Below are positions 1 through 64,000 of a stretch of DNA of 64,000 nucleotides, one piece after another. This stretch comes from Escherichia phage 04086. The DNA is taken from sequence record OR842557; one strand, 5' to 3'. The translations under genes and the position numbers were made by a program. The notes below the pieces were generated by a model. The model saw only the letters and a list, made by a program, of their open reading frames with translations. It had not been told where the DNA came from and made no database searches. Positions within the stretch are counted from its first letter, which is position 1. Every line of letters begins with the position of its first letter.

Positions 1-577
1 CCATACGTGTAACGATTTCACGAATATATTGGACTTGGCGTGGGTCTAAGCGACGAAGCTCTTGTACGCCATCTTTCATTTTTTTAGGGTTTATAATTTT
101 ATGAAAGAAAATTCTTGAGTCTACATACCAGCGTTGGAAATGGTCAGTGCCTTTACGTTGGAAATTTAAAAGGTTTAAAACTTCACTGAATTCGGCCAAG
201 ATTTTATCTTTAATTGCTTGACTAAATTCTGTCCCGTCTAAGTTCAATGCAACTACTTCTTTATCATCCTCATAGACAATAGCGTCAGACACAATTTCCT
301 GTACGGCGTTGTCGACTTCATAGTTGTTCATTAAATTACGGTAGGTATCAATAAGTTCCCTGGTATTTTTAACTTCAGGCTCATTACTACCAAACATCTG
401 TTGCATAAGAGCATTATAAGGAATATTTTGCTCTTGTGTCTCAATTTCGCGAGCGCCATCATCAAGCTTAGGTGCGGTGACAGACTCTAAATTGTTATTA
501 ATTTGTTGTTTATATTCTTTTTCGTCTTCATTAGCCCATGGCTTAAGAAAACTTAATATTGTATTAAAGTTTGCCAT
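1..577 (-). CDS. 20: portal vertex protein gp20, N-terminal part (gene continues past window start)
   Basis: Minus-strand ORF from ATG at 577-575 runs off the window edge; translation [20 protein letters not shown]...[15 protein letters not shown] resembles the T4 gp20 N-terminus; GGAG RBS upstream; follows gene 19 as in T4. Not in the ORF track because it is open-ended. Confidence 0.85.
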
Positions 578-625
578 TAGAGTCTCCGATGAATGGGATA
601 AGGAGCCGAAGCTCCTTGATAATTC

Positions 626-633
626 TATTTATA
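626..633 (-). promoter_or_regulatory. T4-type late promoter (TATAAATA) upstream of gene 20
   Basis: Exact TATAAATA on the minus strand about 50 nt upstream of the gp20 ATG; a hairpin (aaggagcttcggctcctt, plus 601-617) lies in the leader. Confidence 0.55.
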
Positions 634-634
634 C

Positions 635-1156
635 TCATTCCCACCAATCGATAGCGAACGTACTTTCAAACGTTTCAACTTCGTTGTTCGAATCCCAATC
701 CATCTGGACTTCACCAACGTTAGTAGGCCATAAGCCGTAAATTGTAACTTCTTTGGTCACAGTCTTGCCGTCACGATGGAACTGGCGAACTACTGCTTGT
801 TTCTTATATTCTGCAGGTGCTGCACCGGTAATTTCATTGGTCATACCATGACAGAGATTCTGCCAATCAACAATTGCTTGACGAGTGTCATGTGCATCAT
901 CGTTATAAATGGTAATGGTCCAATCATCAAACGTACGGTCACCAGCTACGTTAATTTTACGGTTCATGTAGCCAACCGGTACTTTTTCTACAATGCCTGC
1001 TGGCATAGGTGCTGCTTTACATTTAAAGCTAAAGTTTTTACCAAGAAATGGAATTTCCACTTCGAAAAGGTTAGGGCGTGCAAAGTCACCTGACTCAAAT
1101 GCACGAGTGATATCTGTCAACTCCATGGGATGCCTCATAAGCCAGTTCCTGGACAC
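635..1156 (-). CDS. 19: tail tube protein gp19
   Basis: 173 aa; ...TRAFESGDFARPNLFEVEI...NRKINVAGDRTFDDW...GLWPTNVGE closely matches T4 gp19 as remembered; conserved position. Confidence 0.95.
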   Translation of the reverse strand: MSRNWLMRHPMELTDITRAFESGDFARPNLFEVEIPFLGKNFSFKCKAAPMPAGIVEKVPVGYMNRKINVAGDRTFDDWTITIYNDDAHDTRQAIVDWQNLCHGMTNEITGAAPAEYKKQAVVRQFHRDGKTVTKEVTIYGLWPTNVGEVQMDWDSNNEVETFESTFAIDWWE

Positions 1157-1178
1157 ACCAGGAACGTTCTGATTAATT

Positions 1179-1186
1179 TATTTATA
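1179..1186 (-). promoter_or_regulatory. T4-type late promoter (TATAAATA) upstream of gene 19
   Basis: Exact TATAAATA on the minus strand 23 nt upstream of the gp19 ATG. Confidence 0.6.
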
Positions 1187-1311
1187 ACAGTTGATAAATC
1201 ATATTCCTAAAGAATAATCAATCCCAGGCGCAATTCTACGTGATGTACGCTGTAACCAAACTCATGGTATAATGGTTTTAGGTTCTTTATATTACAGCCT
1301 GGGATAATAGA

Positions 1312-3688
1312 TTATACTAAAGGTCCAATCAATTCATCAAAATCAGCACCAGTGCTCGTTGCAACGAAGTTCAACGTGATGTAGTTAATAGAACGAGAAG
1401 GTTTAACATAGATATTAGCAATAAACTCATTACGGTCGATAACCGCAGGGGTGTTCACTGTAGTATCACAAACCACACGTCCTTCATAAATCCCACCAAG
1501 TGCCTTAATACCATCTAAGTACTGAGAAACTTCCATACGGAAGCTTGAACGAGTGAAGTTATCGTTCAATTCAAACAGTTTGTATTTAGAGGCATCACCG
1601 ATATTTTTCTTAAGCATGTTGAACAGACGGCGAACGTTAATATGGTCCATCGGAGATGGAACTTTAGTTGCAGTCTTATCACCAAACAATACGAAACCAT
1701 CGCCACCAGCAAAACCAACAACCGGGTTAATAGCTTCTTGGTACATGCGGTCACGTTGAGCTTGGCGTGGTTCAATTGCCAATTTCAGAACGTTAAGAAT
1801 CTGACCACGGTTATAACCAGCCGGAGACATCCAAGGCTGAGAAACATCATCTGTACGCGCACACAAACCAGCCATATCAGCGGCCAGAGGCACCCAACGG
1901 TTTACGTCATTATATTTGTCATACTGATATTTATAGTTACCATCAATAGCAGCATAAGTGGTGCTAATGTTCATGTTGTTGGTATCGAAAGTACCTGCAC
2001 CTGTACGCCAGTCAATAAGGTTATCTACTGCACGAGTCAATGGAACGTTAACCAACAGTCCTTTAGGAGGAGAAATAAAGGCTAAGCAATCTTGACGTTC
2101 ATCAGCAATGCTCACCACGTGTTTCTGAACGGTAGAAGCAACTTCATCGCCTTCACCAGCAACAGCACCAGCAATCAAAAGGTTAATATGGAGTGCTTCA
2201 CGGTCGGCAAACAAATCCCAACCCTGCATCAAATCACTTGCAGTAACCTGATCGTTAGCAGATACACCACCCATTAGATTAATGATACCACTGAAGCCTT
2301 TAGGCCAGTTCAAAGAGGTAGCAAAAATATAGTTAGAAGTACCTTTAGCGAAATAGTCGTCAAGATAAATGTTATTACCGTAAACGTCTTTTTCACCTTC
2401 TTTGGTAGAAAGTACGACAGATTCTACGATAGCGCCGTCACGACGAACAATAATCGCGTATTGGTCATCTGTTTGTGGGCCGTAATTAAATACCGCCTTG
2501 GCAATAGAAGCACGGGTACCACCGCCAGGATAAATATCCAGCATTTTAGAAGAACCAACATCATAAGCTGCTTTGGAAACGATTTCTACTTCTAAGGTGG
2601 AACCAATTTCGCCTGGATAAAGAGCAACTACGCCTGGCATAGCAAATTTCTTAAGAGATGCTTGGAATTCCAGGGAAGTAATAGCTTCTTCACTGTTCTC
2701 TGCTTCAGTTAAAAGAATACCTGAATCCGTAACAATTTTACCTACGGTAATAGTACCGGAAACACCAGAAGAAGCGGAAGTAACTTCAGCCGTCCAAGCC
2801 GGGCCCAGGGTAGGANCACGCCAGGCATACCAAACTGTTTAAGAGACGCTTGGAATTCTAGGGAAGTAATAGCTTCTTCACTGTTCTCTGCTTCGGTCAA
2901 AAGAATACCGGAATCGGTTACGATTTTACCAACGGTAATAGTACCAGAAACACCTGAAGAGGCAGAAGTTACTTCAGCAGTCCATGCCGGGCCGAGGTTC
3001 GGATACTGGTTTAAAGAACGTGCATAAGCAATAATTTTTGCTGATGGGATAAACACGGAAAGAATTTTACCATCCGTATCTACAGAAGTCACACGNCTTC
3101 AGTTAAAAGAATACCTGAATCCGTAACAATTTTACCTACGGTAATAGTACCGGAAACACCAGAAGAAGCGGAAGTAACTTCAGCCGTCCAAGCCGGGCCC
3201 AGGGTAGGATACTGGTTTAAAGAACGTGCATAAGCAATAATTTTTGCTGATGGGATAAACACGGAAAGAATTTTACCATCCGTATCTACAGAAGTCACAC
3301 GACCTTCAGATTCAACAACAGTTTGGTTGTGCTTGATATTAATTTTATCGCCTACTGCATAGTTAGAACCAGCCGTAGTAATAGTGGTTTCGATATTGCC
3401 TGCAACAGGAGATGCGTTTTTAGCGAATTCACGGTTAACAACACGAACAGTACGAAGGTCGTTACCATATTGGAGGAAGTTCATACCAGACATAAAATAA
3501 TCTGCCACTTCGTTGTTAGGACCTCCAAACAAATCCACCAGTTCAACTTCGTTAGTAATTTGAGTTACCTGGAAAGCAGGGCCCCACTGGAATTTACCAA
3601 CCAGCGCTGCACGACCCGTTGCGTTACGAACGACAGTACTCTGTACGGACGTTTCTTTGAGCTCAATGCCCGGTGATAATAAAGACAT
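1312..3688 (-). CDS. 18: tail sheath protein gp18 (reading frame broken by an assembly-artifact block at 2817-3219)
   Basis: N-terminus MSLLSPGIELKETSVQSTVV and C-terminal 442 aa match T4 gp18. Joining 1312-2816 to 3220-3688 gives an uninterrupted 657-aa protein (T4 gp18 is 659 aa). Confidence 0.9.
2817..3219. repeat. N-flanked duplicated block (assembly artifact; divergent second haplotype of the gp18 segment)
   Basis: N at 2817 and 3097; 3098-3219 repeats 2695-2816 exactly; 2818-3096 is a roughly 90 percent identical variant of the following gp18 segment. Confidence 0.75.
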
Positions 3689-3717
3689 TTTGAATCCTCT
3701 TGGTTATGCTTTATTGT

Positions 3718-6027
<2,310 letters not shown>

Positions 6028-6031
<4 letters not shown>

Positions 6032-6894
6032 GGGTTTCTCCTTGGTGCTGGAGGCGCTGGCTCGACAGGCACTGGAATATCTTGTGAATATGTTTGAACG
6101 GAACTTCCATCCCATTCTTTTTCTTCTATACCTCTAGGAACCACTTCGCTATCAACCGATTCGAAATTACCTTCAGGAGCGAGTTCCTTTGAGTTAGCAA
6201 AGAAATCAAGATAAATGGTTTTAATTTCGCCTTCCATTTCTTTAACTGGAGGATATAACCACCCGTTAACCTCAAACATCATAGACCATTCTAAGCGACG
6301 ACGCGAAGTGGTATCACCTTCTAATTGTTCGTCCATTGCAATAGACTGGAACACAATACGAATATCACGGTCAAATTTAATCTCGTTTGTATAGAGTTCG
6401 GTAATTGTAGTATTAAAATGAGGTTGGAAATAAGGCATAATCTGTTCCACAATTTGGAACATATCATCTTGGGTTCTAGTGTAAATACCCAGTTCGAAAA
6501 TCATTTTTACTGGAGTAGGAGAATATTGGCTAACTCGTTTTCTCGGGTCACCATTCTCAAATTGAATTTGTGTTCTGTTCTGAAGAGCCGTTTTGTATTG
6601 TGAGTTATAAAGCATATCAACCATTTGAAGGTTCATACGTGGAAGAACTGTTTCCACTTTAGCTTTTTGTTCAGCTCGTTCTTTAGGAGACATATTAGGG
6701 TTTGGAATATTCTGTACTGCCGTCCATTTACCCAAATTTGCCATAAATCTTTCTTTAGAAGCATACGTAATAGGAACTTTAATAAATTTAAGCCCCGTAT
6801 CTTCTCTTTGACGTGCTACTTGAACATGGGAAAATAAATCACCCATCAAAACAATATAGCGACGTAGCGAACTATTATACCAATGTCCAAACAT
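6028..6894 (-). CDS. 15: tail sheath stabiliser / tail completion protein gp15
   Basis: Start at the Met of [13 protein letters not shown] (T4 gp15 begins MFGYFYNSS), preceded by AGGAGG; the ORF-track start at 6918 lies inside a hairpin. Confidence 0.85.
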
Positions 6895-6932
6895 CAAACC
6901 TCCTAAATGGCGCACCATGCGCCATGTATTAT

Positions 6933-7706
6933 TTAATCATCTAAAAAAGCATCATCAAATGCTGTAGGAGGAGCATCCTCTCCTCGTCCATTAATTACAA
7001 CATAAGGATGTACGAATTCAGCCGCTTCAGCATTAATCTCATTGACCTCTTCGTATTGAATGTCAGAGATATCAGCCAACCCGTCGATATTCTTAACAGG
7101 CATTAAATCAAGCTCACTAAATTCAGGAATATTAATACCTTCATTTCTCTGTAATTCAGGACGAAGTTCTTCACCATTATAAATGAACTTGGTAGCAGTG
7201 ATTCGACGCTGGACGTTAGCTCCTACTTGATAGAATGGGTCGTAAGGTTGAACCCAGTTAATTTCGAATAGGCTGTTGTCCATTGGGAAATAAATCAAGT
7301 CGCCTGAAACAGGTTCAGTGCCATTGCATTGATGTTTAAAAAGGTTAGGGTTAATTGTGATTGTTACTTCATCATTAACCATCATACCGAACTTACTGAA
7401 ATAAGTATTGTCACCGGAATAACCTTCAAAGGAATCCAAATAACCTGCAAATTTCCAGGCTTTAGTAAATTTGTTCTGAAGGTCTTCGCCAAATAGCTGG
7501 TCTGGTTTAACGTATTCACGTGGTATATAATAAAGCTCAATACCACGCATTTGAATAGACTCAGCAACTAAAGCATCAGCCAATGTTTGGGTATTCTCAT
7601 GCTTGTAGAAGTTGACGAACGGGTTCATTATTTCAGTTTCGTTCGTATTAGCATAGCCAGTATTATCTTCTAGCTTGGCGAATAAACTCGAATCGAAAGT
7701 AGCCAT
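6933..7706 (-). CDS. 14: neck protein gp14
   Basis: 257 aa; size and position as T4 gp14 (256 aa). Confidence 0.85.
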
Positions 7707-7708
7707 AA

Positions 7709-8641
7709 TTATCCAATTAAAATAGGTGTTGGTGGGTCGAGCAAATCCAATTCTTCGCGAAGTCGTTCTTTTTCTAAACGAGCTTCTTCAATCAATCGAA
7801 TGCCATCTACAGTGGTTCCACCCGCAAGTTGCATGCCTTGATGTTTGGCCAAAATATTACCATTGACTTCTTTAACCAATGCAGTAGCATAATCTTTAAC
7901 CCAACGGTTATTATATGCACCATCTTGAAGCCCAAGGTCCTCACCCACACGCATACCAGAAATACGACGCGCAGGGTTATCCCAAATAGCACCAGGACTC
8001 CATGCATCTTCACCACAAGCTGAAGCATAACCATATCCTACAGTATTTCCTACCATAGAATCGACCCCATTAAAAGAGCGAGTATAAACTTCAATTACAA
8101 TAAAATCGCCTTTAACAAAGTTACCCATTACCTTCAACTGTTCAGTGGCATCGTTATACCAATAATCAGGTAGTGGAACCAAAAGGTCCTGCATCATAGA
8201 ACGATATTGCATTAGTTGGGTAAAATAACCAAGGTCGGCGCCGAAGGCATTAGGTCCAAAACTGTTACATGAAGACCCTAACCCACCGTTAATACCTGCT
8301 AAGCCTAATACAAAATCAGTAAACCATGGATAAGTTGCTTGCCCGTCCATAGAAGTCAAAGAACCTACATTGGTTCTCAAAATTTGTGTCACCGCAAATA
8401 TATTACGTCCTTTAAGGTCAAATACACCATTACGGAATTTTTCTTCATCGTCATGACCTATATAAAAAGCCTGATAACCTTTGTTATACCCGTTATAATG
8501 ATACTCACCATAGAGCTCTAGGGCTCGCTGGATGCAATCGTATACTTGGTCTGTAGTTACTTCAATATTTGTAATCGGCGCACCCAGGCGGCGCAGAATA
8601 GCGTCCTTGAGTTGCTTAGGGTTAAATGATTCACTTGCCAT
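7709..8641 (-). CDS. 13: neck protein gp13
   Basis: 310 aa; size and position as T4 gp13 (309 aa). Confidence 0.85.
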
Positions 8642-8662
8642 GTTTTATTCCTCTAATAACCG

Positions 8663-8670
8663 TATTTATA
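8663..8670 (-). promoter_or_regulatory. T4-type late promoter (TATAAATA) upstream of gene 13
   Basis: Exact TATAAATA on the minus strand 22 nt upstream of the gp13 ATG. Confidence 0.6.
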
Positions 8671-8692
8671 GCAAAAAAGGGCCGAAGCCCTT
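8671..8692 (-). terminator. intrinsic terminator after wac
   Basis: Minus-strand hairpin aagggc-ttcg-gccctt followed by a T-run, just past the wac stop. Confidence 0.55.
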
Positions 8693-8695
8693 TTA

Positions 8696-10240
8696 TTATG
8701 GCGCCGGGTTTAAAGTCACAAAATCCGACAATAGAACCCATGCATTATCAACCAGAACATACGGAAGTCCGTCAGCCGCAGGAGCAACAGGAGGGCGTTT
8801 AGCCAACTCGGTTTCTAGCGCAGTGATTTTACCTTCAGCCTCCAATAAAGAAGCTTTGACTGTATCAATTTCTGTAGTGCCAAGGATTTCAGCCCAAGCC
8901 GCATCTTTACGTCCGTATAATTTACCATCAGCAGGAGCATCACCCAATTTAGTAGGCATTTGAGCTTCAAGGCCTTTAACAGAGTTTATTAACCCTCGTT
9001 CTTCTACAGTGCCACCGTTAGGGTTTGTTCCTTCAATTTGGTTGGTAATTTTAAGAATAGAACCTTTAATACCCGTTTGGTTATTACCAATTTCAGCCTG
9101 TAAATCCTGAATGGTTGAGGCTGAAGTATTACCTTGAGTCGTAAGGTCATTCAAACGTTTATTAATTGTTCCTGCAGCCGGACTTACATCAGCACCAATT
9201 TTACGGTCTATATCGGAAACCTGGAAACGAAGCCCTTCAGACGAACTAGCACCTACTATAGTTTTTAGTTCATTAACATCGGTACGTAAGCCACCTAATC
9301 TACCATTAATAGAAGTAGGGGTGCCTGCCTCGCCGATAGCGGTTTCCACTGCAGTAACTCTAGGGGTCAAACCGTTATTAACAGTGTTTTCTAAAGTGGA
9401 AGTTTTAGTTTCCAGCGTGGTTACTCTTGTATCAATAGGGCCTTTATTAAAACCTATACTGGTTTTGATAGAATCTATTGATTCGTTAAAGCTTACAGCA
9501 GCAGTTTCAAGAGTGGAAATCCTGGTATACGCCGGTTGTTTACCTATGGTATCGATATGAGGGCCGAGTTCTTCACGAATTTCGTTAATCTTAAGCCCAA
9601 GTTGCCCTACATCAGAATCTTCGTAATTCTTTTCAAGGGTATCTATACGTTGTGAATGGTCGACAATAACACTGGTATTATCCATAATGCGACGTTTCAT
9701 GCCGGTGGCTTCAGAAGTTTCACCTGGAGGAAGCGGTTGGCTGTTTATATCCTGGTTCGCATAATGACCAATTTCAGATTTAAGAAGATTTATATTTTCT
9801 CTGACGGTTAGATAAGTCCCGTCTAAAGCCGGGTCATAATAACCTACATCTTCTTCTAAAAAATTAAAATTAACGGTTAAGTCACCTAATTCTTGTTTAG
9901 TTTCGGAAGCCTTTTCATCCACAGCCAGTATATCGACACGGTTCTTTTCAATTTGCTGAATAACCGCCGTATCAGTAGAAATATCTAGGGCTTCATTAAT
10001 CAAATTAACGTTATCCACAAGCTCGTTAATTTTGTCTTTAGAAGCTATACTGTTTTCTTCTAATCTAACTACGTTGGTTTGTACTCCTAAAGCAGGGGCA
10101 TTCAAATTACCGTCGTGACCGTATTTAGTCGTGGCTCCTTCAATACATTCTCCATTGCGTATCCAACGGATACGCTCTTGGGATGCATCGGGTACACCAT
10201 CGACAAACGGAAGTTCTTTAATACTCAGTTTGTCAATCAT
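8696..10240 (-). CDS. wac: fibritin (whisker) wac
   Basis: 514 aa; N-terminus ...LPFVDGVPDASQERIRWIRNGE, coiled-coil body, C-terminal foldon-like DGLPYVLVDNAWVLLSDF, comparable to T4 fibritin. Confidence 0.9.
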   Translation of the reverse strand: MIDKLSIKELPFVDGVPDASQERIRWIRNGECIEGATTKYGHDGNLNAPALGVQTNVVRLEENSIASKDKINELVDNVNLINEALDISTDTAVIQQIEKNRVDILAVDEKASETKQELGDLTVNFNFLEEDVGYYDPALDGTYLTVRENINLLKSEIGHYANQDINSQPLPPGETSEATGMKRRIMDNTSVIVDHSQRIDTLEKNYEDSDVGQLGLKINEIREELGPHIDTIGKQPAYTRISTLETAAVSFNESIDSIKTSIGFNKGPIDTRVTTLETKTSTLENTVNNGLTPRVTAVETAIGEAGTPTSINGRLGGLRTDVNELKTIVGASSSEGLRFQVSDIDRKIGADVSPAAGTINKRLNDLTTQGNTSASTIQDLQAEIGNNQTGIKGSILKITNQIEGTNPNGGTVEERGLINSVKGLEAQMPTKLGDAPADGKLYGRKDAAWAEILGTTEIDTVKASLLEAEGKITALETELAKRPPVAPAADGLPYVLVDNAWVLLSDFVTLNPAP

Positions 10241-10249
10241 TTTATTTCC

Positions 10250-11782
10250 TTAAGCAACTTTAATAATGAATAGGATGGACATAGTCCAAGGACGGTTTTC
10301 GTTACCAACCAACCCTTCGCTGTTTAGAGTAGTTCTTGAATCTCGTGAACCTGAACCGTCAATTTCATATCCTTCGTTTGTAAAGTAAGAACGGTTATCC
10401 CAGTCCAGCCCTTTACGAGTACCTGCAAAGTTGGAACGAACGGTATTACCAAATGCACCTGCGTTGTCGTGTTCGCCAAAACCACCAGCGTGTTTATGGA
10501 AACGAAGCTGCTGGGCTTGTACAGTGCCATGGCCATATGAGCCGCAACCCACGCCTAATTTAGGTTTACCTTTGGCATCATTACCTTTGGCATCTCTAAT
10601 TCTAACGTTGGCATCCCATTCTCTTAATCCACCGTCGTTAGTCTGGTTTGCACCTCTAGGATATAATCCACGGAAATCAGGACGAGCGCCAGTTGAACCC
10701 CATTTACTACCAACTACATTTCGGAATCCTTGTTCACCAGAGTTACCACCATCACAAACAGCCCAACCTGCAGGGATATTATTAATCTGGCCTCCCCACA
10801 TAACAATAGTACCGATAGGGACAGAATCTTTTAATTGGTCGATAGTAACAACATCACGCCCATTGCGACGTAAAGTACCGTTAACGTTTAAAGTACCATT
10901 AATGGTGCCGCCTGTGGTAGAAATAACGTTAGCATTATATGCCAATGCAGTATTCCCATCACCAGAACCAACCGTAGTCGATAATTTAACAACACCCAAC
11001 CTTCCAGTAGTACCAGTACGAGAAAGAAGAGTTGAAGGAGATAAAGCTATATTAGAATCACTGCCAGCAGAAGCTTCTTGCGGGGTGGCCAATCTAATAA
11101 TACCTGCTCGTCCTTGGGTAGAAGTTAAAGATTTTAGCCCAGAAGGAGAAATTGCCACACCATTAGTCAATGTACCATTTGCCACTTCAGCATTTGTTGC
11201 AATTCTAACAATACCTTCAGTAGTTTGAGTAGCACTTGAATAAGTTGGTAATGCCGATGTAGCAGCGCCAATTGCCTGGGCGGTTTTCAGAGGTGTCATT
11301 GCCGTTGTATCATCTGTACCTGCTAGAGCAGCCGGCAGGGTTGAAATCTTGAGTACGCCTGTAGTGTTCTCTGTGGCTAAACGATTGGTGAATGTATAAT
11401 CTATAGTAGCTTTCAAAGACGATGCTACGATTGCAGCCTGGGTTTCTGTTCCGGCAATGGCTTCACCATTAGTGGCATAACGGGTGATACCTACATAAGT
11501 TTCTGTTGCTTGAGTAGGAATATCTAAACGGCCTTTTAAAGTGGCCGGAGTTACTGCAGAGAAAGTATCGGTGCCATCAATAACTTCTTGTTGGGTCGCT
11601 AATCTAATAATACCCTGTTCTGTTTCAGAAGCTGAAGGTATATTACCTGTAACACCTATAGCGGAAATAGACGCCAATGCATCCTGGACATTAGTAATAG
11701 AGGGGTCAAAATTCGACCCAGTAGGGTCGAATGTTTTAAATTCTGATTTATCACTTATGTGTTTTAGTGTATTTGTAGACAT
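10250..11782 (-). CDS. 12: short tail fibre gp12
   Basis: 510 aa; MSTNTLKHISDKSEFKTFDPTGSNFDP...GVGCGSYGHGTVQAQQLRFHKHAGGFGEHDNAGAFGNT...NRPW matches T4 gp12. Confidence 0.9.
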   Translation of the reverse strand: MSTNTLKHISDKSEFKTFDPTGSNFDPSITNVQDALASISAIGVTGNIPSASETEQGIIRLATQQEVIDGTDTFSAVTPATLKGRLDIPTQATETYVGITRYATNGEAIAGTETQAAIVASSLKATIDYTFTNRLATENTTGVLKISTLPAALAGTDDTTAMTPLKTAQAIGAATSALPTYSSATQTTEGIVRIATNAEVANGTLTNGVAISPSGLKSLTSTQGRAGIIRLATPQEASAGSDSNIALSPSTLLSRTGTTGRLGVVKLSTTVGSGDGNTALAYNANVISTTGGTINGTLNVNGTLRRNGRDVVTIDQLKDSVPIGTIVMWGGQINNIPAGWAVCDGGNSGEQGFRNVVGSKWGSTGARPDFRGLYPRGANQTNDGGLREWDANVRIRDAKGNDAKGKPKLGVGCGSYGHGTVQAQQLRFHKHAGGFGEHDNAGAFGNTVRSNFAGTRKGLDWDNRSYFTNEGYEIDGSGSRDSRTTLNSEGLVGNENRPWTMSILFIIKVA

Positions 11783-12447
11783 TAACTTACTCGCTTATAG
11801 TGATATAAGGTTGTTGTTCCATTTACGGTTCCACCTGTCATAGATTCTGTAGTAGAACCTAAATATTCCCAGTATCCATAACCTGCACGAGGCTGTTGAA
11901 CTATAGTCTGAGAAATGGTGCATCCTGCTTGTTTAAATGGCTCAAAAATATGGTTTTGGTAGTCGTTATATTTAATGTTTAAAGTAGACTGGTCTAGAGG
12001 GTCGATAGACGTTTCTGCCAAAATATAACTATCGGCAATAGCGCTTATAAAAGCATCGTTAACTTTAGAAGCAACCAGGACCGAAGAATCACCCACAATA
12101 ACTTCAACAGGCAAACCGAATACCTTAATAATAACCGTATCGCCTAATTCGCCGCCAGAAGAAATGGAGCCGGAGAAAGTTAATTTATCTGATTGTTGAA
12201 TAAAGCCAGGTGCCCTGTTTTCAGTAGTAGTTACCACTGCATTGACAGGAAGTTCTGCACGGAAAGCAATATCATCAATAGCACTTTGGACCGTAGGGTA
12301 ATAAACACCTTTTTGGGTTTGGTTTGCCGATGGACCACCAATAGGGCGTTGACCTGCCACTGCGGCAGGCTGATTAGTTGTAAAAGAAAATTCTAAAAAG
12401 TCGGCAAGGCGGGATTTTAACCCGCTTTTCATTTCTGTTAAAGTCAT
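11782..12447 (-). CDS. 11: baseplate wedge protein gp11
   Basis: 221 aa (T4 gp11 219 aa); conserved position between gp10 and gp12. Confidence 0.85.
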   Translation of the reverse strand: MTLTEMKSGLKSRLADFLEFSFTTNQPAAVAGQRPIGGPSANQTQKGVYYPTVQSAIDDIAFRAELPVNAVVTTTENRAPGFIQQSDKLTFSGSISSGGELGDTVIIKVFGLPVEVIVGDSSVLVASKVNDAFISAIADSYILAETSIDPLDQSTLNIKYNDYQNHIFEPFKQAGCTISQTIVQQPRAGYGYWEYLGSTTESMTGGTVNGTTTLYHYKRVS

Positions 12448-14258
12448 TACGCAATCCTCACCCAGCGATAAACGGTTGTATATGGAGGCAAAGTGCCAAT
12501 AGGAATAGGCGTTGTAGATTGCTGTTTGTTTATCGTAGCTTTATCTTCACGATATTTTGTATAAGCCGGGCCTTGGGCATCCGGGTCTACCAAACATCCG
12601 CCAATAACAATAGGGCCGTTATCATCGGCAACTAATACCTTGTCGTCTGTATTAAGTTCAGGAACGTTTTCATATTTAATGGAAATATTATGAGAACCAC
12701 CCGTACCACCTGCAGTAGATTTAGGAGCACCACCAGAATCTAAATCATTATTGTTTGCATTGAACAACGAGTCAGCATCCGGAGACCAACCTACAAGGAA
12801 ACTATCAGACAGACGTTTCCAACTACCCATACCCATATAAGTTGCAGGGTTATTAGGGTTCACGGTGTTCTCATAAATCGTTCCAATAGGGTGGAACAAA
12901 TCAAACATCACTGCTGCCGTATTAATAGAAACTTCAGATTCTGCTACAGGTTCAAAGTTAGGAGAAAATGGATTATCCACATCAGTAATACGAACCTGAC
13001 CGGTTAAAGATACTGAAGGACCTTGAGAAATATAGATATCATTTGTGGTATCTAAAATCTCATCAATAGTCATAGTGGTACCAATATCATTGTTATACCA
13101 AATTACAGTAAGGATATCACCATGTTCCAGTTTACGTCCAAATTCAAATGACTCGATTTTATCGTCATCTGCAATATTCAAAATATAATCGGATTTAGAT
13201 TGGGTCCATACACCACCTGAATCTGCACAAAGGCCTGCATCATCCGTATCAACACCTTCACAATAGAAAGCAGGGAATCCGGCAGTACCAGCTTGATGCA
13301 ATAAAGTACTATTAAGCATTACCTGACAAGCATTAGGGTTAATAGGGCTTGTAGGAGAAACATTTAATTCTGCTGATGTAATAGTCTGTACGGTAGAAAG
13401 GTCTAATACTACTTTAGAACCGTTAACTGTGGTTTCATGGGTAAGGGTCGTATCTAAAATAGTAATATCGCGACGATTATAAGAACTGCGCCATTGAGCC
13501 AATCCATCGTTATACGATTTAATAATTACCGTATCGCCAGCTTCACAAGGATATTTCAAACGGATATCTTTACCGTTCAATTCAACCAATTCGCCTGGGT
13601 TTGCACCTGGGCTACCAAACTCAGAAGTGGCTTCATCAAATATATCATCCACACCGTAGAACAAGTTGTTACCACGTTGGATAACGCTAAGACTTGAAAT
13701 ATTATAGGTTAGACCTGGGAAAATATCCAAGAAATCGGTTTGACCTTCGGTGGCAATAAACTGTTTAGTTGCTACAGTAGCGAGGTCGTTATTTGGAATA
13801 CGGTTAACTTGTTTGTTCTCAACATATTCCCAACGTCCTGGGGCACAGTAAACAAGTTCAAGGTCAGCAAAATTACGAGCTATTTCAACCTGTACAGCGG
13901 AACCTTTAATTGTATCGCCTGGGGCCGGTATAATAGTCACAGGGTTAGCTTGCCAAGAGGAATAAACGTCACGTAAACGAATTACAAAGTTATATTCTGA
14001 TGGGGTGCCTTTAGGAAGTTGAACGTTAATCCTTCCACCTTGAGTATTCAATGTATAGCTATGACCCATAACAGCATTAAGTAAAGGACCATCTGCAGTA
14101 GAATATTGTTTCCAGGCACCAGCAGCGTGTGGATTATCTCCATCACCTAATTGATAATATAACTCATTAAAGTTATTATTGATTTTTAGACCACCTGCTC
14201 GCAGGTAATCTCCGGAGCCATCGTCAACGGCCTGGCCGATTTTTAATTCTTGTTTCAT
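12447..14258 (-). CDS. 10: baseplate wedge protein gp10
   Basis: 603 aa (T4 gp10 602 aa); synteny. Confidence 0.85.
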   Translation of the reverse strand: MKQELKIGQAVDDGSGDYLRAGGLKINNNFNELYYQLGDGDNPHAAGAWKQYSTADGPLLNAVMGHSYTLNTQGGRINVQLPKGTPSEYNFVIRLRDVYSSWQANPVTIIPAPGDTIKGSAVQVEIARNFADLELVYCAPGRWEYVENKQVNRIPNNDLATVATKQFIATEGQTDFLDIFPGLTYNISSLSVIQRGNNLFYGVDDIFDEATSEFGSPGANPGELVELNGKDIRLKYPCEAGDTVIIKSYNDGLAQWRSSYNRRDITILDTTLTHETTVNGSKVVLDLSTVQTITSAELNVSPTSPINPNACQVMLNSTLLHQAGTAGFPAFYCEGVDTDDAGLCADSGGVWTQSKSDYILNIADDDKIESFEFGRKLEHGDILTVIWYNNDIGTTMTIDEILDTTNDIYISQGPSVSLTGQVRITDVDNPFSPNFEPVAESEVSINTAAVMFDLFHPIGTIYENTVNPNNPATYMGMGSWKRLSDSFLVGWSPDADSLFNANNNDLDSGGAPKSTAGGTGGSHNISIKYENVPELNTDDKVLVADDNGPIVIGGCLVDPDAQGPAYTKYREDKATINKQQSTTPIPIGTLPPYTTVYRWVRIA

Positions 14259-15118
14259 TATACTGGGACTCCAATAGTTTGGGTATCTACGACTTTAATT
14301 GCTAATCTCATAGGGGTTTCAGATGATGCCGTAGCCACTATATAGTTGGATGTATCAAATTTAAAATCGAGATTGTAAATTTCGTCTTCATCAGTGGCTT
14401 GTCCACGACGGATAACAGCATATTCCGTGGAATATATTTTTTTAGCTTGGTTATCCATAAACAAAAGATATTCAGAAGCTTTATAAACAGTCTCATTGGC
14501 ATTTACTGCCGTAACCAAAAGCTTAACTAAAGAATATTGACCTGAATAAACCACCTGGACATCTCTAGGTACGTTGGAAATATTATATGTTCTATTTAAT
14601 GGTACTCGTTTGTCACCAAACATGCTCTCAATAGAATAATCCCATACAGCTACACCGTTTATATCGCTTACACACCATAAAAGAACTCGAGTATAAGGAG
14701 TTACTATTCTTAAGGCTGATGTAGGATGGTTCAAAAACGAATCCAATATACGGATTTCAAGATAGTTAGTAGCTGAAATACTTCCATTAGAGTTAATTAT
14801 TTCAATACCTTCACCTACAGCTCCTTTTACGGTTGTTAAAACTATAGAACCGGTAGAAGCATCGACATCCACCAAAGAGCCAAGGTCAACAGAACCTGCT
14901 TGGTCGGTATCGCCGAATTTTTGATAGTATCCAGTGGCATGTAATTTTTGACCGGTAGTTTCGCCTGTAAGGGCTGCTTTACGTTGGTCACCAAAAGTAT
15001 TATAGATGTTGTTTAAGTCGGTGTTCAGTTTAACACCACCGTCATATAAGATGTCGCCGGTGCTGGCATTACCAATCTCACCGACGTCAATTAGTAACTT
15101 ACCAGTTTGCTTAATCAT
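14258..15118 (-). CDS. 9: baseplate wedge / long tail fibre attachment protein gp9
   Basis: 286 aa; MIKQTGKLLIDVGEIGNASTGDILYDGG matches the T4 gp9 N-terminus. Confidence 0.9.
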   Translation of the reverse strand: MIKQTGKLLIDVGEIGNASTGDILYDGGVKLNTDLNNIYNTFGDQRKAALTGETTGQKLHATGYYQKFGDTDQAGSVDLGSLVDVDASTGSIVLTTVKGAVGEGIEIINSNGSISATNYLEIRILDSFLNHPTSALRIVTPYTRVLLWCVSDINGVAVWDYSIESMFGDKRVPLNRTYNISNVPRDVQVVYSGQYSLVKLLVTAVNANETVYKASEYLLFMDNQAKKIYSTEYAVIRRGQATDEDEIYNLDFKFDTSNYIVATASSETPMRLAIKVVDTQTIGVPV

Positions 15119-15144
15119 AGGTATGCCTCATTATTGATATAATG

Positions 15145-15152
15145 TATTTATA
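15145..15152 (-). promoter_or_regulatory. T4-type late promoter (TATAAATA) upstream of gene 9
   Basis: Exact TATAAATA on the minus strand about 27 nt upstream of the gp9 ATG; a GC hairpin (gggccttgcggccc) lies just upstream. Confidence 0.55.
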
Positions 15153-15178
15153 CCCCCGAAAGGGCCTTGCGGCCCTTA

Positions 15179-16186
15179 TTAGAATTCGAAGATAATGTTA
15201 ATTTCTTCTGTTTGGTCCATGGAACGAATAACCGGAGGACGGTTTTCCATATAAATCATTTCACCTGAATGGCGGGAGAGGTCTATAACATCATAGTACT
15301 CTTTTTCAGCTTTAATGATTGGATCGGATGGGTGAGCTTTAGCTTCTAACGGGTTAGAAATTATCGAAAGCTGTCTAAACCCTTTGTTACCAGGCAGACT
15401 AAATTCAGGGAAGTAAACTGAATCTAAGAATGCTTTAAAACGAATAGTATTGGCTTTAATACGATAAATTAGACCATAATCATCTTGCTGCCAAGTTAGG
15501 TTATTCTCGTATCCCCAACGTTCAGGGTCTTCAGCAATTTCTTCTGGCCATGGAACCACAATATATTCATTAGTGCAACGGTTGATACTTACATCAGGTG
15601 GAATCTCATAAAGGTATTCCCATAGATATCCATCACCTGTATCAACCATACCTTCCGTATCACCTTGTCCTGCAGGAGCTTTAACAGAAGGAACGTTAGC
15701 GGTCCATTTACCACCAAGTTTAATACACTCGGTTTTATTATCAAGAGATAAAATAGAACATGCTCCTGATTCAGGCACGTCTACACAACGATAAACCATC
15801 CAACCTGCACCAACATCAGTACGGTTTTGAGGTTGACTGTTAGCCACTACAATTTCACCAATTTGGAAAGTGAAAGGATTAGGATAAGAGGTATCGCCCC
15901 AGTCTTTGCGAGGAACAACACAATCCAACATGCTCTTATAAACCTTAACACAACCCATCATGTTTGTCCAGACGTCTTCTACGCCCTCAGAATCATCTAC
16001 AGGATAAGGTGGAGCAAAGCCTGGGTCGTTTTCGTTAGGAGCCCATGGTTGGGCTCTCCCGAAAGATACATACATCGTGTTCTGGTCTTCACCATCACCA
16101 ATTGTTCTGTAAAAGTTGTACATCTTTTCCGTTCTAAATTTAGAAGTAACAATAGAACGGTATATTACTGTTGAATTAATCATCAA
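15179..16186 (-). CDS. 8: baseplate wedge protein gp8
   Basis: 335 aa; ...VIYRSIVTSKFRTEKM...RCTNEYIVVPWPEE...HSGEMIYMENRPP matches T4 gp8. Confidence 0.9.
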   Translation of the reverse strand: MMINSTVIYRSIVTSKFRTEKMYNFYRTIGDGEDQNTMYVSFGRAQPWAPNENDPGFAPPYPVDDSEGVEDVWTNMMGCVKVYKSMLDCVVPRKDWGDTSYPNPFTFQIGEIVVANSQPQNRTDVGAGWMVYRCVDVPESGACSILSLDNKTECIKLGGKWTANVPSVKAPAGQGDTEGMVDTGDGYLWEYLYEIPPDVSINRCTNEYIVVPWPEEIAEDPERWGYENNLTWQQDDYGLIYRIKANTIRFKAFLDSVYFPEFSLPGNKGFRQLSIISNPLEAKAHPSDPIIKAEKEYYDVIDLSRHSGEMIYMENRPPVIRSMDQTEEINIIFEF

Positions 16187-19100
16187 TTTTTACCTGAGTT
16201 GGGTCTTGCGGGTCTCTAGGGTTTCCAATATCAGCTTTAAGTCTGTCATCAACTAAAGCACGCCATTTTGAAAATGTTACTGCACTTTGGTCAAATAAAG
16301 GACTATGCTTTTTAATACGTTCATGAGGTAATTGACCTTGGAATACAGAGAAATCATTTTCTGCATCATAATCAACAGGAATAGGGAACGGTTCGCCTGC
16401 TTTAGGCCCAACGTTATAAACCGGAAGTCCTGTTCTAGGGTCTCTTTCTATATTACCATCAAATCCGATTACAGCAACTCTATCGTACCACTCGGACGGA
16501 AGACCTGAGTCCCACTTATAGTTCTTAAGTATATTAATAATGGTTTCCGTGTGCTTTAATGTCAATCCGACGTTAACAAACATAGAAAGCAACGTAATCC
16601 CTATAAAACCAAATCCTACAGGATGGACAAATCTCAACACGTCATTACGATATCGAGAAGTAGGGAGGTTGGATTTAATAGTCATAACATAATAAGAACG
16701 GTTACGGTTAATATAATCGATATTGTTACTTAACAATTCTTTACCGCGTACACCCTGCACTATCATACCTTTAAATGAGGTGCGTTCAGATTTAATCTCT
16801 TGTCCAACTATAAAACGGCCTAAAAGATTGTGAATGGTTAAACGCCATTGCAATTTACCTTCTTTGTAATTTCGTTCTATATAAGTAACATTACTTCTTC
16901 CTGTAGGGGTATAAATCGTTTGGCCTACGATATCTTCACTGATATTGTCGGATTCTACGATGATATCATATTCAATCGAGTTCTTGGACTCGATGTCAAT
17001 TTCAACATCTTCGTTATAAAGCAATTTAAACAGGAATTTATATGAAGCTTCAGTACCTTTTGTAGACCAGAAATCTGATTGTCTTGCTTGGAAGAAACGA
17101 ACTACTTCGTCGCGTTTTTCTTTAGACAAATAGATATTGCGTTTATAGATTTCAGACCATAAGTATTCCCAGGCATCTTCTTCTCTAGGATATTGGTTAC
17201 GAATAAGATTTAATAGATTATTATAATGGGTGCCGGAGCCATCACTAATAAACTGGAGATAATATTCGCAGAATTTTTCAAAGTTGGAATCTTGAAGCAA
17301 ATAACTATCAGGAACCATTTTAACCAATAAAGGACGCAAATCAGGGTCTTGTTCACCGGTTTCCTCTTTAGGGGTCCATGGAATTTCATGCTCTTGGTTT
17401 TGGAGTTCAGCCGTAAACATTATTTCTTTAGGCTTCCAAATTATTCTAACTTCATCTCGAACTCGGTAGTCGAACTCGAAATATCCAACCAATTCACCCG
17501 ATGATTTGTGAATCATTATACCTGAAGAGTATTTTTTAAATCCATTGAATTCGATGTTAGGACATGTTACAGTACAAAAGCCTTTATCCCAAATTTCACG
17601 AATAATACGTTCAGGAGAAGAACCGCTGTTTAAATCAATAATTTTCTGGTATAAGGCGTCATTATAAACAACCATTGCATGATTACTTGTGGTAATCCAA
17701 GAACGGGTCCCATCGCGTCTAGACCAACTAAAGAAAGGTTCAGCATAATAAGCCATTCGTCCAGGTTTGAATTCTTTAAAATCTGATTTACTGTTAGCTC
17801 TAAAGCTCATCATCAGATAATGTTTATCGTGAATCCACTGTTCATCCTTAACATATTTTACCGCTGAGGCCACAATAGGGTATTCCAAAGGTAATTCGTT
17901 ATCAACTTCTACTTCATATTTGAAGTTACTTGAGCTAAAGAATATTTCTTCGCCATCGGTAGACATGCTAGTATACCCATGCTCAATACGACGTCTCTCT
18001 TCTTCAGTATTACCAAATACTCGGGTCCATGTATCAGTTTCTACATCCAACCAATAAACACCTTTAGATTCAGAATCAACCACGTTTTCTTCTTTAGTAG
18101 GGTCCATTCTTTCTTCTTTAACTTCACCCGTAATTAAGGCAAAGGTATTTCCTTGGATAGAATCCAATTTATAACAAACTGCTTTAGGGTTGCCGGTTAT
18201 AGTCGAATATCCGCTTTCAAATATTTTTTCACCGTAAGTAGGAGAGCCTGGGTCGGTATCAATAGGGGCATCAGTAGTTTTTGCTTTGTAAACTCTGTCT
18301 CGGGCTGCAACGTAAATAAAATCATCCGAAGCACACATAGCTTCTGCGATAGTAGAAATAGCTAATGGTAAACGGGCATAAGAACCGAAAATTTCGATTT
18401 CGAAGTCCAGGTCGATATCACTACCAATTTTGGCAAATGTCACGTCTTGTGAGCTAAAACGTACATCATCGGCAGACCAACGAATATCACTTGATTTACG
18501 TCCGTAAAATATGCGGTCGTATCCTAAAATATAAGTTGTTGTGTCTGTTTGATAATGAGCCGTACGTGAAACCGGATTACCTACTCTATCATTAAACAAA
18601 CGGATATAATGCCAGTTCTGGGCCTTATCGTTAGATACCTTAGCGGTGTTCTGGAATCTTTCTAAAAGGTAAAGTACACCACCAAGCTCCATTAAAATAG
18701 AACGATTAGGGTCTTTACAAACGGCTTGGATACTTCCTTGAATCTCGTGGAAGCGGTCGGCCTTTAATACATAATTAGAAATTGAAGAAAGGTGTGAATA
18801 TGCCGGAGTCCAAGTAAAATCTTCGGACATCATAGAAGCCATAATGGCATCACTATTAAAATCTACGTAACTCTGGTTATTTTTGGTAAATTTTTCTTCA
18901 ATGAATTTATTGGATAAAGTGAATTCGCGCATATGCTCGAAGGTATACGCGTTAGTAGAAAATGTCTCGAATTCTTCTGTATAAACCCATTCAGATTGTT
19001 CAAATCCTTGAGCAGCTACAGCGACACGCATTTTATAAAACGAATTAGGAGAAATAAATCTTTCTTCGAACCAGTTATTGTTCGGGGTGTAACCTAAATT

Positions 19101-19268
19101 TCTCCAAAATAACTTATCATCGGGTATAGATTCACCCGCATCCTTGGTTTGGGCCAGTTCTACGAAATAATAGAAATTGGCGCCTACGTCATCCCAAAGA
19201 ATACTTACATGGTTAGCCGAGAGTTTATCAATTCTCAAACTAGTAACGGAAGGCGCTTGCACAGACAT
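16176..19268 (-). CDS. 7: baseplate wedge protein gp7
   Basis: 1030 aa (T4 gp7 1032 aa); synteny. Confidence 0.9.
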   Translation of the reverse strand: MSVQAPSVTSLRIDKLSANHVSILWDDVGANFYYFVELAQTKDAGESIPDDKLFWRNLGYTPNNNWFEERFISPNSFYKMRVAVAAQGFEQSEWVYTEEFETFSTNAYTFEHMREFTLSNKFIEEKFTKNNQSYVDFNSDAIMASMMSEDFTWTPAYSHLSSISNYVLKADRFHEIQGSIQAVCKDPNRSILMELGGVLYLLERFQNTAKVSNDKAQNWHYIRLFNDRVGNPVSRTAHYQTDTTTYILGYDRIFYGRKSSDIRWSADDVRFSSQDVTFAKIGSDIDLDFEIEIFGSYARLPLAISTIAEAMCASDDFIYVAARDRVYKAKTTDAPIDTDPGSPTYGEKIFESGYSTITGNPKAVCYKLDSIQGNTFALITGEVKEERMDPTKEENVVDSESKGVYWLDVETDTWTRVFGNTEEERRRIEHGYTSMSTDGEEIFFSSSNFKYEVEVDNELPLEYPIVASAVKYVKDEQWIHDKHYLMMSFRANSKSDFKEFKPGRMAYYAEPFFSWSRRDGTRSWITTSNHAMVVYNDALYQKIIDLNSGSSPERIIREIWDKGFCTVTCPNIEFNGFKKYSSGIMIHKSSGELVGYFEFDYRVRDEVRIIWKPKEIMFTAELQNQEHEIPWTPKEETGEQDPDLRPLLVKMVPDSYLLQDSNFEKFCEYYLQFISDGSGTHYNNLLNLIRNQYPREEDAWEYLWSEIYKRNIYLSKEKRDEVVRFFQARQSDFWSTKGTEASYKFLFKLLYNEDVEIDIESKNSIEYDIIVESDNISEDIVGQTIYTPTGRSNVTYIERNYKEGKLQWRLTIHNLLGRFIVGQEIKSERTSFKGMIVQGVRGKELLSNNIDYINRNRSYYVMTIKSNLPTSRYRNDVLRFVHPVGFGFIGITLLSMFVNVGLTLKHTETIINILKNYKWDSGLPSEWYDRVAVIGFDGNIERDPRTGLPVYNVGPKAGEPFPIPVDYDAENDFSVFQGQLPHERIKKHSPLFDQSAVTFSKWRALVDDRLKADIGNPRDPQDPTQVKIDD

Positions 19269-19296
19269 TAAATCTCCTCAAAGCCTCCTAAGAGGC

Positions 19297-21312
19297 TTAT
19301 ATTGTAATAGGTTCTAATTCAATGGTCGTGTATTGAGGGCGGAGGTCATCTTCAAATACGATTAACGAACCGTCTTTTGTAAAGATGTTGTCTTGGTCAG
19401 GTCCCGCATAAAGTTCTATAGATTGAACTTCAAAACGATCGGACGTCAAACCGATAGCCGCAATGTCCCAGAAAATGAAATCTGAATAATAATCAATTTC
19501 ACCTATAACGTAATAAACGGATTGGTCTGCAGGAGCAGGCATTTTATCAAAGTCATTTCCTGTATATGGTTTAATATATTGGTTTTCAATTACATCTCCT
19601 GGACGGAAAGGACCAATAACCATTTTACCATCACCACGTTCGTCTTTATCTGTAGCTGCAATTCTGACATTATATGCCGGACTGTCTTCAGAAACGATAG
19701 TAGGGACAAACTCAAATTCACTAGAAACCACAGAACGGTTAGTGTATTGATTATAGTATTTAATACCTGATTCAGGGGTTTTGAAAAAGTTCAATACCTC
19801 ACGAACCATTGTTATGGTAGCAGAGGAGCCTAAAATACTATGGTCAGCATTATCAATATAAGTCAGCATTTTTGACTTGGCGAATCCATGGTTAAAAATT
19901 TCTACTTCGTTAATATAATAACGGTCTATCTGAGAAAGAATTTGGGCCGATAACCACTGTTCAGATTCCTGTAATTTATTCAAGGCATATGATACCTTAA
20001 TTTTATGCTTTAAGAACAAATAATCAGGAGAAATAACAGAAGCGGTAATAGGGGCTAAGTTAAATTCTTTTAGATAGCCTTGGATATCTTCACGTTGGAC
20101 TGCCGTCAAATATAGCCCTGATTTAGGTTTAATGGTGACAAAAGCATAACCAGGTTTATTTGGGTCTGTAAAGGTTTGTACTGCTTGTACAATAGAACCA
20201 AAACGCTCGGACACGAATGTATCGTAGTCGGTTCCTGTTACAGCACGCATCTGGGCTTCACGCTTAACTACAGCCAATTCGCGGATTCGTTCGATATCTT
20301 CAGGGTCACCACCACCATCAGCACCCACATAATCAGGGTCATCGTTATAGTTTTCAGTAATTTTTTCTACAGTAATATAAGCCAAGGAGTCAGCATAACT
20401 GAAGTCAACTGCGCCGTTTGCAACTTCACCGTCTGTACGAAGGTATTCTATAACAATGGTAGAATCTTTAACAGGTTTTAGACCGCCGATATAATTAGCT
20501 TCTAATACTCCACCCGCAACAGATTTCTCGGCTTCACCTTCACCAAAGAAGAATTCGGTATTACCATCTACGGTTTCGCGCATATAGTAAATTGTCGAGG
20601 TGCTACCAGCGTGAACCATTGATTTATCGGTCCAGTTAATCCATTCCGCGCCATCAACATAAAGTTTAACTTCTTGTCTATCAATATCCGGGTCACGAAT
20701 AAGAATAGGAGTTTTAGGGTCGTATTTAAGTTCGGTACGGATAATACGTCCTTGGGCCAGAGAAACAATAGGCCAATACTGGTTATTAACGTCACGAACT
20801 GCAATAACGTTATCAGTGGTCACAAAAGAATATGGATCGGCGGATGTATCACGGGCATAAGCCAGGAATTTAGTACCTCTTGGAATACGAATATTCTTTT
20901 CATTAAGGGCTTGAGTACACGTAAGCATTACGGTGGTTTTTGCCGCGGATTTGGAACTAGGAAGATATCCATTATCTTGTGCAGCCTGGACAACCGAAGA
21001 ACGAAGGTTTGCTGTTCCTATAAAAGATTCGTATAAAGCAGTGTTAGCAAATTGCTGCATATAAAGGGTATTATAAGCAAGCATATCAATAAGGATATTC
21101 ATTCGAGAACCAACGAAATCATAATCCTTAAATTCGTCCTGGCTAGAAAGCCAGTCTATAATATTCTTTTTAATTTCTTCAAACGTAGCTCCCACAAATA
21201 CTTTTGGGATAGCGTTAACGGTTCTTGTTAATTGGTAATTCGTAGGAGTAGCCATTTTAATTCCTATTTTATGAATACTTTGGATGAGGCTTGTGCGACT
21301 GTATCTCCGCAT
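19297..21312 (-). CDS. 6: baseplate wedge protein gp6
   Basis: 671 aa; ...[14 protein letters not shown]...[32 protein letters not shown] matches T4 gp6. Confidence 0.9.
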
Positions 21313-21557
21313 GAAATAGGGTCTGCCATCTGGACAGCCTTTTTGCCTGTAACATATACCTTTGATGTTCTAGGTTGGGTTACCCCACCGTGGGTTTCAT
21401 ATGGTTTTTTAATTTCTGTGTGTTCTGTAATAGGGTCTCCTGCAACTAATACAGGAATACCACCCGTAAATACTTTACCTTGGGTGGCATTTATTACTGT
21501 AGGAGGCCATGCTTCATGACCTGCCGTTACACATTGGTTATAACTTAAGCCTGACAT
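21264..21557 (-). CDS. 5.4: baseplate spike tip protein gp5.4 (PAAR-like)
   Basis: 97 aa, same size and position as T4 gp5.4. Confidence 0.75.
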
Positions 21558-22118
21558 TTATGGCCTCGCATATACGTATTCTCTTAATTGATTTGCCCAT
21601 TTGCTCCAATTACCCACTATAACCTTGGTATAAACCTTAGTAAGGGTTTTTCTTACTGGCGCTGGAGGAGGGTCTGTTTCGTTACCGGCTCTAGAATTAC
21701 TACCTCCTGAGTTCCCTGTGTCACCTCCTGATGACTCTTCTTGAAAGTCATAGATTAATGTGACCATATAAGAAAAAGTCTTCTGGAGATTGCTAGGGGC
21801 TTTCCAGAGGTATAATTGAGTGCTATTGTCCTCTGGTAAATCTTTCCATGAGCCTGCAGTTTTAAATTCATCTCCTAATCGGTATTTTAATGCATCCTCA
21901 GAGAATCCAAATACCGATTCGTATGTTCCATATAAATGAGCTCCATCGACAATAATGCCTTCTGTAGGCTCATATTCTGATATATTTATTTCAACTAATG
22001 TTTCGTTTGTTTCTAATTGAGCGGTAAACGTAACATCGATTGAGCTTCCTTCCATGGAATCTCCTAAATCAGTGCTCATTGGTAGGATATTAGCCAATGT
22101 CAATCCTCGAACCATCAA
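21558..22118 (-). CDS. 5.1: gp5.1-like conserved protein
   Basis: 186-aa ORF directly downstream of gp5; true start may be an internal Met (about 22079), which would avoid overlap with gp5. Confidence 0.55.
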   Translation of the reverse strand: MMVRGLTLANILPMSTDLGDSMEGSSIDVTFTAQLETNETLVEINISEYEPTEGIIVDGAHLYGTYESVFGFSEDALKYRLGDEFKTAGSWKDLPEDNSTQLYLWKAPSNLQKTFSYMVTLIYDFQEESSGGDTGNSGGSNSRAGNETDPPPAPVRKTLTKVYTKVIVGNWSKWANQLREYVYARP

Positions 22119-24187
22119 TAGTGTATTGACCGGATGCGATAGAACTCATAGTCGACATAGTTTCAGACCAATTGCCTGCAACAGTCATATCAACGTTTCC
22201 ATTTACCGACCATTTAACGTTTCCATTTACTGTATAGTCATGGTTGCCTTCAACTAATGTTTTTGCATCACCCTCAACAGTTATATCCGCATTGCCCTCA
22301 ACAAGAATTGTGACGTTTCCTTTAACAATAAGGGTTCCATCACCTTCTACTGTTTTGATTTCATTACCACGAATATGAATGCTTTCGGACCCATCAGTTT
22401 GACGGCGCACGTTTGCCATATTATAATAGGTTTCATCACCGCCTATGTTGACTTTATTATTACCACCAACATAAGTATTAGAATCGCCTTGGGTCATATA
22501 ATACCCATCGGCTACCGTCTTAGAAGTTTTACGTCCGTCAGGAGCAACTTCTTCATAACTACCGGTTGGATGGATTAAACGATAACGTTCTTGCCCTGGG
22601 GTATTATCGAATTCTTGAACATGTCCACCTTCGGTTTGCATTGTCTGCACATAAGGATATTCGCCTTTGTAACTTGATTCTGGCTCTTTAAAAAGAATCC
22701 TTGTGTCTTCTGGAGTCCACGGATCGGCAGGGTCTGAATTTTTAGGGGCTGCAAAGGTTTGAATCATTCTATACGAACGCCCTTTAAATGACCTTTCTTT
22801 AGGGGCCANATCGAATTCTTGGATATGCCCGCCTTCAGTTTGCATGGTTTGGACATATGGATATTCGCCTTTATAACTAGAATCAGGTTCTTTAAAAAGA
22901 ATCCTTGTGTCTTCTGGAGTCCACGGGTCGGCAGGGTCTGAATTTTTAGGGGCTGCAAAGGTTTGAATCATTCTATACGAACGCCCTTTAAATGACCTTT
23001 CTTTAGGGGCCATAATACCGTATGATTCCATGTTACCTGTAAGGATAATCATTGATACCCTTGATGCACNTCCACGGATCGGCAGGGTCTGAATTTTTAG
23101 GGGCTGCAAAGGTTTGAATCATTCTATACGAACGCCCTTTAAATGACCTTTCTTTAGGGGCCATAATACCGTATGATTCCATGTTACCTGTAAGGATAAT
23201 CATTGATACCCTTGATGCACGACCTTTAGTTTGGTTAAACCACACAGAATCACGAGCGGCATCAAATGCTTTCTTATAATCTCCGGCTAACATTGCAGCG
23301 AGCATGGTTCTAAATTTAGCCAGTCCACCCAATCCCATTTGGAAAGCCATGTTTTCAAGAGCCATTTGTCTTGAACGGTTTTCTTTATTGTAAACAGGAC
23401 CTACAACACTATGTCGACCTATATCACTTTGGACTTTTTTAAGGTCTTCTTGGAATAATTTAGAAGCCTCATCCATTGATATTGCACCAGGGTTACCTTT
23501 AACTTCTCGACCTATTTGTTTAGACAATATTTTGTTTATTTGGTTCATATCTCTAATAGGTTGTGGCGTAATAAGGTGACCTATACCTATAGTAGGGTAT
23601 CCTTCGGTGTCCCAATATACCTTCAGTCTAAGCCCTTCATCACGGTGAAGCATGTTTTCTATTGTGAAATTAGGATTATCGTCGGGTTTGACTTGACTTA
23701 AATCTAAACCATCAGGATTAATACCTACATCAGTGTTTGCATCTTGTATTACGTTAGAAGTGGCATCATATCCAACTTCACCACCTCGGTTTAGTGCAGC
23801 AGCATCGTTACCTAAATAAAGTGGATATTGACCTGTTGGGTCACTAAAGCCTTCATTAGGATTTGCTTTTTGTTTTGAAGCAGAACCGTATGTACCTAGG
23901 ACAAGTCCGTTTAATTTCCACTTATCAAGAAAGTGGCCATAAACTTGTGTACCTGGGACCATACCTGTCATAGCGGTTTGTATACCTGAAACAGAGGCCG
24001 AAGATGTAGGCATTAATACCGACATCCATGGTAAATCTTCTGTACGAAGACCTTTTACAGGGCCCTGTACTTTTTCATAGGGATGCATACCCCATACGCG
24101 CACGCGTACTCGGCCTTGTTTGAGCGGGTCCATTCGGTCTTCAACTACACCGACGAACCAACTTACATTATCAGACATGTTAATCAT
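22090..24187 (-). CDS. 5: baseplate hub / tail lysozyme gp5 (reading frame broken by an assembly-artifact block at 22809-23163)
   Basis: ORFs 23033-24187 and 22090-23109 together give the gp5 lysozyme domain and the C-terminal beta-helix (...VEGNADITVEGDAKTLVEGN...SGQYTIDGSRIDIG). Removing 22809-23163 gives about 580 aa (T4 gp5 is 575 aa). Confidence 0.85.
22809..23163. repeat. N-flanked duplicated block (assembly artifact; variant copy of a gp5 segment)
   Basis: N at 22809 and 23070; 23071-23163 repeats 22716-22808 exactly; 22810-23069 is a variant copy with a few substitutions. Confidence 0.75.
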
Positions 24188-24789
24188 TAGAGGGCTTTCT
24201 CCATTTCGCGAATAAGGGCAGAAATAAAGGACTCAATATCATTAGGGTCTATAATCTTTATTTCGCGCTTATATTCATTTTTACGAATAGCATCCTCGTA
24301 AATATCTACTGCGGCCAAAGGACCCTCATATTGAGGATAACGTTTTTCTGTATCGCCTTTATCATACCAAGTATACGGGTTTTCTGGAGTGTTAACAAGA
24401 TTCCAGAATTTCTCACCCTTTTCATTAACATGATAAAGAACTTGATTGCCACCTGCAGTAGAATATCTTTGGATTGCTGCTTGATATGCGACTTCTTGGC
24501 CTGTAATCCAGCCGTAATAAGGGTCATATACGTTATTACACATCAATAAAACCCAGTATAACTGAACGTTACCGTAAAGTTGATTGGCCAATTCTTCTGG
24601 ACGAGGGGCCCCGTTGATATAATAAGTCTTTAGTGTATAGTTTTTAGCCACTTTATCAAAATATTCTTTATAATTTCTAAATATATCAGTCATCGGCACG
24701 CTCAGTACATCGGCATTTGTTAATGAGCCCGAATCCGGCTTGACTGTTTTTGATTCGTAATCGATAGGATCGAAAAATGAGAAGAGCAT
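24187..24789 (-). CDS. 53: baseplate wedge protein gp53
   Basis: 200 aa; MLFSFFDPIDYESKTV...MTDIFRNYKEYF...PRPEELANQLYGN...YWVLLMCNN...DPYYGWIT matches T4 gp53. Confidence 0.9.
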   Translation of the reverse strand: MLFSFFDPIDYESKTVKPDSGSLTNADVLSVPMTDIFRNYKEYFDKVAKNYTLKTYYINGAPRPEELANQLYGNVQLYWVLLMCNNVYDPYYGWITGQEVAYQAAIQRYSTAGGNQVLYHVNEKGEKFWNLVNTPENPYTWYDKGDTEKRYPQYEGPLAAVDIYEDAIRKNEYKREIKIIDPNDIESFISALIREMEKAL

Positions 24790-24802
24790 AGGGCCTCCGA
24801 GT

Positions 24803-24810
24803 ATAAATAA
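24803..24810 (+). promoter_or_regulatory. T4-type late promoter (TATAAATA) for gene 4
   Basis: Exact plus-strand TATAAATA 26 nt upstream of the gp4 ATG. Confidence 0.6.
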
Positions 24811-24816
24811 TATTAA

Positions 24817-24824
24817 TATTTATA
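24817..24824 (-). promoter_or_regulatory. T4-type late promoter (TATAAATA) for gene 53
   Basis: Exact minus-strand TATAAATA about 28 nt upstream of the gp53 ATG, back-to-back with the gene 4 promoter. Confidence 0.6.
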
Positions 24825-24835
24825 AGGAGGCGACT

Positions 24836-25285
24836 ATGGCTTACTCAGGGAAATTTAAACCTACAAACTTACAAAAATATAAAGGTGACTGGAAGAAAAT
24901 CCAATATCGTTCCTCTTGGGAAGCATGGTTTATGCGTTGGCTTGACAACCATCCTAATGTAGTCCAGTGGAATTCAGAAGAGGTGGTCATTCCTTACTTT
25001 TGCAATGCCGAAGGAAAGAAAAGACGATATTTTATGGACTTCTGGGTTAAATTTGATACGGGCCAACAATTCTTTTTTGAAGTCAAACCTTTTAAAGAAA
25101 CCCATGCTCCTGCGGTGCCTGTTAAAATGACTACGGCTGCTAAAAAGAGATATATCAACGAACACTATACTTGGTCTGTTAATACTGATAAGTGGAAAGC
25201 AGCTAAAGCTACAGCAGATAAAATGGGTATCACCTTTAGATTGATTACCGAACATTCACTGAAAAAATTAGGATGGAAAGGATGA
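24836..25285 (+). CDS. 4: head completion protein gp4
   Basis: 149 aa; MAYSGKF...[19 protein letters not shown]...[21 protein letters not shown] matches T4 gp4 (150 aa). Confidence 0.9.
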
Positions 25286-26109
25286 GTATATTTTCCTACA
25301 TCAATGAGGCTACTGAAACCACAAAGGGTTCCAAGCCCACCCGTTCAGAACAACAATGGATAACTTTAGGCGTTGAATATGCCAATGCCAAGGCTAAAGG
25401 TGTCTCGGCTAAGAAATTCGCTGAAGATAAAGGCATCAAGTATTCTAGTTTTACATCTGCGATGTCTCGATACTCGAGTCGAATTAAAACTGCTGTACAG
25501 GTTGAAAAACTTCAGAAGAAACCTGGCAATAAATTAACCAAAGCCGAACGTCAATTAATTTTGGTGAATAGTTTTAGAAAGAGTATTCGTGATAAGATTG
25601 CTAACGAAGGCGCCGCTGTAAACAATAAATCAGCTAAATGGTTTACAGAAACATTAAAGAAAGGAATTCGTGGACACCAGGTATCTAAACCGTCTCCTGG
25701 CAAGCTTTATGCTTATATCTATGATGCCAAACATAAGGATACCCTACCATACTGGGACAAATATCCTTTAATCATTTATCTTGGGTTAGGTAAGCATAAT
25801 TTAATGTATGGGCTGAACTTACACTATATCCCGCCTAAAGCACGCCAACAATTTCTGGAAGAATTGCTGAAGCAATACGCGAGTACGCCTACCATTACTA
25901 ACTCGACTAAATTAAAAATCGATTGGAGCAAGGTAAAAGGATTCGCCGGCGCAGACGTTATGATTAAGGCTTATATCCCTGGAAATATCAAGGGCCCTTT
26001 AGTAGAGATAAAACCTGCTGATTGGGCTAATGTAATAGGATTACCACTTCAACAATTTGTATCTAAAGGCAAGCGTTACTCAGCTCAGAAAGTTTGGAAG
26101 AAGGCATAA
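25273..26109 (+). CDS. 2: DNA end protector protein gp2
   Basis: 278 aa (T4 gp2 274 aa) in the conserved position after gene 4; an alternative start at ATG 25282 overlaps the gp4 stop. Confidence 0.75.
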
Positions 26110-26759
26110 TGAATTACCAGAAAATATATTCTTCATTAATTACACGTGCTCAAGGACGAGCACTATCCTGTTATACAGAATCTCATCATATTTTACCTAG
26201 ATGTATGGGTGGAGGCGATGAATCTACAAACTTAGTTGATTTAACTCCTGAAGAACATTATTTAGCACATCAACTATTAGTTAAAATGCATCCGGGACAT
26301 CCTGGTCTAACTTTTGCAGCTATGACAATGACTCAAGGCCCTCGTCGTTCTAATAAGCTTTACGGTTGGCTTAAACGTAAGCACTCTGAGAATATCACAG
26401 CAACCCAAACAGGAAAGGTTTATTATAATAATGGCAAGAAGTGTATTAAGCTGTTTCCGGGTGAACCGATTCCTGAAGGATTTGTAAAGGGACGAGGATG
26501 GAGTCCTACAAAAGGAACCACTCATGATAGGAATAATGGCCATTTTGCCAATAAAGAACTCCAAGCGGAGCTTTCTAAACGGAGATGGGATAAAGCCAGA
26601 AAGGAAACTTGTGAACAATTTGGTGTGGATACTATAGAAGAGGCCAAGGATATGGTTCGGGCATTTAAAGCTACATGCCACGAAAGATACTGGATAAAAC
26701 CAACTATAGCCAAATGGCCTTTTATGACACCAGTAAGACTACGTGAATTTATAAAATAA
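26109..26759 (+). CDS. HNH homing endonuclease (Mob-like)
   Basis: [10 protein letters not shown]...ESHHILPRCMGGGDESTNLVDLTPEEHYLAHQ is the phage HNH motif; ATG overlaps the gp2 stop (TAATG); sits between genes 2 and 3, which are adjacent in T4. Confidence 0.8.
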   Translation: MNYQKIYSSLITRAQGRALSCYTESHHILPRCMGGGDESTNLVDLTPEEHYLAHQLLVKMHPGHPGLTFAAMTMTQGPRRSNKLYGWLKRKHSENITATQTGKVYYNNGKKCIKLFPGEPIPEGFVKGRGWSPTKGTTHDRNNGHFANKELQAELSKRRWDKARKETCEQFGVDTIEEAKDMVRAFKATCHERYWIKPTIAKWPFMTPVRLREFIK

Positions 26760-26841
26760 TCTATTATCCCAGCCAGTTATTGAATGGAACAGACCTAGGA
26801 CCATTATACACTGTCTGGGACTTAAGCAATATAGGAATCCT

Positions 26842-27432
26842 ATGAACGGTTTATTTAACCAAACTAACACCACCAACTTTATCTTAGAGGTTAGTGACGC
26901 AGGAATGACCCAGGCATTCAAATTGAACGTACAAGATGTAACACTACCTGGTATCCATATTCCGATCTCAGACGTCCCAGGATCGACCCAGGGCATACAT
27001 CGTGCTAAGCTGCCAGGTTCTACTGTAGAATTCGACCCATTGGTCGTGAACTTTCTTGTGGACAAAGAATTGAAATCATGGCTTGACGTTTATAAGTGGA
27101 TGTTGTCATTAAACAACTACGTAACCCATGATTCAGAAGCCTGGCATCCTAAAGGCTTACCTGAAGCAATTACGCTCCATATCCTTGATAATAACAAACA
27201 GAAAATAGTAATGAGTATTCATTATTACGGTGGTTGGCCATCCGACCTCTCGGAAATCCAGTATTCGTATAAAGAAGATTCTGACCCTGCGATAATCGCT
27301 ACAGCAACATTCAACTTCAAATCGTTTGCTGTAGAAATAGATGGTACAATAGTTACAGGTCGTCCACAAATTGATTCGTATGCCGAACAACGTGTGGCTC
27401 GTATGTCTATGCATCCATCTATGAGAAAATAA
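26842..27432 (+). CDS. 3: tail completion / sheath stabiliser protein gp3
   Basis: 196-aa ORF in the T4 gene 3 position; the assignment is by synteny only. Confidence 0.7.
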   Translation: MNGLFNQTNTTNFILEVSDAGMTQAFKLNVQDVTLPGIHIPISDVPGSTQGIHRAKLPGSTVEFDPLVVNFLVDKELKSWLDVYKWMLSLNNYVTHDSEAWHPKGLPEAITLHILDNNKQKIVMSIHYYGGWPSDLSEIQYSYKEDSDPAIIATATFNFKSFAVEIDGTIVTGRPQIDSYAEQRVARMSMHPSMRK

Positions 27433-28193
27433 TGAAACTAATATCAATTGTAGGAATCAAACGTAGCGGTAAGGATACCGTTGCTAACTATGTAATCGAA
27501 AATATGGATTCGGTAAAATTTCAGCTCGCAGGTCCTATTAAAAAGTATCTGGCTGAAGCCTATGAATACATCTCTGATGACCCTGTATTCGACCGTAGTT
27601 ATATGCCTAAACTGGATTTCAACTGTTTTGAAGGTATCGGTTACGACCGTGAAGAAATCCTTCCTTTGAAACCATATGATGTGATTGATATCTTTGAAAA
27701 TGCTATTGTCAAACTGAATAATATCCTTCCTATTCCGGGAATGGATGTTCGTACCGCATATCATTATGGTCTTACCCCAGTCCAGTATCTGTCTGAAGAA
27801 ACAAAAGACCAACTGTTTGAAGTAATAAATAAAAATAACAATTGGTCAGTACGTCGTCTCATGCAGACCCTTGGGACTGATATTATTGTTAACCAATTTG
27901 ATAAGATGTATTGGGTTAAGTTGTTCGCTTTAGATTATTTTGATAAAATATACTCTGATGCGAAATACTATGTCGTACCTGATGTTCGTCAAACACACGA
28001 AATTGATTCGCTCAGAGCGATGGGTGCTACGATTATTCATGTAGTTCGCGCTGAAACCGGTCAAGTACAAGACTCGCACATCACTGAAGCGGGTCTACCA
28101 ATTTTACCTGGTGACGTTGTTGTTGAAAATAACGGCACTCTTTCTGAACTATACACTACTATTGATAAATTATTAGGAAATAAAAATGTCTGA
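27432..28193 (+). CDS. 1: deoxynucleoside monophosphate kinase gp1
   Basis: MKLISIVGIKRSGKDT (P-loop)...WSVRRLMQTLGTDIIVNQFDKMYWVKLFALDY...VVPDVRQTHEIDSLRAMGATIIHVVR matches T4 gp1. Confidence 0.9.
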   Translation: MKLISIVGIKRSGKDTVANYVIENMDSVKFQLAGPIKKYLAEAYEYISDDPVFDRSYMPKLDFNCFEGIGYDREEILPLKPYDVIDIFENAIVKLNNILPIPGMDVRTAYHYGLTPVQYLSEETKDQLFEVINKNNNWSVRRLMQTLGTDIIVNQFDKMYWVKLFALDYFDKIYSDAKYYVVPDVRQTHEIDSLRAMGATIIHVVRAETGQVQDSHITEAGLPILPGDVVVENNGTLSELYTTIDKLLGNKNV

Positions 28194-28416
28194 ACAAACT
28201 ACCGAACAGAAACTGCAGTCCGAAATCGTTCTTCTGAAATCCCGTATTCTTGATACCCAGGATGCTGTTGCTCAGGCCCAGCAGGAATCTCGTATCCTTC
28301 AGGAAGCCCTTGGTAAAATCTGTCACGCAGTTGGTATTGAAGGCGAGCAGATTAAAATTGATGATATCATCGATGCTGTTCAGGCCCTGGTTCCAGAAGC
28401 TTCTGACGAAGAATAA
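28186..28416 (+). CDS. 57A: tail fibre assembly chaperone gp57A
   Basis: 76-aa coiled-coil protein in the T4 57A position and of similar size. Confidence 0.8.
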
Positions 28417-28498
28417 TGAAAACCGAAGATTTTGCTCAAGGTCTATACGTTGCTGCAAAATTCTCTGAATTAACTTTAGATGCGCTGGAAAACCTTCA

Positions 28499-28970
<472 letters not shown>

Positions 28971-28981
28971 TTTAAAAAGGT

Positions 28982-29010
28982 GTTTACAAGGTCTATAGGC
29001 ATGATACTAT
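28982..29010 (+). promoter_or_regulatory. sigma70-type early promoter cassette (GTTTAC-17-TACTAT) with flanking inverted repeat
   Basis: GTTTAC at 28982-28987 and TACTAT at 29005-29010; inverted repeat ggtctatag/ctatagacc around the -10. Confidence 0.6.
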
Positions 29011-29047
29011 AGACCTATCAAAACAAACTAACCGCACGGAAATCAAA

Positions 29048-29320
29048 ATGAAAACTTATCAAGAATTTATCGCTGAATCTATTCTTAATGAGGAAGTAAA
29101 AATTAACAAATCTGTTAAGACTATGATTGATGATATAAATCATCTCTATAACATCGATTTGACTAATCACGTAACTTTAGGCAATAAGCGAAACTTTTTT
29201 GTATTTGATACTTCAGAACTCGACCAGAATCAAATTAACAATATTGAACGTTTTGCTAATGAAAAAGGACTGCGTCACGAAACGGCTGGTTATAAAAAGT
29301 ATGCAATTTATCTAAAATAA
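29048..29320 (+). CDS. ipI: internal protein (IP) with capsid-targeting leader
   Basis: N-terminus MKTYQEFIAES is the T4 capsid-targeting sequence (gp21 prohead protease site after FIAE); in the T4 ipI position downstream of 57B. Confidence 0.7.
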   Translation: MKTYQEFIAESILNEEVKINKSVKTMIDDINHLYNIDLTNHVTLGNKRNFFVFDTSELDQNQINNIERFANEKGLRHETAGYKKYAIYLK

Positions 29321-29322
29321 TT

Positions 29323-29352
29323 GTTTACAACGGGCTCTAGTGGTGATACTAT
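29323..29352 (+). promoter_or_regulatory. early promoter cassette (GTTTAC-18-TACTAT) with flanking inverted repeat
   Basis: GTTTAC 29323-29328, TACTAT 29347-29352; inverted repeat gggctctag/ctatagccc. Confidence 0.55.
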
Positions 29353-29388
29353 AGCCCTATCAAAACAAATGAGTGATTGGAGAATAAA

Positions 29389-29574
29389 ATGAAACGTTGC
29401 GAATTAATTAGAAATGTTACTGCACTGGCCGCTGTTACTGCTTTTGGCTTTAGTATGTTTGCAGGATTCATGCTCGATATGCTTTCAACTTCCGAGAATA
29501 TAATCTCTTTAGTAGTGGCATTTTTAATTGGTTCAATCTCTTTTGTTATGGATAAAATCTCTAAAGGTGAATAA
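29389..29574 (+). CDS. small hydrophobic protein (predicted membrane protein)
   Basis: 61 aa from ATG 29389 with the cassette leader ...ggagaataaaATG; two hydrophobic segments. Confidence 0.5.
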   Translation: MKRCELIRNVTALAAVTAFGFSMFAGFMLDMLSTSENIISLVVAFLIGSISFVMDKISKGE

Positions 29575-29975
29575 TGAACGTTGAATATTATGTATATGCG
29601 GATTATGAAAATAATCCGTCTAAAGATGAAGATAACCGTTTAGGTGTTGATGCTTTTGAATCCCCTGCTGCAGCTTGGCAATGGGTTGAAAGTACTGATA
29701 TTCCTTACCGTTATATTGAAGTGGTAGACCATGCAGGAAACAAGTATCCTAAGGAAGCATATGTTCCTTCTGGAAAGGTAAATTTCCTTTTGTTCGCGGG
29801 TGATAACTACTATCCACGTGGTGGCTATACCGATTTAATCGCTAAAGCTGCCACTGAAGATGAACTACGTGAAATTGTTAAAGAAAACGAGAATAAGTTT
29901 CTTTACGGCTCCGATCGTTTTGACTGGTGGCAGATTGTTAATGCTAATACCCATACTATTGTAGACGAGGGTTAA
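29574..29975 (+). CDS. hypothetical protein
   Basis: 133-aa ORF; start overlaps the upstream stop; no recognisable motif. Confidence 0.5.
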   Translation: MNVEYYVYADYENNPSKDEDNRLGVDAFESPAAAWQWVESTDIPYRYIEVVDHAGNKYPKEAYVPSGKVNFLLFAGDNYYPRGGYTDLIAKAATEDELREIVKENENKFLYGSDRFDWWQIVNANTHTIVDEG

Positions 29976-30260
29976 ATGCTATACGTTAAGGTTACTAATC
30001 CAGAGAATGGATATAATTCAGACCAGGTTGCAGCAGAGTTACTGATTCGCAACTTTGGCAAAGATGCCGTGCTTGATGTTCAACAGGTTAATATTGGCCG
30101 TAGTTCAAGCGACGTTAAACTCAAAGTTAACGGCCAACGTTATAATTCTGTTAACTTTACTTTTTATACCGCAACTGAAAACGGATTGGTCGAATACGAC
30201 ATCTTTAAAAATCCTTTGAAGATTGCTTCTATTAAACTTGATTACATTAATATGCTTTAA
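29976..30260 (+). CDS. hypothetical protein
   Basis: 94-aa ORF immediately following the previous stop. Confidence 0.5.
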   Translation: MLYVKVTNPENGYNSDQVAAELLIRNFGKDAVLDVQQVNIGRSSSDVKLKVNGQRYNSVNFTFYTATENGLVEYDIFKNPLKIASIKLDYINML

Positions 30261-30389
30261 GAATTATGTGATATTATTACTCTATCATTAATACCCTCTA
30301 TTACCAAAGGTTCTTCCCTCAAAGAACCTTTCATAATAGACAAGGTCTATTAATTAAACTTACTTTACTTAATTTTATTTGAGGTGTCT

Positions 30390-30656
30390 ATGTTAGTATT
30401 AAAATTAGCTTTTTATGACCCTAAAACCAAGACAACAACTACCAAACGTTGTTCTATTTCATATGAATGTCAATTTGGCGAAGTTGAACGAGACGGCAAA
30501 GCCTTTATGTCAATAGCGGATTCCACATTCGCTAAACCAAAAATAATTCCACTAGTTAACGTTGCGGCTTATCTGGTTGCTCCTGAAGAAATGACTTATC
30601 ATACAATTCAGCACATGGCTAAAGATGATAATGCCCCTGCTGGATTTGTAATTTAA
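30390..30656 (+). CDS. hypothetical protein
   Basis: 88 aa from ATG 30390 (GAGG RBS); the ORF-track start at 30384 is a GTG. Confidence 0.5.
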   Translation: MLVLKLAFYDPKTKTTTTKRCSISYECQFGEVERDGKAFMSIADSTFAKPKIIPLVNVAAYLVAPEEMTYHTIQHMAKDDNAPAGFVI

Positions 30657-30661
30657 ATTAA

Positions 30662-30738
30662 GGCCCTGTAGCTCAATGGTTAGCAGCAGTCCCCTCATAA
30701 GGGAAAGGTTACCAGTTCAAATCTGGTCCGGGTCACCA
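30662..30738 (+). tRNA. tRNA with CAU anticodon (Met or Ile2)
   Basis: 77 nt; acceptor stem, T-arm accag-TTCAAAT-ctggt, anticodon loop cuCAUaa, encoded CCA; D-arm irregular and one acceptor mismatch. Confidence 0.6.
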
Positions 30739-30743
30739 ACTAT

Positions 30744-30818
30744 GTCCCGCTGGTGTAATGGATAGCATACGATCCTTCTAAGTTTGCGGTCCTGGTTCGA
30801 TCCCAGGGCGGGATACCA
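30744..30818 (+). tRNA. tRNA-Arg (anticodon UCU)
   Basis: 75 nt; 7-bp acceptor stem gtcccgc/gcgggat, anticodon stem-loop cgatc-cuUCUaa-gtttg, T-arm cctgg-TTCGATC-ccagg, encoded CCA; T4 also encodes a tRNA-Arg(UCU). Confidence 0.8.
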
Positions 30819-30829
30819 AATGAAGACTA

Positions 30830-31198
30830 TTATATAGTCAAGCCGTCGTATGAAGACTGATTACCAGCATTCACCGGCGCACCAAACAAGAAACCGGGTC
30901 GCTACCGGTAAGTCGTCGGACTGATGTTCCCTGAATAAGGACTGACATTAACAAATCTTTACGATCTGTTAACGTCCCCTTACATCACAGCAGAAACGGC
31001 GCACCGAATTATCGATTCGAGGAAATATCTTTGCCGTAAGCCGAGTAGCGTTTTTGACGGAACGTTCGGATATGGTCGAGATATGGCCTTTTAAAAATAT
31101 TGAGTAGCGTCAACTACTTAATAACCGGGTTCGAATCCCGGCGTTTCGTACAAACACTTGCCTAGCAGGTGGAACCCCAACAAGGTTGCCGCAAGGCA
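30830..31198 (+). ncRNA. candidate small stable RNA region (possibly T4 RNA C/D-like), including a tRNA-like T-arm
   Basis: About 370 bp without an ORF directly after the tRNAs; canonical T-arm ccggg-TTCGAAT-cccgg at 31125-31141 with possible acceptor pairing cggaacg/cgtttcg; followed by a strong terminator. T4 has stable RNAs near its tRNA cluster, as I recall it. Confidence 0.35.
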
Positions 31199-31199
31199 T

Positions 31200-31228
31200 A
31201 GCCCCTTCCGAAAGGTTGGGGCTTTTTG
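31200..31228 (+). terminator. intrinsic terminator
   Basis: gcccc-ttccgaaaggtt-ggggc followed by TTTTT. Confidence 0.7.
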
Positions 31229-31268
31229 GCATAATAAATAGATAAGTTAATTAACTTAGGAAATAATA

Positions 31269-31477
31269 ATGAAAACTTACAATGAATTTTTGACCGAACA
31301 ATCTAGTTCAGATGTAAAAGCCGCTGCGATTGCAGCAATTCAAGCAGGTAAATATTCTTACAAAGACGCCTCTGATGAAGAACGNNNAACAAGGTTGCCG
31401 CAAGGCATAGCCCCTTCCGAAAGGTTGGGGCTTTTTGGCATAATAAATAGATAAGTTAATTAACTTAGGAAATAATA
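31269..31477. repeat. N-flanked duplicated block (assembly artifact)
   Basis: NNN at 31385-31387; 31269-31384 equals 31478-31593 and 31388-31477 equals 31179-31268. Confidence 0.75.
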
Positions 31478-31942
31478 ATGAAAACTTACAATGAATTTTT
31501 GACCGAACAATCTAGTTCAGATGTAAAAGCCGCTGCGATTGCAGCAATTCAAGCAGGTAAATATTCTTACAAAGACGCCTCTGATGAAGAACGTTTCCGT
31601 TTTATTAAAGATTTTAAAGCCGAAGGTTTTACTAATGCCAATACTGTTAGCCGAGTTTTTAAAAGCCTAGCTGCATCAGGTGAATTGTTCCAGAAAGCTA
31701 CAGGTAAAGCACCTGCTACAAAAGCGGACCCTAAAGCCTCTCAAGAAAAAAATATCGCCAAAGGAATTATTTCTAAGTATGAAGCAATTCTTAAAGAGCT
31801 TTTAGTAATCAAAACAGAAGGCCAGAAACTAGCACGAGCACATAGCTTCAAAGATAATCCGCATGCTCACGACTTAGAGTATGTTGAAGATATTCAGAAA
31901 ATCATCAAAGACCGTATCTGGTCTGCTAAACAAATCAAATAA
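31478..31942 (+). CDS. internal protein-like (capsid-targeting leader variant)
   Basis: 154 aa; N-terminus MKTYNEFLTEQ resembles the capsid-targeting sequence MKTYQEFIAE; lysine- and alanine-rich body. Confidence 0.55.
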   Translation: MKTYNEFLTEQSSSDVKAAAIAAIQAGKYSYKDASDEERFRFIKDFKAEGFTNANTVSRVFKSLAASGELFQKATGKAPATKADPKASQEKNIAKGIISKYEAILKELLVIKTEGQKLARAHSFKDNPHAHDLEYVEDIQKIIKDRIWSAKQIK

Positions 31943-31946
31943 CGAA

Positions 31947-31968
31947 AGCCCCAGATGGGGCTTTTTTG
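31947..31968 (+). terminator. intrinsic terminator
   Basis: agcccc-agat-ggggct followed by TTTTTT, just after the stop at 31942. Confidence 0.7.
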
Positions 31969-31986
31969 GTTAAATTAGAGAAATAT

Positions 31987-32541
31987 ATGAAACTTTTAAA
32001 ATATTTGAGTTGGGTTCTGTTGGTTCCACTGGATTTTATCTCTATGGTTCTGGCTGTTATCCTTGCGCCTTTTGTAGTTCCTTTCCACAATAAAAAGACC
32101 GGTAAATTGCCTTATGGCTTTGATTGGATGATGACATACGATAATCCAATTGACGGTGACAAAGGTCACATTAAACGTTGGGCTAAAATCAGGAAAATGC
32201 CAGGTGGTGTTTATCTCCAGAGAGTAGCTTGGCTATGGCGAAATAAAGCTTATAACTTTGCTTACCATAAACTCGGTCGTGATTGTAGCTCAGAATTCCA
32301 TTATCGTGGTAATCCTGACGTTGAATCCGGTTCTCCTGATAAAGCTCATCACGGGTGGTTATGGATGTGGAATGACGACGCCTGGGGTGTATTTGCTTCA
32401 GTTCCATATCTTAAGGTTGGTGGGATTACCTTTTACCTTCGCGTGTACTGTGGTTGGAAGCTTAAGAGCCTTTTGTCTCGTAAAATCCCTAAGGCCATGT
32501 TAGCCTTCCATGTAAACCCGTTCCGGTTCTACAAGAACTGA
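31987..32541 (+). CDS. hypothetical membrane-anchored protein
   Basis: 184 aa from ATG 31987; N-terminal hydrophobic helix (WVLLVPLDFISMVLAVILAPFVV); Trp-rich. Confidence 0.5.
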   Translation: MKLLKYLSWVLLVPLDFISMVLAVILAPFVVPFHNKKTGKLPYGFDWMMTYDNPIDGDKGHIKRWAKIRKMPGGVYLQRVAWLWRNKAYNFAYHKLGRDCSSEFHYRGNPDVESGSPDKAHHGWLWMWNDDAWGVFASVPYLKVGGITFYLRVYCGWKLKSLLSRKIPKAMLAFHVNPFRFYKN

Positions 32542-32545
32542 TTCT

Positions 32546-32575
32546 AGGCCCTTCCGAAAGGTTGGGCCTTTTTTG
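32546..32575 (+). terminator. intrinsic terminator (same cassette as 31200-31228)
   Basis: aggccc-ttccgaaaggtt-gggcct followed by TTTTTT. Confidence 0.7.
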
Positions 32576-32598
32576 TTTCTAAAAAGTTTAAAAAAGAT

Positions 32599-32627
32599 GT
32601 TTACTCTTTCGTAGAACATGATACTAT
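32599..32627 (+). promoter_or_regulatory. early promoter cassette (GTTTAC-17-TACTAT)
   Basis: GTTTAC 32599-32604, TACTAT 32622-32627, followed by the agacctatcaaaacaa leader. Confidence 0.55.
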
Positions 32628-32662
32628 AGACCTATCAAAACAACAGTGTGAAGGAGAGTAAA

Positions 32663-32926
32663 ATGGATAATTATGGTGAAGTGTTTAATTTCTTTATGAA
32701 ATGTGTTCCGGAAGAATTTGGTGCTACAGTTAACGATATTAAAGTTATCGGTCCTGAACACCCAGTGTATGAAACCTATGCAGTAATGGGTAATGAAGAT
32801 GGACAGTGGTATACAATTAAAGTTGTGATTAATATGTTCTCAGCTGAAGGCTACGCCAAATCGTCTACCAAAGTTTACCATGATAACGATTTTGATGCGG
32901 AAGATTATTTCAATAATATGAAATAA
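32663..32926 (+). CDS. hypothetical protein
   Basis: 87 aa from ATG 32663 with AGGAG RBS; the ORF-track start at 32648 is a GTG. Confidence 0.5.
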   Translation: MDNYGEVFNFFMKCVPEEFGATVNDIKVIGPEHPVYETYAVMGNEDGQWYTIKVVINMFSAEGYAKSSTKVYHDNDFDAEDYFNNMK

Positions 32927-32929
32927 AAT

Positions 32930-32959
32930 GTTTACATGGGCTCATGATTAAGATATTAT
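32930..32959 (+). promoter_or_regulatory. early promoter cassette (GTTTAC-18-TATTAT) with flanking inverted repeat
   Basis: GTTTAC 32930-32935, TATTAT 32954-32959; inverted repeat gggctcat/atgagccc. Confidence 0.5.
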
Positions 32960-32984
32960 GAGCCCATAATTTGAGGAGAACATA

Positions 32985-33383
32985 ATGAATATCGAAGATA
33001 AAGAAATGCAAGAGTTGTATAATTCATTAACACCTGAACAACAAAAATATGCCAAAGAATTAGAGAAAGCCCTTGCTTTCAACTTGGCAAAAACTGATTG
33101 GGCCGCGATGTATGAAGAAAAAACTAGATTAGAACTTGAAGCTGCTGAGAGAAATGAATGGATTGTCGAAACCAAGATTTCTGATGGTGGTTGCTCTGTT
33201 GAGGTGTCTGCTGTAATTAAAGGTACCCATGGCGAAAAATCATGGGGCTGGCATAATGAAGCAAACAAACATATTGTTCTCTCAACGTCAAAAACTTATG
33301 GCCAAAGGGTTCCTGTATCTAAAGCTATTATTAAGCAAGCTCAATGGGAAGCCAATGAAATTTGCCTCGCGAAAATGAAATAA
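32985..33383 (+). CDS. hypothetical protein
   Basis: 132-aa ORF with GAGGAG RBS. Confidence 0.5.
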   Translation: MNIEDKEMQELYNSLTPEQQKYAKELEKALAFNLAKTDWAAMYEEKTRLELEAAERNEWIVETKISDGGCSVEVSAVIKGTHGEKSWGWHNEANKHIVLSTSKTYGQRVPVSKAIIKQAQWEANEICLAKMK

Positions 33384-33387
33384 AAAT

Positions 33388-33417
33388 GTTTACAACCCTC
33401 AGAGGACAGGGTATAAT
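33388..33417 (+). promoter_or_regulatory. early promoter cassette (GTTTAC-18-TATAAT) with flanking inverted repeat
   Basis: GTTTAC 33388-33393, TATAAT 33412-33417; inverted repeat gaggac/gtcctc. Confidence 0.6.
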
Positions 33418-33460
33418 GTCCTCATGGATTACAAAACGTTAACCAACTGAAGGAAATACT

Positions 33461-34054
33461 ATGAACACTTTAAAGAAACTCGTTGAATTCATTCGTTCTA
33501 AACTGGGTACCGCAATGGCTCAGAACCTGTCAATTGAAGACCAGTATACTAAAGCTGCTTCTACCTTGATTGATAAAATCACTGAGCTCCAGACTGCCCA
33601 TGTTAAGTCTGTGAATGAAGAAAAACGTATTCGTGAACTCGCTAACGAAAAGGACCAACTGGCTAGTTCCAAAGAACGCGAAATTCGTAAACTGATTAAA
33701 GAAGGTGCCGATGTCCAGGTACATGCTAAACTCGGCCTCCTTTATCGTCGTACGGCTACTCAACTTCGTAAGAAAGCCGATGATTATGTTGAAATGCGTA
33801 ATGAAATTAAGCTTAAGGTCAAGGAACTTGATGACTCTCGCCAGGAACTAGCGGTTAAGCTTGAGTACATTCGTGAAACTCGTAATATGGCCGCCCTGGG
33901 TATTGCTACTGCCGATGATGTTGTTGAAATCGCTGCATTGACTAAGATTGATATTGAAGACACCCTGATGCGTGTAGAAACGTTTAAAGGCCCACAAGTT
34001 GGAATGGATACGACTTCTGCTGATATCGAAGACTACATTAATTCACTTAAGTAA
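33461..34054 (+). CDS. coiled-coil protein of unknown function
   Basis: 197 aa, strongly helical with heptad-like composition; no catalytic motif seen. Confidence 0.5.
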
Positions 34055-34061
34055 TGTTACT

Positions 34062-34084
34062 GGGAGACTTCGGTCTCCCTATTT
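34062..34084 (+). terminator. terminator-like hairpin
   Basis: gggagac-ttcg-gtctccc followed by a weak T-run (tattt). Confidence 0.4.
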
Positions 34085-34102
34085 GGAGGAGAGGAGAATA
34101 TT

Positions 34103-34639
34103 ATGAGCTTATATGATAATTTGATATCCAATATTGATTGGTTTAAAAATAGCGGTCTTTCCCATGAAACCAATTCAGTTCTTTATAGAATTCGCCAAGA
34201 CCTAGGCTATTCAAACGATTTCTTAAGCAGAACATCTAGCCGTGGCGATACTACCAAATTACCTTTTATTTTTGCTTTAGCTGAAGACCTTTCTTTTGAA
34301 GATGCTTTGGAAATTATTGACGTAAATCTGGCTATTCAACGAGTGGAATTCGCTGGACTACGTTATTCAGTATATTCTCTAAACGAGAGCGCTGATTGTG
34401 TGCTTCTTAATATGGCAGACGATGATTACCATTTAGTATGTTATGTAGCTTTAGAAAATGGTGATGTATTTGGAATGGTTGACCGCCGTCCATCTTACTC
34501 TGATATTAAAAATTATGATAAAGCCGAGCTTGGTATCTTAACTACTGAGTACACATTAGAAAGTCGTAAACAACAACGTAAGCTTAATCGTTTTATTGCT
34601 GAATGTCGCGAATACGCTAAAGAGGTTCAAAATGCATAA
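34103..34639 (+). CDS. hypothetical protein
   Basis: 178-aa ORF with strong RBS ggaggagagg. Confidence 0.5.
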   Translation: MSLYDNLISNIDWFKNSGLSHETNSVLYRIRQDLGYSNDFLSRTSSRGDTTKLPFIFALAEDLSFEDALEIIDVNLAIQRVEFAGLRYSVYSLNESADCVLLNMADDDYHLVCYVALENGDVFGMVDRRPSYSDIKNYDKAELGILTTEYTLESRKQQRKLNRFIAECREYAKEVQNA

Positions 34640-34985
34640 GCCTAGTAAAACCGACCCTGGTTACGCATTAGCAGATTATGATATAGCTATTTCCTTATTC
34701 CTCGGCATTGCTACTAGTATGACTGCAGGGATAATTGGATTTCTTGTCGGTGGGATTATTAATGGTATGCCTCGCCATCCGTTTGAAGATATGAGCCTTG
34801 CATGGATTTGGGTTCCGGCTTTAATAGGATTTTTTATCCCATGGGTCTTTGATATTGCCCAAACTAATAAAATAAACAAGCCACGTAAAAAGAGATATGC
34901 TTTAGCTATGGCTAATTATAATGAGTATGTAAAACAAACTAAACGTAATGACCTTGAAACCTTTATTAAGGAATGTAAATCATGA
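34632..34985 (+). CDS. predicted membrane protein with C-terminal FIKEC module
   Basis: 117 aa from ATG 34632; two hydrophobic helices; C-terminus ...NDLETFIKECKS resembles the C-terminus of ORF 39065-39652. Confidence 0.5.
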   Translation: MHKPSKTDPGYALADYDIAISLFLGIATSMTAGIIGFLVGGIINGMPRHPFEDMSLAWIWVPALIGFFIPWVFDIAQTNKINKPRKKRYALAMANYNEYVKQTKRNDLETFIKECKS

Positions 34986-35272
34986 ATAAAATTGAAATTG
35001 AAATCCCTGAATACAACAGCGCGCTGTCTGCAGAAAAGGCTATCTATGCTCTTCTGAATAAAGTGAATACCATCGAACATGAATGTGAAGCCATTGCCGA
35101 TAAGTATGGTATTCAATTCGGAACCGGTGATTATGGTTCAGGCCGTACATATTATCCTGTCGGTTATGAATGCTCCCAGTGGTTTAAAGATGAAATTGAA
35201 AACAATGGCGGTGAAGTTGAAAACGGTGTCGTTACAGTTGGTGCTTGGGTCTCCTCTTCGGCAATGTGCTAA
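34982..35272 (+). CDS. small protein, member 1 of the WxSSSxxC tandem paralog array
   Basis: 96 aa; ends GAWVSSSAMC; the next gene starts 9 nt downstream behind taaggaa. Confidence 0.6.
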   Translation: MNKIEIEIPEYNSALSAEKAIYALLNKVNTIEHECEAIADKYGIQFGTGDYGSGRTYYPVGYECSQWFKDEIENNGGEVENGVVTVGAWVSSSAMC

Positions 35273-35281
35273 GGAAACGCT

Positions 35282-35563
35282 ATGATGAATGATTACCGTA
35301 AAAATAAAGAGCTGGCTGAAGCAGTAAATGATATTCATAAAGCTATTCGTCGTGCTGAGGAAATTGCTAACAAATATGAGACTCATTTTAATATATACCC
35401 TGCTCGCGGTATGGGCGGTGACTATTATTCTCCTGGCGCCCTGAAAGCCGACCTTGCCCACTGGGAAGAATACGGTGAAGCTCAGTACGCTATTGTAAAC
35501 CAACATGATTACACTACCAGCCTAGAAAATGGTGGATGGGTATCCTCTTCTTCTGAATGTTAA
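35282..35563 (+). CDS. small protein, member 2 of the WxSSSxxC tandem paralog array
   Basis: 93 aa; ends GGWVSSSSEC; shares KY...YYxP core with member 1. Confidence 0.6.
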   Translation: MMNDYRKNKELAEAVNDIHKAIRRAEEIANKYETHFNIYPARGMGGDYYSPGALKADLAHWEEYGEAQYAIVNQHDYTTSLENGGWVSSSSEC

Positions 35564-35572
35564 GGAATTATT

Positions 35573-35770
35573 ATGTCTCGTGAACTAGATTGTGCAATCC
35601 GGACCGCTGCTGCGGCTATTGAAAACGTTATCCAGATTTGCAAAGAAGAACGTGAAGAAGCTGATATCTACATCGATGGTCAACGTGACCTGGAACGTCA
35701 TATCACGCTTTATAACGGTTGTATTACTATTAGTGGTACCTCTTGGGTGTCCTCCTCTTACGAATGCTAA
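35573..35770 (+). CDS. small protein, member 3 of the WxSSSxxC tandem paralog array
   Basis: 65 aa; ends TSWVSSSYEC. Confidence 0.6.
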   Translation: MSRELDCAIRTAAAAIENVIQICKEEREEADIYIDGQRDLERHITLYNGCITISGTSWVSSSYEC

Positions 35771-35779
35771 GGTAATAAA

Positions 35780-35992
35780 ATGACTATTGATGAAATTGAA
35801 AAACAAATCCGTGAATTAGTACGTAAAGGCCAGTCCGTGGCTGACGAAACAGGTGAAGAGTTCCATGTTTCTGGTCGTGGACAATACATTTCTCCAAAGA
35901 ACCCGGAATATGATGATTACGAATGGGTCCGTGATGATTACGGCATTCCTGATGGTGATGGTTTCTGGTTTACTTCTTCTATGTCTTGCTAA
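35780..35992 (+). CDS. small protein, member 4 of the WxSSSxxC tandem paralog array
   Basis: 70 aa; ends GFWFTSSMSC. Confidence 0.55.
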   Translation: MTIDEIEKQIRELVRKGQSVADETGEEFHVSGRGQYISPKNPEYDDYEWVRDDYGIPDGDGFWFTSSMSC

Positions 35993-36002
35993 GGAAATAA
36001 AA

Positions 36003-36227
36003 ATGTCTGATATTAATGAATTAGAAAAAGCTGCTCTTGAACTGGCTGCACTGTATAAGAAAGTAAAAGATATGGCTTCTGCCCAGGATTTCGGTGTTGA
36101 GCTCGATGATTATGACGGTGAAGTTCGTCTCGAAGATTGGCTGAATAGCTCTTGTTATGGTGAAGAAGCTGGTCGCACCTTCGTTGCTCAGGCCGATGGT
36201 AAAATCTGGTATCCGAGCTCATGCTAA
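36003..36227 (+). CDS. small protein, member 5 of the WxSSSxxC tandem paralog array
   Basis: 74 aa from ATG 36003 (ORF-track start 35853 is an overlapping extension); ends KIWYPSSC. Confidence 0.55.
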   Translation: MSDINELEKAALELAALYKKVKDMASAQDFGVELDDYDGEVRLEDWLNSSCYGEEAGRTFVAQADGKIWYPSSC

Positions 36228-36448
36228 AATTAAAGAAAAGATACATTCGTAAAATAAATGGTCTTCGCGATTATGCCAAAGGTTGGCCACTAAGTATTAT
36301 TATGGCTGATAGACACCCACGTTATAATACCGAGATGACTTATTACAAAAAGTATGATTCGTATTGTCGGTCTAAAGCAGGCCGTTTAGATGGTTCTTAC
36401 GAAGACTATTTTGGTAAAAAACCTACTCGTGTTTCGTTAGGAAAATAA
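36221..36448 (+). CDS. hypothetical basic protein
   Basis: 75 aa; ATG overlaps the preceding stop. Confidence 0.45.
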   Translation: MLKLKKRYIRKINGLRDYAKGWPLSIIMADRHPRYNTEMTYYKKYDSYCRSKAGRLDGSYEDYFGKKPTRVSLGK

Positions 36449-36478
36449 TTTAACCACATGGATGTGGTAGGAGGACTT

Positions 36479-36808
36479 ATGCATAAAGATTCAGTATTCA
36501 AATATCTTTTGAAAACAGATAAAGAATTCTATATGAATGGGCAAGCCTTCTTGTTCGTTCGTGGTAAACGTGAGATGTTTTACAAATGCGACCTCTCAAT
36601 GCACCATCATATGTATCACACCCACGGCGAGCCTATACTGGGGTTCTCTGGTGACGAAACTAGACATATAGCTATGTACTACGACCATTTTAAGCTCAAT
36701 GATTGTGGTGACAACGCTTTGGTCTGGAATCCATCTTGGCGTCGTTGGGATACGGTAGACAACGATAAATTATTTTTAGAATATTGCAGAAGTGATGTAC
36801 AACTCTAA
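36479..36808 (+). CDS. hypothetical protein
   Basis: 109 aa from ATG 36479 with AGGAGG RBS; His-rich (MHHHMYHTH). Confidence 0.5.
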   Translation: MHKDSVFKYLLKTDKEFYMNGQAFLFVRGKREMFYKCDLSMHHHMYHTHGEPILGFSGDETRHIAMYYDHFKLNDCGDNALVWNPSWRRWDTVDNDKLFLEYCRSDVQL

Positions 36809-36824
36809 AAATACGTGTTACTAT
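36795..36824 (+). promoter_or_regulatory. possible early promoter (ATGTAC-18-TACTAT)
   Basis: Weaker -35 but the same TACTAT -10 as the cassettes; upstream of ORF 36852. Confidence 0.3.
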
Positions 36825-36851
36825 TACCCTACACAAACATGAGGAGAACAT

Positions 36852-37091
36852 ATGTGGTATTACGCTCCGATGTCCGATAAGTCTAATGAACCGGTACGCA
36901 TTACTCGTGCCAAGTTTAAAAAGATTTACGGCTTTGCTTATAAGAAGTCTGATTACGGTGTTCGTTTTGAAGATGCCCACTGTATCAATGACCCTTATGC
37001 AGAAGAAATCTCTAATGAGATAATTCCTATCGTTGAGAGTAATTCCAATGATATGTGGGAATTGCATAACACTTACGTTGCCGAAATTTAA
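36852..37091 (+). CDS. hypothetical protein
   Basis: 79-aa ORF with GAGGAG RBS. Confidence 0.5.
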   Translation: MWYYAPMSDKSNEPVRITRAKFKKIYGFAYKKSDYGVRFEDAHCINDPYAEEISNEIIPIVESNSNDMWELHNTYVAEI

Positions 37092-37110
37092 GTTTACTGA
37101 GGAAAATATT

Positions 37111-38070
37111 ATGATGTTAGTTATTGGTTCTCGTGCACTGCACCAAGCTGGTTTGATTGAAAGTAAGTATATCGAAAATTCTGATTGGGATTTCATTGCC
37201 GACCAAGGCTCATGGAACCACTTTAAAGCACGTATGTTCGGTGCTCATGTACACGTTGACAATCCTGATGTTCAGGCTTTCAAATGTATGCATAATGGTA
37301 AAGAAACCTATTTCGAAGCTTATATCGTCCGGGCCCTGACTAATGTACGAGAAATTACCGGTGAGCTCCAAGATGAAGACTACACCTCAAGCTATCGTCT
37401 CCTGAAATATGCTGAAACCCATATTAAAAAGGACCGTCTTACAGGTTTCTATTGGGCAACGCCTGATATCTGTCTGGCTATCAAAACCTCTCATCGTTTC
37501 CTGAAGAATAATCCATTCTTCCTGAAAACTATGTCCCACATCAAATACCTTCGTAATAAAGGTATCACCCTGAATGAAGAACTCCAGGAAATTATGCTGC
37601 AACGTCAAAAAGAAACGTTGAGCTATTCCCATCCTAAATTGGATGTAAACAAATCATCGTTCTTTAATGATACCATTTATACCCTAGACCATGACTCTAT
37701 TCATGAAGCAGTGGCATTGGCAGGGCGCCCTGCATATACCTTTTATATGAAGGAAGGTTCTGAAGTCATGACCTCTCGTGAGAAGTTCGAGGCTTTGCCT
37801 GAAGCTATTAAACTGGCCGGTGTGTATGAAGAAACTTGTGTCCTGGCCCTAGAACGTTCACAGGTTCCTAATGACTTCAATATTTCACCATCATTAAGTT
37901 TCTATATGGCTCTTGAGAAAGTGTGTACCTCAATCACTTCAGGTTGGTTCCGCGAGTACGCCTGGGAAAACTACCAAGCTGTGGTTAATATGTATAAGGC
38001 TCTAGGTGAAAACGACTACATCAAGCGTTTCCAAGATAACCATCATTTAATTCGTCCTTTCGAAAAATAA
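37111..38070 (+). CDS. hypothetical protein with weak nucleotidyltransferase-like motif
   Basis: 319 aa from ATG 37111 (RBS GAGG); N-terminal VIGSRALHQAG...ENSDWDF loosely resembles a GS...DxD pattern and the N-terminus of ORF 50846. Confidence 0.45.
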   Translation: MMLVIGSRALHQAGLIESKYIENSDWDFIADQGSWNHFKARMFGAHVHVDNPDVQAFKCMHNGKETYFEAYIVRALTNVREITGELQDEDYTSSYRLLKYAETHIKKDRLTGFYWATPDICLAIKTSHRFLKNNPFFLKTMSHIKYLRNKGITLNEELQEIMLQRQKETLSYSHPKLDVNKSSFFNDTIYTLDHDSIHEAVALAGRPAYTFYMKEGSEVMTSREKFEALPEAIKLAGVYEETCVLALERSQVPNDFNISPSLSFYMALEKVCTSITSGWFREYAWENYQAVVNMYKALGENDYIKRFQDNHHLIRPFEK

Positions 38071-38083
38071 TTGCACAAAACAG

Positions 38084-38111
38084 TGTACAAGGTCTATAGG
38101 TGTGATACTAT
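38084..38111 (+). promoter_or_regulatory. early promoter cassette (GTGTAC-16-TACTAT) with flanking inverted repeat
   Basis: Near-identical to the 28982 cassette (caaggtctatagg...gatactatagacctatcaaaacaa). Confidence 0.5.
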
Positions 38112-38148
38112 AGACCTATCAAAACAACAGAGTGAAATGGAGAATAAA

Positions 38149-38361
38149 ATGAAACTTTCTAACCAAGCAATCAACATGTTAAACGAAGTTCGTGCAGCTG
38201 GTGCTAAATGCCTGATGGTTAACACTCGTGACGGTGACCTTCGTCAAGCATTTGGTGAATTGAAATCTGCTGACCTGGTTAAATGTTCAGTTGGTATTGG
38301 TAACGCACTTCGTGTATCCTTATCTCCTAAAGGTAAAATGTACTTTTTCAACAAAAAGTAA
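38149..38361 (+). CDS. hypothetical small protein
   Basis: 70 aa from ATG 38149 with the cassette leader gagtgaaatggagaataaaATG. Confidence 0.5.
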   Translation: MKLSNQAINMLNEVRAAGAKCLMVNTRDGDLRQAFGELKSADLVKCSVGIGNALRVSLSPKGKMYFFNKK

Positions 38362-38375
38362 GTGAGGAAAATATT

Positions 38376-39065
38376 ATGAACGGTCCGAAAACTTTTAATT
38401 CTCAAGCTCGTGCAGTCGGTGGTTTTGCTCAAGATATCAGTAATGATATGATTAAAAATGAGCCTATGTTCTTTAATTGCGATGCTTATTTTGCTCATAA
38501 ACACGGTGGTCCTATTACTCGTAGCTTTATTGAAAACCTGCCTGAAGATTGGCAATGTGGCCCTGATATTGTATTTGATTCCCGTGTACACATGTTAATG
38601 CCTGGCTGGTACCCTGCTATCCCAGGTTATCACCATGATGACGTACCGCGCCCGGATATTCCAGTTGGCCAACACTTTATTACTGCAGGGCAACCTGATT
38701 ATGATAATCCTCGATACCATTCTGAACATATTCTTGGTCTTGTTAACGCTGGTGTGTGTCCTACCCATTTTGCAACCGGAACTGCACAGTTCAGTCAGAT
38801 TCCTGAAGGCGAACTTATCTATCGCCAGTGGCATAAAGAAGTTCTGGAAAAAATTGAGTCCAATGAATTAACCAAGTGGGATGCTCCTGACCGCACGTTG
38901 CTCCAGTTTGATTGGCAGACATGGCATACAGGTTCTCGTGCAGTAAGTAATGGGTGGCGCTGGTTTGGTCGTGTGTCTCGTAATACAGACCGTGTTAAAA
39001 AGATTACAAATGAAATCCGCGTTAATGCTCAAGTATATCTGGAATTCCCTATGGAGGGCTGGTAA
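38376..39065 (+). CDS. hypothetical protein
   Basis: 229-aa ORF with GAGG RBS; His/Asp/Trp-rich; no confident motif. Confidence 0.5.
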   Translation: MNGPKTFNSQARAVGGFAQDISNDMIKNEPMFFNCDAYFAHKHGGPITRSFIENLPEDWQCGPDIVFDSRVHMLMPGWYPAIPGYHHDDVPRPDIPVGQHFITAGQPDYDNPRYHSEHILGLVNAGVCPTHFATGTAQFSQIPEGELIYRQWHKEVLEKIESNELTKWDAPDRTLLQFDWQTWHTGSRAVSNGWRWFGRVSRNTDRVKKITNEIRVNAQVYLEFPMEGW

Positions 39066-39652
39066 TGGCCCTTTATGAACCTGGTTGTATGGGTATTGAT
39101 ACAAACTTCATCCGTCGGTCGGAAAATGCTGGAATTATTATCCCAAGTGGTGAGACTATGATTATTAAAAAGTCCTGGCGAAATATTGATGATGGTGATG
39201 AAGGAATTTCAGCCAGTACAATAGATTGGTCAGGTTGTACTGCCGAAATGAAACAGCTTTTAATTGAGGAATATAAAATGGGCTATATCGTAAATGGCTG
39301 GCAAGCGGAACCACATAAAGAACAGACTCCAGACCCATTGATTTGTTATAGCAAAAAATACGGCTTCCGTGCATGGAGTGATGAATACGACAAATTGGTG
39401 AGTTCTAGATTCTATGTTTGGATGGGTATATTATTTTTCCCACTCCTAGGGTTTTTCCTGACAACAGATAATGACCTGCCTATTTGTGTATTCGCTTCAG
39501 CGATGTCTGCTGCTATCTTAGGTCTTATCGCATCATTTTTATGGACATCGGTTATCGAAGTACCTTTTCGTATTTCTAAAGTTAAAAAGGTATATGATGA
39601 TATCACTAAGAAAAATACATTAAACTCTTTTATTAAGGAATGCCGTAAATGA
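39065..39652 (+). CDS. predicted membrane protein with C-terminal FIKEC module
   Basis: 195 aa; hydrophobic segments in the C-terminal half; C-terminus ...NTLNSFIKECRK. Confidence 0.5.
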   Translation: MALYEPGCMGIDTNFIRRSENAGIIIPSGETMIIKKSWRNIDDGDEGISASTIDWSGCTAEMKQLLIEEYKMGYIVNGWQAEPHKEQTPDPLICYSKKYGFRAWSDEYDKLVSSRFYVWMGILFFPLLGFFLTTDNDLPICVFASAMSAAILGLIASFLWTSVIEVPFRISKVKKVYDDITKKNTLNSFIKECRK

Positions 39653-39885
39653 GCATTGCAATTTATATTAAATCTGAGTCATGTGATTCTTATCTGTATT
39701 CCTATGATACCGGAACATCAGAAGAGAAAATCAAAGAAGATTTAGAAAGCGATATGGATATGTTCTGTCCTATTGGTGACTATATGCTTCAAGTGTCTGA
39801 TAATGAAAGTCCATCATCAGAAAATAGACTTCAAATTATTATGCAAGATATTTTTAAACAATCATGGGAACGAGACGATGGGTAA
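39649..39885 (+). CDS. hypothetical acidic protein
   Basis: 78-aa ORF; stop overlaps the Nudix gene start. Confidence 0.45.
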   Translation: MSIAIYIKSESCDSYLYSYDTGTSEEKIKEDLESDMDMFCPIGDYMLQVSDNESPSSENRLQIIMQDIFKQSWERDDG

Positions 39886-40327
39886 GAAAGCTAAGGAATC
39901 ATCGGCAGGTATTTTGTTCATGACCGTTGATAAAGAACTGGTCATGGGTCGTGTAACAGGCTCTCGTAATCCAGAGAACATGCGTCATAAATGGGACATT
40001 CCTAAAGGTCATGTCGAACCAGGCGAAGAGCCTATTCAAGCGGCAATGCGCGAAACCGAAGAAGAGATTGGATTCACAGCATACGATCCTGCGTTCCTGA
40101 AAGACCTAGGTGAGTTCAAATATTCAAGCAATAAGAATCTACATCTGTTCTTATATACAGTGCCTGTGGAACACGAGCAGTTCAAGGATTGCAAATGTAC
40201 GGCTTACCATACGTTCCCTGATGGTCGCACGGTTCCTGAATTCGATGCGTTCGCTTTGATTAAACGTCCGCAATGGGAATATGTCATGGGCCCGTCGATG
40301 TATAAAGTTTTGAGTTCGCTCTTTTGA
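39878..40327 (+). CDS. nudE: Nudix hydrolase (NudE-like)
   Basis: Nudix box GHVEPGEEPIQAAMRETEEEIGF; start at ATG 39878 overlapping the upstream stop; position matches T4 e.1. Confidence 0.8.
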   Translation: MGKKAKESSAGILFMTVDKELVMGRVTGSRNPENMRHKWDIPKGHVEPGEEPIQAAMRETEEEIGFTAYDPAFLKDLGEFKYSSNKNLHLFLYTVPVEHEQFKDCKCTAYHTFPDGRTVPEFDAFALIKRPQWEYVMGPSMYKVLSSLF

Positions 40328-40335
40328 TATAAATA
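40328..40335 (+). promoter_or_regulatory. T4-type late promoter (TATAAATA) upstream of the HNH gene and lysozyme
   Basis: Exact plus-strand TATAAATA 5 nt upstream of the HNH ATG and about 730 nt upstream of e. Confidence 0.45.
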
Positions 40336-40340
40336 CCCGT

Positions 40341-41093
40341 ATGAATTATTTAAAAATATATGAATCTTTAATAGAATCCACTATTAAAAGACCTCACATA
40401 TGTGGGTACACCGAAAAACATCATATTTTACCGAAATCGATGGGTGGTAGTGATTCTATTGATAACTTAGTCGACCTCACCGCCCGAGAACATTTTATTG
40501 CACACCTATTATTGGCACGGATTTTTAAAAATCGCGAAATGTGGTCCGCTGTATATATGATGGCTTCAACAAGCTTGTCAAACTCTGACAGACATAGATG
40601 TTCATCGCATTTGTACGAATTATTGCGAGAACGTGCATCAATATATAATTCAGGTGAAAATTCTCCAAATTGGGGAATTAAACGTTCCGAAGAAACACGA
40701 TTAAAAATGTCAATTTCGAAAATGGGTTCCAAAAATCCAATGTATGGGATTCCTCAATGCTCGGAACACACCAACAAAATTAGTCTTGGTGTTATTGAAG
40801 CTTTTAAAAATCCGGAAATAAAAGAGCGACATAGGCAAAGTGTTTCCGGGGAACTCAATGGGTTTTATGGAAAGAACCATTCCGAAAAAAGTTTGGAAAA
40901 ACAACGGAATGCAAAACGGAAAGGATTTCCTTGGGACAATTATTCAGAATTGTACCCAATTTGGGTTTCATTAAATTGTCCCAAACATCCAACATTCACA
41001 AATGAACTTGTTAAATTGGGATATCCTAAAAAGAAACTTGTTCGAATAGTGGAAGAATTTAAAAATGAATATCTTCGAAATGTTACGCCTTGA
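40341..41093 (+). CDS. HNH homing endonuclease with NUMOD-like repeats
   Basis: [10 protein letters not shown]...[32 protein letters not shown] plus repeated SxxxxGxxNPMYG-type modules; the 3' end overlaps the lysozyme start by 29 nt. Confidence 0.8.
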
Positions 41094-41553
41094 TGAAGGC
41101 TGTAAATTGGACTTATATAAGGATACTGAGGGCTACTATACTATTGGCATTGGCCAATTGATTACTAAGAACCCTTCTAAAGATGTTGCTCGTGCTGAAC
41201 TTGATAAGCTTATGGGTCGAGTTTGTAATGGTCGTATTACTATGGCTGAAGCTGAACAACTCTTTAACCGATCGGTTGAAAATGCTCGTAGAGCTATTCT
41301 GCGTAATCCTAAATTGAAACCTGTTTATGATGTACTGGACGAAGTTCGTCGTTGTGCTTTAATTAACATGGTCTTCCAAATGGGTGAAGCAGGCGTAGCA
41401 GGGTTCACTAACTCTTTACGTATGCTCCAACAGAAACGTTGGAACGATGCGGCAGTTAACCTGGCTCAATCCCGTTGGTATAAACAAACTCCTAATCGTG
41501 CTAAGCGTGTTATCGCCACCTTTAAAACCGGCACATGGGCTGCTTATAGATAA
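41065..41553 (+). CDS. e: endolysin (T4 lysozyme e)
   Basis: 162 aa; [30 protein letters not shown] with Glu11/Asp20/Thr26 conserved; ...[31 protein letters not shown]...NRAKRVI matches T4 lysozyme. Confidence 0.95.
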
Positions 41554-41558
41554 AAGCA

Positions 41559-41587
41559 GTTTACATCTCCTGTAGTCATGATACTAT
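41559..41587 (+). promoter_or_regulatory. early promoter cassette (GTTTAC-17-TACTAT) with 11-bp inverted repeat that includes the downstream RBS
   Basis: atctcctgtag ... ctacaggagat arms flank the -10; the 3' arm contains the AGGAG RBS of denV. Confidence 0.6.
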
Positions 41588-41615
41588 AGACCTATCAACT
41601 ACAGGAGATTAAAAA

Positions 41616-42023
41616 ATGACTCGTATCAACCTTACCTTAGTATCTGAATTGGCTGACCAACACTTAATGGCTGAATACCGTGAACTCCCACGGATTTTTG
41701 GTGCGGTTCGCGAACGTATTGCCAAAGGGCAAGGCTTCTCTGATATCCCTAAAGACTTCCGCCTTGGTGCAGGGCACGTCAAGTTCTTTTATGTCAAAAT
41801 TGGATTTTTGTTCTTGCGACAAAATGCAATAATTGAGGAACTTCTGAAGCGTGGTTACCAGATTCAAAATACCCATGTAGACGTAGCGGATATTCCATTA
41901 CGGCTCATGAACGATTTCACCCCATCCGAAGCTGATATAGCTTTAAGCCAAGCTCGATTGGACGAAAAAATTGCACAACGCCCTACCTGGTACAAACATT
42001 ACGGCAAGGCTATTTACGCTTAA
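41616..42023 (+). CDS. denV: endonuclease V (pyrimidine dimer DNA glycosylase) DenV
   Basis: 135 aa; [26 protein letters not shown]...[25 protein letters not shown] matches T4 DenV. Confidence 0.95.
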
Positions 42024-42065
42024 TTAAACCCGTGATAGAATACTTCTATCAACTTAAGGAATAAT

Positions 42066-42425
42066 ATGAAAACTTACCAACAATTTATTACTGAATCTAC
42101 TCAGCGCATTAACGAAGCTATGTCTCCTGAACAGTTGGCTAAAGCTAAAGAAGGGCTGAACCCGTCCGAAGTCTTTAAAGTTACAGGTAAAGATTTCTCT
42201 TCCATGGCCACTAACCAAAGTCTGGCTAAAGAACTTAAATCTAAATCTAACTTCATTCATGCTACATGGAATGGTGATTCTCTTACTTCAATAAGTGTGT
42301 ACAATAAAAAAGGTCTCCTTAAGAGTTCTTATGGCGCGGATGCCATCCGTGTTTCTAAATCAGATTGGCATAAAAACACTACTAAAGCAGAAAAACCTCA
42401 TAACCCGGCACTTGACCATCTTTAA
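42066..42425 (+). CDS. internal protein (capsid-targeting leader)
   Basis: 119 aa; N-terminus MKTYQQFITES. Confidence 0.65.
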   Translation: MKTYQQFITESTQRINEAMSPEQLAKAKEGLNPSEVFKVTGKDFSSMATNQSLAKELKSKSNFIHATWNGDSLTSISVYNKKGLLKSSYGADAIRVSKSDWHKNTTKAEKPHNPALDHL

Positions 42426-42433
42426 GGAATAAT

Positions 42434-42691
42434 ATGAAAACTTACCAGCAATTTATCGCAGAATCCACTTTAGTTTCTAAACGTTGGAATATGATTGTAA
42501 ACGTTAAACCTTCCGGCACTGAAGTTTCTATGGCCGACCCTAATGATGACGAACTTGAGCACGCTTTTAGCTCTAAAGAAACTGACGAGAAAGTGGTTAA
42601 GCAACTGGTTGCTGATGCAGACCAACTTCGTAAAGTAGCAGATGTTGTTAAGCTGTTTACTAAGAAAGGTTTTAAACACGAAGAGCGTTAA
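42434..42691 (+). CDS. internal protein (capsid-targeting leader)
   Basis: 85 aa; N-terminus MKTYQQFIAES; starts behind taaggaataatATG. Confidence 0.65.
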   Translation: MKTYQQFIAESTLVSKRWNMIVNVKPSGTEVSMADPNDDELEHAFSSKETDEKVVKQLVADADQLRKVADVVKLFTKKGFKHEER

Positions 42692-42699
42692 TTAGCATT

Positions 42700-42848
42700 T
42701 TAAATGGGAGCAAGCTGGACCTCGCAATTCTGTGAGGGACTCCCGCCAACCTGTAATAAGGTCGAGCCCAAGTGCGGTAATGGGTAAATGCAGAAAGGGA
42801 CGAATTAATGTGCCAAGGAATGGCCCCTCCACTTAAAAAGAGACAATT
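42700..42848 (+). ncRNA. candidate structured RNA / regulatory leader
   Basis: About 150-bp GC-richer gap with nested helices (gggag...[cctcgca-attc-tgtgagg]...ctccc); no ORF and no promoter cassette. Confidence 0.25.
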
Positions 42849-43391
42849 ATGAAATTTTTAACCGGTAGTTATCTATCCCTGATGAATGCTTTTGCAAACC
42901 ATTCTGATGCTAGAGTAGAACACATTTGTAATAGTGGGTTTTATGTACCTGATTCACAAACCCTGTTTAAAGAATGCTGCACCTTAAAACTTGATGGTGG
43001 GCGCCAATCCGGTAAAACTAAAGCAGTATCCATTTTTGCCACAGAATGGTTAGCTAATGGCGGCTCTATTGTTATTTTATCTAATAACACGGCATATGCC
43101 AATGTTTCGGCTAGTGCAATCCGAAAGGAATATTTTAATAACCATACAGAAAGTATTAAGTACCGTTTGTACACTGATTCTGTTCGTAGTTTTATTGGTA
43201 ATACTGCATGCAAATTCCGTGGATTATCGCTTTCACGTGTTCTGTATATAATTGATGAGCCTGTTAAAACACCTAATATGGATAAGATTTATGATGCCCA
43301 TATAAAGGTGGTGCAACATTGCTGTCATGCATCATGTGTCGAAACCAATCAAACTGCTCGTCCTCTGTTCTTTGTGATAGGAATGCAATGA
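42849..43391 (+). CDS. small P-loop NTPase-like protein
   Basis: 180 aa; Walker A GGRQSGKT and candidate Walker B LYIIDEP. Confidence 0.5.
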   Translation: MKFLTGSYLSLMNAFANHSDARVEHICNSGFYVPDSQTLFKECCTLKLDGGRQSGKTKAVSIFATEWLANGGSIVILSNNTAYANVSASAIRKEYFNNHTESIKYRLYTDSVRSFIGNTACKFRGLSLSRVLYIIDEPVKTPNMDKIYDAHIKVVQHCCHASCVETNQTARPLFFVIGMQ

Positions 43392-43684
43392 TGACCGATG
43401 AAGAACTTTTTGAGTTCTGTTATTTCTCACGTAAGGTCCGAAGAGAGGACCTTACTGCAAATTTCGAATATGCTTATTTCTACCCGCTAGAATACGTGTT
43501 CATGACAGGGCCCTTTAAGGGCTCTCGTTTTAGATGTCATGCTCCTAGTATCCGATTAATGAAACAGGTTCCTTACTTCACTCTCGAGTTCATCTCAGGG
43601 CCTTGTAAGGGTATTATTACTCGTAGTCTCTTGACTTATGACCAAGAGATTCATATGATTTCTGACTGGAAAAAATATGTCTAA
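43388..43684 (+). CDS. hypothetical protein with internal repeat
   Basis: 98 aa from ATG 43388 overlapping the upstream stop; repeat F-x-[TS]-GP-[FC]-KG. Confidence 0.45.
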   Translation: MMTDEELFEFCYFSRKVRREDLTANFEYAYFYPLEYVFMTGPFKGSRFRCHAPSIRLMKQVPYFTLEFISGPCKGIITRSLLTYDQEIHMISDWKKYV

Positions 43685-43895
43685 ATTGACAATTGAAGGT
43701 TCTGAAGAAGCTCTGAAAAGATTTGTTGAATGGCTTAATGGACCAGGTGAACAAGACTTTCTGGAAGTCTGGGATGGCGGTCGGTGGAATGGTAAAGAAA
43801 TGATTTACCCGACTACCTATATCTCCGTGCAAGGTTGGACTGAAGGCCTTCGTTTGGTAGAATATGATATCGCAACTGGCGAGGAAGTGAAATGA
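43677..43895 (+). CDS. hypothetical protein
   Basis: 72-aa ORF overlapping its neighbours by a few nt. Confidence 0.45.
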   Translation: MSKLTIEGSEEALKRFVEWLNGPGEQDFLEVWDGGRWNGKEMIYPTTYISVQGWTEGLRLVEYDIATGEEVK

Positions 43896-44170
43896 TTGAA
43901 GATATCAAGGGTTACAAACCACATACCGACGATAAAATCGGTAAAGTGAATGCTATTAAAGATGCCGAAATTCGGTTAGGGCTGATGTTTAAAGCTCTAG
44001 AAGAAGAACATGTTACCTATTATATGAACTTAGATACCGAAGAGGTTTCTGAACAAGAACTAGACCAGGCTCATGAACGCATTACCCAGATTCGTAATGC
44101 AATTGACCGTCTTAAAGAAGCTAGTATGTGGGCTTGTCGTTCTGTGTTCCAACCAGAAGAAAAGTACTAA
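43892..44170 (+). CDS. hypothetical protein
   Basis: 92-aa ORF. Confidence 0.45.
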   Translation: MIEDIKGYKPHTDDKIGKVNAIKDAEIRLGLMFKALEEEHVTYYMNLDTEEVSEQELDQAHERITQIRNAIDRLKEASMWACRSVFQPEEKY

Positions 44171-44174
44171 AGCA

Positions 44175-44203
44175 GTTTACATCTCCTGTAGACGTGGTAC
44201 TAT
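44175..44203 (+). promoter_or_regulatory. early promoter cassette (GTTTAC-17-TACTAT), near-identical copy of 41559-41587
   Basis: aaagcagtttacatctcctgtag...tactatagacctatcaactacaggagatt; the 3' arm includes the RBS of ORF 44232. Confidence 0.6.
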
Positions 44204-44231
44204 AGACCTATCAACTACAGGAGATTACAAA

Positions 44232-44690
44232 ATGTCAGAAATTAATTCAGAAGTATTCATCCGCCGCAACAAATTACGTCGTCAGTTCGAAACCGAATTC
44301 CGCGAACTGAATGCGTCCATCAAAAAAGCCGCCATTAAGAGCGGAGTCCCAGCCTTCTTTATTAAGTACTCTAATCACTTGTTAGACCGTGCTATCCAAC
44401 GTGAAATCGACGAAAAATACGTTTTTGCTTTATTCAAGCAACTCCATAACCATGTTAAAGAAATTCATGAATTTTTAATCCAGGAACCTCTGCCTGATGT
44501 AGAATCCGAAATTGTCCCTGGTAAAGTGTATCGCCCATTGCGTCTCGAAATTACCGATAAAACCTTATGGTTGGGTATGACCGTAGACCGTAAACATCCT
44601 GATAAAGGATACTCGTTAAAATGTCGTATGGCATTTGTTAACTCTAAACGTTTAGAAGGTAAAACCAGCACGAAAGTAATTTACTTGTGA
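44232..44690 (+). CDS. hypothetical protein
   Basis: 152 aa from ATG 44232 behind the cassette RBS; the ORF-track start at 44073 is an extension through the promoter. Confidence 0.5.
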   Translation: MSEINSEVFIRRNKLRRQFETEFRELNASIKKAAIKSGVPAFFIKYSNHLLDRAIQREIDEKYVFALFKQLHNHVKEIHEFLIQEPLPDVESEIVPGKVYRPLRLEITDKTLWLGMTVDRKHPDKGYSLKCRMAFVNSKRLEGKTSTKVIYL

Positions 44691-44697
44691 GGACAGT

Positions 44698-45432
44698 ATG
44701 GAAACTATAAAATATCCATATGACTACTATAAAATAATAAATGACGCCTTATCTAGGGATACACCTAATGATGCCTATACAGAAAAGCACCATATAATAC
44801 CGAGTTGCGTTGGTGGTCCTGACACTCAAGACAATTTAGTTGAGCTTTATGCTGACGAACATTATTTGGCCCATATGTATCTAGCCAAAGCTAATCCAAA
44901 CCACTATGGGTTGAATTTTGCTTGGCTAAATATGAGCTCTACTTCAAATTCAAAACAAAGGTCTTATTTTGTAGATTCTGAAAATTATAAGTTGGCTAAA
45001 GAATCATTTTCAAAATTGCAATCTATTAATAAAATTTTATTTTTCTCTAAAAAGGAAAATAGGGCTGCTCATTCAATGGCTTTAATAAAGTATTTTGAAA
45101 AGGAAGGCTCTAAAGAACGGCTCAAAGAAATTTTAAATTCGCCAAAAGTAAAAGCTAAAATGTCTGAAAAACGGGTTAAGTATTTTGAAAATCCTGAAAA
45201 TAGACAAAAATTTAAAGCCATACAAAATTCTAAAGAAACTATAGAAAGGAAAAAAGCCTCTTTGCGGAAATCCCCTATATGGCATGAACCGATGTATTCA
45301 CAATTATATAAATTATGGGTAGATAATAATAAACTCAAGTGTGGAAGATTTAGTAAAATCGCAATTAAGAACGGCTTCCCTAATGTAGATTACCGAGGAC
45401 TTATTGATTATGATTTTTCTAAAAAAACTTAA
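44698..45432 (+). CDS. HNH homing endonuclease
   Basis: ...TEKHHIIPSCVGGPDTQDNLVELYADEHYLAHMYL; Lys-rich C-terminal putative DNA-binding region. Confidence 0.8.
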   Translation: METIKYPYDYYKIINDALSRDTPNDAYTEKHHIIPSCVGGPDTQDNLVELYADEHYLAHMYLAKANPNHYGLNFAWLNMSSTSNSKQRSYFVDSENYKLAKESFSKLQSINKILFFSKKENRAAHSMALIKYFEKEGSKERLKEILNSPKVKAKMSEKRVKYFENPENRQKFKAIQNSKETIERKKASLRKSPIWHEPMYSQLYKLWVDNNKLKCGRFSKIAIKNGFPNVDYRGLIDYDFSKKT

Positions 45433-45967
45433 ATATTCTTTAATAGTGGCTATTATGTGTGGTTCGTTTTCTGTAAGTGCAGCAGAACCCGTATTTACAG
45501 AAACCCAGCTTGATAATTTACATTATGCGTATGCTTTCGGTGAACAATACCAAAAGTCGGGAAAGTTCAAAGAAACCCCTAATCAAAAAGGATTAGGATA
45601 TATCATGGCCGGATTACTATGGCAGGAATCATCCGCCGGAATTAATCAAGGTTTAAATAAAGATAAGCACCATGCTTATGGCATGTTCCAAAATTACTTG
45701 CCTACGTTAAGAAGTCGTGTTCAACAGGTAGGTTGGAAGATGTCTGATAAAGAAATAATTCGTATGGTCCAAAAACGACAGAACAGTGCCTCTTGGGCCT
45801 ACATTGAGCTGTCTTATTGGATTGATGTTCACAAAGGTGACCTGAGAAAAGCGATTGCTTCTTATAATGCGGGCTGGAACGTCAAAGCAGGCAGTAAGTA
45901 TGCTTCTGAAGTTCTAGAAAAGGCCAATTACCTAAAATCTAAAAAGATGTTTGAGGCGGTATATTAA
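45404..45967 (+). CDS. secreted lytic transglycosylase-like (SLT domain) protein
   Basis: N-terminal signal-like segment (LIVAIMCGSFSVSAA); LLWQESS ... YGMFQ ... ASYNAG resemble SLT-domain E-S / GLMQ / AYNAG motifs. Confidence 0.5.
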   Translation: MIMIFLKKLKYSLIVAIMCGSFSVSAAEPVFTETQLDNLHYAYAFGEQYQKSGKFKETPNQKGLGYIMAGLLWQESSAGINQGLNKDKHHAYGMFQNYLPTLRSRVQQVGWKMSDKEIIRMVQKRQNSASWAYIELSYWIDVHKGDLRKAIASYNAGWNVKAGSKYASEVLEKANYLKSKKMFEAVY

Positions 45968-46324
45968 ATGATTAAGCAGATGACTATAGCGCTTATGTTG
46001 ATTGCTCCGGGAGTATTAGCGTCACAAGTTGATGATAGTAATAATTCAATTGTCGAGTATGCTACCCGTACAGCAAAAGATTATTGTCATCCGAGTAATA
46101 CTGAATGCATTATCGAATTCAGTTCAAAAATCACAGCTGCTTTTAAAGATGGCCAGAATGACGTAGAGCATCGCCGAATGAAAGAGAAAACTCTTTCTAA
46201 AAGATACGAGCAACGTCTAAACGTTACTGAATGTATTCCGTCTGATAAAAAGTACAAAGAAATGTGCGCGTCTATGGTAGACAGACTCGTTGACTCTTAC
46301 AACCGAGGATTAAACTCTAAATGA
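45968..46324 (+). CDS. predicted periplasmic protein
   Basis: 118 aa; signal-like N-terminus MIKQMTIALMLIAPGVLASQV; four Cys. Confidence 0.45.
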   Translation: MIKQMTIALMLIAPGVLASQVDDSNNSIVEYATRTAKDYCHPSNTECIIEFSSKITAAFKDGQNDVEHRRMKEKTLSKRYEQRLNVTECIPSDKKYKEMCASMVDRLVDSYNRGLNSK

Positions 46325-46788
46325 TTATTGATTATATTAAGGGCGATATTGTCGCCCTGTTTCTTCAAGGTAATAATGTTGCGCACGGGTGCAACTGTTT
46401 CCACACAATGGGTTCAGGCGTAGCTGGACAATTAGCTAAGGCTTATCCGCCTATTCTCGCTATTGATAAAACCACTTATTTAGGCCATTTGGAAAAACTT
46501 GGCACGTTTACTCAAGCCACAGGTAATAAGGGCCAAATTTGCTATAATTTATACACCCAATACGAACCGGGCCCTAATCTTGATTACGGTGCTTTAGTAA
46601 ACTGTATGATAGAATTAAACCGTACCGCAAAGGGTCTTTTGTTTAAACCAAGAATTTATATCCCTCGCATCGGTTGTGGTATTGCTAGTGGTGATTGGGA
46701 CAAGGTTTATCAATTGATTAATTTGTTTACTCCTGATATTAATTTAGTGGTGGTAGATTATGAAAGCCCATTACCCACATCCGTTTGA
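46321..46788 (+). CDS. macro-domain-like protein (possible ADP-ribose binding or processing)
   Basis: 155 aa; GDIVALFLQGNNVAHGCNCFHTMGSGVAGQL resembles the macro-domain GDI...N-A-A-N...GGGV signature; motif-level only. Confidence 0.4.
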   Translation: MIIDYIKGDIVALFLQGNNVAHGCNCFHTMGSGVAGQLAKAYPPILAIDKTTYLGHLEKLGTFTQATGNKGQICYNLYTQYEPGPNLDYGALVNCMIELNRTAKGLLFKPRIYIPRIGCGIASGDWDKVYQLINLFTPDINLVVVDYESPLPTSV

Positions 46789-46972
46789 CCCTAAAAACAA
46801 AGCGGAAATTATTCGACGCTGGACCGAAACCCGAGTAACTAAATGCCCTATAAAAAGTCAACACAACACCGATAAATGGTATATTGGCGAATATGTTGAA
46901 TATACTTTTATAGATAAAAATAAACGTAAACAGCATGTAGAAGAATATTGCTTAAAGGTGCAATGGTTATGA
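46760..46972 (+). CDS. hypothetical protein
   Basis: 70-aa ORF overlapping the macro ORF end. Confidence 0.4.
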   Translation: MKAHYPHPFDPKNKAEIIRRWTETRVTKCPIKSQHNTDKWYIGEYVEYTFIDKNKRKQHVEEYCLKVQWL

Positions 46973-47154
46973 GTCTGAGTAAAGAACAGAAAGATAAATT
47001 GTTTGAGCTTATCCACGAGCTTTTGGATGAGCATGCAGAAGCAAACGCCTTTTATGATGAATACGGCCCTATAGATGCCGAACACCAGGAAGAATTCGCC
47101 AGTCGGTTTGATGAGAAAGAAAACGAATTAATTGCTTATGTAAATAGTCTTTAA
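46969..47154 (+). CDS. hypothetical acidic protein
   Basis: 61 aa from ATG 46969 overlapping the upstream stop. Confidence 0.4.
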   Translation: MSLSKEQKDKLFELIHELLDEHAEANAFYDEYGPIDAEHQEEFASRFDEKENELIAYVNSL

Positions 47155-47163
47155 GAAGGTAAT

Positions 47164-47736
47164 ATGGCTCAACTTTATTTTCACTATGCTGCAATGAATT
47201 CTGGGAAGACTGCTTCATTGCTAACGGCCGCTCATAACTACAAAGAACGCGGTATGGGCGTACTCCTTTTAAAGCCTGCGATAGACAATAGAGAATCAAG
47301 CCATAGCATTTCATCTCGTATAGGGATTAGTCAAGAGGCTAATGCAGTGACTCCGGATATGGACCTATACGAGTTCTATCGTTGGGCTGAATCTCAAAAA
47401 GATATCCACTGTGTGTTTGTGGATGAAGCGCAATTCTTAGAACCTGTACAGATAAAACAACTGGCGAAGATAGTAGACAATTATAATGTTCCGGTTATGT
47501 GCTATGGACTAAGAACTGATTTTCAGGGTAAACTGTTTCCTGGCTCTGCTGAATTACTCGCTACAGCAGATAAACTCGTTGAGTACAAAGGTGTGTGCCA
47601 TTGCGGCCGTAAAGCTACTATGACGGCTCGTATCCAAGATGGTATTGCAATTAAGGACGGAGCCCAAGTTTCTATAGGTGGCAACGATTCTTACGTGTCA
47701 TTGTGCAGGAAGCACTGGATAGAAATAACGAGTTGA
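47164..47736 (+). CDS. tk: thymidine kinase
   Basis: 190 aa; ...YAAMNSGKTASLLTAAHNYKERGM...IHCVFVDEAQFL...VPVMCYGLRTDFQGKLF...VCHCGRKATMTAR...YVSLCRKHW matches T4 Tk. Confidence 0.95.
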   Translation: MAQLYFHYAAMNSGKTASLLTAAHNYKERGMGVLLLKPAIDNRESSHSISSRIGISQEANAVTPDMDLYEFYRWAESQKDIHCVFVDEAQFLEPVQIKQLAKIVDNYNVPVMCYGLRTDFQGKLFPGSAELLATADKLVEYKGVCHCGRKATMTARIQDGIAIKDGAQVSIGGNDSYVSLCRKHWIEITS

Positions 47737-47743
47737 GGGCACT

Positions 47744-48022
47744 ATGGACCTAAATTCAAAGATTTTAATTCTAGCGTTCGCTGTGGCTATTTCTTATATT
47801 GTTCTTTCGCCTATCATGGATGATGTGGCTTACAAAAGAGAGATAGAGGTTGTAGCAGCGACGTATAATGCTAATAATAAAGAATGTCCTAATAAAAATG
47901 GGATGGATTTAATTAAAGCGCATTATATGCTTTCCATTACCTCGCCTATACAGAGGAATTGGGTTGAGCATAATTTTAACGACGTGTTCTATTCTTATTG
48001 TCGTAAGCTTAAAAAGCTATAA
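47744..48022 (+). CDS. predicted membrane protein
   Basis: 92 aa; N-terminal transmembrane helix. Confidence 0.45.
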   Translation: MDLNSKILILAFAVAISYIVLSPIMDDVAYKREIEVVAATYNANNKECPNKNGMDLIKAHYMLSITSPIQRNWVEHNFNDVFYSYCRKLKKL

Positions 48023-48026
48023 ATAA
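48019..48026 (+). promoter_or_regulatory. possible T4-type late promoter (TATAAATA)
   Basis: Exact plus-strand TATAAATA about 89 nt upstream of the lipoprotein ORF; long leader, so uncertain. Confidence 0.3.
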
Positions 48027-48114
48027 TAATACTAACCGTAGAGCTTTAGCTTTTGGTAATCGCTATCGGTTAAGGCCGAAAGGCAAATAGTATAAAACAA
48101 CAAAGGACTTTTGT

Positions 48115-48408
48115 ATGGATATTTTCCGTACAGCGGCTTGTATCCTTATGGCGGGATGTTTAAGCCCTACAGTTTCACTAGCAAATAACACCAACGATAA
48201 ATTGATGGATGCATTTGCTAGTAGTGCGATGCCTGTTTATGCACAAATGAGTAGACCCAGCGTAAAGGCCTCTGAAGACTATTGGGCCTATGTTACGGCT
48301 TCTTGGAAGATGTCAAGTTGTCGGACTATAGAAGCGTGCTCAATTGAAGGTCGTGCCATCGGAGAGCGTTATGTAAAACTAATGAAGGTGGAAGATGAAG
48401 TTCAATGA
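48115..48408 (+). CDS. predicted lipoprotein
   Basis: 97 aa; signal peptide with lipobox L-M-A-G-C. Confidence 0.55.
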   Translation: MDIFRTAACILMAGCLSPTVSLANNTNDKLMDAFASSAMPVYAQMSRPSVKASEDYWAYVTASWKMSSCRTIEACSIEGRAIGERYVKLMKVEDEVQ

Positions 48409-48778
48409 TTTCGTACCCGGTCGAGGGTCTGAAGTGGATTCTTATATTGGTTGGCTACTGGTTTCTTTAGCCTATTTTAAGTCAGCCCATTTAGAAACCA
48501 AAAGCTATGCAAGACACAAAGCGTATGACTTCTATTATGTAGAAGTTCAAGGCCCATTGGACCAATTTAGTGAGCAATATCTTGGATTCAGTGGCAAAGA
48601 ATATAAAGCATCATTACCGTCTGCTTCAGACTTGCCTAAGGACCCTGTAGATTTCCTTGACGAGCTTCTTAAAGCATCTGATAAAATCTATGATACCCTT
48701 CCCAAGGCCATCCAGTCGACTTTGGACGATATCACTGGCGTCTTTTACCAGACTAAGTATTTGCTGACGTTAGAATAA
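48395..48778 (+). CDS. hypothetical protein
   Basis: 127-aa ORF. Confidence 0.45.
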   Translation: MKFNDFVPGRGSEVDSYIGWLLVSLAYFKSAHLETKSYARHKAYDFYYVEVQGPLDQFSEQYLGFSGKEYKASLPSASDLPKDPVDFLDELLKASDKIYDTLPKAIQSTLDDITGVFYQTKYLLTLE

Positions 48779-48783
48779 TCAAA

Positions 48784-48809
48784 GGTCTCACTTCGGTGGG
48801 ACCTTTTTT
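48784..48809 (+). terminator. intrinsic terminator
   Basis: 8-bp stem ggtctcac-ttcg-gtgggacc followed by TTTTTT. Confidence 0.7.
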
Positions 48810-48818
48810 CATTTTAGT

Positions 48819-48847
48819 GTTTACATCCTCTAGGAACATGATACTAT
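48819..48847 (+). promoter_or_regulatory. early promoter cassette (GTTTAC-17-TACTAT)
   Basis: GTTTAC 48819-48824, TACTAT 48842-48847; arms cctc...gagg include the downstream RBS. Confidence 0.6.
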
Positions 48848-48875
48848 AGACCTATCAACTAATGAGGAGAACAAT

Positions 48876-49112
48876 ATGAAACTTACGAGTACTACGGTTT
48901 CATTAGAATATGAAATCAACGGTCGTATCCTTGAGATTAAGATATTCGACGACCGAAGTATATTCGCCGATTATCGAGGATACAGAATTCGTCTAGAAAA
49001 GGACGAGCTCAAGGAACCGTGGCTCCTTAAAGACACATTAAAGGGATGTGGATGTAAACTGAATACAGCCCAGGTCCAGGAATTGATTTCTAACATTAAC
49101 AAATATTGGTGA
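48876..49112 (+). CDS. hypothetical protein
   Basis: 78-aa ORF behind the cassette RBS. Confidence 0.5.
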   Translation: MKLTSTTVSLEYEINGRILEIKIFDDRSIFADYRGYRIRLEKDELKEPWLLKDTLKGCGCKLNTAQVQELISNINKYW

Positions 49113-49116
49113 TGAT

Positions 49117-49299
49117 ATGTTAACTGCTGAACAGTGTGCAAAAATTCTTAAATTAGCTATTGAAATTGAAAGAGATTCTAACGACCTTGCGGTTGAGATG
49201 TGTGAAGGTTATTCATATTCCGGAATAGAACGATGTAAACGAGATTTGGCTAAATCAAAACAGGCTTTGGTTGATTATTTAGAAGAATTGAAAGCCTAA
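49117..49299 (+). CDS. hypothetical protein
   Basis: 60-aa ORF. Confidence 0.4.
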   Translation: MLTAEQCAKILKLAIEIERDSNDLAVEMCEGYSYSGIERCKRDLAKSKQALVDYLEELKA

Positions 49300-49419
49300 T
49301 GGCTGGTGGCATAGGAGCATGAAGATGATTTACTATCTTGAACCTTGGGCTTGGTTAACAATGGTTGTAGGGCCTGTTTTAATTGGTTTATTCTTTTCAC
49401 GGTTAGCGAGGAAACTGTA

Positions 49420-49629
49420 ATGTTATATGACCCGAGTGGTAATTCCGAAAATGGCGTTATCGTTTTAGAACCAGAAACATTAGCCGGTTCTGGCGATGAT
49501 ATGACCGTTGAAGTGGTGGAATGGAATCTCATTAAAGGTGGGATTGTTCTGGAACAAGATGATGAGGTCATTTATCTGGATGCAAGCCAAGTCGAAGAGC
49601 TTTATAGTATTTTAAAACACAACCGGTGA
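49420..49629 (+). CDS. hypothetical acidic protein
   Basis: 69 aa from ATG 49420 with GAGG RBS. Confidence 0.45.
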   Translation: MLYDPSGNSENGVIVLEPETLAGSGDDMTVEVVEWNLIKGGIVLEQDDEVIYLDASQVEELYSILKHNR

Positions 49630-49632
49630 TTT

Positions 49633-49815
49633 ATGAAAACCGAAGAAAAACATTTAAAACTTGAAGAGCTTATCGAGACATATGCTGGAGCAGTGGCCAG
49701 ATTTGAAACTGCGTTTTGCAATGATTACCCAGCTAGTGAATGCAGCAGGCTTTCTAAAGAAGAAGATGAAGCTCTTAAAGAGTTGTTAAATTTTATTAAA
49801 CAAAATGTGAAATGA
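49633..49815 (+). CDS. hypothetical protein
   Basis: 60-aa ORF. Confidence 0.4.
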   Translation: MKTEEKHLKLEELIETYAGAVARFETAFCNDYPASECSRLSKEEDEALKELLNFIKQNVK

Positions 49816-49825
49816 GGAACGGAAA

Positions 49826-50386
49826 ATGATTATTGAAACATCCGGGTTGTTTGGTGACCTGACCGCTGAAGTAGTTGATAATGCAATTGTGCTTTCACAA
49901 GAAGACGATAAAATCGTACTGACTATCCAAGATATCAAACCACTTTACGATTTAAAGGTTTTGGACAAACACCAATATCTTAATGGTAGTTTTAGAGGTG
50001 TATTTAATATTAACGATGATATGTGGGCTCAGATTTATAACCATGACAACGGGTTTAATTTGGAAACGGATGGGGAATGTCTAAGCATTAGTGATTCTGC
50101 TAATTTCTTTAAATGTATTTTTAAACTGTTCCAGGAAGAATGCCATCCAGAAGTTGAATGGAAAGTCCCTGGCCAAGATGCGGTAATTCGTTCTAGTGAA
50201 ACCTTTGAAGGCGACGAAGAAGAACTGGATTACGATACTGAATTAACCGTGTATCAATATCAGGGTCGTGATTTGCTATCCTTGACCCAAAGACACGATG
50301 GTGAAAGTGAAGTGGTATTTACTAAAGACGAACTAAAAGTTTTAGTCTCTTATCTGAATTCTGTTATCCCAACTATGAACTCTTAA
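49826..50386 (+). CDS. hypothetical acidic protein
   Basis: 186-aa ORF with GAGG RBS. Confidence 0.5.
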   Translation: MIIETSGLFGDLTAEVVDNAIVLSQEDDKIVLTIQDIKPLYDLKVLDKHQYLNGSFRGVFNINDDMWAQIYNHDNGFNLETDGECLSISDSANFFKCIFKLFQEECHPEVEWKVPGQDAVIRSSETFEGDEEELDYDTELTVYQYQGRDLLSLTQRHDGESEVVFTKDELKVLVSYLNSVIPTMNS

Positions 50387-50396
50387 GGAAAATATT

Positions 50397-50849
50397 ATGA
50401 TTATTAATACAAACTCTTGGCACGCTAAACTTCACGATCGTTTTTATGACCGTCATTCTCGACCACACTCTCTGTGTGCTTATTTCTGGAAAATGGTATG
50501 GGCTTGTTTTGCTTGTGCTGTTGTTGCAGGTAGTACGCTTTTTGGATTAACTGTTGCAGGTGCTGGTGTATTAGAGCATTTCTTTGTATTAAGTACTCCT
50601 GTTCTGTTGAGTCTTGGGTTTGTTTTAGGGTTGGTTGCAATAGCTCTTATTATTGCGCTATCCATTGGGTTGGCATTTGGTGCGATGAATTTACACGCAT
50701 GGTATGATGCCCGTAGAGAAGAAAAGGAATGGCAACGTATTAAAGCTGAGCGTGAAGGCCGAGAAACTAAAGAAAATATCGTTATTCAATACATTAAAGC
50801 TCGTAAATCTAAGGTCTGTCCGGTAATCCACTTCGAGGACAAAGAATGA
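50397..50849 (+). CDS. predicted membrane protein
   Basis: 150 aa; several hydrophobic helices followed by a charged C-terminal tail. Confidence 0.5.
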   Translation: MIINTNSWHAKLHDRFYDRHSRPHSLCAYFWKMVWACFACAVVAGSTLFGLTVAGAGVLEHFFVLSTPVLLSLGFVLGLVAIALIIALSIGLAFGAMNLHAWYDARREEKEWQRIKAEREGRETKENIVIQYIKARKSKVCPVIHFEDKE

Positions 50850-51856
50850 GAACAGTTATGAAAGGCTACTTCGGTAGCCACCTTTATGGAACAAGTACTC
50901 CAGAATCTGATGTTGATTTTAAAGAAATCTTTGTTCCACATCCGCGTGATATTCTGTTAGGTACGGCTATGAACCATACCAACCTGAATACGAATAACAC
51001 TGCTTCCAAAAACACTAAAGATGATGTTGACCACGAGCTTTACAGTCTGAAATATTTCTTTAAACTGGCGGCTGAAGGCGAAACCGTTGCTCTAGACATG
51101 ATTCACACTCCACCTGAACTGGTGGTTAAATCTGATTTACCTGATGTATGGAAATTTATCCAAGACAATCGTTCTCGGTTCTATACAACCAACATGAAAG
51201 CCTATTTAGGTTATGTCCGTAAGCAAGCTTCTAAATATGGTGTTAAAGGTTCTCGACTGGCTGCTCTGCGTGGTGTACTGGCTATTGTTAACCAGATTCC
51301 TGAACAGTGGGTTGATTATCAAGAAGATGGTTCTACTAAGCAACGTCGCACTAAGGTAGAAGATATCAAACATCGACTCCCTGAAAACGAGTTCTGTGAA
51401 TGGGTATTCCATAACCATGAGAAAACAGGACCTCAAACGTTCTATACTGTTCTCGGACGTAAATACCAAACCACTCTGTCATTAATCGAGCTCAAGCAAT
51501 CTCTTAATAAGCTCGATGCGGAATATGGTGAACGTGCTCGTAAGGCTGAAGCTAACGAAGGTATTGACTGGAAAGCTCTGAGCCATGCTTATCGTGCTGG
51601 TTATCAGTTGAAGGAAATCTATCAAACCGGTGACCTCCAATATCCTTTACGTACGGCACCGTTTATCCTTGAAATCAAACAAGGGCTTCATGCTTTTAAA
51701 GATGTACAGGCTGAACTTGAAGCTATCGTTGATGAAGTCGAAACTAATGCCATCTGGGCGGCCAAGAACGGTATGCCTGATAAGGTGGACATGAAGTTCT
51801 GGGACAAGTTTGTTGAAGAGGTATATCTTGACAACCACAATTCCTATTATCGTTAA
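50846..51856 (+). CDS. polymerase-beta-superfamily nucleotidyltransferase-like protein
   Basis: 336 aa; N-terminal GYFGSHLYGTSTPESDVDF fits the GS-x(9-13)-DxD minimal nucleotidyltransferase signature; start overlaps the upstream stop. Confidence 0.5.
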   Translation: MRTVMKGYFGSHLYGTSTPESDVDFKEIFVPHPRDILLGTAMNHTNLNTNNTASKNTKDDVDHELYSLKYFFKLAAEGETVALDMIHTPPELVVKSDLPDVWKFIQDNRSRFYTTNMKAYLGYVRKQASKYGVKGSRLAALRGVLAIVNQIPEQWVDYQEDGSTKQRRTKVEDIKHRLPENEFCEWVFHNHEKTGPQTFYTVLGRKYQTTLSLIELKQSLNKLDAEYGERARKAEANEGIDWKALSHAYRAGYQLKEIYQTGDLQYPLRTAPFILEIKQGLHAFKDVQAELEAIVDEVETNAIWAAKNGMPDKVDMKFWDKFVEEVYLDNHNSYYR

Positions 51857-51863
51857 TGAAGAA

Positions 51864-52052
51864 ATGAAGGTCTTCTTATCATATGGAAGACCTCATAAAA
51901 CTCGACGTTGGTATCTTGAAGCTGTCTGTAAAGAAACCGGACGTCGAGTCAATATCAAGTACGCGTGCAAACCTACGCCTAAACAGACAAGACGATTTGT
52001 TAACTGGGCTATAAATGATATCCGCTTCTATAATTTTTGGAGCGCTATTTAA
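51864..52052 (+). CDS. hypothetical basic protein
   Basis: 62 aa from ATG 51864. Confidence 0.4.
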   Translation: MKVFLSYGRPHKTRRWYLEAVCKETGRRVNIKYACKPTPKQTRRFVNWAINDIRFYNFWSAI

Positions 52053-52116
52053 ATGCTTTAAAAACTTTAGTATACAATAAACTTACTCAATAATGAGTAT
52101 TACAAAGGAAATTATT

Positions 52117-52374
52117 ATGAAAATGTTAGTTATCGGCTTTTTAGCAAGTGTTATGTCTTTTAGTGTTATGGCTACTGAAGGTGCTGGCGCCCCAGGTGCT
52201 GGCGGTCCTTCCAATGGTTCATCTTCAGCATCCCATTCTCAAGGTATCGAGAACATCAAATCTAGTTATGTAAATACCACCCATGGTAAAGCTCAGGAAG
52301 CTTGGGCTAAAGGCCGAGTAGTTACTGATTCTGTTTTCTGTCATATGCCTAAATATGTAGGCTGTAAGAAATAA
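52117..52374 (+). CDS. small secreted protein
   Basis: 85 aa from ATG 52117; signal-like MKMLVIGFLASVMSFSVMA then a Gly/Ala/Ser-rich region. Confidence 0.45.
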   Translation: MKMLVIGFLASVMSFSVMATEGAGAPGAGGPSNGSSSASHSQGIENIKSSYVNTTHGKAQEAWAKGRVVTDSVFCHMPKYVGCKK

Positions 52375-52380
52375 GTTAAT

Positions 52381-52404
52381 AAGGAACCTTAGGGTTCCTT
52401 TTTT
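52381..52404 (+). terminator. intrinsic terminator
   Basis: 8-bp stem aaggaacc-ttag-ggttcctt followed by TTTTTT. Confidence 0.7.
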
Positions 52405-52423
52405 GGGTTTAGTGCAAAAAAGA

Positions 52424-52452
52424 GTTTACACCCTCGTAGAGCATGTTATTAT
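52424..52452 (+). promoter_or_regulatory. early promoter cassette (GTTTAC-17-TATTAT)
   Basis: GTTTAC 52424-52429, TATTAT 52447-52452, then agacctatcaaatctactgagtgaaatggagaata leader. Confidence 0.55.
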
Positions 52453-52489
52453 AGACCTATCAAATCTACTGAGTGAAATGGAGAATATA

Positions 52490-53470
52490 ATGTTAACTAT
52501 CAAAATCAACAAAGGTATCTATCGCGGTAATGAAATCTCTGGTACGTTCATGAGTTCAGGTAAAACCTGGTTCCCTAATAAAATTCATGAATCTGAAGCT
52601 CACCTCGGCGATGGTAAGGTATTTGTACAGATTGACGGTGTTGAACGTGGTGTATGGGTGTTCAAATGTGACGTTGAAATGGAAGGTGCTGAAGCTCCTG
52701 TAGTGGTTACTGAATCCGCTGAAGAAATGAAACATCGCATCAACAAACGTTTTAAAGTAATGAACATGATGACTAACGGAATCATCGATGGTAAAATTCG
52801 TTCCCTTATCATCTCTGGTGCCGCAGGTATTGGTAAAACGTATTCTTTGGATAAAGCATTACAGAATGCCCACGAAAATGAAACTATCGAATATAAATCA
52901 ATCAACGGAAAGATTAGTGGAATCGGTCTTTACGAGCAGCTTTGGAATAACCGCGGCCCTAATAGTGTTCTTCTTATCGATGATGTTGATGTATTCTCTG
53001 ATATGGATATCCTGAACCTGTTAAAAGCAGCATTGGATACCGGTGAAAAACGTAAGGTGTGCTGGAGCACTTCAAGTTCTTACCTCGATGATAAAAATAT
53101 CGATAAAGAATTCGAATACGAAGGCACCATCGTGTTCATCACCAACGTTGATATTGACCGTGAATTAGAGCGTGGAACTAAACTTGCTCCACACCTCCAG
53201 GCTTTAGTATCTCGTTCAGTTTACTTAGACCTCGGAGTTCACTCTAACGAAGAGATTATGGTTCGTGTTGAAGACGTTATCCTGTCTACTGATATGATGC
53301 AAAATCGAGGTTTGACTGATTCTGAGACTTATCAAGCTTTAGCATGGATGAAGGCTAATGTATCTCGTCTTCGTAACGTATCATTACGTACAGCTCTTTA
53401 TCTGGCGGACTTCATCGCCACCGATAAAAATGACTGGAACGAAATCGCTGAAGTTACACTTCTGAAATAA
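52490..53470 (+). CDS. P-loop NTPase (Walker A and B) of unknown function
   Basis: 326 aa from ATG 52490; Walker A ISGAAGIGKTYS and Walker B VLLIDDVD; N-terminal domain of about 110 aa without motif. Confidence 0.6.
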   Translation: MLTIKINKGIYRGNEISGTFMSSGKTWFPNKIHESEAHLGDGKVFVQIDGVERGVWVFKCDVEMEGAEAPVVVTESAEEMKHRINKRFKVMNMMTNGIIDGKIRSLIISGAAGIGKTYSLDKALQNAHENETIEYKSINGKISGIGLYEQLWNNRGPNSVLLIDDVDVFSDMDILNLLKAALDTGEKRKVCWSTSSSYLDDKNIDKEFEYEGTIVFITNVDIDRELERGTKLAPHLQALVSRSVYLDLGVHSNEEIMVRVEDVILSTDMMQNRGLTDSETYQALAWMKANVSRLRNVSLRTALYLADFIATDKNDWNEIAEVTLLK

Positions 53471-53480
53471 AGGTGAAATT

Positions 53481-53822
53481 ATGTTTGAACAATTTAGTTA
53501 TGACCTTATAAAAGCAGAGTTGAAGTACTCTAATGCCATGAAACAGTCCGTCGAGGACTATGATAATGAATTTAAATACAAATTCGCCGAGAAGATTTAT
53601 AAAACTGATTGTGAAGAAGGAGACTATAAGAGACTGGCCTTGGCCGCTAAGACTCAGGCCTTAATAAATCTAGACCGTAAGCAGGTAAAGTTGGCAGGCG
53701 ACTTCCGAGGTGAACTCTGCGCCATCAGGAATGAATACCTTATTCGTATTAAACACCAGCGGAAAGAGAACACCCAATCCGCTTGGTTTAGTGGACAATC
53801 CGGTGAAAAAAGTTTCTATTAG
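53481..53822 (+). CDS. hypothetical protein
   Basis: 113-aa ORF. Confidence 0.45.
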   Translation: MFEQFSYDLIKAELKYSNAMKQSVEDYDNEFKYKFAEKIYKTDCEEGDYKRLALAAKTQALINLDRKQVKLAGDFRGELCAIRNEYLIRIKHQRKENTQSAWFSGQSGEKSFY

Positions 53823-53824
53823 TT

Positions 53825-53853
53825 GTTTACATCTCCAGTAGAAATGATACTAT
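53825..53853 (+). promoter_or_regulatory. early promoter cassette (GTTTAC-17-TACTAT) with inverted repeat that includes the downstream RBS
   Basis: atctccagtag ... ctactggag arms; the 3' arm contains the GGAGG RBS of ORF 53880. Confidence 0.6.
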
Positions 53854-53879
53854 AGACCTATCAACTACTGGAGGTTATC

Positions 53880-54404
53880 ATGAACGCTAAAGATATTTTT
53901 TCACTGATTAATTTCAACAACGGTAATTTCAAATCTGAAAAACAAAGCAAGTTCTTTAACGATGTTGCTTGTGGTAATGAGATTACCGTATCCGGAGGAG
54001 AGATTTACAAAAGCCGTTGGAACTGGATTGCAGTTATCGATTCAGTTGGTATTGTAGAGCTCTATAAAAACACTAACAAAAAACGTACTCTTCACTGGAG
54101 TCGTGAAACCAATCAGGCTTATCAAGCTGAACGTAACAAACGTTTAATGCCTACCGAATCTGACCTGGCAAACGTTAAATCTGATATCGCTTATTTCGAT
54201 AATCTGATTGCTGAACAACAAGCTGTTATTGATAAGTTTGACGAAATCAAAGCTTGTAAAGAGATTCCTGAATTCATGCGGGAATCAGTAAATGAACAGT
54301 ACGCCCTCACTTCAGGTCGTATCGAGCAGTACAAATCACAACGAGCTGAACGCCAAGCTCTGCTTCAGAAATTTGAAGAGCGTTTAAAGACGGTTCTCGC
54401 ATAA
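53880..54404 (+). CDS. hypothetical protein
   Basis: 174-aa ORF behind the cassette RBS. Confidence 0.5.
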   Translation: MNAKDIFSLINFNNGNFKSEKQSKFFNDVACGNEITVSGGEIYKSRWNWIAVIDSVGIVELYKNTNKKRTLHWSRETNQAYQAERNKRLMPTESDLANVKSDIAYFDNLIAEQQAVIDKFDEIKACKEIPEFMRESVNEQYALTSGRIEQYKSQRAERQALLQKFEERLKTVLA

Positions 54405-54421
54405 ACGCTTTATACCAAGGA

Positions 54422-54430
54422 TGGTATAAT
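54422..54430 (+). promoter_or_regulatory. extended -10 promoter (TGgTATAAT)
   Basis: TGGTATAAT about 38 nt upstream of ATG 54468; no clear -35 hexamer. Confidence 0.45.
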
Positions 54431-54467
54431 GGTTCTAGGTTCTTAATTACTTACTGAGGAAATTATT

Positions 54468-55313
54468 ATGTCACAGGCAATTAATCAAATTCGTTCTGAA
54501 GTTAAAAAGGTTATTAAATTTGGTCGTATTCCACTGAATAAAGAAGTGGTTGAAAAGGTTTTGGCCATGATGTGGGAAAAGTTTGAAGTTTGTATTTCTG
54601 TAGATGAATTCACTAAAATCTTTGACAAGACTAAAGGTTTGTTTACGTTAGAAGACCGAGTCATGAAATCTCTTCACAGGGCAGGTATGTTGACTCGTGC
54701 TAACGCCAGAATTATTCTTAGAAATTATAACAAAGGCTACGACCTCTATGGTCGTTTAATCCCGGCGATGTCATTTGATGAAGTTGTTAAAGACCTTCGT
54801 ACTAACCAACGTCGTTTACTAGCACTGGGTGCTCGTCTGGCTTTAGGTAAAGATAAGCAAATGCCATTTAAGACTAATGGTTCAGGCGATTGGATTATCT
54901 TTAATATTGTCAACCAACCAGGTAACGAAAACGAGTATCTTACTTCAACTTTTAGTGGTTGTCAATATGACAATTGGAAATTCCATCTTCGACTGGCTTT
55001 GTCCGAACTCGAACGTAGCGGTATTCTTACCTTCGATAATGTTAATACCAGTACAGGCTGGCGTATTAAACTTGTTAAGCCAGGTAATGAAGTTAAAAGT
55101 CATTCAGAACAAGCTCCTAAACCAGAACCTGTACCAGTGCGCAGCAATGAGAAGCATCAAGCCCAGATTGAGTATTTTAGCAATTTGCTTACTTGCCTGA
55201 ATGTTACAATCCAACAACAAGATGATGAGATTTTCCGACTCTCTGGTCTGAATGCTAAAGCTAAGGCTGAACGTCAAAAATATATCGATATCCTAAATCT
55301 TCTTAAGGATTAA
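54468..55313 (+). CDS. hypothetical protein
   Basis: 281-aa ORF; N-terminus MSQAI shared with ORF 63470 through a common leader. Confidence 0.5.
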   Translation: MSQAINQIRSEVKKVIKFGRIPLNKEVVEKVLAMMWEKFEVCISVDEFTKIFDKTKGLFTLEDRVMKSLHRAGMLTRANARIILRNYNKGYDLYGRLIPAMSFDEVVKDLRTNQRRLLALGARLALGKDKQMPFKTNGSGDWIIFNIVNQPGNENEYLTSTFSGCQYDNWKFHLRLALSELERSGILTFDNVNTSTGWRIKLVKPGNEVKSHSEQAPKPEPVPVRSNEKHQAQIEYFSNLLTCLNVTIQQQDDEIFRLSGLNAKAKAERQKYIDILNLLKD

Positions 55314-55314
55314 T

Positions 55315-55518
55315 ATGGCTATAATTATTAGTTTTATTTTTGGATACCTTGTGATAGGATTCATTACTGTCCTTATTGGTCGTAATCATATGGAAATTAA
55401 CTCAGGCGGTGAAGCAGCGTTTGCCACCTTTATCTGGCCAGTTCTTGCTATGTTTGGGATAGTTTTTATTATAACCTGGCCAATCGCTAAATTCTATGAA
55501 AAATTATTTGGACTTTAA
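55315..55518 (+). CDS. small membrane protein
   Basis: 67 aa; two hydrophobic helices. Confidence 0.45.
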   Translation: MAIIISFIFGYLVIGFITVLIGRNHMEINSGGEAAFATFIWPVLAMFGIVFIITWPIAKFYEKLFGL

Positions 55519-55519
55519 T

Positions 55520-56389
55520 ATGAACATTAAAACACGTAAAGAATATTCTCGATATGATTTTGATACCACACGTCGTATCGCTATTGACCGTCTGGCCGAC
55601 TTCGGCCATATTTGTAATGGTAATTATACTTATGGTGTAGGACGTAAAGGGACTTATATTAGTTCTTTGAACGATTATTGCCGTTGCCCAGCCCACCTGT
55701 TCGGCGCAACATTGCGAGCTAATATCAAAGACCTCTTGGCTACCGCAGGACGTATTTCTACGGTTCATATCAATATCAAGAATATTAATTTTACGGCTCG
55801 TAACCTAGTCATTAATATTTTGGCTGACGGTATTCAAGTTCGTTTCCGTCCTACCTCAAAAGGTAATAAGGCCCTTCGTGGAGCATTTGAAACCTTATTC
55901 AGAGAAGCAATGACTCGTATTAAGGCTGTAGAATCATATAAGGTTACGACCGATGAATATGCTGATTGTTCCGGACGGCCCGATGCAGTTTATTTTAATA
56001 TTAAACTAACTCGTGAATATCTTTTGTCTTATGCCCCTTATCAATCCCAACAAAAGGACCCACAAATGGAACGTCGTATCTCTGCAGTATCATGTGACAG
56101 TGTAGGCCAGTATGCGGCCTATGACAAATTCAAAACCACTGCTGTACCAAGCCCATTCAATTCCGAACCGTATCATTGGAAAATTAAACCCGAGAATTCT
56201 TTGGTGGTTACTAACCCTACGATGAAACCTATCGAGAAGTATCATGAGGACCACCTCCAGGAATCAATCCACCGTTTAAACGGCCAGATCGAAGATGAGA
56301 AAAAGAGTATTCAAGACGTATTGATTCGCATCAAGAACATGGAACTCCAGCGTGACAAGCTCCGCGCGGCAGTATTAGCTCTAAAATAA
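55520..56389 (+). CDS. hypothetical protein
   Basis: 289 aa from ATG 55520; C-terminal coiled coil. Confidence 0.5.
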   Translation: MNIKTRKEYSRYDFDTTRRIAIDRLADFGHICNGNYTYGVGRKGTYISSLNDYCRCPAHLFGATLRANIKDLLATAGRISTVHINIKNINFTARNLVINILADGIQVRFRPTSKGNKALRGAFETLFREAMTRIKAVESYKVTTDEYADCSGRPDAVYFNIKLTREYLLSYAPYQSQQKDPQMERRISAVSCDSVGQYAAYDKFKTTAVPSPFNSEPYHWKIKPENSLVVTNPTMKPIEKYHEDHLQESIHRLNGQIEDEKKSIQDVLIRIKNMELQRDKLRAAVLALK

Positions 56390-56390
56390 T

Positions 56391-56420
56391 GTTTACATCC
56401 AAGGATGGATGGAGTATAAT
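56391..56420 (+). promoter_or_regulatory. early promoter cassette (GTTTAC-18-TATAAT)
   Basis: GTTTAC 56391-56396, TATAAT 56415-56420; leader ctactgaggagaatatcATG. Confidence 0.6.
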
Positions 56421-56447
56421 CTTTTTAAATCTACTGAGGAGAATATC

Positions 56448-57458
56448 ATGACTCGTACTGAATACATTAATGCCTTTACTACTTATATCACTGCCAATAC
56501 CCCTCCATTAACCCCATATGTGGTAATAGTTTCTAATATCAATAAATGGGTCGACCAAATTGATGATGCATTATCGCGCTGTTTCAAAGCCGAAATCGAA
56601 AAGATTGCAGGCCGTTTGTGCATTCATGATATCATTAAAACATTTAAAGGTTCTCGACTGCTTTCGCGACTGGTCAATAAGGACATCCTTTCAGAGTTTG
56701 GCAAAGAGAAACATCCAGGTTCCAGCCATGTTGTTAACTACAAATGGTTTGGTGATACCATAAAAAGTTATATCAAAATTAAAGGTATGGACCCTAGTAG
56801 TTTATTTCCGCAACGTTGGGTTACCGAATTCAAGGCTAACTCTGCATTAATTCTCAAAGCGGCCTCTAAAACTATAGTTTCCGGTGATTGTCGTACTATT
56901 CACCCGATGGCTAATTGCATGATTAAAACAAATAGTTATAAAGGAAAAGCTATTATTTCTGTTATTTGGTCACCTAATAGGAAACCTAAAGATGATGCAG
57001 AAGTTGTAAAGTATCAAGATATTGCTTACGATACCTTGAATACTATCGAACAAGCTTTAGCTCTGATGGATACCGTAGAGAAATATGAGACCCAAGAAGT
57101 TAAACACCACTTAGGCTGGAAAGGATATGAAGTCTTAGTAACAGTTCGCGAAATCAAATGTACCGTTCCAAAAACTGATGCTGAAATTTACCAAGAAAAA
57201 TGTGAGGAAATTGTGAACACTGATAAAGAGCCTGCTACATTAGAAGATTTGATTAACGACTTGAACAGCCCTATCATGGCCCCTACACCAATTACTAAAT
57301 CCAAGTTACCAGAAGTCGTTGCCTTAGAAAAAGCGTATAAAGATGCCCTTGCTATCAACAAAAAACTGGCCGGGCAATATACTGCTGCCAAGAAACTTTG
57401 GGAAGAGTCTACCAATCGTTTAGACCGTCTTGAACAAGCTCTGGAGCTGTTGAAATGA
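56448..57458 (+). CDS. hypothetical protein
   Basis: 336 aa from ATG 56448 with GAGGAG RBS; C-terminal coiled coil. Confidence 0.5.
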   Translation: MTRTEYINAFTTYITANTPPLTPYVVIVSNINKWVDQIDDALSRCFKAEIEKIAGRLCIHDIIKTFKGSRLLSRLVNKDILSEFGKEKHPGSSHVVNYKWFGDTIKSYIKIKGMDPSSLFPQRWVTEFKANSALILKAASKTIVSGDCRTIHPMANCMIKTNSYKGKAIISVIWSPNRKPKDDAEVVKYQDIAYDTLNTIEQALALMDTVEKYETQEVKHHLGWKGYEVLVTVREIKCTVPKTDAEIYQEKCEEIVNTDKEPATLEDLINDLNSPIMAPTPITKSKLPEVVALEKAYKDALAINKKLAGQYTAAKKLWEESTNRLDRLEQALELLK

Positions 57459-57676
57459 AATACCAATTAGCTGAAGATATTGACCAAACTATTCCTGATT
57501 GGAATGCCATTATTAAAATTGTCGAACGTCGTGAAAAAGCTTCTAAGAACGTTCCGAACTGTCCGGAATGTGGAACTGAACAGGTTCAATTGGTCCATTG
57601 GCAGACTAGTAATCTTCGTTACAAATGCCGCCATTGTAAACATAAATTTGAGCGAGAAGAAAATGGCAAAGCGTAA
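57455..57676 (+). CDS. zinc-ribbon protein
   Basis: 73 aa; CPECG ... CRHC four-cysteine arrangement. Confidence 0.5.
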
Positions 57677-57899
57677 AGAATATGTAGAGGCTGCCGATAA
57701 GGCAGTCCGCGAACTTACTCTAGCTTATTATAAAGAGCACGGTAAATTTCCGGACAGTTATTCAGTATTGAAATCTGCTTTAACTCGCTCGTATAATAAT
57801 ATACTATCTGATGTGTATAATTTAAAATATGAGCACATGGAAAAATACGGAACAGAACTCGACCGTTCTGAAGCATTCAAACAAATATTAGGAATTTAA
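57663..57899 (+). CDS. hypothetical protein
   Basis: 78 aa from ATG 57663 overlapping the upstream ORF end. Confidence 0.45.
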
Positions 57900-57900
57900 A

Positions 57901-58164
57901 ATGTTTAAAGTTTATGGTTATGATTCAAATATTCACCGTTGTGTTTTCTGTGATAATGCCAAACGACTGCTTGATGTTAAGAAACAACCTTACGAATTCA
58001 TTAACGTGATGCCGGAAAAAGGTGTATTTGATGATGAGAAGATTGCCGAACTCCTGGCTGCTCTTGGACGTGAATCTCAGGTAGGTTTGACTATGCCGCA
58101 AGTATTTGCTCCGGACGGAACTTCTATTGGTGGCTTTGACCAACTGCGAGCTTATTTCAAATGA
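57901..58164 (+). CDS. nrdC: glutaredoxin NrdC
   Basis: 87 aa; MFKVYGYDSNIHRCVFCDNAKRLL...GLTMPQVFAPDG..IGGFDQLRAYFK matches T4 NrdC including the CxxC site. Confidence 0.95.
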   Translation: MFKVYGYDSNIHRCVFCDNAKRLLDVKKQPYEFINVMPEKGVFDDEKIAELLAALGRESQVGLTMPQVFAPDGTSIGGFDQLRAYFK

Positions 58165-58322
58165 TTGAATTAATGTTGGTTGTTTTATATCTTATCATCG
58201 GTATTGGTTATGCTAAGACCCTAGCTAAATTAGATGATTCAGGTGACTTTTGTTGGTGGTTGACGTCTATGATTTGTTGGCCTTTATTTCTGGTTGGTGC
58301 TTCATTCTGGAACTTCAAATGA
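58161..58322 (+). CDS. small hydrophobic protein
   Basis: 53-aa ORF (below the ORF-track cutoff); ATG overlaps the nrdC stop; MIELMLVVLYLIIGIGYA... Confidence 0.35.
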   Translation: MIELMLVVLYLIIGIGYAKTLAKLDDSGDFCWWLTSMICWPLFLVGASFWNFK

Positions 58323-58627
58323 TTGAATTAAACGAACAAACCATTTTTCTAGGTGATGGTACCGAAGATGACCTGGAATATAAACTATACGAATATATGG
58401 TTTGGCTGGCTAAAGCAGAAGGTATAGACTTTGCTGTAGCTCACCCGTATGGCGAGAACACCGTTGTAATAGGTGGCACCGCTTATGAAGTCCAATGGCA
58501 ATACGTTGGGCTTGAATCTGAAGAATTTGAAGAAGATGAACATGGCGATTGGCATCCAGTCGGCCCTTGGTACTGGGAACACGGTGAACCTGATTTTGAA
58601 GTAAGTAGTTGGTGGTGTGACCGTTAA
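58319..58627 (+). CDS. hypothetical acidic protein
   Basis: 102 aa from ATG 58319 (MIELNEQ...); an identical second copy at 58751-59061 is an assembly duplicate. Confidence 0.5.
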   Translation: MIELNEQTIFLGDGTEDDLEYKLYEYMVWLAKAEGIDFAVAHPYGENTVVIGGTAYEVQWQYVGLESEEFEEDEHGDWHPVGPWYWEHGEPDFEVSSWWCDR

Positions 58628-58704
58628 GCCATGGTATGTCGCTCGGTGGGAAACTACCGAGCCAGAGGAACCGGTTTACAACGATTCCGAAATAGAGTAT
58701 AATG

Positions 58705-59138
58705 NNNTTGTTGGCCTTTATTTCTGGTTGGTGCTTCATTCTGGAACTTCAAATGATTGAATTAAACGAACAAACCATTTTTCTAGGTGATGGTACCGAA
58801 GATGACCTGGAATATAAACTATACGAATATATGGTTTGGCTGGCTAAAGCAGAAGGTATAGACTTTGCTGTAGCTCACCCGTATGGCGAGAACACCGTTG
58901 TAATAGGTGGCACCGCTTATGAAGTCCAATGGCAATACGTTGGGCTTGAATCTGAAGAATTTGAAGAAGATGAACATGGCGATTGGCATCCAGTCGGCCC
59001 TTGGTACTGGGAACACGGTGAACCTGATTTTGAAGTAAGTAGTTGGTGGTGTGACCGTTAAGCCATGGTATGTCGCTCGGTGGGAAACTACCGAGCCAGA
59101 GGAACCGGTTTACAACGATTCCGAAATAGAGTATAATG
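58705..59138. repeat. N-flanked duplicated block (assembly artifact)
   Basis: NNN at 58705-58707; 58708-59138 repeats 58274-58704 exactly. Confidence 0.75.
59108..59137 (+). promoter_or_regulatory. early promoter (GTTTAC-18-TATAAT)
   Basis: GTTTAC 59108-59113, TATAAT 59132-59137 (same element at 58674-58703 in the first copy); upstream of small ORF 59178. Confidence 0.55.
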
Positions 59139-59177
59139 AACCTTCAAACAATGATTTAATCGATATGGAGTTTGGAT

Positions 59178-59351
59178 ATGAGTACCAAAATTGAAGTTGG
59201 CCGTCATAAAGGCCGTCTGATTGAACATTCACTTTATGAATTGTCGGATTCGGGTTCTTTACCTGACCTAGAATCCGATTTGATTAAATCTGCAGCCGAT
59301 TATATTCATTGGCTTGAAGCTCAACTTCGCTTTTCCGATGAGGCCTTCTGA
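59178..59351 (+). CDS. hypothetical small protein
   Basis: 57-aa ORF below the track cutoff; stop overlaps the next ATG. Confidence 0.35.
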   Translation: MSTKIEVGRHKGRLIEHSLYELSDSGSLPDLESDLIKSAADYIHWLEAQLRFSDEAF

Positions 59352-59653
59352 TGAATTTATTTGAATTTGAAGGTAAAACTGTTCGTATTACTGAAGAAGA
59401 TGTCGACCATTATGTTGACTGGCCTGAATTAAATGGTAATCGTGGTTTTGAGTCAGGTGAGCTCTGTGAAGGCGCTGAAGTTAAAATCTTGAAGGTGGAG
59501 ATTTCTCCATGGGGCGACCCTGAAATCATCGGCGTAACTGCTATCGAATTCAATGGTAAGGTATACGAATACACTAAAGAAATGTTTGAAGATACTAAAG
59601 CTTCATTCTGGTGTTTTTGGACTAATGATGATAATGAATTTGAGGTCGCATGA
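59351..59653 (+). CDS. hypothetical acidic protein
   Basis: 100-aa ORF. Confidence 0.45.
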   Translation: MNLFEFEGKTVRITEEDVDHYVDWPELNGNRGFESGELCEGAEVKILKVEISPWGDPEIIGVTAIEFNGKVYEYTKEMFEDTKASFWCFWTNDDNEFEVA

Positions 59654-59826
59654 AAACTGTATTAGTCTATACCGAAAAATTAAATGGCGGTAAGGTCTGG
59701 AAACTTCTTATCAAAGGAAGTCCAACTGACCAGTTTATGGCCACCTGTGTAGGATTATATACCCGTCCTACTAAAAAGATGATTCGTCAATTTAAACGTT
59801 TGCATCGCTCATTTTATAATGTTTAA
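59650..59826 (+). CDS. hypothetical small basic protein
   Basis: 58-aa ORF below the track cutoff; ATG overlaps the upstream stop. Confidence 0.35.
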   Translation: MKTVLVYTEKLNGGKVWKLLIKGSPTDQFMATCVGLYTRPTKKMIRQFKRLHRSFYNV

Positions 59827-59864
59827 TAAATACCTATATCTAATTATTATTAAAGGTATAGGTC

Positions 59865-60938
59865 ATGCAAGATTTCGGACATTGGGCGGTATTTGAAGAA
59901 ACCGATATTAAAAACCATATTGGATTTGTATACGTAATCACTTTTGAAGATGGCAAAAAATATGTAGGTGCTAAAAAGATTTGGAAACGAATTAAAGCTG
60001 CACCTTGCACATTTAAACGCGGCCCTAAAAAAGGATTTGAAGAATCTGATTGGAAAACCTATACCTCATCATCTAATGAACTAAACGCAATGATAGAAAA
60101 GGGTATAAGTCCTAAAGAGTACCTTATTGTAGGATGGTATCCTACTTGGGGTAAAACTCTTATGGCAGAAATGGAAATGCAATTAGCCAATGATGTTTTA
60201 CGAGACCCTATGTGGCTTAACAAGCAAATTGGCGGACATTTCAACCCTAACTGCTTTGACGATTTAACCGAAGATGATATTGCAAGATGGATGGAATTTG
60301 ATAAAGGGAACGAACATGTTTCCTGGCCTATGATGTACAAAATCGGTCAGAAAACCAAATATGTTAAACCTGACGAAGTTGGCAAGTATATTAAATCTGG
60401 GTGGCAATTTGGTCGTTCTAAAACAGAAAAACATTCTGTTACCTATAATTGCTCTAAATTTACTATATGGGACTATCAAGAAAATAAAGCAGTGGAAGTT
60501 CTAAATCAAAATGAGTTTGCTCGTAATAATGATTTAAGTAGCAACCATCTAACTAGACTACTTCAAGGAACTCTCGACCTTATTAAAGATCGCTGGGGAC
60601 TTCCACCAGATATTGCTCGTCAGCGTTATAAATTTCAGGACGTTTCTTCAGGAACAAAATTTTTATCTAATTCTGAGTTAGAAGAATTTTACGGTATGAC
60701 TCGCGGTCAGGCTAACAAAGCCGTTAAAGATGGAAGAGCCGTTAAATTGGTAGTCGAAAGCAAAGAAGACCACATTAAAAAACTTGGCTCTATCGAATTG
60801 GTAAAAACCGAAAAGACAAAAGTTACGTCTCAAGTAATGCTTAACAGTTTTAAAGATATAGTTAATCCTATGACCACTGCCGAAAAATCAGAAATGATTG
60901 AATGGTTGGAAAGTTATATAACTTATTTGAAATCTTAA
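59865..60938 (+). CDS. GIY-YIG homing endonuclease (Seg-like)
   Basis: N-terminal IGFVYVITFEDGKKYVGAKK is a GIY-(10)-YIG core; long basic C-terminal putative DNA-binding region. Confidence 0.75.
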   Translation: MQDFGHWAVFEETDIKNHIGFVYVITFEDGKKYVGAKKIWKRIKAAPCTFKRGPKKGFEESDWKTYTSSSNELNAMIEKGISPKEYLIVGWYPTWGKTLMAEMEMQLANDVLRDPMWLNKQIGGHFNPNCFDDLTEDDIARWMEFDKGNEHVSWPMMYKIGQKTKYVKPDEVGKYIKSGWQFGRSKTEKHSVTYNCSKFTIWDYQENKAVEVLNQNEFARNNDLSSNHLTRLLQGTLDLIKDRWGLPPDIARQRYKFQDVSSGTKFLSNSELEEFYGMTRGQANKAVKDGRAVKLVVESKEDHIKKLGSIELVKTEKTKVTSQVMLNSFKDIVNPMTTAEKSEMIEWLESYITYLKS

Positions 60939-61079
60939 TGAGGAAATCGCTTAAATGATTAATTTTTATGGCTACACATTTTATGCTTTAGCCGAATCTC
61001 TGAACGATGCGGTCCGTATTATGGGTGTTGAGTATCCTGCTCAATGGTTATTTGTTGTAACTAACATGTGGGTTCTTTA

Positions 61080-61295
61080 ATGAACAAATTTCGTAATGCT
61101 GTTTCTGATATCCTGGCCAATATTACATTAGTTCTGTTTATCGTATGCCTTTTAATCCTGGCTATTCCGTTTGGATTGCTGTTCATGATTATTGGTGCTC
61201 TGAGTACTGAAAAAGGTCTTGAAGGGTCTGAGTTCGACAAACGAATCCAGGCTGTTCATAGTGTTATTGCAAAAATGATGAAGGTGAAAGAATGA
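61080..61295 (+). CDS. small membrane protein
   Basis: 71 aa from ATG 61080; one long hydrophobic helix. Confidence 0.45.
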   Translation: MNKFRNAVSDILANITLVLFIVCLLILAIPFGLLFMIIGALSTEKGLEGSEFDKRIQAVHSVIAKMMKVKE

Positions 61296-61603
61296 AACGT
61301 TTTGAAGAATATGTAGCTTTGAATTGGACCGCTTGGGACAAGTTTGGTGATGATTGGTACTTCCATGACTGTGACCTGAACCCGGAATTCTTTAAAGGTA
61401 AGGAAGAAGACCTCAAGGACATCTACGCTTTATCAGAGATTCATGGTATTAAACCTACCGTGTATTTCTCTTTTGATGACACAGGTTTCCTTGTACAGAT
61501 TTATGTTCCTTATGAAACTGTTGATGACGAAGCTGTTTGTGAAGAAGTTCTAAAAACCTGGGACTACCAAGGAGTTATTTCCTGTGGACCAAAAGTTAAC
61601 TAA
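61292..61603 (+). CDS. hypothetical acidic protein
   Basis: 103-aa ORF. Confidence 0.45.
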   Translation: MKRFEEYVALNWTAWDKFGDDWYFHDCDLNPEFFKGKEEDLKDIYALSEIHGIKPTVYFSFDDTGFLVQIYVPYETVDDEAVCEEVLKTWDYQGVISCGPKVN

Positions 61604-61901
61604 AATCGAAATCTACGGCATCCCTGAGACAGTCATGCGCTGTCCAGGGTGCATTGCTGTTCTATCGCTCCTAAATTCCCTTTCTATCCCACATACTTTC
61701 TATCCTGTGATTAATCAGACGCCGTCAGGCGCAGTATATGACAAGCCTCTTATAGTATCATTGGCCAAACGTGCAGGCTTCAAGAGCTTAGCGATACGCT
61801 ATCCTGTCATATTTGTCGATAATAAGAAAATAGAAAATATTCCTGCCTTTAAGTCACTTTTGATTGAACTTGGTTATGACCGAGATTTAATTGAAGATTA
61901 G
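61584..61901 (+). CDS. possible thioredoxin-fold (CxxC) protein
   Basis: 105 aa; N-terminal beta-strand then CPGC motif; weak. Confidence 0.35.
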   Translation: MDQKLTKIEIYGIPETVMRCPGCIAVLSLLNSLSIPHTFYPVINQTPSGAVYDKPLIVSLAKRAGFKSLAIRYPVIFVDNKKIENIPAFKSLLIELGYDRDLIED

Positions 61902-61902
61902 T

Positions 61903-61931
61903 GTTTACTTCCTCTCCTCACGTGTTATAGT
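61903..61931 (+). promoter_or_regulatory. early promoter cassette (GTTTAC-17-TATAGT) with inverted repeat that includes the downstream RBS
   Basis: arms cctcacgtgtt ... aacacatgagg; the 3' arm contains the GAGGAG RBS of ORF 61961. Confidence 0.5.
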
Positions 61932-61960
61932 CTATCCTATCAACACATGAGGAGACCATT

Positions 61961-62143
61961 ATGACTATCCAAGATAAAGAAATTAAAGCCGACCAGTATT
62001 ATTTGGTAAATGGGCGTGCGGTTCGTGTAATTGCTGCTAGCGATTCAGACGTATGGTACCGTGTACTAGACCATAGAAATATTCCATTGATGGTATGTGA
62101 CCGTAGTTTGTTTTGTTCGATAGCTAAGGAAATCAAATTATGA
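61961..62143 (+). CDS. hypothetical protein
   Basis: 60-aa ORF. Confidence 0.4.
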   Translation: MTIQDKEIKADQYYLVNGRAVRVIAASDSDVWYRVLDHRNIPLMVCDRSLFCSIAKEIKL

Positions 62144-62394
62144 GCCTGAAATTACATTCAATGAAAAATGTCGTCACCCTTAATCTTGATGATGAGCGCC
62201 TGATTTTTCTCACCGTCACTGATAAGAATATTGAAATTGCAAATGGTCCTAAGACTTATTGTTGCCCAGTGAAGAATTGGAAACATGTAACCTTTTTGAC
62301 CCTGTGCGACCGTCTGAAAGATATTAAGTTGGATTTGGATATCAAAGATATCCAGTACATTAAAAATCTTATTGGATACAAACTGCTGAGGTAA
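62140..62394 (+). CDS. hypothetical protein
   Basis: 84-aa ORF overlapping the upstream stop. Confidence 0.45.
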   Translation: MSLKLHSMKNVVTLNLDDERLIFLTVTDKNIEIANGPKTYCCPVKNWKHVTFLTLCDRLKDIKLDLDIKDIQYIKNLIGYKLLR

Positions 62395-62396
62395 CT

Positions 62397-62690
62397 ATGG
62401 GTAAAACTATTCGTCGTAAAGAATTGTCTGTAAAAGATTTTTATTATTCCGGACGTCGTAAAGCACCTGACGGCGTAAGTCAGGAACTGGTTGAAGAAAA
62501 TATCTTCCGTTCTGACAAGTGGAAACGTATGAGAGGCGTTGATTCTGAAGTTAAGAATGAAATGAACCGCCAGCTTCGTAAAGAAGTGAGAAAGCTGAAA
62601 AAAGATGTTTACAACGACGATGAACCTGATTACAATACTTCTCATCAAGTTGCAAAACGTAAATCAAACGAGTGTTATCGTTACAGCTGA
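62397..62690 (+). CDS. hypothetical basic protein
   Basis: 97 aa; Lys/Arg-rich. Confidence 0.45.
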   Translation: MGKTIRRKELSVKDFYYSGRRKAPDGVSQELVEENIFRSDKWKRMRGVDSEVKNEMNRQLRKEVRKLKKDVYNDDEPDYNTSHQVAKRKSNECYRYS

Positions 62691-62703
62691 GGAAAATATG
62701 AAT

Positions 62704-63068
62704 NAGGCGTTGATTCTGAAGTTAAGAATGAAATGAACCGCCAGCTTCGTAAAGAAGTGAGAAAGCTGAAAAAAGATGTTTACAGCGACGATGAACCTGA
62801 TTACAATACTTCTCATCAAGTTGCAAAACGTAAATCAAACGAGTGTTATCGTTACAGCTGAGGAAAATTTAAATGAATCCTGAATCTAAATTATCACAGC
62901 GAATTGCTGAAGCTCGTCGTCAGTTCTTTGAAAATATGATAGCCCAAGGTATTGATGACGAAGTTTTTCTGAACTGGTTTTGGAATCACAAATATTCAAG
63001 TTGCTCAGGTGCTTTGTTAATTTCCGCAGCAATGATGTACGAAGNCTATCGTTACAGCTGAGGAAAAT
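62704..63068. repeat. N-flanked duplicated blocks (assembly artifact)
   Basis: N at 62704 and 63045; 62705-62870 is a variant copy of 62540-62697 and 62871-63044 a copy of 63201-63374. Confidence 0.75.
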
Positions 63069-63200
63069 ATGAATATCAAACGAATGCTTTTTAAGCAAGG
63101 GTTGTATACTTTAAATATCAGTCCAAAGGGCGATACAACCACGTGGTCAGTAAATGACTGGATTAAATTCATTGATAAACACGGAAACTGGAAAATTTAA
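63069..63200 (+). CDS. hypothetical small protein
   Basis: 43-aa ORF (MNIKRMLFKQ...) behind GAGG RBS. Confidence 0.3.
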   Translation: MNIKRMLFKQGLYTLNISPKGDTTTWSVNDWIKFIDKHGNWKI

Positions 63201-63401
63201 ATGAATCCTGAATCTAAATTATCACAGCGAATTGCTGAAGCTCGTCGTCAGTTCTTTGAAAATATGATAGCCCAAGGTATTGATGACGAAGTTTTTCTGA
63301 ACTGGTTTTGGAATCACAAATATTCAAGTTGCTCAGGTGCTTTGTTAATTTCCGCAGCAATGATGTACGAAGGCTGGAAAGGTGCAATGAGTCAAAAATA
63401 G
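63201..63401 (+). CDS. hypothetical protein
   Basis: 66-aa ORF; a truncated duplicate at 62873-63061 is an artifact. Confidence 0.45.
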   Translation: MNPESKLSQRIAEARRQFFENMIAQGIDDEVFLNWFWNHKYSSCSGALLISAAMMYEGWKGAMSQK

Positions 63402-63430
63402 TTTACAAACTCTTGGGACCAGAGTATAAT
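63401..63430 (+). promoter_or_regulatory. early promoter cassette (GTTTAC-18-TATAAT) with flanking inverted repeat
   Basis: GTTTAC 63401-63406, TATAAT 63425-63430; inverted repeat ggacc/ggtcc; leader ctgaggaaattattATG shared with 54468. Confidence 0.6.
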
Positions 63431-63469
63431 GGTCCTACGGATTATAACTTTAAAACTGAGGAAATTATT

Positions 63470-63784
63470 ATGTCACAAGCTATTAAAAACGTACTGAACT
63501 CTTTCGCTTTCGATAAAGTAAACGAACTGATGAAAACAGGTTTTGTAACTCCTCAGGTTCTTGACCAATGGGTTGCTGAACTGTTACCAATCATGCACTC
63601 TAAAGACCAGAAAATTGGTAAGAACGGTATTCGTGAAATCCTGGTTCAATATATCCTTGATGAATTCGATGTCGCTGCCTTTGGTGTTGAATCCAAAGCT
63701 TGGTGCCCTGGCGAAATCACGGATAAAACTATCCGTCGTATGAAAAACCAACGTAAGAAAAAATTCGTNATGAGTCAAAAATAG
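63470..63784 (+). CDS. hypothetical protein (3' end uncertain because of the artifact at 63769)
   Basis: ORF from ATG 63470 (MSQAIKNVLN...); the ORF-track start at 63308 is an extension through the promoter. Confidence 0.45.
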   Translation: MSQAIKNVLNSFAFDKVNELMKTGFVTPQVLDQWVAELLPIMHSKDQKIGKNGIREILVQYILDEFDVAAFGVESKAWCPGEITDKTIRRMKNQRKKKFXMSQK

Positions 63785-64000
63785 TTTACAAACTCTTGGG
63801 ACCAGAGTATAATGGTCCTACGGATTATAACTTTAAAACTGAGGAAATTATTATGTCACAAGCTATTAAAAACGTACTGAACTCTTTCGCTTTCGATAAA
63901 GTAAACGAACTGATGAAAACCGGTTTTGTGACTCCTGAAATTCTTGACCAATGGGTTGCTGAACTGCTGCCAATCATGCACTCTAAAGACCAGAAAATTG
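63769..64000. repeat. N-flanked duplicated block (assembly artifact; variant haplotype)
   Basis: N at 63769; 63770-64000 is a near-identical copy of 63386-63616 with several substitutions. Confidence 0.7.

Follow-up and report, generated by a model that had tools for sequence, protein, structure and literature searches.

The spacer between genes 18 and 19 of this phage carries what is predicted to be a T4 middle-type promoter, of the MotA-dependent class, which points backward and is a copy-relative of the T4 promoter PnrdC.7, a reading to which we give a probability of ca. 0.6. Most likely, transcription from this promoter would yield a prereplicative, non-coding transcript antisense to gene 18. 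The element is a new example of an already known kind. Its class, paralogy, conservation, selection and phylogenetic distribution rest on sequence; its firing, its timing and the role of its RNA are what we infer.

The DNA analysed here (the window, 64,000 nt in length) comes from a JS98-like T-even phage of the genus Dhakavirus and its segment 1000-1500 is 99% identical to MX01 and AnYang. The spacer is flanked by gene 18 and gene 19, annotated in relatives as tail sheath and tail tube, respectively. Genes 20, 19 and 18 all occur on the minus strand, so that the plus strand corresponds here to the strand of early and middle transcription in T4. A promoter-like element at 1265-1273, antisense to the late genes, had been proposed in the initial annotation and both points are borne out: the extended -10 is in place, the site ranks eighth with the matrix described below, and it is found on the plus strand, opposite to genes 18-20. 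The features of the locus are the following.

635-1126, minus strand: gene 19, with its ATG at 1126-1124
1145-1165, minus strand: hairpin of the gene 19 leader, GTTCCTGG/CCAGGAAC
1186-1179, minus strand: late-promoter consensus TATAAATA for gene 19, read directly (tatttata on the plus strand)
1221-1229: left arm ATCCCAGGC of the inverted repeat around the promoter
1245-1254, plus strand: MotA-box-like element GTACGCTGTA, core CGCTGTA, 13 nt 5' of the -10 hexamer
1255-1267, plus strand: spacer of 13 nt between the box and the -10
1263-1295, plus strand: string quoted in the initial annotation, catggtataatggttttaggttctttatattac
1265-1273, plus strand: extended -10 TGGTATAAT, with hexamer TATAAT at 1268-1273 and TGG before the hexamer
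1274-1287, plus strand: discriminator and initial transcribed region GGTTTTAGGTTCTT, identical at 13 of 14 positions to 54431-54444
1297-1305: right arm GCCTGGGAT of the inverted repeat, at ca. +18 to +26 of the predicted antisense RNA
1299-1315: 17-mer CTGGGATAATAGATTAT, read on the late strand as ATAATCTATTATCCCAG, which holds the gene 18 stop TAA
1312-1314, minus strand: stop codon of gene 18 (tail sheath)

A weight matrix that combines the box, the spacing and the extended -10 was derived from 58 mapped T4 middle promoters, placed on the T4 record by their published starts, and gives these known promoters a leave-one-out median of 15.1 bits. With 17.2 bits, the 18-19 site ranks 8 of the 127,604 positions in the window, where sites of at least 17 bits occur 8 times compared to 0.28 per window in dinucleotide shuffles and those of at least 15 bits 19 times versus 1.3 expected. 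Its -10 block, an excellent match to that of sigma-70, scores 10.9 bits as does that of PnrdC.7, and its box provides 6.2 of the 17.2 bits in this T4 matrix, which may transfer inexactly to the genus because MotA there is only 51% identical to T4 MotA (over 207 aa). The annotation of JS98 lists both motA and asiA. Relative to the MotA box consensus, (a/t)(a/t)(a/t)TGCTTtA with its centre near -30, GTACGCTGTA agrees at five of the seven core positions and departs at two, one of which falls in the conserved CTT centre. Both departures are found, separately and not jointly, in mapped T4 promoters: CGCT occurs in five (CGCTTTA in PnrdC.7, PrIIA, Pdex.2 and Ptk.3; CGCTTTT in Pagt.4) and GCTG in three (TGCTGTA in PmobD.3; TGCTGCA in Pdam and PmobC). 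The box lies 13 bp from the -10, within the 12 +/- 1 bp required of a MotA-dependent middle promoter, and register with the mapped start of T4 PnrdC.7 predicts a start at A1280 (plus strand).

A T4-type early promoter, with a GTTTAC- or TTGACA-like -35 located 17 +/- 1 bp upstream and an A+T-rich UP element, was not found at this position. The hexamers at 17 and 18 nt are GTACGC and TGTACG, respectively, with no -35 among them, and a consensus scan returned no plus-strand sigma-70 site for the element; genuine early-type promoters at 63.4 kb carry GTTTAC. The label "early" given in the initial annotation has thus to be replaced, since the 54.4-kb copy that served as its reference is the PnrdC.7 ortholog (see below) and the 18-19 copy lacks a usable -35 but carries a box of MotA type. 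Some early use that is independent of MotA could still occur through the extended -10. For annotation of these genomes, the lesson is that an extended -10 should be checked for a MotA box before being called early.

The resemblance to the promoter and leader at 54.4 kb, already noticed in the initial annotation, is real and far above chance. The 24-mer ATGGTATAATGGTTTTAGGTTCTT at 1264-1287 recurs at 54421-54444 with one mismatch, a match that is absent from 100 of 100 dinucleotide-preserving shuffles. Local alignment stretches the similarity to ca. 70 nt (1247-1316 versus 54405-54470; z = 13.9 relative to shuffles) and takes in the upstream MotA-box-like GCT(G/T)TA as well as the downstream leader. 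The features of this copy are as follows.

54403-54444, plus strand: first paralog, ortholog of the T4 middle promoter PnrdC.7 by sequence alignment and matrix
54403-54412, plus strand: its box AAACGCTTTA, followed by a spacer of 12 nt
54422-54430, plus strand: its extended -10 TGGTATAAT
A54437, plus strand: its predicted start

The first 42 nt of this copy are identical at 41 of 42 positions to T4 53366-53325, at the end of nrdC.8, and the start computed from the alignment is 53325, the A of ggttctA in T4. This coincides with the start published for PnrdC.7, a MotA-dependent middle promoter that has been mapped experimentally (Truncaite et al. 2003, listed in PMC2988021 Table 1). As an ortholog of PnrdC.7, the 54.4-kb reference promoter is, by sequence, middle rather than early. 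It ranks first in the window with 21.0 bits and drives an nrdC.6-like gene starting at 54469, a situation also found in Gaprivervirus VR7.

A further copy, in the spacer between genes 2 and 3, likewise runs antisense to the late genes beside it and ranks fifth with the matrix (18.2 bits).

26760-26841, minus strand: second paralog, a predicted antisense middle-type promoter in the gene 2-3 spacer
26831-26822, minus strand: its box TATTGCTTAA, followed by a 13-nt spacer and TATAAT at 26808-26803
26820-26811 and 26776-26767: arms of the inverted repeat around its -10

The 2-3 promoter is kept in T4, Gaprivervirus, PM2 and Kanagawa-like phages; in T4, it reads AATGCTTTA followed by 13 nt and by TATAAT at 75988-75993. 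Its stem displays compensatory changes, with A-U to G-C via G-U, 4 pairs altered on both sides and a covariation of 0.262 versus 0.132 that none of 500 shuffles reaches. The 17-mer CTGGGATAATAGATTAT forms the end of this module as well, is identical in the 2-3 and 18-19 copies and has a stop codon within it on the sense strand. Five of the six Dhakavirus genomes in IMG/VR contain the motif TATAATGGTYYTAGGTY three times (PnrdC.7, 18-19 spacer and 2-3 spacer) while VR5 contains it twice. A mapped T4 promoter, PnrdC.7, thus has paralogs that are set backward at the ends of late genes.

Over ca. 70 nt, in its upstream two-thirds, the 18-19 element can be aligned with PnrdC.7 and over ca. 50 nt, at its downstream end, with the 2-3 module, while these two share merely a 17-nt core; the 18-19 element therefore looks like a recombinant, or mosaic, of both modules at the sequence level. 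It also retains a decayed ribosome-binding site and start region (CTGGGATAATAGATTATA versus CTGAGGAAATTATTATG). When concerted evolution of the start regions was looked for, identities of 10-13/16 within genomes versus 9-11/16 between orthologs were obtained, which is suggestive for Gaprivervirus only. A shared homing target as the cause of the common 17-mer was discarded, the ORFs inserted at the two sites being unrelated (E = 0.10; different PHROG families).

Such insertions make the 18-19 spacer a hot spot. UP19 and PSD9 have an additional ORF (180 or 206 codons; PHROG 5104, function unknown) that separates the element from the gene 18 stop. The junction is exact and lies at the edge of CTGGGATAATAGATTAT, where a 5-bp TTAGT repeat occurs, and these inserts bring their own, different promoter and stem-loop. 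QL01 has a similar insert on the gene 18 side of the element, while in vB_EcoM_005 and Bp7 the insert is found on the opposite side, between the element and gene 19. In the 2-3 spacer of the window, a homing endonuclease gene (26094-26759, PHROG 655) that only some relatives have occupies the equivalent place. The promoter modules survive ORF insertion at either side. The extra genes in the 18-19 spacer of relatives are probably endonuclease genes; a Pfam search of the inserted ORFs gave no match.

The initial annotation had left chance similarity as an alternative, to be recognised by lack of antisense transcription and absence of the element from relatives. The condition of absence fails: the spacer sequence 1195-1311 is present in 50 of 50 Dhakavirus database records, with 90-100% identity, and positional equivalents occur in two other lineages. 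The promoter is kept in all 11 Dhakaviruses compared, among which only 4 of the 66 sites at 1246-1311 are variable versus 84 of 310 third-codon positions (27%) in genes 18 and 19 (Fisher p = 9e-5); in the remaining 18-19 spacer, 19 of 122 sites vary. Neither the box (0/9) nor the extended -10 (0/9) has a variable site in these 11 phages, and the two variable promoter sites both fall between them. Judged from this variation, the element is under purifying selection. A late-strand constraint, on a 3' structure in the gene 18 message, could also account for the low variation instead of one on the promoter.

The distribution of the element was assessed on 79 gene 19 loci from IMG/VR, from which the 18-19 spacers were extracted and scored in the antisense direction. 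Scores of at least 14 were obtained only in Dhakavirus (17.2-18.0), Gaprivervirus (14.3-16.9) and Marfa-like phages (17.0-18.7), other lineages having at most 9.4 in spacers without an inserted ORF. In the former, again for spacers without an inserted ORF, the site is 44 nt (Dhakavirus), 49-51 nt (Gaprivervirus) and 36 nt (Marfa-like) from the gene 18 stop, and in each of the three lineages it is enclosed by its own, different inverted repeat. Gaprivervirus has TTATGCTTTT, 13 nt and TATAAT inside the perfect repeat CCGTAGAACC/GGTTCTACGG, the promoter elements being retained in place and the remaining spacer having diverged. The Marfa-like Klebsiella phages have the same architecture in unrelated sequence (TATTGCTAAA, 13 nt and TGGTATAAT, inside CCTGAAG/CTTCAGG). 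No antisense promoter was found in the 18-19 spacer of T4, T6, RB69-like and most other T4-like phages examined. The typical T4-like 18-19 spacer, including that of T4 and T6, is short and consists of a G+C-rich hairpin and of the late promoter TATAAATA, which precedes gene 19 in most of them as it does here. A Kanagawavirus-like group is as near to Dhakavirus in gp18 as Gaprivervirus is, yet it is without the element, which implies more than one event of gain or loss.

In the window, the inverted repeat around the promoter consists of 9-nt arms that are 100% complementary, lie 67 nt apart and begin, on the late strand, 7 nt past the gene 18 stop. The late-strand RNA of the spacer folds as one closed domain that includes the left arm (-30.4 kcal/mol; z = -1.95, a modest value reached by 9 of 200 shuffles) and is followed by the U-rich tail UGAUUAUUCUUU. 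An intrinsic terminator on the late strand was rejected, the structure having a 9-bp stem and a 67-nt interior and being unlisted by the terminator scan. A single variant affects the right arm in Dhakavirus (G to A at 1297 in IME341), and no covariation was detected in the 18-19 repeat within the genus, where variation is too scant. A mini-ORF on the late strand (ATG at 1266-1264, 9 codons) was also set aside; it is without a ribosome-binding site and its second codon varies.

On the plus strand downstream of the element, only antisense late genes occur for more than 20 kb and no gene is available for the promoter to drive. A 147-codon ORF at 1642-2085 (plus strand) was rejected as a coding sequence: it falls in the codon-aligned antisense frame of gene 18, which is stop-poor in all T4-like phages and whose open stretches shift within the genus, and it is therefore an artefact of codon bias. 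Rfam, searched with both strands of 1000-1600, returned nothing beyond a chance snoRNA match (E = 0.27). With nothing but antisense late genes, an ORF artefact and no RNA family, one would expect the product to be non-coding and antisense to late genes. The plus-strand terminator scan found only a weak 6-bp candidate at 1646-1660.

We propose that sigma-70 RNA polymerase, once remodelled by AsiA and MotA, would use the 18-19 promoter in the prereplicative period and that a non-coding RNA would begin at ca. A1280 and run in the usual early and middle direction into the 3' end of gene 18, as an "anti-late RNA". Having the right arm alone, this RNA would not self-pair. The opposite strand would be transcribed late in infection and the paired arms would then give the gene 18 message a 3' stem ahead of the gene 19 late promoter (1186-1179). 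Judging from its sequence, there is a good chance that the promoter initiates transcription in infected cells, and it is probably, if with less assurance, kept for a function. As to what the RNA does, we tentatively suggest that it would insulate the late cluster or an inserted endonuclease gene, or exert antisense control on either; an oriG-like R-loop primer is an unlikely role; and the rest of the probability goes to one that is unknown or to none.

The idea of an origin deserves attention since, among antisense middle promoters within T4 late genes, only that of oriG is well understood, which makes the 18-19 element also a candidate lineage-specific origin. Origins of the oriF/oriG type consist of a middle promoter and an A+T-rich unwinding element (PMC3016281): the transcript would remain paired with the A+T-rich DNA downstream in an R-loop and, after cleavage by RNase H, prime leading-strand synthesis. 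The T4 record lists two origins with primer RNAs directed against late genes, oriE and oriG, the latter from the middle promoter P34i, which is antisense inside late gene 34, and the polarity of the 18-19 element is that of all annotated T4 origin primers. As the minimal element of an R-loop origin requires, a predicted middle-mode promoter is found within ca. 100 bp. The 18-19 copy shares its initial TGGTATAATG with PuvsY, the promoter of oriF, and the 2-3 paralog shares its initial GTGTATAATGGTCC with P34i. The first 50 transcribed nt are 68% A+T and belong to the least stable 7.5% of 50-nt windows, a measure that does not separate true origins: PuvsY and P34i are 20th and 48th, respectively, of the 58 middle promoters for downstream instability. 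Moreover, the closest paralog, PnrdC.7, is an ordinary gene promoter, and the 18-19 site is located in the middle of a late cluster whereas the more active T4 origins occur at strand-switch regions (PMC3016281). Taken together, an origin at this site appears unlikely.

It is also doubtful that the element is a silent relic, either of a promoter-leader cassette copied in by recombination between PnrdC.7 and the 2-3 module or of a mobile gene since lost. The initial annotation had raised a relic of cassette transposition, and part of this stands: the element is a mosaic of two promoter modules with a decayed start region, it sits in a hot spot of inserted ORFs and it is missing from most T4-like phages. 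It is under purifying selection and therefore not merely a relic, its variation being four-fold below that of synonymous sites with box and -10 invariant. Retention of the promoter elements in the diverged spacer of Gaprivervirus, and recurrence of the architecture in the unrelated sequence of Marfa-like phages, also argue against silence.

PeSLs are units of ca. 100 bp made of a promoter and a stem-loop, with stems that overlap, adjoin or fall between the promoter boxes (Arbiol et al. 2010, PMC2839356), and they mediate ORF insertion and deletion in RB49 and phi1 (PMC2839356). A mobile regulatory cassette of this sort, whose main role would be that of a homology patch for ORF exchange in the spacer, would account for the promoter within an inverted repeat, for three related copies per genome and for extra ORFs at either side in different isolates. 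PeSL promoters, however, are strong early sigma-70 promoters that have a -35 as well as an A+T-rich tract upstream, occur in hyperplastic regions next to orphan ORFs and are co-oriented with their neighbours (PMC2839356), whereas the 18-19 element has a stem-loop but no -35, points backward and lies in a conserved late cluster. In addition, the UP19/PSD9 junction is a mere 5-bp repeat, TTAGT, rather than a cassette-to-cassette recombination, and the inserts have a promoter and stem-loop of their own that differ. Membership in the PeSL family is thus rejected on promoter type and location, and the cassette reading is quite improbable.

Least probable of all is that the repeat and its interior serve only the late strand, as a stabiliser or attenuator at the 3' end of the gene 18 message with an incidental likeness to a promoter: most T4-like phages do have a hairpin directly past the gene 18 stop, the late-strand RNA of the spacer is one closed domain followed by UGAUUAUUCUUU and the paralogous 2-3 stem covaries through a G-U intermediate that pairs in late-strand RNA only, but this fails to account for the perfect TGGTATAAT, the box distance, the matrix rank and the 70-nt likeness to a mapped promoter, the invariant columns are those of the promoter elements while the stem arms vary, and the 67-nt loop is unlike that of an intrinsic terminator.

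The backward middle-type promoter that we favour may belong to a wider set. T4 too has strong middle-type sites outside the list of 58 mapped promoters, two of which (hexamers at 75988 and 11885, plus strand) share TGGTATAATGRRTCTAAGTCC with the oriF promoter PuvsY. It is conceivable, if improbable, that the 18-19 and 2-3 elements and these two unlisted T4 sites form one class of two-faced spacer modules, each with a hairpin that ends the message of the upstream gene at its stop codon and, inside or next to this hairpin, a convergent MotA-type promoter, whose transcripts would be R-loop primers or dedicated sources of anti-late RNA and which would spread by recombination and tolerate insertion of endonuclease genes. 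If their transcripts were primers, these modules would amount to additional oriF/oriG-type origins, specific to their lineages. As a lead, the recurrence of backward middle promoters at late-gene stop codons, T4 sites included, is more interesting than the single element.

In T4, "anti-late RNA" was described in the 1970s as prereplicative transcripts complementary to late messages. The observation is old and, to our knowledge, the promoters and the purpose of this RNA were never settled, nor do we know of its promoters being tied to conserved spacer modules. In the literature, nothing usable was found on nrdC.7 promoters, on "anti-late RNA" or on VR7 middle promoters. For the prereplicative RNA of T-even phages that is antisense to late genes, the 18-19 element offers a concrete, conserved and easily mutated candidate source. 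Its predicted product is exactly such an RNA, whereas T4, the phage in which anti-late RNA was observed, is without a promoter in its own 18-19 spacer.

Comparison with the other known systems places the element closest to PnrdC.7. Through the window's own ortholog (54403-54470), both are similar over ca. 70 nt and share the C-for-T variant of the box (CGCT...), TGGTATAAT, the GGTT.TA start context and a box-to--10 spacing within 12 +/- 1. They differ in that PnrdC.7 drives a downstream gene in a normal early/middle region while the 18-19 copy has no gene and faces the 3' end of gene 18; in the box centre, where G replaces the second T (CTG versus CTT); and in the 13-nt spacer and enclosing inverted repeat of the 18-19 copy compared to the 12-nt spacer of PnrdC.7. 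P34i/oriG resembles the element in being a MotA-type promoter in a late-gene region, directed against late genes with prereplicative polarity, with no protein product and with A+T-rich DNA downstream. Beyond the -10 and the GG that follows it, these two have no sequence similarity, and oriG is inside a coding sequence with a demonstrated origin activity whereas the 18-19 element adjoins a stop codon within a spacer. Finally, the PeSLs of RB49 and phi1 also combine a promoter and a stem-loop in ca. 100 bp, in several copies and at sites of ORF turnover; they are strong early sigma-70 promoters, while the 18-19 element is middle-type without a -35, antisense to its neighbours and located in a conserved structural cluster.

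A strong middle-type promoter occurs in the spacer between genes 2 and 3, where it is oriented against genes 2 and 4 and has been kept from T4 to Dhakavirus:
window 26760-26841, - strand, and T4 AF158101 75950-76066, + strand: strong middle-type promoter of the gene 2-3 spacer

Over the first ca. 24 transcribed nt, the T4 and Dhakavirus copies are identical at 19 of 24 positions. The T4 copy, which scores 22.5 bits against the middle-promoter matrix, has no entry among the 58 published middle promoters and is located 3.4 kb from oriE, the vicinity of which is devoid of middle promoter according to a review. Another T4 site was also found to have no entry in the published list:
T4 AF158101 11860-11910, + strand: middle-type site in the srd/modA spacer (locus L110)

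This site has the top middle-type score of the T4 + strand (23.1 bits) and has TGGTATAATGAATCTAAGTCC in common with PuvsY, the oriF promoter. It is directed into the modA stop codon, itself contained within a ATTATAGATTA motif that is similar to the GATAATAGATTA ending the Dhakavirus modules.

Comparison of the start regions of related promoters (window 1274-1290, 26802-26786 and 54431-54447; loci L122, 185-200, and L093) indicated that the ca. 16 first transcribed nt tend to be more alike among copies of one genome than among orthologs, most clearly so in Gaprivervirus (GGTTCTGACCTTTG versus GGTTCTAGACCTTTTG). Such a tendency may hint at gene conversion or shared constraint, although the numbers are too low for a claim.

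Inserted genes were found beside the modules. In the first case, the inserted gene is flanked by gene 2 on one side and by the spacer module on the other:
window 26094-26759, + strand: homing endonuclease gene, PHROG 655, 221 codons

This gene is found in C6, ABTNLS3 and QL01 and is missing from JS98, WG01, Bp7 and others. The 18-19 spacer varies in its inserted ORFs, which different Dhakaviruses carry to one side or the other of the promoter element (loci L001, 1820-2502; L002, 1820-2517; L009, L010 and L120); inserts are also present in T6 (L007, 488-1093) and in several other genera (L016, L023, L031, L035, L042). The UP19/PSD9 insert has its own promoter, GTTTAC...TATAAT, followed by a stem (GCGCGTAT/ATACGCGC).

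In the 18-19 spacer of two Gaprivervirus loci (L022, L024), the box and the -10 of the antisense promoter are separated by a stretch whose other strand carries the late-promoter consensus TATAAATA, so that late and middle-type promoters overlap face to face.

Several tandem near-duplicates of 160-230 nt (87-99% identity) adjoin single N characters in regions 2630-3318 and 62862-64000:
window 2630-2815/2818-3003, 2950-3111/3156-3318, 62862-63047/63190-63375 and 63387-63617/63770-64000: tandem near-duplicates
window 2816, 3096, 22809, 23070, 28499, 31385-7, 58705-7, 62704, 63045 and 63769: N characters

Gene 18 is divided by these repeats into three ORFs. The repeats have the appearance of joins made in assembling a mixed or overlapping draft, not of a biological feature. 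Because of this assembly duplication, an early-type promoter appears in two copies:
window 63380-63470 and 63765-63850, + strand: early-type promoter, GTTTAC, 18 nt, TATAAT

The gene downstream of this promoter begins with MSQAIK and is a paralog of that at 54469 (MSQAIN), both having an identical ribosome-binding-site region (CTGAGGAAATTATTATG). A stem, GGGACC/GGTCC, surrounds the -10 of the promoter, which thereby resembles PeSL, the promoter plus stem-loop cassette of RB49 and phi1.

Follow-up and report, generated by a model that had tools for sequence, protein, structure and literature searches.

The early region of Escherichia phage 04086 (OR842557), of which we analyzed a stretch of 64,000 nucleotides (the window), contains recurring cassettes that are early promoters of a T4-like Dhakavirus and are coupled to stem-loops in all ten members of a family with a shared core. 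Motif statistics, anatomy, synteny with T4, predicted folds, and covariation carry this finding. We consider it probable that the cassettes are sigma70-dependent early promoters whose stem-loops insulate the core-family genes from upstream transcription. The kind of element is already known (PeSL or T4 early promoter); hiding of the Shine-Dalgarno (SD) sequence restricted to read-through transcripts is predicted in four copies.

Probable early promoters in a T4-like early region

The phage belongs to the T4-like coliphages of the genus Dhakavirus (JS98/IME08/Bp7 group), and the cassette region corresponds to the T4 early region from ipI through denV, regB, and nrdC to the 55.x genes. In Bp7 and IME08, the region is annotated with ip, trna.4, e.8, e.6, denV, regB, nrdC.10, nrdC.8, nrdC.4, pin, 55.6, and 55.2. 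The pattern GTTTAC-N15-19-TAYWAT has 17 matches in the window, all on the plus strand and within 28982-63813, compared to a chance expectation of 0.40; none of 100 shuffles reached 17. These matches lie where the earlier note had placed about 17 cassettes, but its count was inflated by three assembly duplicates. The window includes 10 runs of N, and each N examined marks the point where two exact tandem copies join, a duplication absent from relatives; in blastn comparisons with Bp7 and PSD2002, the subject coordinate steps backwards at these Ns. Three matches are therefore assembly-error copies, and the pairs 58674/59108, 62607/62778, and 63401/63784 each represent one site. The 16 distinct cassettes comprise 14 unique strict matches, one copy with a GTGTAC -35 (38084), and one degenerate copy (61904). 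They are listed below (z, folding z).

28982..29050, plus strand: core-family cassette before an internal-protein-like gene (MKTYQEFIAE leader); hairpin AGGTCTATAG/CTATAGACCT over -10 and discriminator, z -4.9
29323..29391, plus strand: core-family cassette with variant core TAGCCCTATCAA before trna.4; hairpin GGGCTCTAG/CTATAGCCC, z -1.9; the 5' arm matches the altered core base
32545..32665, plus strand: terminator (32545-32573), then core-family cassette (-35 at 32599) before e.8; no internal hairpin, z -0.4
32930..32987, plus strand: non-core T4-type early promoter; 13-bp hairpin over -10, z -5.5
33388..33463, plus strand: non-core early promoter before e.6; 7-bp GAGGAC/GTCCTC stem around -10, not significant overall, z -1.0
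38083..38151, plus strand: core-family cassette, -35 GTGTAC; hairpin AGGTCTATAG/CTATAGACCT as at 28982, z -3.1
41559..41618, plus strand: core-family cassette before denV; 11-bp hairpin with 5' arm in the promoter spacer and 3' arm over the SD, z -6.2
44175..44234, plus strand: core-family cassette before regB; same SD-covering hairpin as at 41559 (denV), z -3.8
48781..48878, plus strand: terminator (48781-48806, 11-bp stem and T run), then core-family cassette (-35 at 48819); weak spacer-SD pairing, SD 0.60 to 0.07
52381..52492, plus strand: terminator (52381-52400), then core-family cassette (-35 at 52424, -10 TATTAT) before nrdC.10
53825..53882, plus strand: core-family cassette before nrdC.8; hairpin ATCTCCAGTAG/CTACTGGAGGT over the SD, with compensatory changes in comparison with 41559, z -3.6
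56391..56450, plus strand: non-core early promoter before nrdC.4; small spacer hairpin, weak SD pairing, z -0.9
59108..59180, plus strand: non-core early promoter before a pin-like gene; no hairpin; copy at 58674-58704 is an assembly duplicate ending in NNN
61903..61963, plus strand: degenerate core-family cassette before a 55.6-like gene; 8-bp SD-covering hairpin TCTCCTCA/TGAGGAGA, z -6.5; missed by the GTTTAC pattern
62607..62636, plus strand: promoter-like match inside an ORF, motif kept at the syntenic T4 place; copy at 62778-62807 is an assembly duplicate
63401..63472, plus strand: non-core early promoter before a 55.2-like gene; 8-bp hairpin around -10, z -2.1; copy at 63784-63855 is an assembly duplicate

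Two of the cassettes fall within coding sequence; the 62607 match sits in ORF 62397-62690. In the cassettes, an A-rich tract lies upstream of a GTTTAC -35, a TGn (flagged at core-family sites), and the -10. Common to 10 of the 16 is a near-invariant core of 19 nt, GATACTATAGACCTATCAA, which runs from the extended -10 across the discriminator and a few bases into the transcript; it is not present in six early promoters of the same region. A profile search of the window recovered nine strong members of this family and the degenerate one, and nothing comparable in 1-28.9 kb.

In T4, the same promoter motif occurs in the same order at syntenic places for 14 of the 16 cassettes, which indicates that the sites are old and stable. 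This synteny, the T4 early-promoter anatomy, and the confinement of all cassettes to the early/accessory region argue for the early-promoter function that had been proposed for them. We infer that the promoters are active in this phage and where exactly transcription starts, the +1 position being assumed to lie 7 nt after the -10.

Stem-loops of three classes

A stem-loop accompanies each of the ten core-family cassettes: three have an upstream terminator, three a hairpin over the -10, and four (denV, regB, nrdC.8, and 55.6) pair the promoter spacer with the SD. The folding z was -3 or lower at 7 of the 16 sites (28982, 32930, 38083, 41559, 44175, 53825, and 61903), with borderline values at 29323 and 63401. 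At the remaining seven (32599, 33388, 48819, 52424, 56391, 59108, and 62778), folding revealed no hairpin beyond shuffles, so that the inverted repeat said to usually enclose the -10 holds for about 9 of 16 sites. The core cassettes that lack a hairpin are exactly the three with an intrinsic terminator directly upstream. No U tract follows the hairpins over the -10, which are therefore at most putative terminators. The repeated arms noticed earlier, ATCTCCTGTAG/CTACAGGAGAT, are found at 41565/41599 and 44181/44215, and a one-mismatch version at 53831.

Possible sequence exchange between cassettes

Near-identical copies lie far apart, as had been observed: 41553-41618 and 44169-44234 agree at 94% over 66 nt, and 28990/38091 also match. 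The genes at 54468 and 63470, both starting with MSQAI, do share SD and first codons (94% over 32 nt), but no GTTTAC cassette precedes 54468; a MotA-box-like GCTTTA-N12-TATAAT is found there instead. The cassettes might be chiefly linkers for recombination, as the PeSL model has it, with exchange between near-identical copies of ~60 bp moving promoter-plus-gene modules by excision, insertion, or swap, possibly through mini-circles. This would account for both the uniformity of the cassettes and the plasticity of the region. Mini-circles between PeSLs were shown in RB49 and phi1 (Arbiol 2010, PMC2839356), and cassette halves have been reassorted between genomes: 7 of 22 spacer types precede at least two different genes, 9 of 22 genes carry at least two spacer types, and in one genome (L057/L094) the 5' arm of another cassette stands before nrdC.8 and breaks the hairpin. 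At 32599, 41559, and 44175, breakpoints precede the -35 by 6-18 nt.

Insertions with both flanks conserved occurred at 5 of 14 cassette junctions compared to 5 of the 68 gene junctions without a cassette (p=0.011); however, this enrichment disappeared when only other spacers of at least 40 nt were considered (5/14 vs 3/12, p=0.44). Switches of the closest relative were likewise not enriched at cassettes (p=0.41 vs other junctions, p=0.12 vs all positions). Genes inserted in relatives mostly lie beside one cassette rather than between two, and several other indels end at a 22-nt SD/leader repeat or an internal-protein leader, or consist of homing-endonuclease genes. Moreover, denV itself is mosaic with crossovers inside the gene, the cassette sites are old and stable as judged by T4 synteny, and indels beside promoters are equally expected if the ends of transcription units merely tolerate insertions. 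The earlier suggestion that cassettes could act as recombination sites for module shuffling has partial support: halves have been reassorted, but neither indels nor similarity switches are enriched at cassettes compared with other long spacers. The cassettes may have had a causal part in recombination, but we regard linkage of modules as their main role as a possibility less probable than insulation.

Predicted pairing of the SD sequence and its conservation

For the four cassettes with spacer-SD pairing (41559, 44175, 53825, and 61904), we compared predicted folds of read-through and promoter-started RNA. The probability of an unpaired SD was 0.00 in the former and 0.09-0.66 in the latter, the promoter-proximal leaders being only partly open in the folding model (0.1-0.66). 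In most other cassettes, SD accessibility did not change between the two RNAs. The suggestion that read-through transcripts could sequester the ribosome binding site is supported by the model for these four sites.

Across about 20 lineages, denV orthologues keep an anti-SD arm inside the promoter in many different sequences. Matched duplexes average -13.8 kcal/mol compared to -10.1 kcal/mol for mismatched ones, with none of 20000 permutations attaining the observed value; part of the complementarity (CTCC/GGAG) is generic, since the mean for mismatched pairs is already about -10 kcal/mol, and pairing is weak in some lineages (e.g. L103, L114, and L120). In regB, the arm is likewise kept in 6 lineages. 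The family-wide covariation score was 0.252 vs 0.169 in shuffles (0/500) with lower values in slid controls, relatedness among the sequences not being fully removed. The T4 ipI, regB, and nrdC.8 genes have the same hairpin class by folding with different arms. These sequence comparisons support maintenance of arm pairing by covariation in denV and regB orthologues; gating of translation in vivo would be the predicted consequence.

Alternatively, the stem-loops could act on transcription only, as terminators or attenuators of upstream transcription, the role suggested for PeSLs, with the SD overlap in four copies being incidental. True intrinsic terminators are present just upstream of three cassettes, the hairpins over the -10 do not touch the SD, and in RB49 a PeSL stem-loop lowered downstream lacZ to an extent similar to that of the rrnB T1 terminator (Arbiol 2010, PMC2839356). 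The SD-covering hairpins, however, enclose loops of 23 nt, and the sequence after them is rich in A, not in U. In addition, the denV and regB promoters of other lineages stay complementary specifically to the SD region, although the 5' arm shifts between spacer and -10/discriminator. SD-specific complementarity with a moving arm is expected for SD occlusion and not for termination, and we therefore consider an exclusively transcriptional role rather unlikely.

On a further reading, which we consider improbable, the invariant core (AGACCTATCAA in this phage, ACAACTATCAAC in the majority of T4 early promoters) would bind a protein or respond to modification of RNA polymerase and so control rapid shut-off or boosting of early promoters, with the inverted repeats as part of the site. 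In its favor, the core is far more conserved than the -10 alone requires, T4 early promoters have a related block downstream of the -10, one review ascribes extra consensus regions to them (PMC2988021), and another calls their shut-off not fully understood (PMC3014915). On the other side, no candidate binding protein is at hand, six early promoters of the region lack the core, exchange between copies could equally have made them uniform, as could selection for promoter strength, and the arms vary freely with pairing preserved, which speaks for structure in a single strand and against a fixed duplex site.

Proposed mode of action

We thus favor insulation of early genes. Each cassette would start an early transcription unit with A-rich tract, GTTTAC -35, TGn-extended -10 (TACTAT or TATAAT), short leader, SD, and start codon. 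Ten of the 16 probably form a homogenised subfamily with the 19-nt core, in which the stem-loop may shield the downstream gene from transcription arriving from upstream in three arrangements. In arrangement (a), this would be achieved by an intrinsic terminator just upstream of the promoter. In arrangement (b), the 3' arm lies in the -10/discriminator, so that the hairpin would form in read-through RNA only, presumably for attenuation or 3'-end protection. In arrangement (c), with the 5' arm in the promoter spacer and the 3' arm over the SD, RNA started at the cassette would lack the 5' arm and be translatable; read-through RNA, with its SD paired, is predicted to be silent and its GGAG to be shielded also from RegB. 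Because near-repeats of ~60 bp are scattered through the region, the cassettes would exchange sequence with each other, and some indels would adjoin them.

Comparison with known systems

T4 early promoters have UP, -35, TGn, and -10 elements plus further consensus regions (Hinton 2010, PMC2988021), and 5' ends of the denV and mobD.5 promoters were detected by primer extension (Durand 2006, PMC1702504). The cassettes share with them the UP-like A tract, GTTTAC, TGn, -10, and 14 of 16 positions; the T4 denV promoter is identical to the cassette described here in core and hairpin. A related block, TACTATACAACTATCAAC, follows the -10 in T4. The core is nevertheless lineage-specific (AGACCTATCAA here, ACAACTATCAA in T4), and the copies in this phage are more uniform among themselves.

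For internal-protein loci of T-even phages, recombination at conserved flanks has been described (Repoila et al. 1994, as cited in PMC2839356). An MKTYQ(E/Q)FI leader is common to the internal-protein-like genes at 29048, 42066, and 42434, and indels relative to IME08 are bounded by this leader repeat and the adjacent cassette. The likeness is limited to internal-protein genes.

The definition of PeSLs by Arbiol 2010 (PMC2839356) names an AT-rich stop region, an early promoter of sigma70-like type, SD plus ATG, and a stem-loop whose usual place is over the -10 or between it and the -35. The cassettes fit this definition, as the earlier note had suggested: they are composite intergenic elements of the same parts, with the stem-loop between -35 and -10, over the -10, or shortly before the promoter, clustered in plastic early regions and often beside indels (PMC2839356; Comeau et al. 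2014, PMC4122927), and the PST/T4 PeSL consensus TTTACW-N17-TAYWAT is practically our motif. They differ in lineage, JS98-type phages being credited only with "PeSL-like sequences" near g43, in the much longer invariant core (19 nt), in stems that are not of the G-run/C-run type of RB49, and in an indel association that is not specific after control for spacer length. The two PeSL papers make no mention of translation or SD sequestration.

The same logic is known from T4 e, soc, 49, and I-TevI, whose leader hairpins sequester the ribosome binding site and contain an internal late promoter (Uzan and Miller 2010, PMC3014915). There, too, transcripts that come from upstream have their SD paired; those of the promoter, which is located within the hairpin, lack the 5' arm and are translated. 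The internal promoter of these genes is late (TATAAATA), and the device delays translation until late, whereas here an early sigma70 promoter precedes the early genes denV, regB, nrdC.8, and 55.6. The predicted outcome is that translation of these four genes would be confined to early, promoter-proximal transcripts.

Putative early-promoter cassettes and their genomic setting

We found 17 matches to the motif GTTTAC-N15-19-TAYWAT in the window, all of them on the + strand and confined to 28982-63813, compared to an expected number of 0.40. Such a putative T4-type early promoter (GTTTAC -35 box, TGn, -10 box) with its leader, Shine-Dalgarno sequence (SD) and ATG is called a cassette here and named by its -35 coordinate; the spacers between -35 and -10 measure 16-17 nt. 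A profile derived from related copies retrieved nine strong members (28982, 29323, 32599, 38084, 41559, 44175, 48819, 52424 and 53825) and a tenth, degenerate one at 61904, with no similar match in 1-28.9 kb or on the opposite strand. The final census comprises 16 distinct cassettes, 10 of which carry the 19-nt core GATACTATAGACCTATCAA or a close variant of it (the core family). Thirteen of the 16 occupy spacers of 57-121 nt, with an SD and an ATG after each cassette. In our gene models, cassette 56391 abuts the upstream stop codon; 62607 falls within an ORF, and in T4 the orthologue of 59108 within a coding sequence. About 17 cassettes had been proposed in the earlier note. Its motif and coordinates agree with the 17 matches, and its count was inflated, 16 distinct sites being left once assembly duplicates are merged and two sites added.

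These duplicates lie at joints in the assembly. The window contains 10 runs of N (2816, 3096, 22809, 23070, 28499, 31385-31387, 58705-58707, 62704, 63045 and 63769), and an exact tandem duplication of 98-431 nt joins at each examined run (all but 2816 and 3096). The duplications are absent from Bp7 and PSD2002, and the subject coordinate runs backwards at the joints in alignments to both, which identifies them as assembly artefacts. At 62.5-64 kb, overlapping pieces follow each other in shuffled order. The window resembles a string of contigs or reads whose overlaps were left unmerged on joining, so that repeats close to Ns are not trustworthy and 58674/59108, 62607/62778 and 63401/63784 each count as one site.

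A megablast search with 40-50 kb of the window matched 723 phage records, with the Dhakavirus genomes PSD2002, Bp7, IME08 and AnYang on top at 93-95% identity and a coverage of just 67-80%. Comparison with annotated relatives identified 28-64 kb as the counterpart of the T4 early region, with 57B, internal proteins, trna.x, tRNAs, e.x, nudE, e, denV, vs.x, regB, tk, mobD.x, nrdC.x, pin, nrdH and 55.x, all on the + strand. Virion and late genes occupy 1-28.9 kb, and the early region shows many indels relative to five relatives. The annotation of ESCO10 (OM386655.1) was left out because its product names do not line up with the genes; a 590-nt gene in the position of gp3, for instance, is labelled "terminase large subunit" and 300-nt ORFs are labelled "DNA ligase". 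The cassettes do not represent a known RNA family, as the only Rfam matches were two tRNAs:

30662-30735, + strand, tRNA gene (Rfam tRNA, 50.9 bits)
30744-30815, + strand, tRNA gene (Rfam tRNA, 48.8 bits)

In the relatives, Met and Arg tRNAs, and sometimes Asn, are annotated in this interval, which varies in size and in AnYang holds a homing endonuclease gene.

Stem-loops in and beside the promoters

To assess the stem-loops, the stretch from -35 to ATG was folded and compared to 200 dinucleotide shuffles. Seven cassettes (28982, 32930, 38083, 41559, 44175, 53825 and 61903) reached a z-score of -3 or lower and two (29323 and 63401) a marginal one of about -2, while the remaining seven had no hairpin beyond the shuffles. 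A chance origin of motif, arms and hairpins is ruled out by shuffle statistics. The inverted-repeat arms quoted in the earlier note are present at 41565/41599 and 44181/44215, and with one mismatch at 53831.

The stem-loops fall into three arrangements. In the first, an intrinsic terminator (32545-32573, 48781-48806 and 52381-52400) lies 13-25 nt upstream of the -35 of 32599, 48819 and 52424, respectively. In the second (28982, 29323 and 38084), the 3' arm is the -10/discriminator, and in the third (41559, 44175, 53825 and 61904), the 5' arm is the spacer and the 3' arm the SD. The three terminator-bearing core cassettes are exactly those that lack an internal hairpin; with either a hairpin or an upstream terminator at each, all 10 core cassettes are thus coupled to a stem-loop. 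Four of the 16 cassettes have neither.

Predicted gating of the SD

The third arrangement comprises the cassettes of denV (41559), regB (44175), nrdC.8 (53825) and a 55.6-like gene (61904). The earlier note had suggested that a transcript starting at the cassette promoter would lack the 5' arm and leave the ribosome-binding site free, whereas read-through RNA could sequester it. Since the arm sits between -35 and -10, any start past -10 excludes it from the cassette's own transcript. Leaders were folded with +1 set seven nt after the -10, and read-through RNAs were modelled from 60, 120 or 250 nt upstream (three upstream by three downstream contexts). In the own transcripts of the four cassettes the predicted unpaired probability of the SD was 0.09-0.66, compared to 0.00 in read-through RNA at every coding length included, i.e. 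the SD is predicted to be fully paired only on read-through. Cassettes 48819 and 56391 showed a smaller fall, and the other cassettes no read-through fall in this probability. We used SD-only probabilities in place of the mean accessibility over 17 nt including the A-rich spacer, which gave little contrast between read-through and own RNA.

Comparative data point in the same direction. Several genomes of ~170 kb among the IMG/VR hits each contain about a dozen exact copies of the 19-mer core (62 loci), and the promoter motif recurs at 14 syntenic places in T4, most of which have the related block TACTATACAACTATCAAC. Core and hairpin of the T4 denV promoter are identical to those in the window, while T4 ipI, regB and nrdC.8 have the hairpin class of their window counterparts with other arm sequences (z-scores of -5.4, -5.8 and -4.3, respectively). 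All six lineages compared at the regB promoter have a hairpin with its 5' arm in the spacer; it covers the SD in three or four of them, with arms as unlike as ATCTCCTGTAG, TTTCTCCTCTTTAT and TTCCTCTTGAC. Across about 20 lineages, the denV promoters carry an anti-SD arm in the spacer or in the -10/discriminator, in at least 10 distinct sequences. The duplex energy between a denV promoter and its own SD region averaged -13.8 kcal/mol compared to -10.1 kcal/mol for mismatched pairs, a mean reached by none of 20000 permutations. Among 61 distinct core-family cassettes, the SD helix had a covariation score of 0.252 versus 0.169 after shuffling (0/500), and slid controls all scored lower. With kinship among the sequences partly controlled, these data argue for selection on a single-strand structure covering the SD. 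Gating at the four copies holds up well, as far as folding models and sequence comparison can tell.

We tentatively propose, giving it slightly less than even weight, that T4-like early promoters routinely hold an anti-SD arm in the spacer or the -10/discriminator, so that translation of genes such as denV, regB and nrdC.8 is limited to the early transcripts of their own promoters; this would be a Tevenvirinae-wide early counterpart of the device known from e, soc, 49 and I-TevI, kept by covariation. On transcripts running in from middle or late units upstream, denV, regB and nrdC.8 would then stay silent. RegB cleaves the GGAG of early SDs and structure blocks this cleavage (PMC3014915); a paired SD would also be protected from RegB. 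Anti-SD arms together with upstream terminators might make each cassette an expression insulator. Such an early-promoter device is not described in the papers on promoter-early stem-loop (PeSL) elements (PMC2839356, PMC4122927) or in a review of T4 post-transcriptional control (PMC3014915).

Cassettes and module boundaries

The earlier note had also regarded the cassettes as recombination sites at module junctions. For each junction in the de-duplicated region (83 genes called), 150-nt flanks were checked for adjacency in five relatives. This test was preferred because chained blast hits are distorted by assembly duplicates; on the de-duplicated sequence, the PSD2002 chain at 32003-35743 still skipped a block. 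Insertions with both flanks conserved were found at 5 of 14 cassette junctions compared to 5 of 68 others (p=0.011), but the difference was lost in comparison with spacers of 40 nt or more that hold no cassette (3 of 12, p=0.44). Neither disruption of any kind (8/14 versus about 33/68) nor switches of the closest relative, which are common across the region, were enriched at cassettes. Genes inserted in relatives usually have the upstream gene on one side and just one cassette on the other. One IME08 insertion is bounded by a 22-nt SD/leader repeat, indels of internal-protein genes by the common N-terminal leader, and two window-specific insertions are homing-endonuclease genes.

Cassette halves are reassorted, with 7 of 22 spacer types found before different genes and 9 of 22 genes having several spacer types, which indicates that cassette copies exchange sequence with each other. 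In one genome, a foreign 5' arm disrupts the nrdC.8 hairpin. Exchange of halves and the adjacency of some indels to cassettes agree with the earlier proposal, and a preference over other long spacers or an excess of similarity switches does not emerge; a recombination role of the cassettes is possible, albeit an unspecific one.

denV (41616-42023) is a mosaic. Its promoter and first ~100 nt match other Dhakavirus genomes at 96-100% identity, its middle (41720-41950) bears more resemblance to another T4-like lineage (75-92%), and its 3' end is again Dhakavirus-like. A swap of denV, whose protein is 95% identical to that of another lineage, at its cassette is ruled out by the crossovers inside the gene.

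Several further loci were recorded in the region. Three small genes at 29048, 42066 and 42434 have their first ~25 coding nt ATGAAAACTTAYCAAGAATTTAT in common, encoding MKTYQ(E/Q)FI, a leader typical of T4 internal head proteins, and this repeat also delimits the indels that distinguish the window from IME08 between 57B and trna.4. Directly after TATAAATACC, the window carries an inserted HNH/NUMOD3 homing-endonuclease gene (40341-41093). A 357-aa ORF with a SegE-type GIY-YIG endonuclease domain (59865-60938) is present in Bp7, and four relatives have a shorter, unrelated segment instead. The 244-aa ORF after regB (44698-45432), which had no Pfam match, is present in PSD2002 and absent from Bp7, IME08, AnYang and ESCO10. 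As noted earlier, nrdC.6 (54468; 54405-54484) and a 55.2-like gene (63470; 63455-63486) have SD and MSQAI codons in common (94% over 32 nt), after which the proteins diverge. Ahead of nrdC.6 lies no GTTTAC promoter; the sequence found there, GCTTTA-N12-TATAAT, is similar to a MotA-box middle promoter.

Relation to known systems

In a PeSL, a sigma70-like early promoter stands between an AT-rich stop region and an SD with ATG and is accompanied by a stem-loop, for which five positions are allowed and which mostly covers the -10 or separates it from the -35; PeSLs occupy plastic regions, adjoin indels and give rise to mini-circles (PMC2839356). Later work added examples from T4/PST (consensus TTTACW-N17-TAYWAT) and KVP40/nt-1 (PMC4122927), and JS98 was named only for PeSL-like sequences near g43 (PMC2839356). 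Neither paper discusses translation. The likeness to PeSLs drawn in the earlier note is borne out: the cassettes combine a sigma70-like early promoter with -35 and -10 16-17 nt apart (about 17 bp in PeSLs), an intergenic position between an AT-rich stop tract and SD with ATG (13/16), a stable stem-loop in or beside the promoter (seven at z of -3 or lower, two marginal, three upstream terminators) and a location exclusively in the indel-rich early region. The elements are thus most probably PeSL-kind early promoters of the T4 type, borne by a Dhakavirus. In jumbo phages, a very different group with contigs of about 350 kb, denV homologues are preceded at ~330-400 by TTGAC overlapping a G-rich/C-rich hairpin with a T run, followed by TATAAT, an RB49-style PeSL with the terminator over the -35.

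JS98-type (Dhakavirus) coliphages are widely used in therapy collections. PeSL-type cassettes, so far described from the pairs RB49/phi1, T4/PST and KVP40/nt-1, probably also organise regulation of their early region. For annotation, the analysis provides 16 putative starts of early transcription units, three putative terminators and a warning on duplicated assembly joins. The idea of preferred recombination points is tempered, as cassettes did no better than other long spacers in this data set. At four cassettes, as at their orthologues in many T4-like lineages, translation seems to depend on which promoter is used, and we regard this as the part most worth an experiment. If true in vivo, it would carry a classic T4 late-gene mechanism to early genes and explain the covariation of promoter spacer and ribosome-binding site.

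T4 early promoters consist of UP, -35, TGn and -10 elements with extra consensus regions (PMC2988021), and primer extension in T4 detects 5' ends at the denV and mobD.5 promoters (PMC1702504). The cassettes likewise have an A-rich UP-like tract, GTTTAC, TGn and -10, with activity known only for T4 orthologues such as those at denV and mobD.5.

The T4 genes e, soc, 49 and I-TevI are established cases of an SD sequestered by a hairpin with a late promoter inside (PMC3014915). Gene e of Bp7 has the classic T4 lysozyme device, an SD-covering hairpin (ATACCTCCT/AGGAGGTAT) whose 5' arm is overlapped by the late promoter TATAAATA; gene e of the window starts MNIFEMLR, as in T4, without a Bp7-type SD hairpin. 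SD pairing in RNA from upstream is also predicted at denV, regB, nrdC.8 and 61904, and the cassette promoters are likewise placed to drop the 5' arm. They differ in being of the sigma70 early type, whereas the T4 gate uses the late promoter TATAAATA, which on the + strand of the early region occurs at 40328 and 48018 only. With early rather than late promoters, the cassettes would thus work like the gate device yet stand outside the late-promoter set.

Follow-up and report, generated by a model that had tools for sequence, protein, structure and literature searches.

Four probable internal-protein genes with a T4-type capsid-targeting leader in a Dhakavirus

The concept of injected internal proteins tagged with a capsid-targeting sequence (CTS) dates from the 1990s and is textbook knowledge. 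In phage T4, positions 4 and 7 of the CTS carry the targeting and positions 8 and 10 carry the processing, and the first 10 residues of a CTS protein have been reported to be sufficient for the packaging of foreign proteins fused to them (review PMC9026906). Only four CTS proteins have known targets, all of which are type IV restriction enzymes. IPI, Ip2 and Ip3 inhibit three different GmrSD enzymes, one apiece (PMC12373910), and Bas37_0260, a small CTS protein encoded in the ipI slot of Tequatrovirus KarlGJung with a demonstrated role against type IV restriction (HIDEN-SEQ preprint), inhibits McrBC (bioRxiv 10.1101/2025.11.20.689424).

The stretch analysed here (the window; 64,000 nucleotides of Escherichia phage 04086, OR842557) belongs to a Dhakavirus, a T4-like coliphage of the JS98/JS10 group. 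Four of its open reading frames, designated P1 to P4, begin with a leader of the CTS type. We consider it probable, at roughly 0.75, that all four are internal-protein (ip) genes of the T4 type, exchangeable cassettes whose products would be packaged, processed and injected and would most likely act against host defences.

A capsid-targeting leader in four genes

All four frames lie on the plus strand: P1 at 29,048–29,320 (90 aa, MKTYQEFIAE|S), P2 at 31,478–31,942 (154 aa, MKTYNEFLTE|Q), P3 at 42,066–42,425 (119 aa, MKTYQQFITE|S) and P4 at 42,434–42,691 (85 aa, MKTYQQFIAE|S), with positions and N-termini exactly as quoted in an earlier note on this DNA. No other start codon intervenes between the upstream stop and the initial methionine in any of them, and each is preceded by a Shine-Dalgarno-like AGGA/GGAA. 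Their common N-terminus, MKTY(Q/N)(E/Q)F(I/L)(A/T)E, is a leader of about 10 residues of the MKT(Y/F)xEF(I/L)xE type with aromatic residues at positions 4 and 7, and the motif of the prohead protease gp21, (I/L)-x-E, occupies leader positions 8–10 in 4/4 (FIAE|S, FLTE|Q, FITE|S and FIAE|S). The residues involved in targeting (Tyr4, Phe7) and in prohead-protease cleavage (Ile/Leu8, Glu10) are retained in P1–P4 and throughout each of their families. The N-terminus of T4 IPII and IPIII is MKTYQEFIAE, to which the four leaders are identical or nearly so. Together with the location of the genes within or next to the classical ip loci, this match and the preserved key positions bear out the proposal of the earlier note that the leader is the T4 CTS.

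The pattern MK[ST][YF]xxF[ILVM]xE was found five times in the six-frame translation of the window, against an analytical expectation of 7e-4, and 300 shuffles of the window returned 0 matches; a relaxed leader scan added no members to these. The fifth match, overlooked in the earlier note, lies at 31,269–31,454 on the plus strand and consists of a truncated P2 start, 39 codons followed by NNN, within a 206-bp tandem duplication whose two exact copies are joined by NNN. There are ten N sites in the window, among them five further N-joined exact tandem duplications, and RB32 has a single copy of the stretch duplicated here. Because such duplications recur in the window and the stretch is single in RB32, we regard 31,269–31,454 as an assembly artefact and not as a fifth gene.

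The existence of a spurious MKTY frame at an N-joined duplication raises the question of whether some of the other frames could likewise be chance or assembly products and not genuine genes. For the four frames, this reading has a negligible probability and is refuted: they are full ORFs that lie outside the N junctions, their conservation extends to between 6 and 511 independent phage records and their differences from relatives are mostly synonymous, with 32 synonymous and 18 non-synonymous codon differences between P1 and the Ip9 gene of RB32, and 14 and 1, respectively, between P3 and its copy in phage ABTNLS3. It is true only of 31,269–31,454, and P1–P4 are under purifying selection.

Loci, promoters and cassette exchange

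P1 lies between 57B and trna.4, the slot of ipI in T4. It matches phrog_7673 (Ip9) in PHROG over residues 1–90 of 90 (E=2e-56) and is 79% identical to Ip9 of RB15 (79–80% across RB15, K3 and RB32). By sequence, P1 is the orthologue of Ip9, a name already used in RB15 and RB32. Just upstream, an early sigma-70-type promoter (TTTACA-16-TACTAT with an upstream TG; 28,983–29,010, plus strand) overlaps a stem-loop, in a cassette of the same type as that upstream of T4 ipI. A second early-promoter/stem-loop cassette (29,324–29,352, plus strand) directly follows the P1 stop codon and forms the right-hand homology arm of the P1 cassette.

P3 and P4 share the denV–vs.8 slot, where RB69 has three tag-bearing ORFs and JS10 a single, Ip7-like one. 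P3 is assigned to phrog_3966 and is 34% identical to RB69 ORF123c. Upstream of it lies an early-type promoter-like site (TTTACG-17-TAGAAT plus TG; 42,013–42,041, plus strand), and in JS10 the sequence found upstream of P3 also precedes the Ip7-like gene at this slot. P4 starts 8 nt past P3, with the same ribosome-binding site and leader DNA. It represents an orphan family, with members in 6 phage records and in 2 clusters of a set of 1.84 billion representatives, and an exhaustive HMMER search retrieved only P4 itself and one homologue with 54% identity. The exact T4 late promoter TATAAATA was absent within the 130–200 nt examined upstream of P1, P3 and P4; the promoters of P1 and P3 are of the early type, and T4 ipI is arranged likewise.

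P2, assigned to phrog_2280, occupies a slot after the tRNAs that is empty in T4 and is common to the window, RB32, Bas37 and Mineola. The sequence AATAAATA, a 7/8 match to the late promoter, is located 28 nt upstream of P2 (31,442–31,449, plus strand), and the exact promoter is present at the corresponding position in RB32 and Klebsiella phage Mineola. A terminator-like GC hairpin upstream of P2 (31,199–31,232, plus strand) recurs at 32,546–32,576, and the two hairpins bound an indel, comprising P2 and the ORF at 31,966–32,541, relative to phage ABTNLS3. The P2 family is widespread but unnamed and may mark a third ip locus.

With regard to relatives, the homology between the window and JS10 (90–96%) ends at nucleotide +32 of P1 and returns at the P1 stop codon. 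Payload exchange with a breakpoint at the leader end is seen in the alignments of the window with both JS10 and ABTNLS3. Homology is lost precisely where the leader ends, which shows cassette exchange, and the same leader precedes 12 payload families across five genomes. Homologues of IPII and IPIII are not found in the window phage, and both are found in its close relative ABTNLS3. The ip genes are exchangeable cassettes, with a left homology arm made of promoter, ribosome-binding site and leader DNA and a right one made of a promoter or a terminator hairpin, and related phages accordingly differ in their sets of payloads.

A leader that acts as a recombination boundary at the DNA level, together with the early-type promoters upstream of P1 and P3 and the operation of the P1 domain as a leaderless early gene in Kagunavirus and Seuratvirus phages, would also fit a mobile translation-initiation or recombination cassette whose proteins are early, cytoplasmic, accessory and unpackaged. 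However, the leader is conserved at the amino-acid level, precisely at the functional positions, including where the underlying DNA has diverged; IPI is packaged although T4 ipI has the same type of promoter, and any protein fused to the tag is reported to be packaged by virtue of the tag alone. We therefore regard an unpackaged role as very unlikely, and the packaging and processing of P1–P4 as highly probable.

Payloads and proposed function

The earlier note described a four-member family with mutually unrelated cargo parts. The shared leader supports the first part of this description only in a restricted sense, as the four proteins are related through the leader alone, while the lack of relationship among the cargo parts was upheld: BLASTP among the payloads gave nothing significant, and hhalign of the four payloads together with 12 other leader-bearing payload families gave probabilities ≤3% everywhere, although these alignments are shallow and very remote kinship is possible. 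No relationship was detected between the P1–P4 payloads and T4 IPI, IPII, IPIII or Bas37_0260, nor any homology to the characterised type IV inhibitors IPI, Ip2, Ip3 and Bas37_0260, with leader-only matches in tblastn and BLASTP and hhalign probabilities ≤3%. The possibility that any of the four is the McrBC inhibitor Bas37_0260 was rejected, the similarity being confined to the leader. Pfam and NCBIfam searches returned nothing above threshold for P1–P4, and none of them matched PF11634 (IPI_T4 nuclease inhibitor), which T4 IPI, run as a control, matches at 7e-54. The sole result of a PDB sequence search, a match of P3 to 9HNH, is regarded as a composition-driven chance match because 9HNH is a computationally designed solenoid protein. 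Similarly, the label 'RNA polymerase ADP-ribosylase' on the P3 homologue of phage ESCO10 was dismissed, since P3 is far too short to be Alt and no database search backs the label.

Structure prediction, which the earlier note had proposed, yielded folds with generic matches only, from which no function could be read. The P1 payload forms an alpha-beta-beta-alpha-beta-beta domain (about residues 19–90). P2 is composed of a helical N-domain (residues 12–70), a Lys/Pro/Ala-rich linker and a C-terminal helical hairpin, and its AlphaFold model (pLDDT 72) gave generic helical-hairpin matches only.

We propose the following pathway. Each gene would be translated with the 10-residue CTS, which would attach the protein to the scaffolding core during prohead assembly. 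The gp21 prohead protease would then cut behind Glu10 at (I/L)-x-E, possibly with a second cut after Glu15 in P1 (ILNE|E) and Glu17 in P3 (RINE|A), leaving mature payloads of about 80, 144, 109 and 75 residues for P1–P4 inside the head. The genes for gp21, gp67 and gp68 lie outside the 64-kb window; gp21 of IME08 and VR5, from the same genus, is 88–89% identical to T4 gp21. The payloads would be ejected with the DNA, and each, being in the cell before phage gene expression, would most likely counter a single host nuclease acting on the modified DNA as it enters; type IV restriction enzymes of the GmrSD or McrBC type are the likeliest targets. By analogy, an anti-restriction role appears likely because each of the four characterised CTS proteins is an inhibitor of a type IV enzyme. 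We somewhat favour an anti-defence function for P1–P4 and suggest type IV restriction as the specific target only tentatively. A search of one literature collection found no virion proteomics of Dhakavirus internal proteins.

The older view of basic internal proteins offers a different role, in which P1–P4 would be packaged to fill the head or neutralise DNA charge without a specific host target. P2 and P3 are basic (both pI 9.5) and could simply be DNA-associated head proteins; a review of the T4 head reports that lysines of internal proteins touch DNA phosphates. P2 in particular has the Lys/Pro/Ala-rich linker, homologues in RB32 and Mineola with an exact late promoter, and an N-domain that is conserved, at 57% identity, between phages of Escherichia and of Klebsiella, unlike hypervariable arms-race genes. 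Because of this conservation across genera, P2 is the least certain of the four as an anti-defence protein. Conversely, P1 (pI 6.8) and P4 (pI 6.1) are neutral to acidic, and all characterised members have specific anti-restriction targets. Furthermore, close relatives differ freely in which of these genes they carry, and IpIII and IpII are absent from the window phage, so that none of these proteins is structurally required. A purely structural role is thus unlikely for the set, and injected anti-defence proteins remain the preferred reading.

Leaderless homologues of the Ip9 domain (~72 residues) exist in unrelated phages. The homologue of a Kagunavirus (JSSK01_64) opens an early operon, that of a Seuratvirus siphophage lies inside an array of small genes, and a 755-aa protein of a Kuttervirus carries the domain as a C-terminal fusion; in T4-type phages, by contrast, the tag would load the domain into the head. 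The phages with leaderless homologues have other or no known DNA modification, which makes for a poor fit to a strictly hmC-specific target. We advance, as a possibility short of even odds, the joint proposal that the Ip9 payload is a delivery-agnostic anti-defence module and that P2/phrog_2280 represents a third, late-promoter-driven internal-protein locus unrecognised in annotations. If the Ip9 payload were delivery-agnostic, its target would have to be shared by hosts whose phages differ widely in DNA chemistry, and this would count against the proposal that all ip-locus products target GmrSD variants. The leaderless homologues also provide a simple handle on the payload alone.

The description of the four as candidate injected anti-defence effectors agrees with the accepted reading for the class, given the precedents of IPI, Ip2, Ip3 and Bas37_0260. 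Their novelty had been overstated, since P1 is the named Ip9. As the gene class is well known and fast-swapping, P1–P4 add ordinary new candidates to it and do not amount to a new phenomenon, and the present understanding of the system is unchanged by them. Nonetheless, P2, P3 and P4 have uncharacterised payloads and P1/Ip9 is named with no function assigned, so all are candidate new inhibitors. Injected proteins act before phage gene expression and help to decide whether a wild or therapeutic T4-type phage becomes established in a given strain.

Comparison with known systems

P1–P4 resemble the T4 internal proteins in the CTS leader, the (I/L)xE site, the same or adjacent loci and the same type of upstream promoter cassette, and both belong to a class of small, non-essential and swappable genes. 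They differ in their payloads, which have no detectable sequence or profile similarity to those of T4. The DNA to be protected probably differs as well, as Dhakaviruses lack glucosyltransferases and carry a predicted cytosine-arabinosylation cluster; P1–P4 may be of particular relevance to enzymes attacking non-glucosylated, probably arabinosylated, cytosines. Bas37_0260 matches P1–P4 in the leader alone, with no relationship by hhalign. No difference in kind separates P1 from Ip9 of RB15, K3 and RB32, which has 90 aa, the same slot and the same repeated promoter cassettes on both sides. RB69 ORF123c–125c are CTS genes in the denV–vs.8 slot, as are P3 and P4, but ORF123c has Ala and not Glu at leader position 10, and P4 is without an RB69 counterpart.

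RB32ORF133c, bas37_0244 and Mineola gp134, annotated as hypothetical only, form one family with P2, with a common post-tRNA locus, leader, late promoter and flanking terminator hairpins. Relative to them, the leader region of P2 is 5 residues shorter, with two LxE sites merged into one, and the C-terminal domains are shuffled between phrog_2280 members. Lastly, the promoter-early stem-loop (PeSL) cassettes of RB49 and phi1 resemble the P1 cassette in having an early promoter that overlaps a stem-loop on both sides, an arrangement proposed to drive ORFan shuffling; in the P1 cassette, by contrast, the protein-coding leader itself belongs to the left homology arm.

Four genes with a T4-type leader

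In the window, which has a G+C content of 39.3%, four plus-strand ORFs agree in coordinates and N-terminal sequence with those of the earlier note, namely P1 (29048-29320, 90 aa, MKTYQEFIAES), P2 (31478-31942, 154 aa, MKTYNEFLTEQ), P3 (42066-42425, 119 aa, MKTYQQFITES) and P4 (42434-42691, 85 aa, MKTYQQFIAES). In all four, the methionine is the earliest start codon of the ORF and is preceded by a Shine-Dalgarno-like sequence. These are real genes: tblastn recovers P1 in 199 phage records, P2 in 511, P3 in 90 and P4 in 6, while codon differences are 14 synonymous and 1 non-synonymous between P3 and its ABTNLS3 copy, and 32 synonymous and 18 non-synonymous between P1 and RB32 Ip9. Positions 28000-44000 are 91-96% identical to the Dhakavirus coliphages LHE83, PSD2002, WG01 and JS10.

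The pattern MK[ST][YF]xxF[ILVM]xE occurs five times in the six-frame translation of the window (7e-4 expected) and in none of 300 shuffles, and a relaxed leader scan of the window added no members to those already matched. The fifth match, 31269-31454, corresponds to the initial 39 codons of P2 and was rejected as a gene; it is an assembly artefact, because it falls within a 206-bp tandem duplication that is exact and whose copies are joined by NNN, five further N-joined exact tandem duplications are present, and RB32 has one copy only of this stretch. Ten single N or NNN sites are found in the window (2816, 3096, 22809, 23070, 28499, 31385-31387, 58705-58707, 62704, 63045 and 63769), six with an exact tandem duplication of 80-431 bp measured across the N and four with a repeated 25-mer only. 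This pattern looks like un-merged overlaps of a draft assembly, and the duplications produce spurious partial ORFs, such as 28418-28498 and 31269-31454.

The sequence MKTYQEFIAE is the N-terminus of T4 IPII and IPIII and has been given as the capsid-targeting sequence, CTS (PMC8442874). Residues 1-10 of IPIII are enough for head incorporation, with targeting depending chiefly on residues 4 and 7 and processing on residues 8 and 10 (review PMC9026906). Tyr4, Phe7, Ile/Leu8 and Glu10 are present in P1-P4 and also retained in their homologues despite variation elsewhere in the leader, as in MKSYAQFLNE of the Tequatrovirus P2 homologues and MKTYQEFITES of the 54%-identical P4 homologue. The match to IPII and IPIII, together with the four key positions, upholds the assignment of the leader to the T4 CTS. 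Additional (I/L)xE sites are found at Glu15 in P1 and Glu17 in P3. The gene for the prohead protease, gp21, is absent within the 64-kb window; gp21 of the Dhakaviruses IME08 and VR5 is 88-89% identical to that of T4. In RB69, the P3 homologue (RB69 2501-2830) has the leader MKTYQEFIAAV and may be packaged without cleavage at the usual site, since Ala replaces Glu10.

Unrelated payloads in exchangeable cassettes

That the cargo parts are mutually unrelated is borne out by two comparisons. With the leader removed, BLASTP finds no similarity between any payloads of P1-P4, and in a profile-profile comparison that also included T4 IPI, IPII and IPIII, Bas37_0260, Ip4, Ip5, Ip7 and five other families with the leader, no payload pair exceeded 3% probability, although the alignments are shallow and very remote kinship could escape. 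Twelve payload families share the leader across five genomes (the window, ABTNLS3, JS10, RB32 and T4).

Synteny with T4 and JS10 was used to assign slots. That of P1, between 57B and trna.4, is the ipI slot. Here identity to JS10 is 96% through 57B and 90% over the promoter and leader, ends at nucleotide +32 of P1, is absent over the payload and is again 96% from the stop codon onwards. JS10 has in this slot an unrelated 97-aa ORF (2689-2982; leader MKTYQEFIKE), unannotated in its GenBank record. Upstream of P1, an early-type promoter overlaps a stem-loop, GTTTACA...TGATACTATAGACC, with a second copy 3' of the stop codon; T4 ipI and the RB32 Ip5, Ip9 and Ip7 genes share this arrangement, which corresponds to promoter-early stem-loop cassettes, elements suggested as drivers of modular shuffling (PMC2839356).

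The slot between denV and vs.8, occupied by P3 and P4, has the same kind of homology break as at P1; it holds an Ip7-like gene in JS10 and three leader-bearing ORFs in RB69. P3 has an early-type promoter site like that of P1, but weaker. As P4 begins 8 nt downstream of P3 and the two have ribosome-binding site and leader DNA in common, they are probably co-transcribed. Lysozyme gene e directly adjoins denV in the window, and the three leader-bearing genes (132-aa, IpIII and IpII) that ABTNLS3, a close relative, has there (12083-13504) are absent; a promoter cassette alone is left, at 41553-41618. The start of e (41065) is overlapped by the 3' end of an HNH/homing-endonuclease ORF (40341-41093, plus strand; phrog_655), not found at that position in JS10 or ABTNLS3.

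P2 directly follows the tRNA genes and a homologue of the T4 rnaD/rnaC region, ahead of an e.8 homologue, in a slot that is empty in T4. In comparison with ABTNLS3, P2 and a neighbouring 191-aa ORF together form an indel with hairpin repeats at its borders. Upstream are a terminator hairpin and AATAAATA, at whose position RB32 and Klebsiella phage Mineola have the exact late promoter TATAAATA; in RB32 the hairpin is repeated downstream of the P2 homologue. The region immediately ahead of the P2 cassette (30881-31232, plus strand) is covered by no Rfam family and has 92% identity to the stretch of T4 in which the small stable RNAs rnaD and rnaC are annotated. Further along, at 34982-36227 (plus strand), five small paralogous ORFs of 65-96 aa stand in tandem (phrog_899 and phrog_4882, unknown function), with G..W..SS..C as an invariant motif at the C-terminus (GGWVSSSSEC in one case).

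Relatives of the individual payloads

P1 is the orthologue of Ip9: its hit to phrog_7673, 'internal head protein', has E=2e-56, and its identity to RB15 Ip9 is 79%. The P1 domain (about residues 19-90) is found leaderless in three settings: as a 72-aa protein opening an early operon in Kagunavirus JSSK01, as a 74-aa protein inside a small-gene array of Seuratvirus KS_A3, and at the C-terminus of a 755-aa protein of a Kuttervirus. The latter, in Salmonella phage pertopsoe (491-2758; phrog_3867, unknown function), adjoins genes annotated as structural proteins and may represent an alternative delivery route for the Ip9-like domain. AlphaFold models P1 (pLDDT 87.5) as an alpha-beta-beta-alpha-beta-beta domain, whose structural neighbours are generic only.

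P2 is a member of phrog_2280 ('unknown function'). RB32ORF133c and bas37_0244, both homologues, carry a hypothetical annotation, and the helical model of P2 (pLDDT 72) is uninformative. Mineola gp134 shares its N-domain (57% identity) and has a different C-terminal domain, which, judged by eye, seems more like that of bas37_0243. The leader-bearing bas37_0243 and bas37_0244, both phrog_2280, are adjacent after the tRNA cluster of Bas37/KarlGJung (6029-7191). P3 falls in phrog_3966, with 34% identity to RB69 ORF123c. P4 is an orphan: among 1.84 billion representative proteins, searched exhaustively, the only hits were P4 itself and one homologue (54% identity).

Comparison with known internal proteins

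The reading of P1-P4 as CTS-type internal proteins and candidate injected anti-defence effectors is supported as far as sequence analysis reaches. Neither payload sequences nor folds point to a target, and an anti-restriction role would follow from precedent. JS98-type phages have gene 42, lack glucosyltransferases and are predicted to carry a cytosine-arabinosylation cluster like that of RB69, so the host enzymes relevant to Dhakavirus may differ from those restricting T4. Since the P1 domain also occurs in phages whose DNA chemistry is different, a strictly hmC-specific target for P1 is somewhat less likely. With regard to the precedents, IPI blocks the GmrSD of strain CT596, two other GmrSD variants are inhibited, one by Ip2 and one by Ip3 (PMC12373910), and T4 infection of strain ECOR17 requires IPIII, which acts in the cytoplasm even without the CTS. 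Furthermore, McrBC is inhibited by Bas37_0260, a CTS protein of the ipI slot (bioRxiv 10.1101/2025.11.20.689424). The class to which P1-P4 belong is well known, P1 has already been named as Ip9, and sequence comparison places near-identical copies of all four in public phage genomes.

Follow-up and report, generated by a model that had tools for sequence, protein, structure and literature searches.

The tRNA operon and its distal RNA genes

The window, the whole stretch of 64,000 nucleotides analysed here, comes from a T4-like phage of Dhakavirus type whose closest relatives are Dhakavirus isolates (~99% identity, BLAST). It carries an RNA operon that opens with a tRNA gene of anticodon CAT and continues through tRNA-Arg, rnaD and rnaC to an intrinsic terminator. 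The features of the operon are the following:

30662-30738, + strand: tRNA with anticodon CAT (ARAGORN, called Met; Rfam tRNA model, 50.9 bits; T4T annotation; BLAST synteny)
30744-30818, + strand: tRNA-Arg (TCT) with encoded CCA (ARAGORN, Rfam; identical to T4 tRNA-Arg over the aligned stretch)
30823-30888, + strand: miniature rnaD-like unit of 66 nt, absent from T4 (gap in the T4 alignment)
30889-31005, + strand: rnaD orthologue, T4 species 2 RNA (87% identity to the annotated T4T rnaD)
31012-31150, + strand: rnaC orthologue, T4 species 1 RNA (138/139 identical to the annotated T4T rnaC)
31155-31171, + strand: trailer hairpin CACUU-GCCUAGC-AGGUG (MFE fold; conserved with T4)
31187-31198, + strand: small hairpin with a GCAA loop, after the trailer hairpin
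31200-31227, + strand: intrinsic terminator that ends the tRNA/rnaD/rnaC operon, AGCCCCUUCC-GAAA-GGUUGGGGCU and then a U-run (MFE fold; conserved with T4)

The CAT-anticodon tRNA is assigned to Met by ARAGORN, whereas its T4 counterpart is annotated as tRNA-Ile. This phage has two tRNA genes only, spaced by 5 nt, while T4 has eight. In T4 the homing endonuclease gene segB is inserted between the counterparts of the two tRNA genes of the window.

An earlier note on this DNA had drawn attention to the interval lying directly after tRNA-Arg, a position that agrees with the ARAGORN and Rfam calls for that tRNA. As stated there, the interval has no plausible ORF: only mechanical ORFs of 27-40 aa are found and none exceeds 40 aa. 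The short repeated motifs that it mentioned were located as three pairs, CGGCGCACC[A/G]AA at 30875 and 30997, ATGAAGACT at 30820 and 30850, and GAGTAGCGT at 31043 and 31102. The canonical T-arm also lies exactly where it had been placed, with CCGGG at 31125-31129, TTCGAAT at 31130-31136 and CCCGG at 31137-31141; it is the T-arm of rnaC, because the coordinates transferred from T4 place it within 31012-31150.

Small stable RNAs like those found near the T4 tRNA genes had been proposed for the interval, and this is what it encodes. BLAST matches it in 806 phage records, among them T4 entries in which rnaC and rnaD are annotated at this place. In the T4T record (L001) rnaD ("small, stable RNA; species 2", at 2364-2482) comes next after tRNA-Arg, and rnaC ("species 1", at 2489-2627) after that. 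The pairwise alignment with T4 is collinear from tRNA-Arg through rnaD and rnaC to the terminator, the single exception being a 66-nt gap in T4. The comparison with the two T4 genes, which the note had called for, gave identity at 138 of 139 positions for rnaC (nhmmer E 6.6e-47) and 87% for rnaD (nhmmer E 8e-41). RNA ends in the window are those transferred from the T4 annotation. Transfer places rnaD at 30819-31005 including the insertion at 30823-30888, and the value of 87% refers to 30889-31005.

Orthology and synteny with the T4 rnaD and rnaC genes are therefore observed directly. These are already known genes of T4, correctly recognised here, and as textbook features of T4 their presence in a T4 relative is expected; rnaC is left unannotated in Dhakavirus records. 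Taking identity and biogenesis jointly, we give a probability of about 0.9 to the reading in which the interval forms the distal portion of the tRNA operon and encodes orthologues of T4 rnaD and rnaC.

Searches with Rfam models, at gathering thresholds and at E values up to 10, recovered the two tRNAs and otherwise only chance-level matches (tRNA-Sec, 17 bits; isrK, 16 bits). Since no Rfam family matches, no curated model confirms the class of either RNA. The covariance-model check put forward in the earlier note was thus run and gave no match to the RNAs of the interval, which are nonetheless real orthologues of T4 rnaD and rnaC; taken as a refutation such a null would mislead, because Rfam holds no family for rnaC or rnaD. 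ARAGORN found neither a tRNA nor a tmRNA in the interval. No similar sequence was found in complete genomes of E. coli.

Predicted fold of rnaC

Homologues of rnaC were gathered from IMG/VR contigs and from GenBank phages of the genera Tequatrovirus, Gaprivervirus, Dhakavirus, Kagamiyamavirus, Moonvirus, Kanagawavirus, Karamvirus, Winklervirus, Gelderlandvirus and Marfavirus, giving 24 distinct sequences in the alignment and 24-29 distinct sequences overall, from Marfavirus and at least ten genera of the Tevenvirinae. A metagenome scan for rnaC returned 3 true homologues among 117 matches and no new loop variants. As in T4, rnaC of the window closes the tRNA cluster at its distal end; it has the same orientation as the tRNA genes and is followed by the operon terminator. 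In Kagamiyamavirus, Gelderlandvirus, Karamvirus, Winklervirus and others its homologues either have tRNA genes on both sides or come behind them. Where a genome is rich in tRNA genes the RNA is flanked by two of them, those for Phe and Trp in EcS1, for example, and those for Trp and Gly in both CF-SP2 and VPA32. RNAalifold applied to the 24 distinct homologues yields a four-way junction with these elements:

31013-31019 with 31142-31148, + strand: P1, acceptor-like stem (RNAalifold)
31020-31089, + strand: P2, long arm, with no linker after P1
31054-31059, + strand: UUGACG at the tip of the P2 arm, exact complement of the P3 loop CGUCAA at 31108-31113
31090-31097, + strand: A/U-rich linker
31098-31123, + strand: P3, hairpin of 10 bp with the invariant loop CGUCAA (31108-31113)
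31125-31141, + strand: T-arm, one nucleotide beyond P3
from 31149, + strand: 3' tail UACAA

The seven positions of P1 are C-G, G-C, a covarying pair that is A-U or G-C (8 versus 16 sequences), two invariant U.U, C-G and G-C. Pair counts over the 24 homologues gave 93.4% of cells paired and 21 pairs changed on both sides. None of 500 shuffles was as good, and every slid register reached at most 48%. The window copy taken alone has an MFE of -50.2 kcal/mol (z -4.69) and the same fold as the consensus. The T-loop-type pattern GGTTCRANYCC has two matches in the 64-kb window, in tRNA-Arg and in rnaC, with 0.51 expected by chance. Covariation thus supports for rnaC a predicted tRNA-shaped four-way junction, in which a terminal acceptor-like stem stacks on a canonical T-arm.

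The complementarity between UUGACG at the P2 tip and the P3 loop CGUCAA is kept in 24/24 rnaC sequences, and five further rnaC homologues are likewise complementary. In the Marfavirus clade both sides changed together to UUGGCG and CGCCAA, one double change from A-U to G-C. The two motifs are candidates for a loop-loop contact, either kissing or dimerising, which is suggestive only because the case consists of one evolutionary event plus invariance. A dimer would be as plausible as an intramolecular contact, since the P2 and P3 arms differ greatly in length. The sequence GAGUAGCGU occurs twice in rnaC, at 31043-31051 running into the P2 tip and at 31102-31110 in the 5' strand of P3. This repeat hints at an internal duplication, the loops that follow the two copies being mutually complementary. 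A pairing of the rnaD P0 loop CGCUA with UAGCG, repeated in rnaC, was also considered and dropped: the P0 loop varies freely between genera while UAGCG is constant.

Fold and distribution of rnaD

The fold obtained for rnaD from 21 sequences comprises a 5' hairpin and a closing helix that leads through a conserved internal loop to a variable apex:

30893-30909, + strand: P0, 5' hairpin
30912-30918 with 30997-31004, + strand: P1, closing helix
30919-30935 and 30983-30996, + strand: conserved internal-loop core
30936-30940 with 30978-30982, + strand: P3
30941-30977, + strand: variable apical hairpin

The closing helix GUCGUCG/CGGCG(C)AC shows exchanges between G-C and C-G in several lineages. 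In the core, GAUGUUCCCUG stands opposite AUCACAGCAGAAA and one pair covaries between U-A and A-U in six sequences, while the helix UAAGG/CCUUA bears the variable apical hairpin. Overall 90.6% of cells are paired and 10 pairs changed on both sides, a result that 0/500 shuffles equalled. The compensatory changes in the two alignments indicate that rnaC and rnaD are both under selection for secondary structure. Two known motifs were rejected by eye for the rnaD core. As a hammerhead (CUGAUG ... GAAA) it fails, its flanking strands pairing mutually to give a two-way internal loop and not a three-way junction; as a kink-turn it lacks the G.A/A.G arrangement.

Short forms of rnaD, of ~100 nt, are present in Moonvirus, Kanagawavirus and Marfavirus. 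An unannotated short-form rnaD was found in the Escherichia phage W70, a member of the Vequintavirinae (L007, 1201-1312), where a tRNA-like 3' end (...GGTTCGATTCCACC...CCACCA) immediately precedes it. This copy retains both conserved cores, has compensatory changes in its 5' hairpin and extends the rnaD family beyond the Straboviridae. In bacterial genomes the rnaD core pattern gave chance matches only, and profile matches were limited to the pattern itself.

In the window rnaD does not start directly at the CCA of tRNA-Arg, the 66-nt unit being intercalated after its first 4 nt. Adjacency of rnaD and tRNA-Arg is not a conserved trait, because rnaD follows another tRNA or a coding region in other relatives. 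There are also variants devoid of rnaC (L134-L137, L140 and the GenBank phages MX01 and vB_EcoM_005), in which rnaD, ending in ...GCGCACCGAA, is joined directly to the trailer CACTTGCCTAGCAGG; some of the contigs with this fusion are of Dhakavirus or Gaprivervirus type.

The miniature rnaD-like unit

The 66-nt insertion consists of the hairpin GACUAU/AUAGUC at 30825-30839, AAGCCGUCG at 30840-30848, a short internal hairpin, CGGCGCACCA at 30875-30884 and AACA. Its AAGCCGUCG is comparable to AAGUCGUCG of rnaD, and the 3' end CGGCGCACCA is common to both. The unit has an MFE of -16.4 kcal/mol (z -3.0) and a layout of hairpin plus closing helix as in rnaD. When it is aligned to rnaD, the chained alignment beats 1000/1000 shuffles, whereas the best ungapped block alone does not.

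The insertion is confined to 26 records of Dhakavirus type that share at least 97% identity over it, and a 77-nt query spanning it is 100% identical in IME540. It may represent a third RNA or a 5' extension of rnaD. The rnaD product of this phage could be ~120 nt long, or ~185 nt if the unit stays uncut.

Trailer, terminator and maturation

The strong terminator with which the interval was said to end does exist as a hairpin with a U-run, placed just past that end at 31200-31227. Its stem is formed by 31200-31209 and 31214-31223 around the GAAA loop and is followed by five U, the last at 31227. Several GenBank relatives annotate a terminator at the same place. The U.U/U.U internal loop in its stem is the reason why a simple consensus scanner did not detect it. 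Upstream, a pairing of ACCCCAAC (31173-31180) with the 3' strand of the terminator stem, GGUUGGGG at 31214-31221, is possible in place of the terminator hairpin, and the trailer may thus have a second fold.

The window also contains two NNN runs, each with an exact repeat. After NNN at 31385-31387 the preceding 206 nt recur exactly (31179-31384 = 31388-31593), so that the first part of a 154-aa ORF is present a second time in truncated form. In the close relative UGJNEcP3 this segment is single. The repeat resembles an assembly or scaffold joint left unmerged rather than a biological feature. A joint of the same kind is found at 58705-58707, where a second NNN precedes an exact repeat of 431 nt (58274-58704 = 58708-59138). 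Single N bases occur at 2816, 3096, 22809, 23070, 28499, 62704, 63045 and 63769.

In T4, host enzymes, RNase P among them, mature the rnaC and rnaD RNAs together with the tRNAs. With high confidence, the two RNAs of the window would be co-transcribed with the tRNAs and matured by the tRNA enzymes in the same manner. RNase P would generate the rnaC 5' end, and exonucleolytic trimming from the 3' side would stop at the C-rich ends ...CACC of rnaD and ...GUAC of rnaC. Terminal C residues block 3' trimming by RNase T, which would fit these ends.

Function and alternative readings

To our knowledge the function of rnaC and rnaD has been unknown since the 1970s, and a literature search found no paper assigning one to either RNA. 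Deletions of the T4 tRNA region are viable and rnaC and rnaD are dispensable in laboratory hosts; their function would thus be dispensable or host-specific. RNA-seq and Northern blot showed T4 RNAC and RNAD among the late RNAs (PMC9697503), and their roles were given as unknown in 2010 (PMC3014915), 2022 (PMC9697503) and 2025 (PMC12685909). Accumulation as stable species, of ~140 nt for rnaC and ~120 nt for rnaD, is shown for T4 only.

One published observation touches rnaD. In phage BW-1, all lines adapted to host ECOR34 carry one convergent SNP in rnaD (PMC12685909). From the published coordinate (position 164264) and the public BW-1 record (L418), the SNP is placed at about 30961 of the window, in the apical hairpin of rnaD, where T-to-C reads as A-to-G on the RNA strand. 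On the fold CACAG-UUUUA-CUAUG becomes CACAG-UUUUA-CUGUG, a C.A mismatch being replaced by the C-G pair present in natural relatives such as L042. On this mapping the SNP repairs a stem of rnaD, which argues that RNA structure matters in a host-dependent manner.

The main rival explanation takes rnaC and rnaD for cis-acting punctuation of the tRNA operon, active in processing and termination, with stable fragments that are functionless by-products. The elements are always positioned within tRNA clusters or at their end, some phages have lost rnaC, and decades have passed without any function being found. However, loop and junction sequences that processing should not need are invariant across genera in both RNAs (CGUCAA, UUGACG and GGCCUU...AAAAU in rnaC; AAGUCGUC, GUUCCCUG and GGCGCA in rnaD). 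Moreover, rnaC is 99% identical to T4 while rnaD reaches 87% and the trailer 88%, and the adaptive SNP restores a stem of rnaD. Such a purely cis-acting role is considered unlikely.

It is quite unlikely that rnaC and rnaD are regulatory sRNAs that base-pair with host or phage mRNAs. They are termed small regulatory RNAs in PMC9697503, which gives no evidence, and they do have conserved single-stranded stretches. On the other side, conserved helices occupy most of each RNA, neither has a terminator of its own with a U-tail of the Hfq-binding type, and no target is known.

The degenerate or class II tRNA that the earlier note had offered as an option did not survive the comparison. Such a tRNA, ~94 nt long at 31057-31150, would have ACGGAACG/CGUUUCGU as its acceptor stem, besides the T-arm and a long extra arm; it would still be charged or take part in decoding. 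The possible acceptor pairing held in so far as ACGGAACG can pair with CGTTTCGT, while the conserved pairing is a different one and covariation is missing here. The Rfam tRNA-Sec model aligns 31057-31149 with 17 bits (E 1.8) on the internal pairing 31057-31064/31142-31149, this pairing is possible in 85.7% of cells, and the equivalent stretch is annotated 'tRNA-OTHER, tRNA-???' in the GenBank relative G9062 (L419, 327-422). Against this, neither ARAGORN nor the Rfam tRNA model calls a tRNA in 30819-31245, and the internal pairing has zero changes on both sides, is matched or beaten by 500/500 shuffles and is broken in diverged clades. The strand concerned instead pairs locally, in the P2 tip hairpin with its five covarying pairs, and the conserved fold closes the whole 139-nt RNA. 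The absence of a D-arm, a loop of 6 nt at the anticodon position and the lack of CCA add to the missing covariation of the internal pairing in showing that rnaC is not a tRNA. The ~94-nt tRNA is largely refuted by covariation and is very improbable.

That the interval codes for small proteins is hardly credible: hypothetical CDSs overlap rnaC homologues in the GenBank records of F48, NM4.3 and Ursula (L009 616-753, L169 642-815 and L170 666-776) and the window has its mechanical ORFs of 27-40 aa, but substitutions in the helices are compensatory and not codon-structured, strand and frame of the ORFs vary between phages, and the T4 annotation here is of RNAs. The protein and 'tRNA-OTHER' annotations in F48, NM4.3, Ursula and G9062 probably mark a mis-annotated RNA gene.

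With rnaD and rnaC taken as orthologues of the T4 RNAs, a tentative function can be proposed for each. The likeliest one, though the odds are against it, is that rnaC mimics a tRNA without decoding and so occupies or titrates a tRNA-recognising factor of the host, and that rnaD is a second structured RNA with a host-dependent effect on fitness. A broader proposal is more doubtful. It would see in rnaC and rnaD two distinct and widely conserved classes of structured phage RNA without a curated family. Here rnaC would be a putative decoy whose complementary loops lock a compact fold or a dimer, and rnaD, reaching into the Vequintavirinae, would tune infection host-specifically, for example against a tRNA-targeting defence; Dhakavirus would make a third, miniature RNA of the rnaD type.

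The interest of these RNAs lies in an unsolved function, in the lack of an Rfam match and in the structural and comparative handles now available. Each RNA has a fold supported by covariation, and for rnaC the correct terminal stem can be told from the tempting internal one and the loop complementarity is defined. Phages without rnaC, phages with an additional mini-rnaD and other genera with a short-form rnaD provide a natural series of variants, to which a published adaptive SNP adds one that repairs a stem on the rnaD fold. Spurious protein and 'tRNA-OTHER' annotations over these RNAs are also flagged in public records.

Comparison with known systems

Like canonical tRNAs (RF00005), rnaC is encoded in a tRNA operon and features an acceptor-like stem of seven positions continuous with a T-stem of 5 bp and the loop UUCGAAU. 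It differs in having neither a D-arm nor the U8/N9 linker, a long arm replacing the D-arm. Its 'anticodon' arm, of 10 bp, ends in a loop of 6 nt, the acceptor-like stem contains tandem U.U, and no CCA is encoded, a nearly invariant ACAA taking its place; tRNA detectors miss it. The tRNA-like domain of tmRNA likewise pairs the 5' and 3' ends beside a T-arm, with the rest of the molecule inserted at the site of the D and anticodon arms. Unlike tmRNA, rnaC has 139 nt and not ~360, and lacks the tag reading frame, the pseudoknots, G3.U70 and CCA; the tmRNA search of ARAGORN was negative and no tmRNA family is found among the Rfam matches up to E 10.

The YrlA RNAs, Y-RNA-like RNAs of bacteria and phages, are non-coding tRNA mimics handled by tRNA enzymes. 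Their ends form the Ro-binding stem and their tRNA-like part is distal, whereas the ends of rnaC form the acceptor-like stem; the likeness is that of a non-coding tRNA mimic. Y-RNA-like families are absent from the Rfam matches up to E 10.

The closest known systems are the T4 RNAs themselves. T4 rnaC has the same sequence (138/139), the same position after rnaD and before the terminator, the same strand and the same fold, with no material difference. T4 rnaD shares with the window copy the 5' hairpin, the closing helix, the internal-loop core and the 3' end GGCGCACC, and the differences behind the 87% identity are concentrated in the apical hairpin. While T4 rnaD begins right after the CCA of the tRNA, the rnaD of the window is separated from tRNA-Arg by the 66-nt mini unit.
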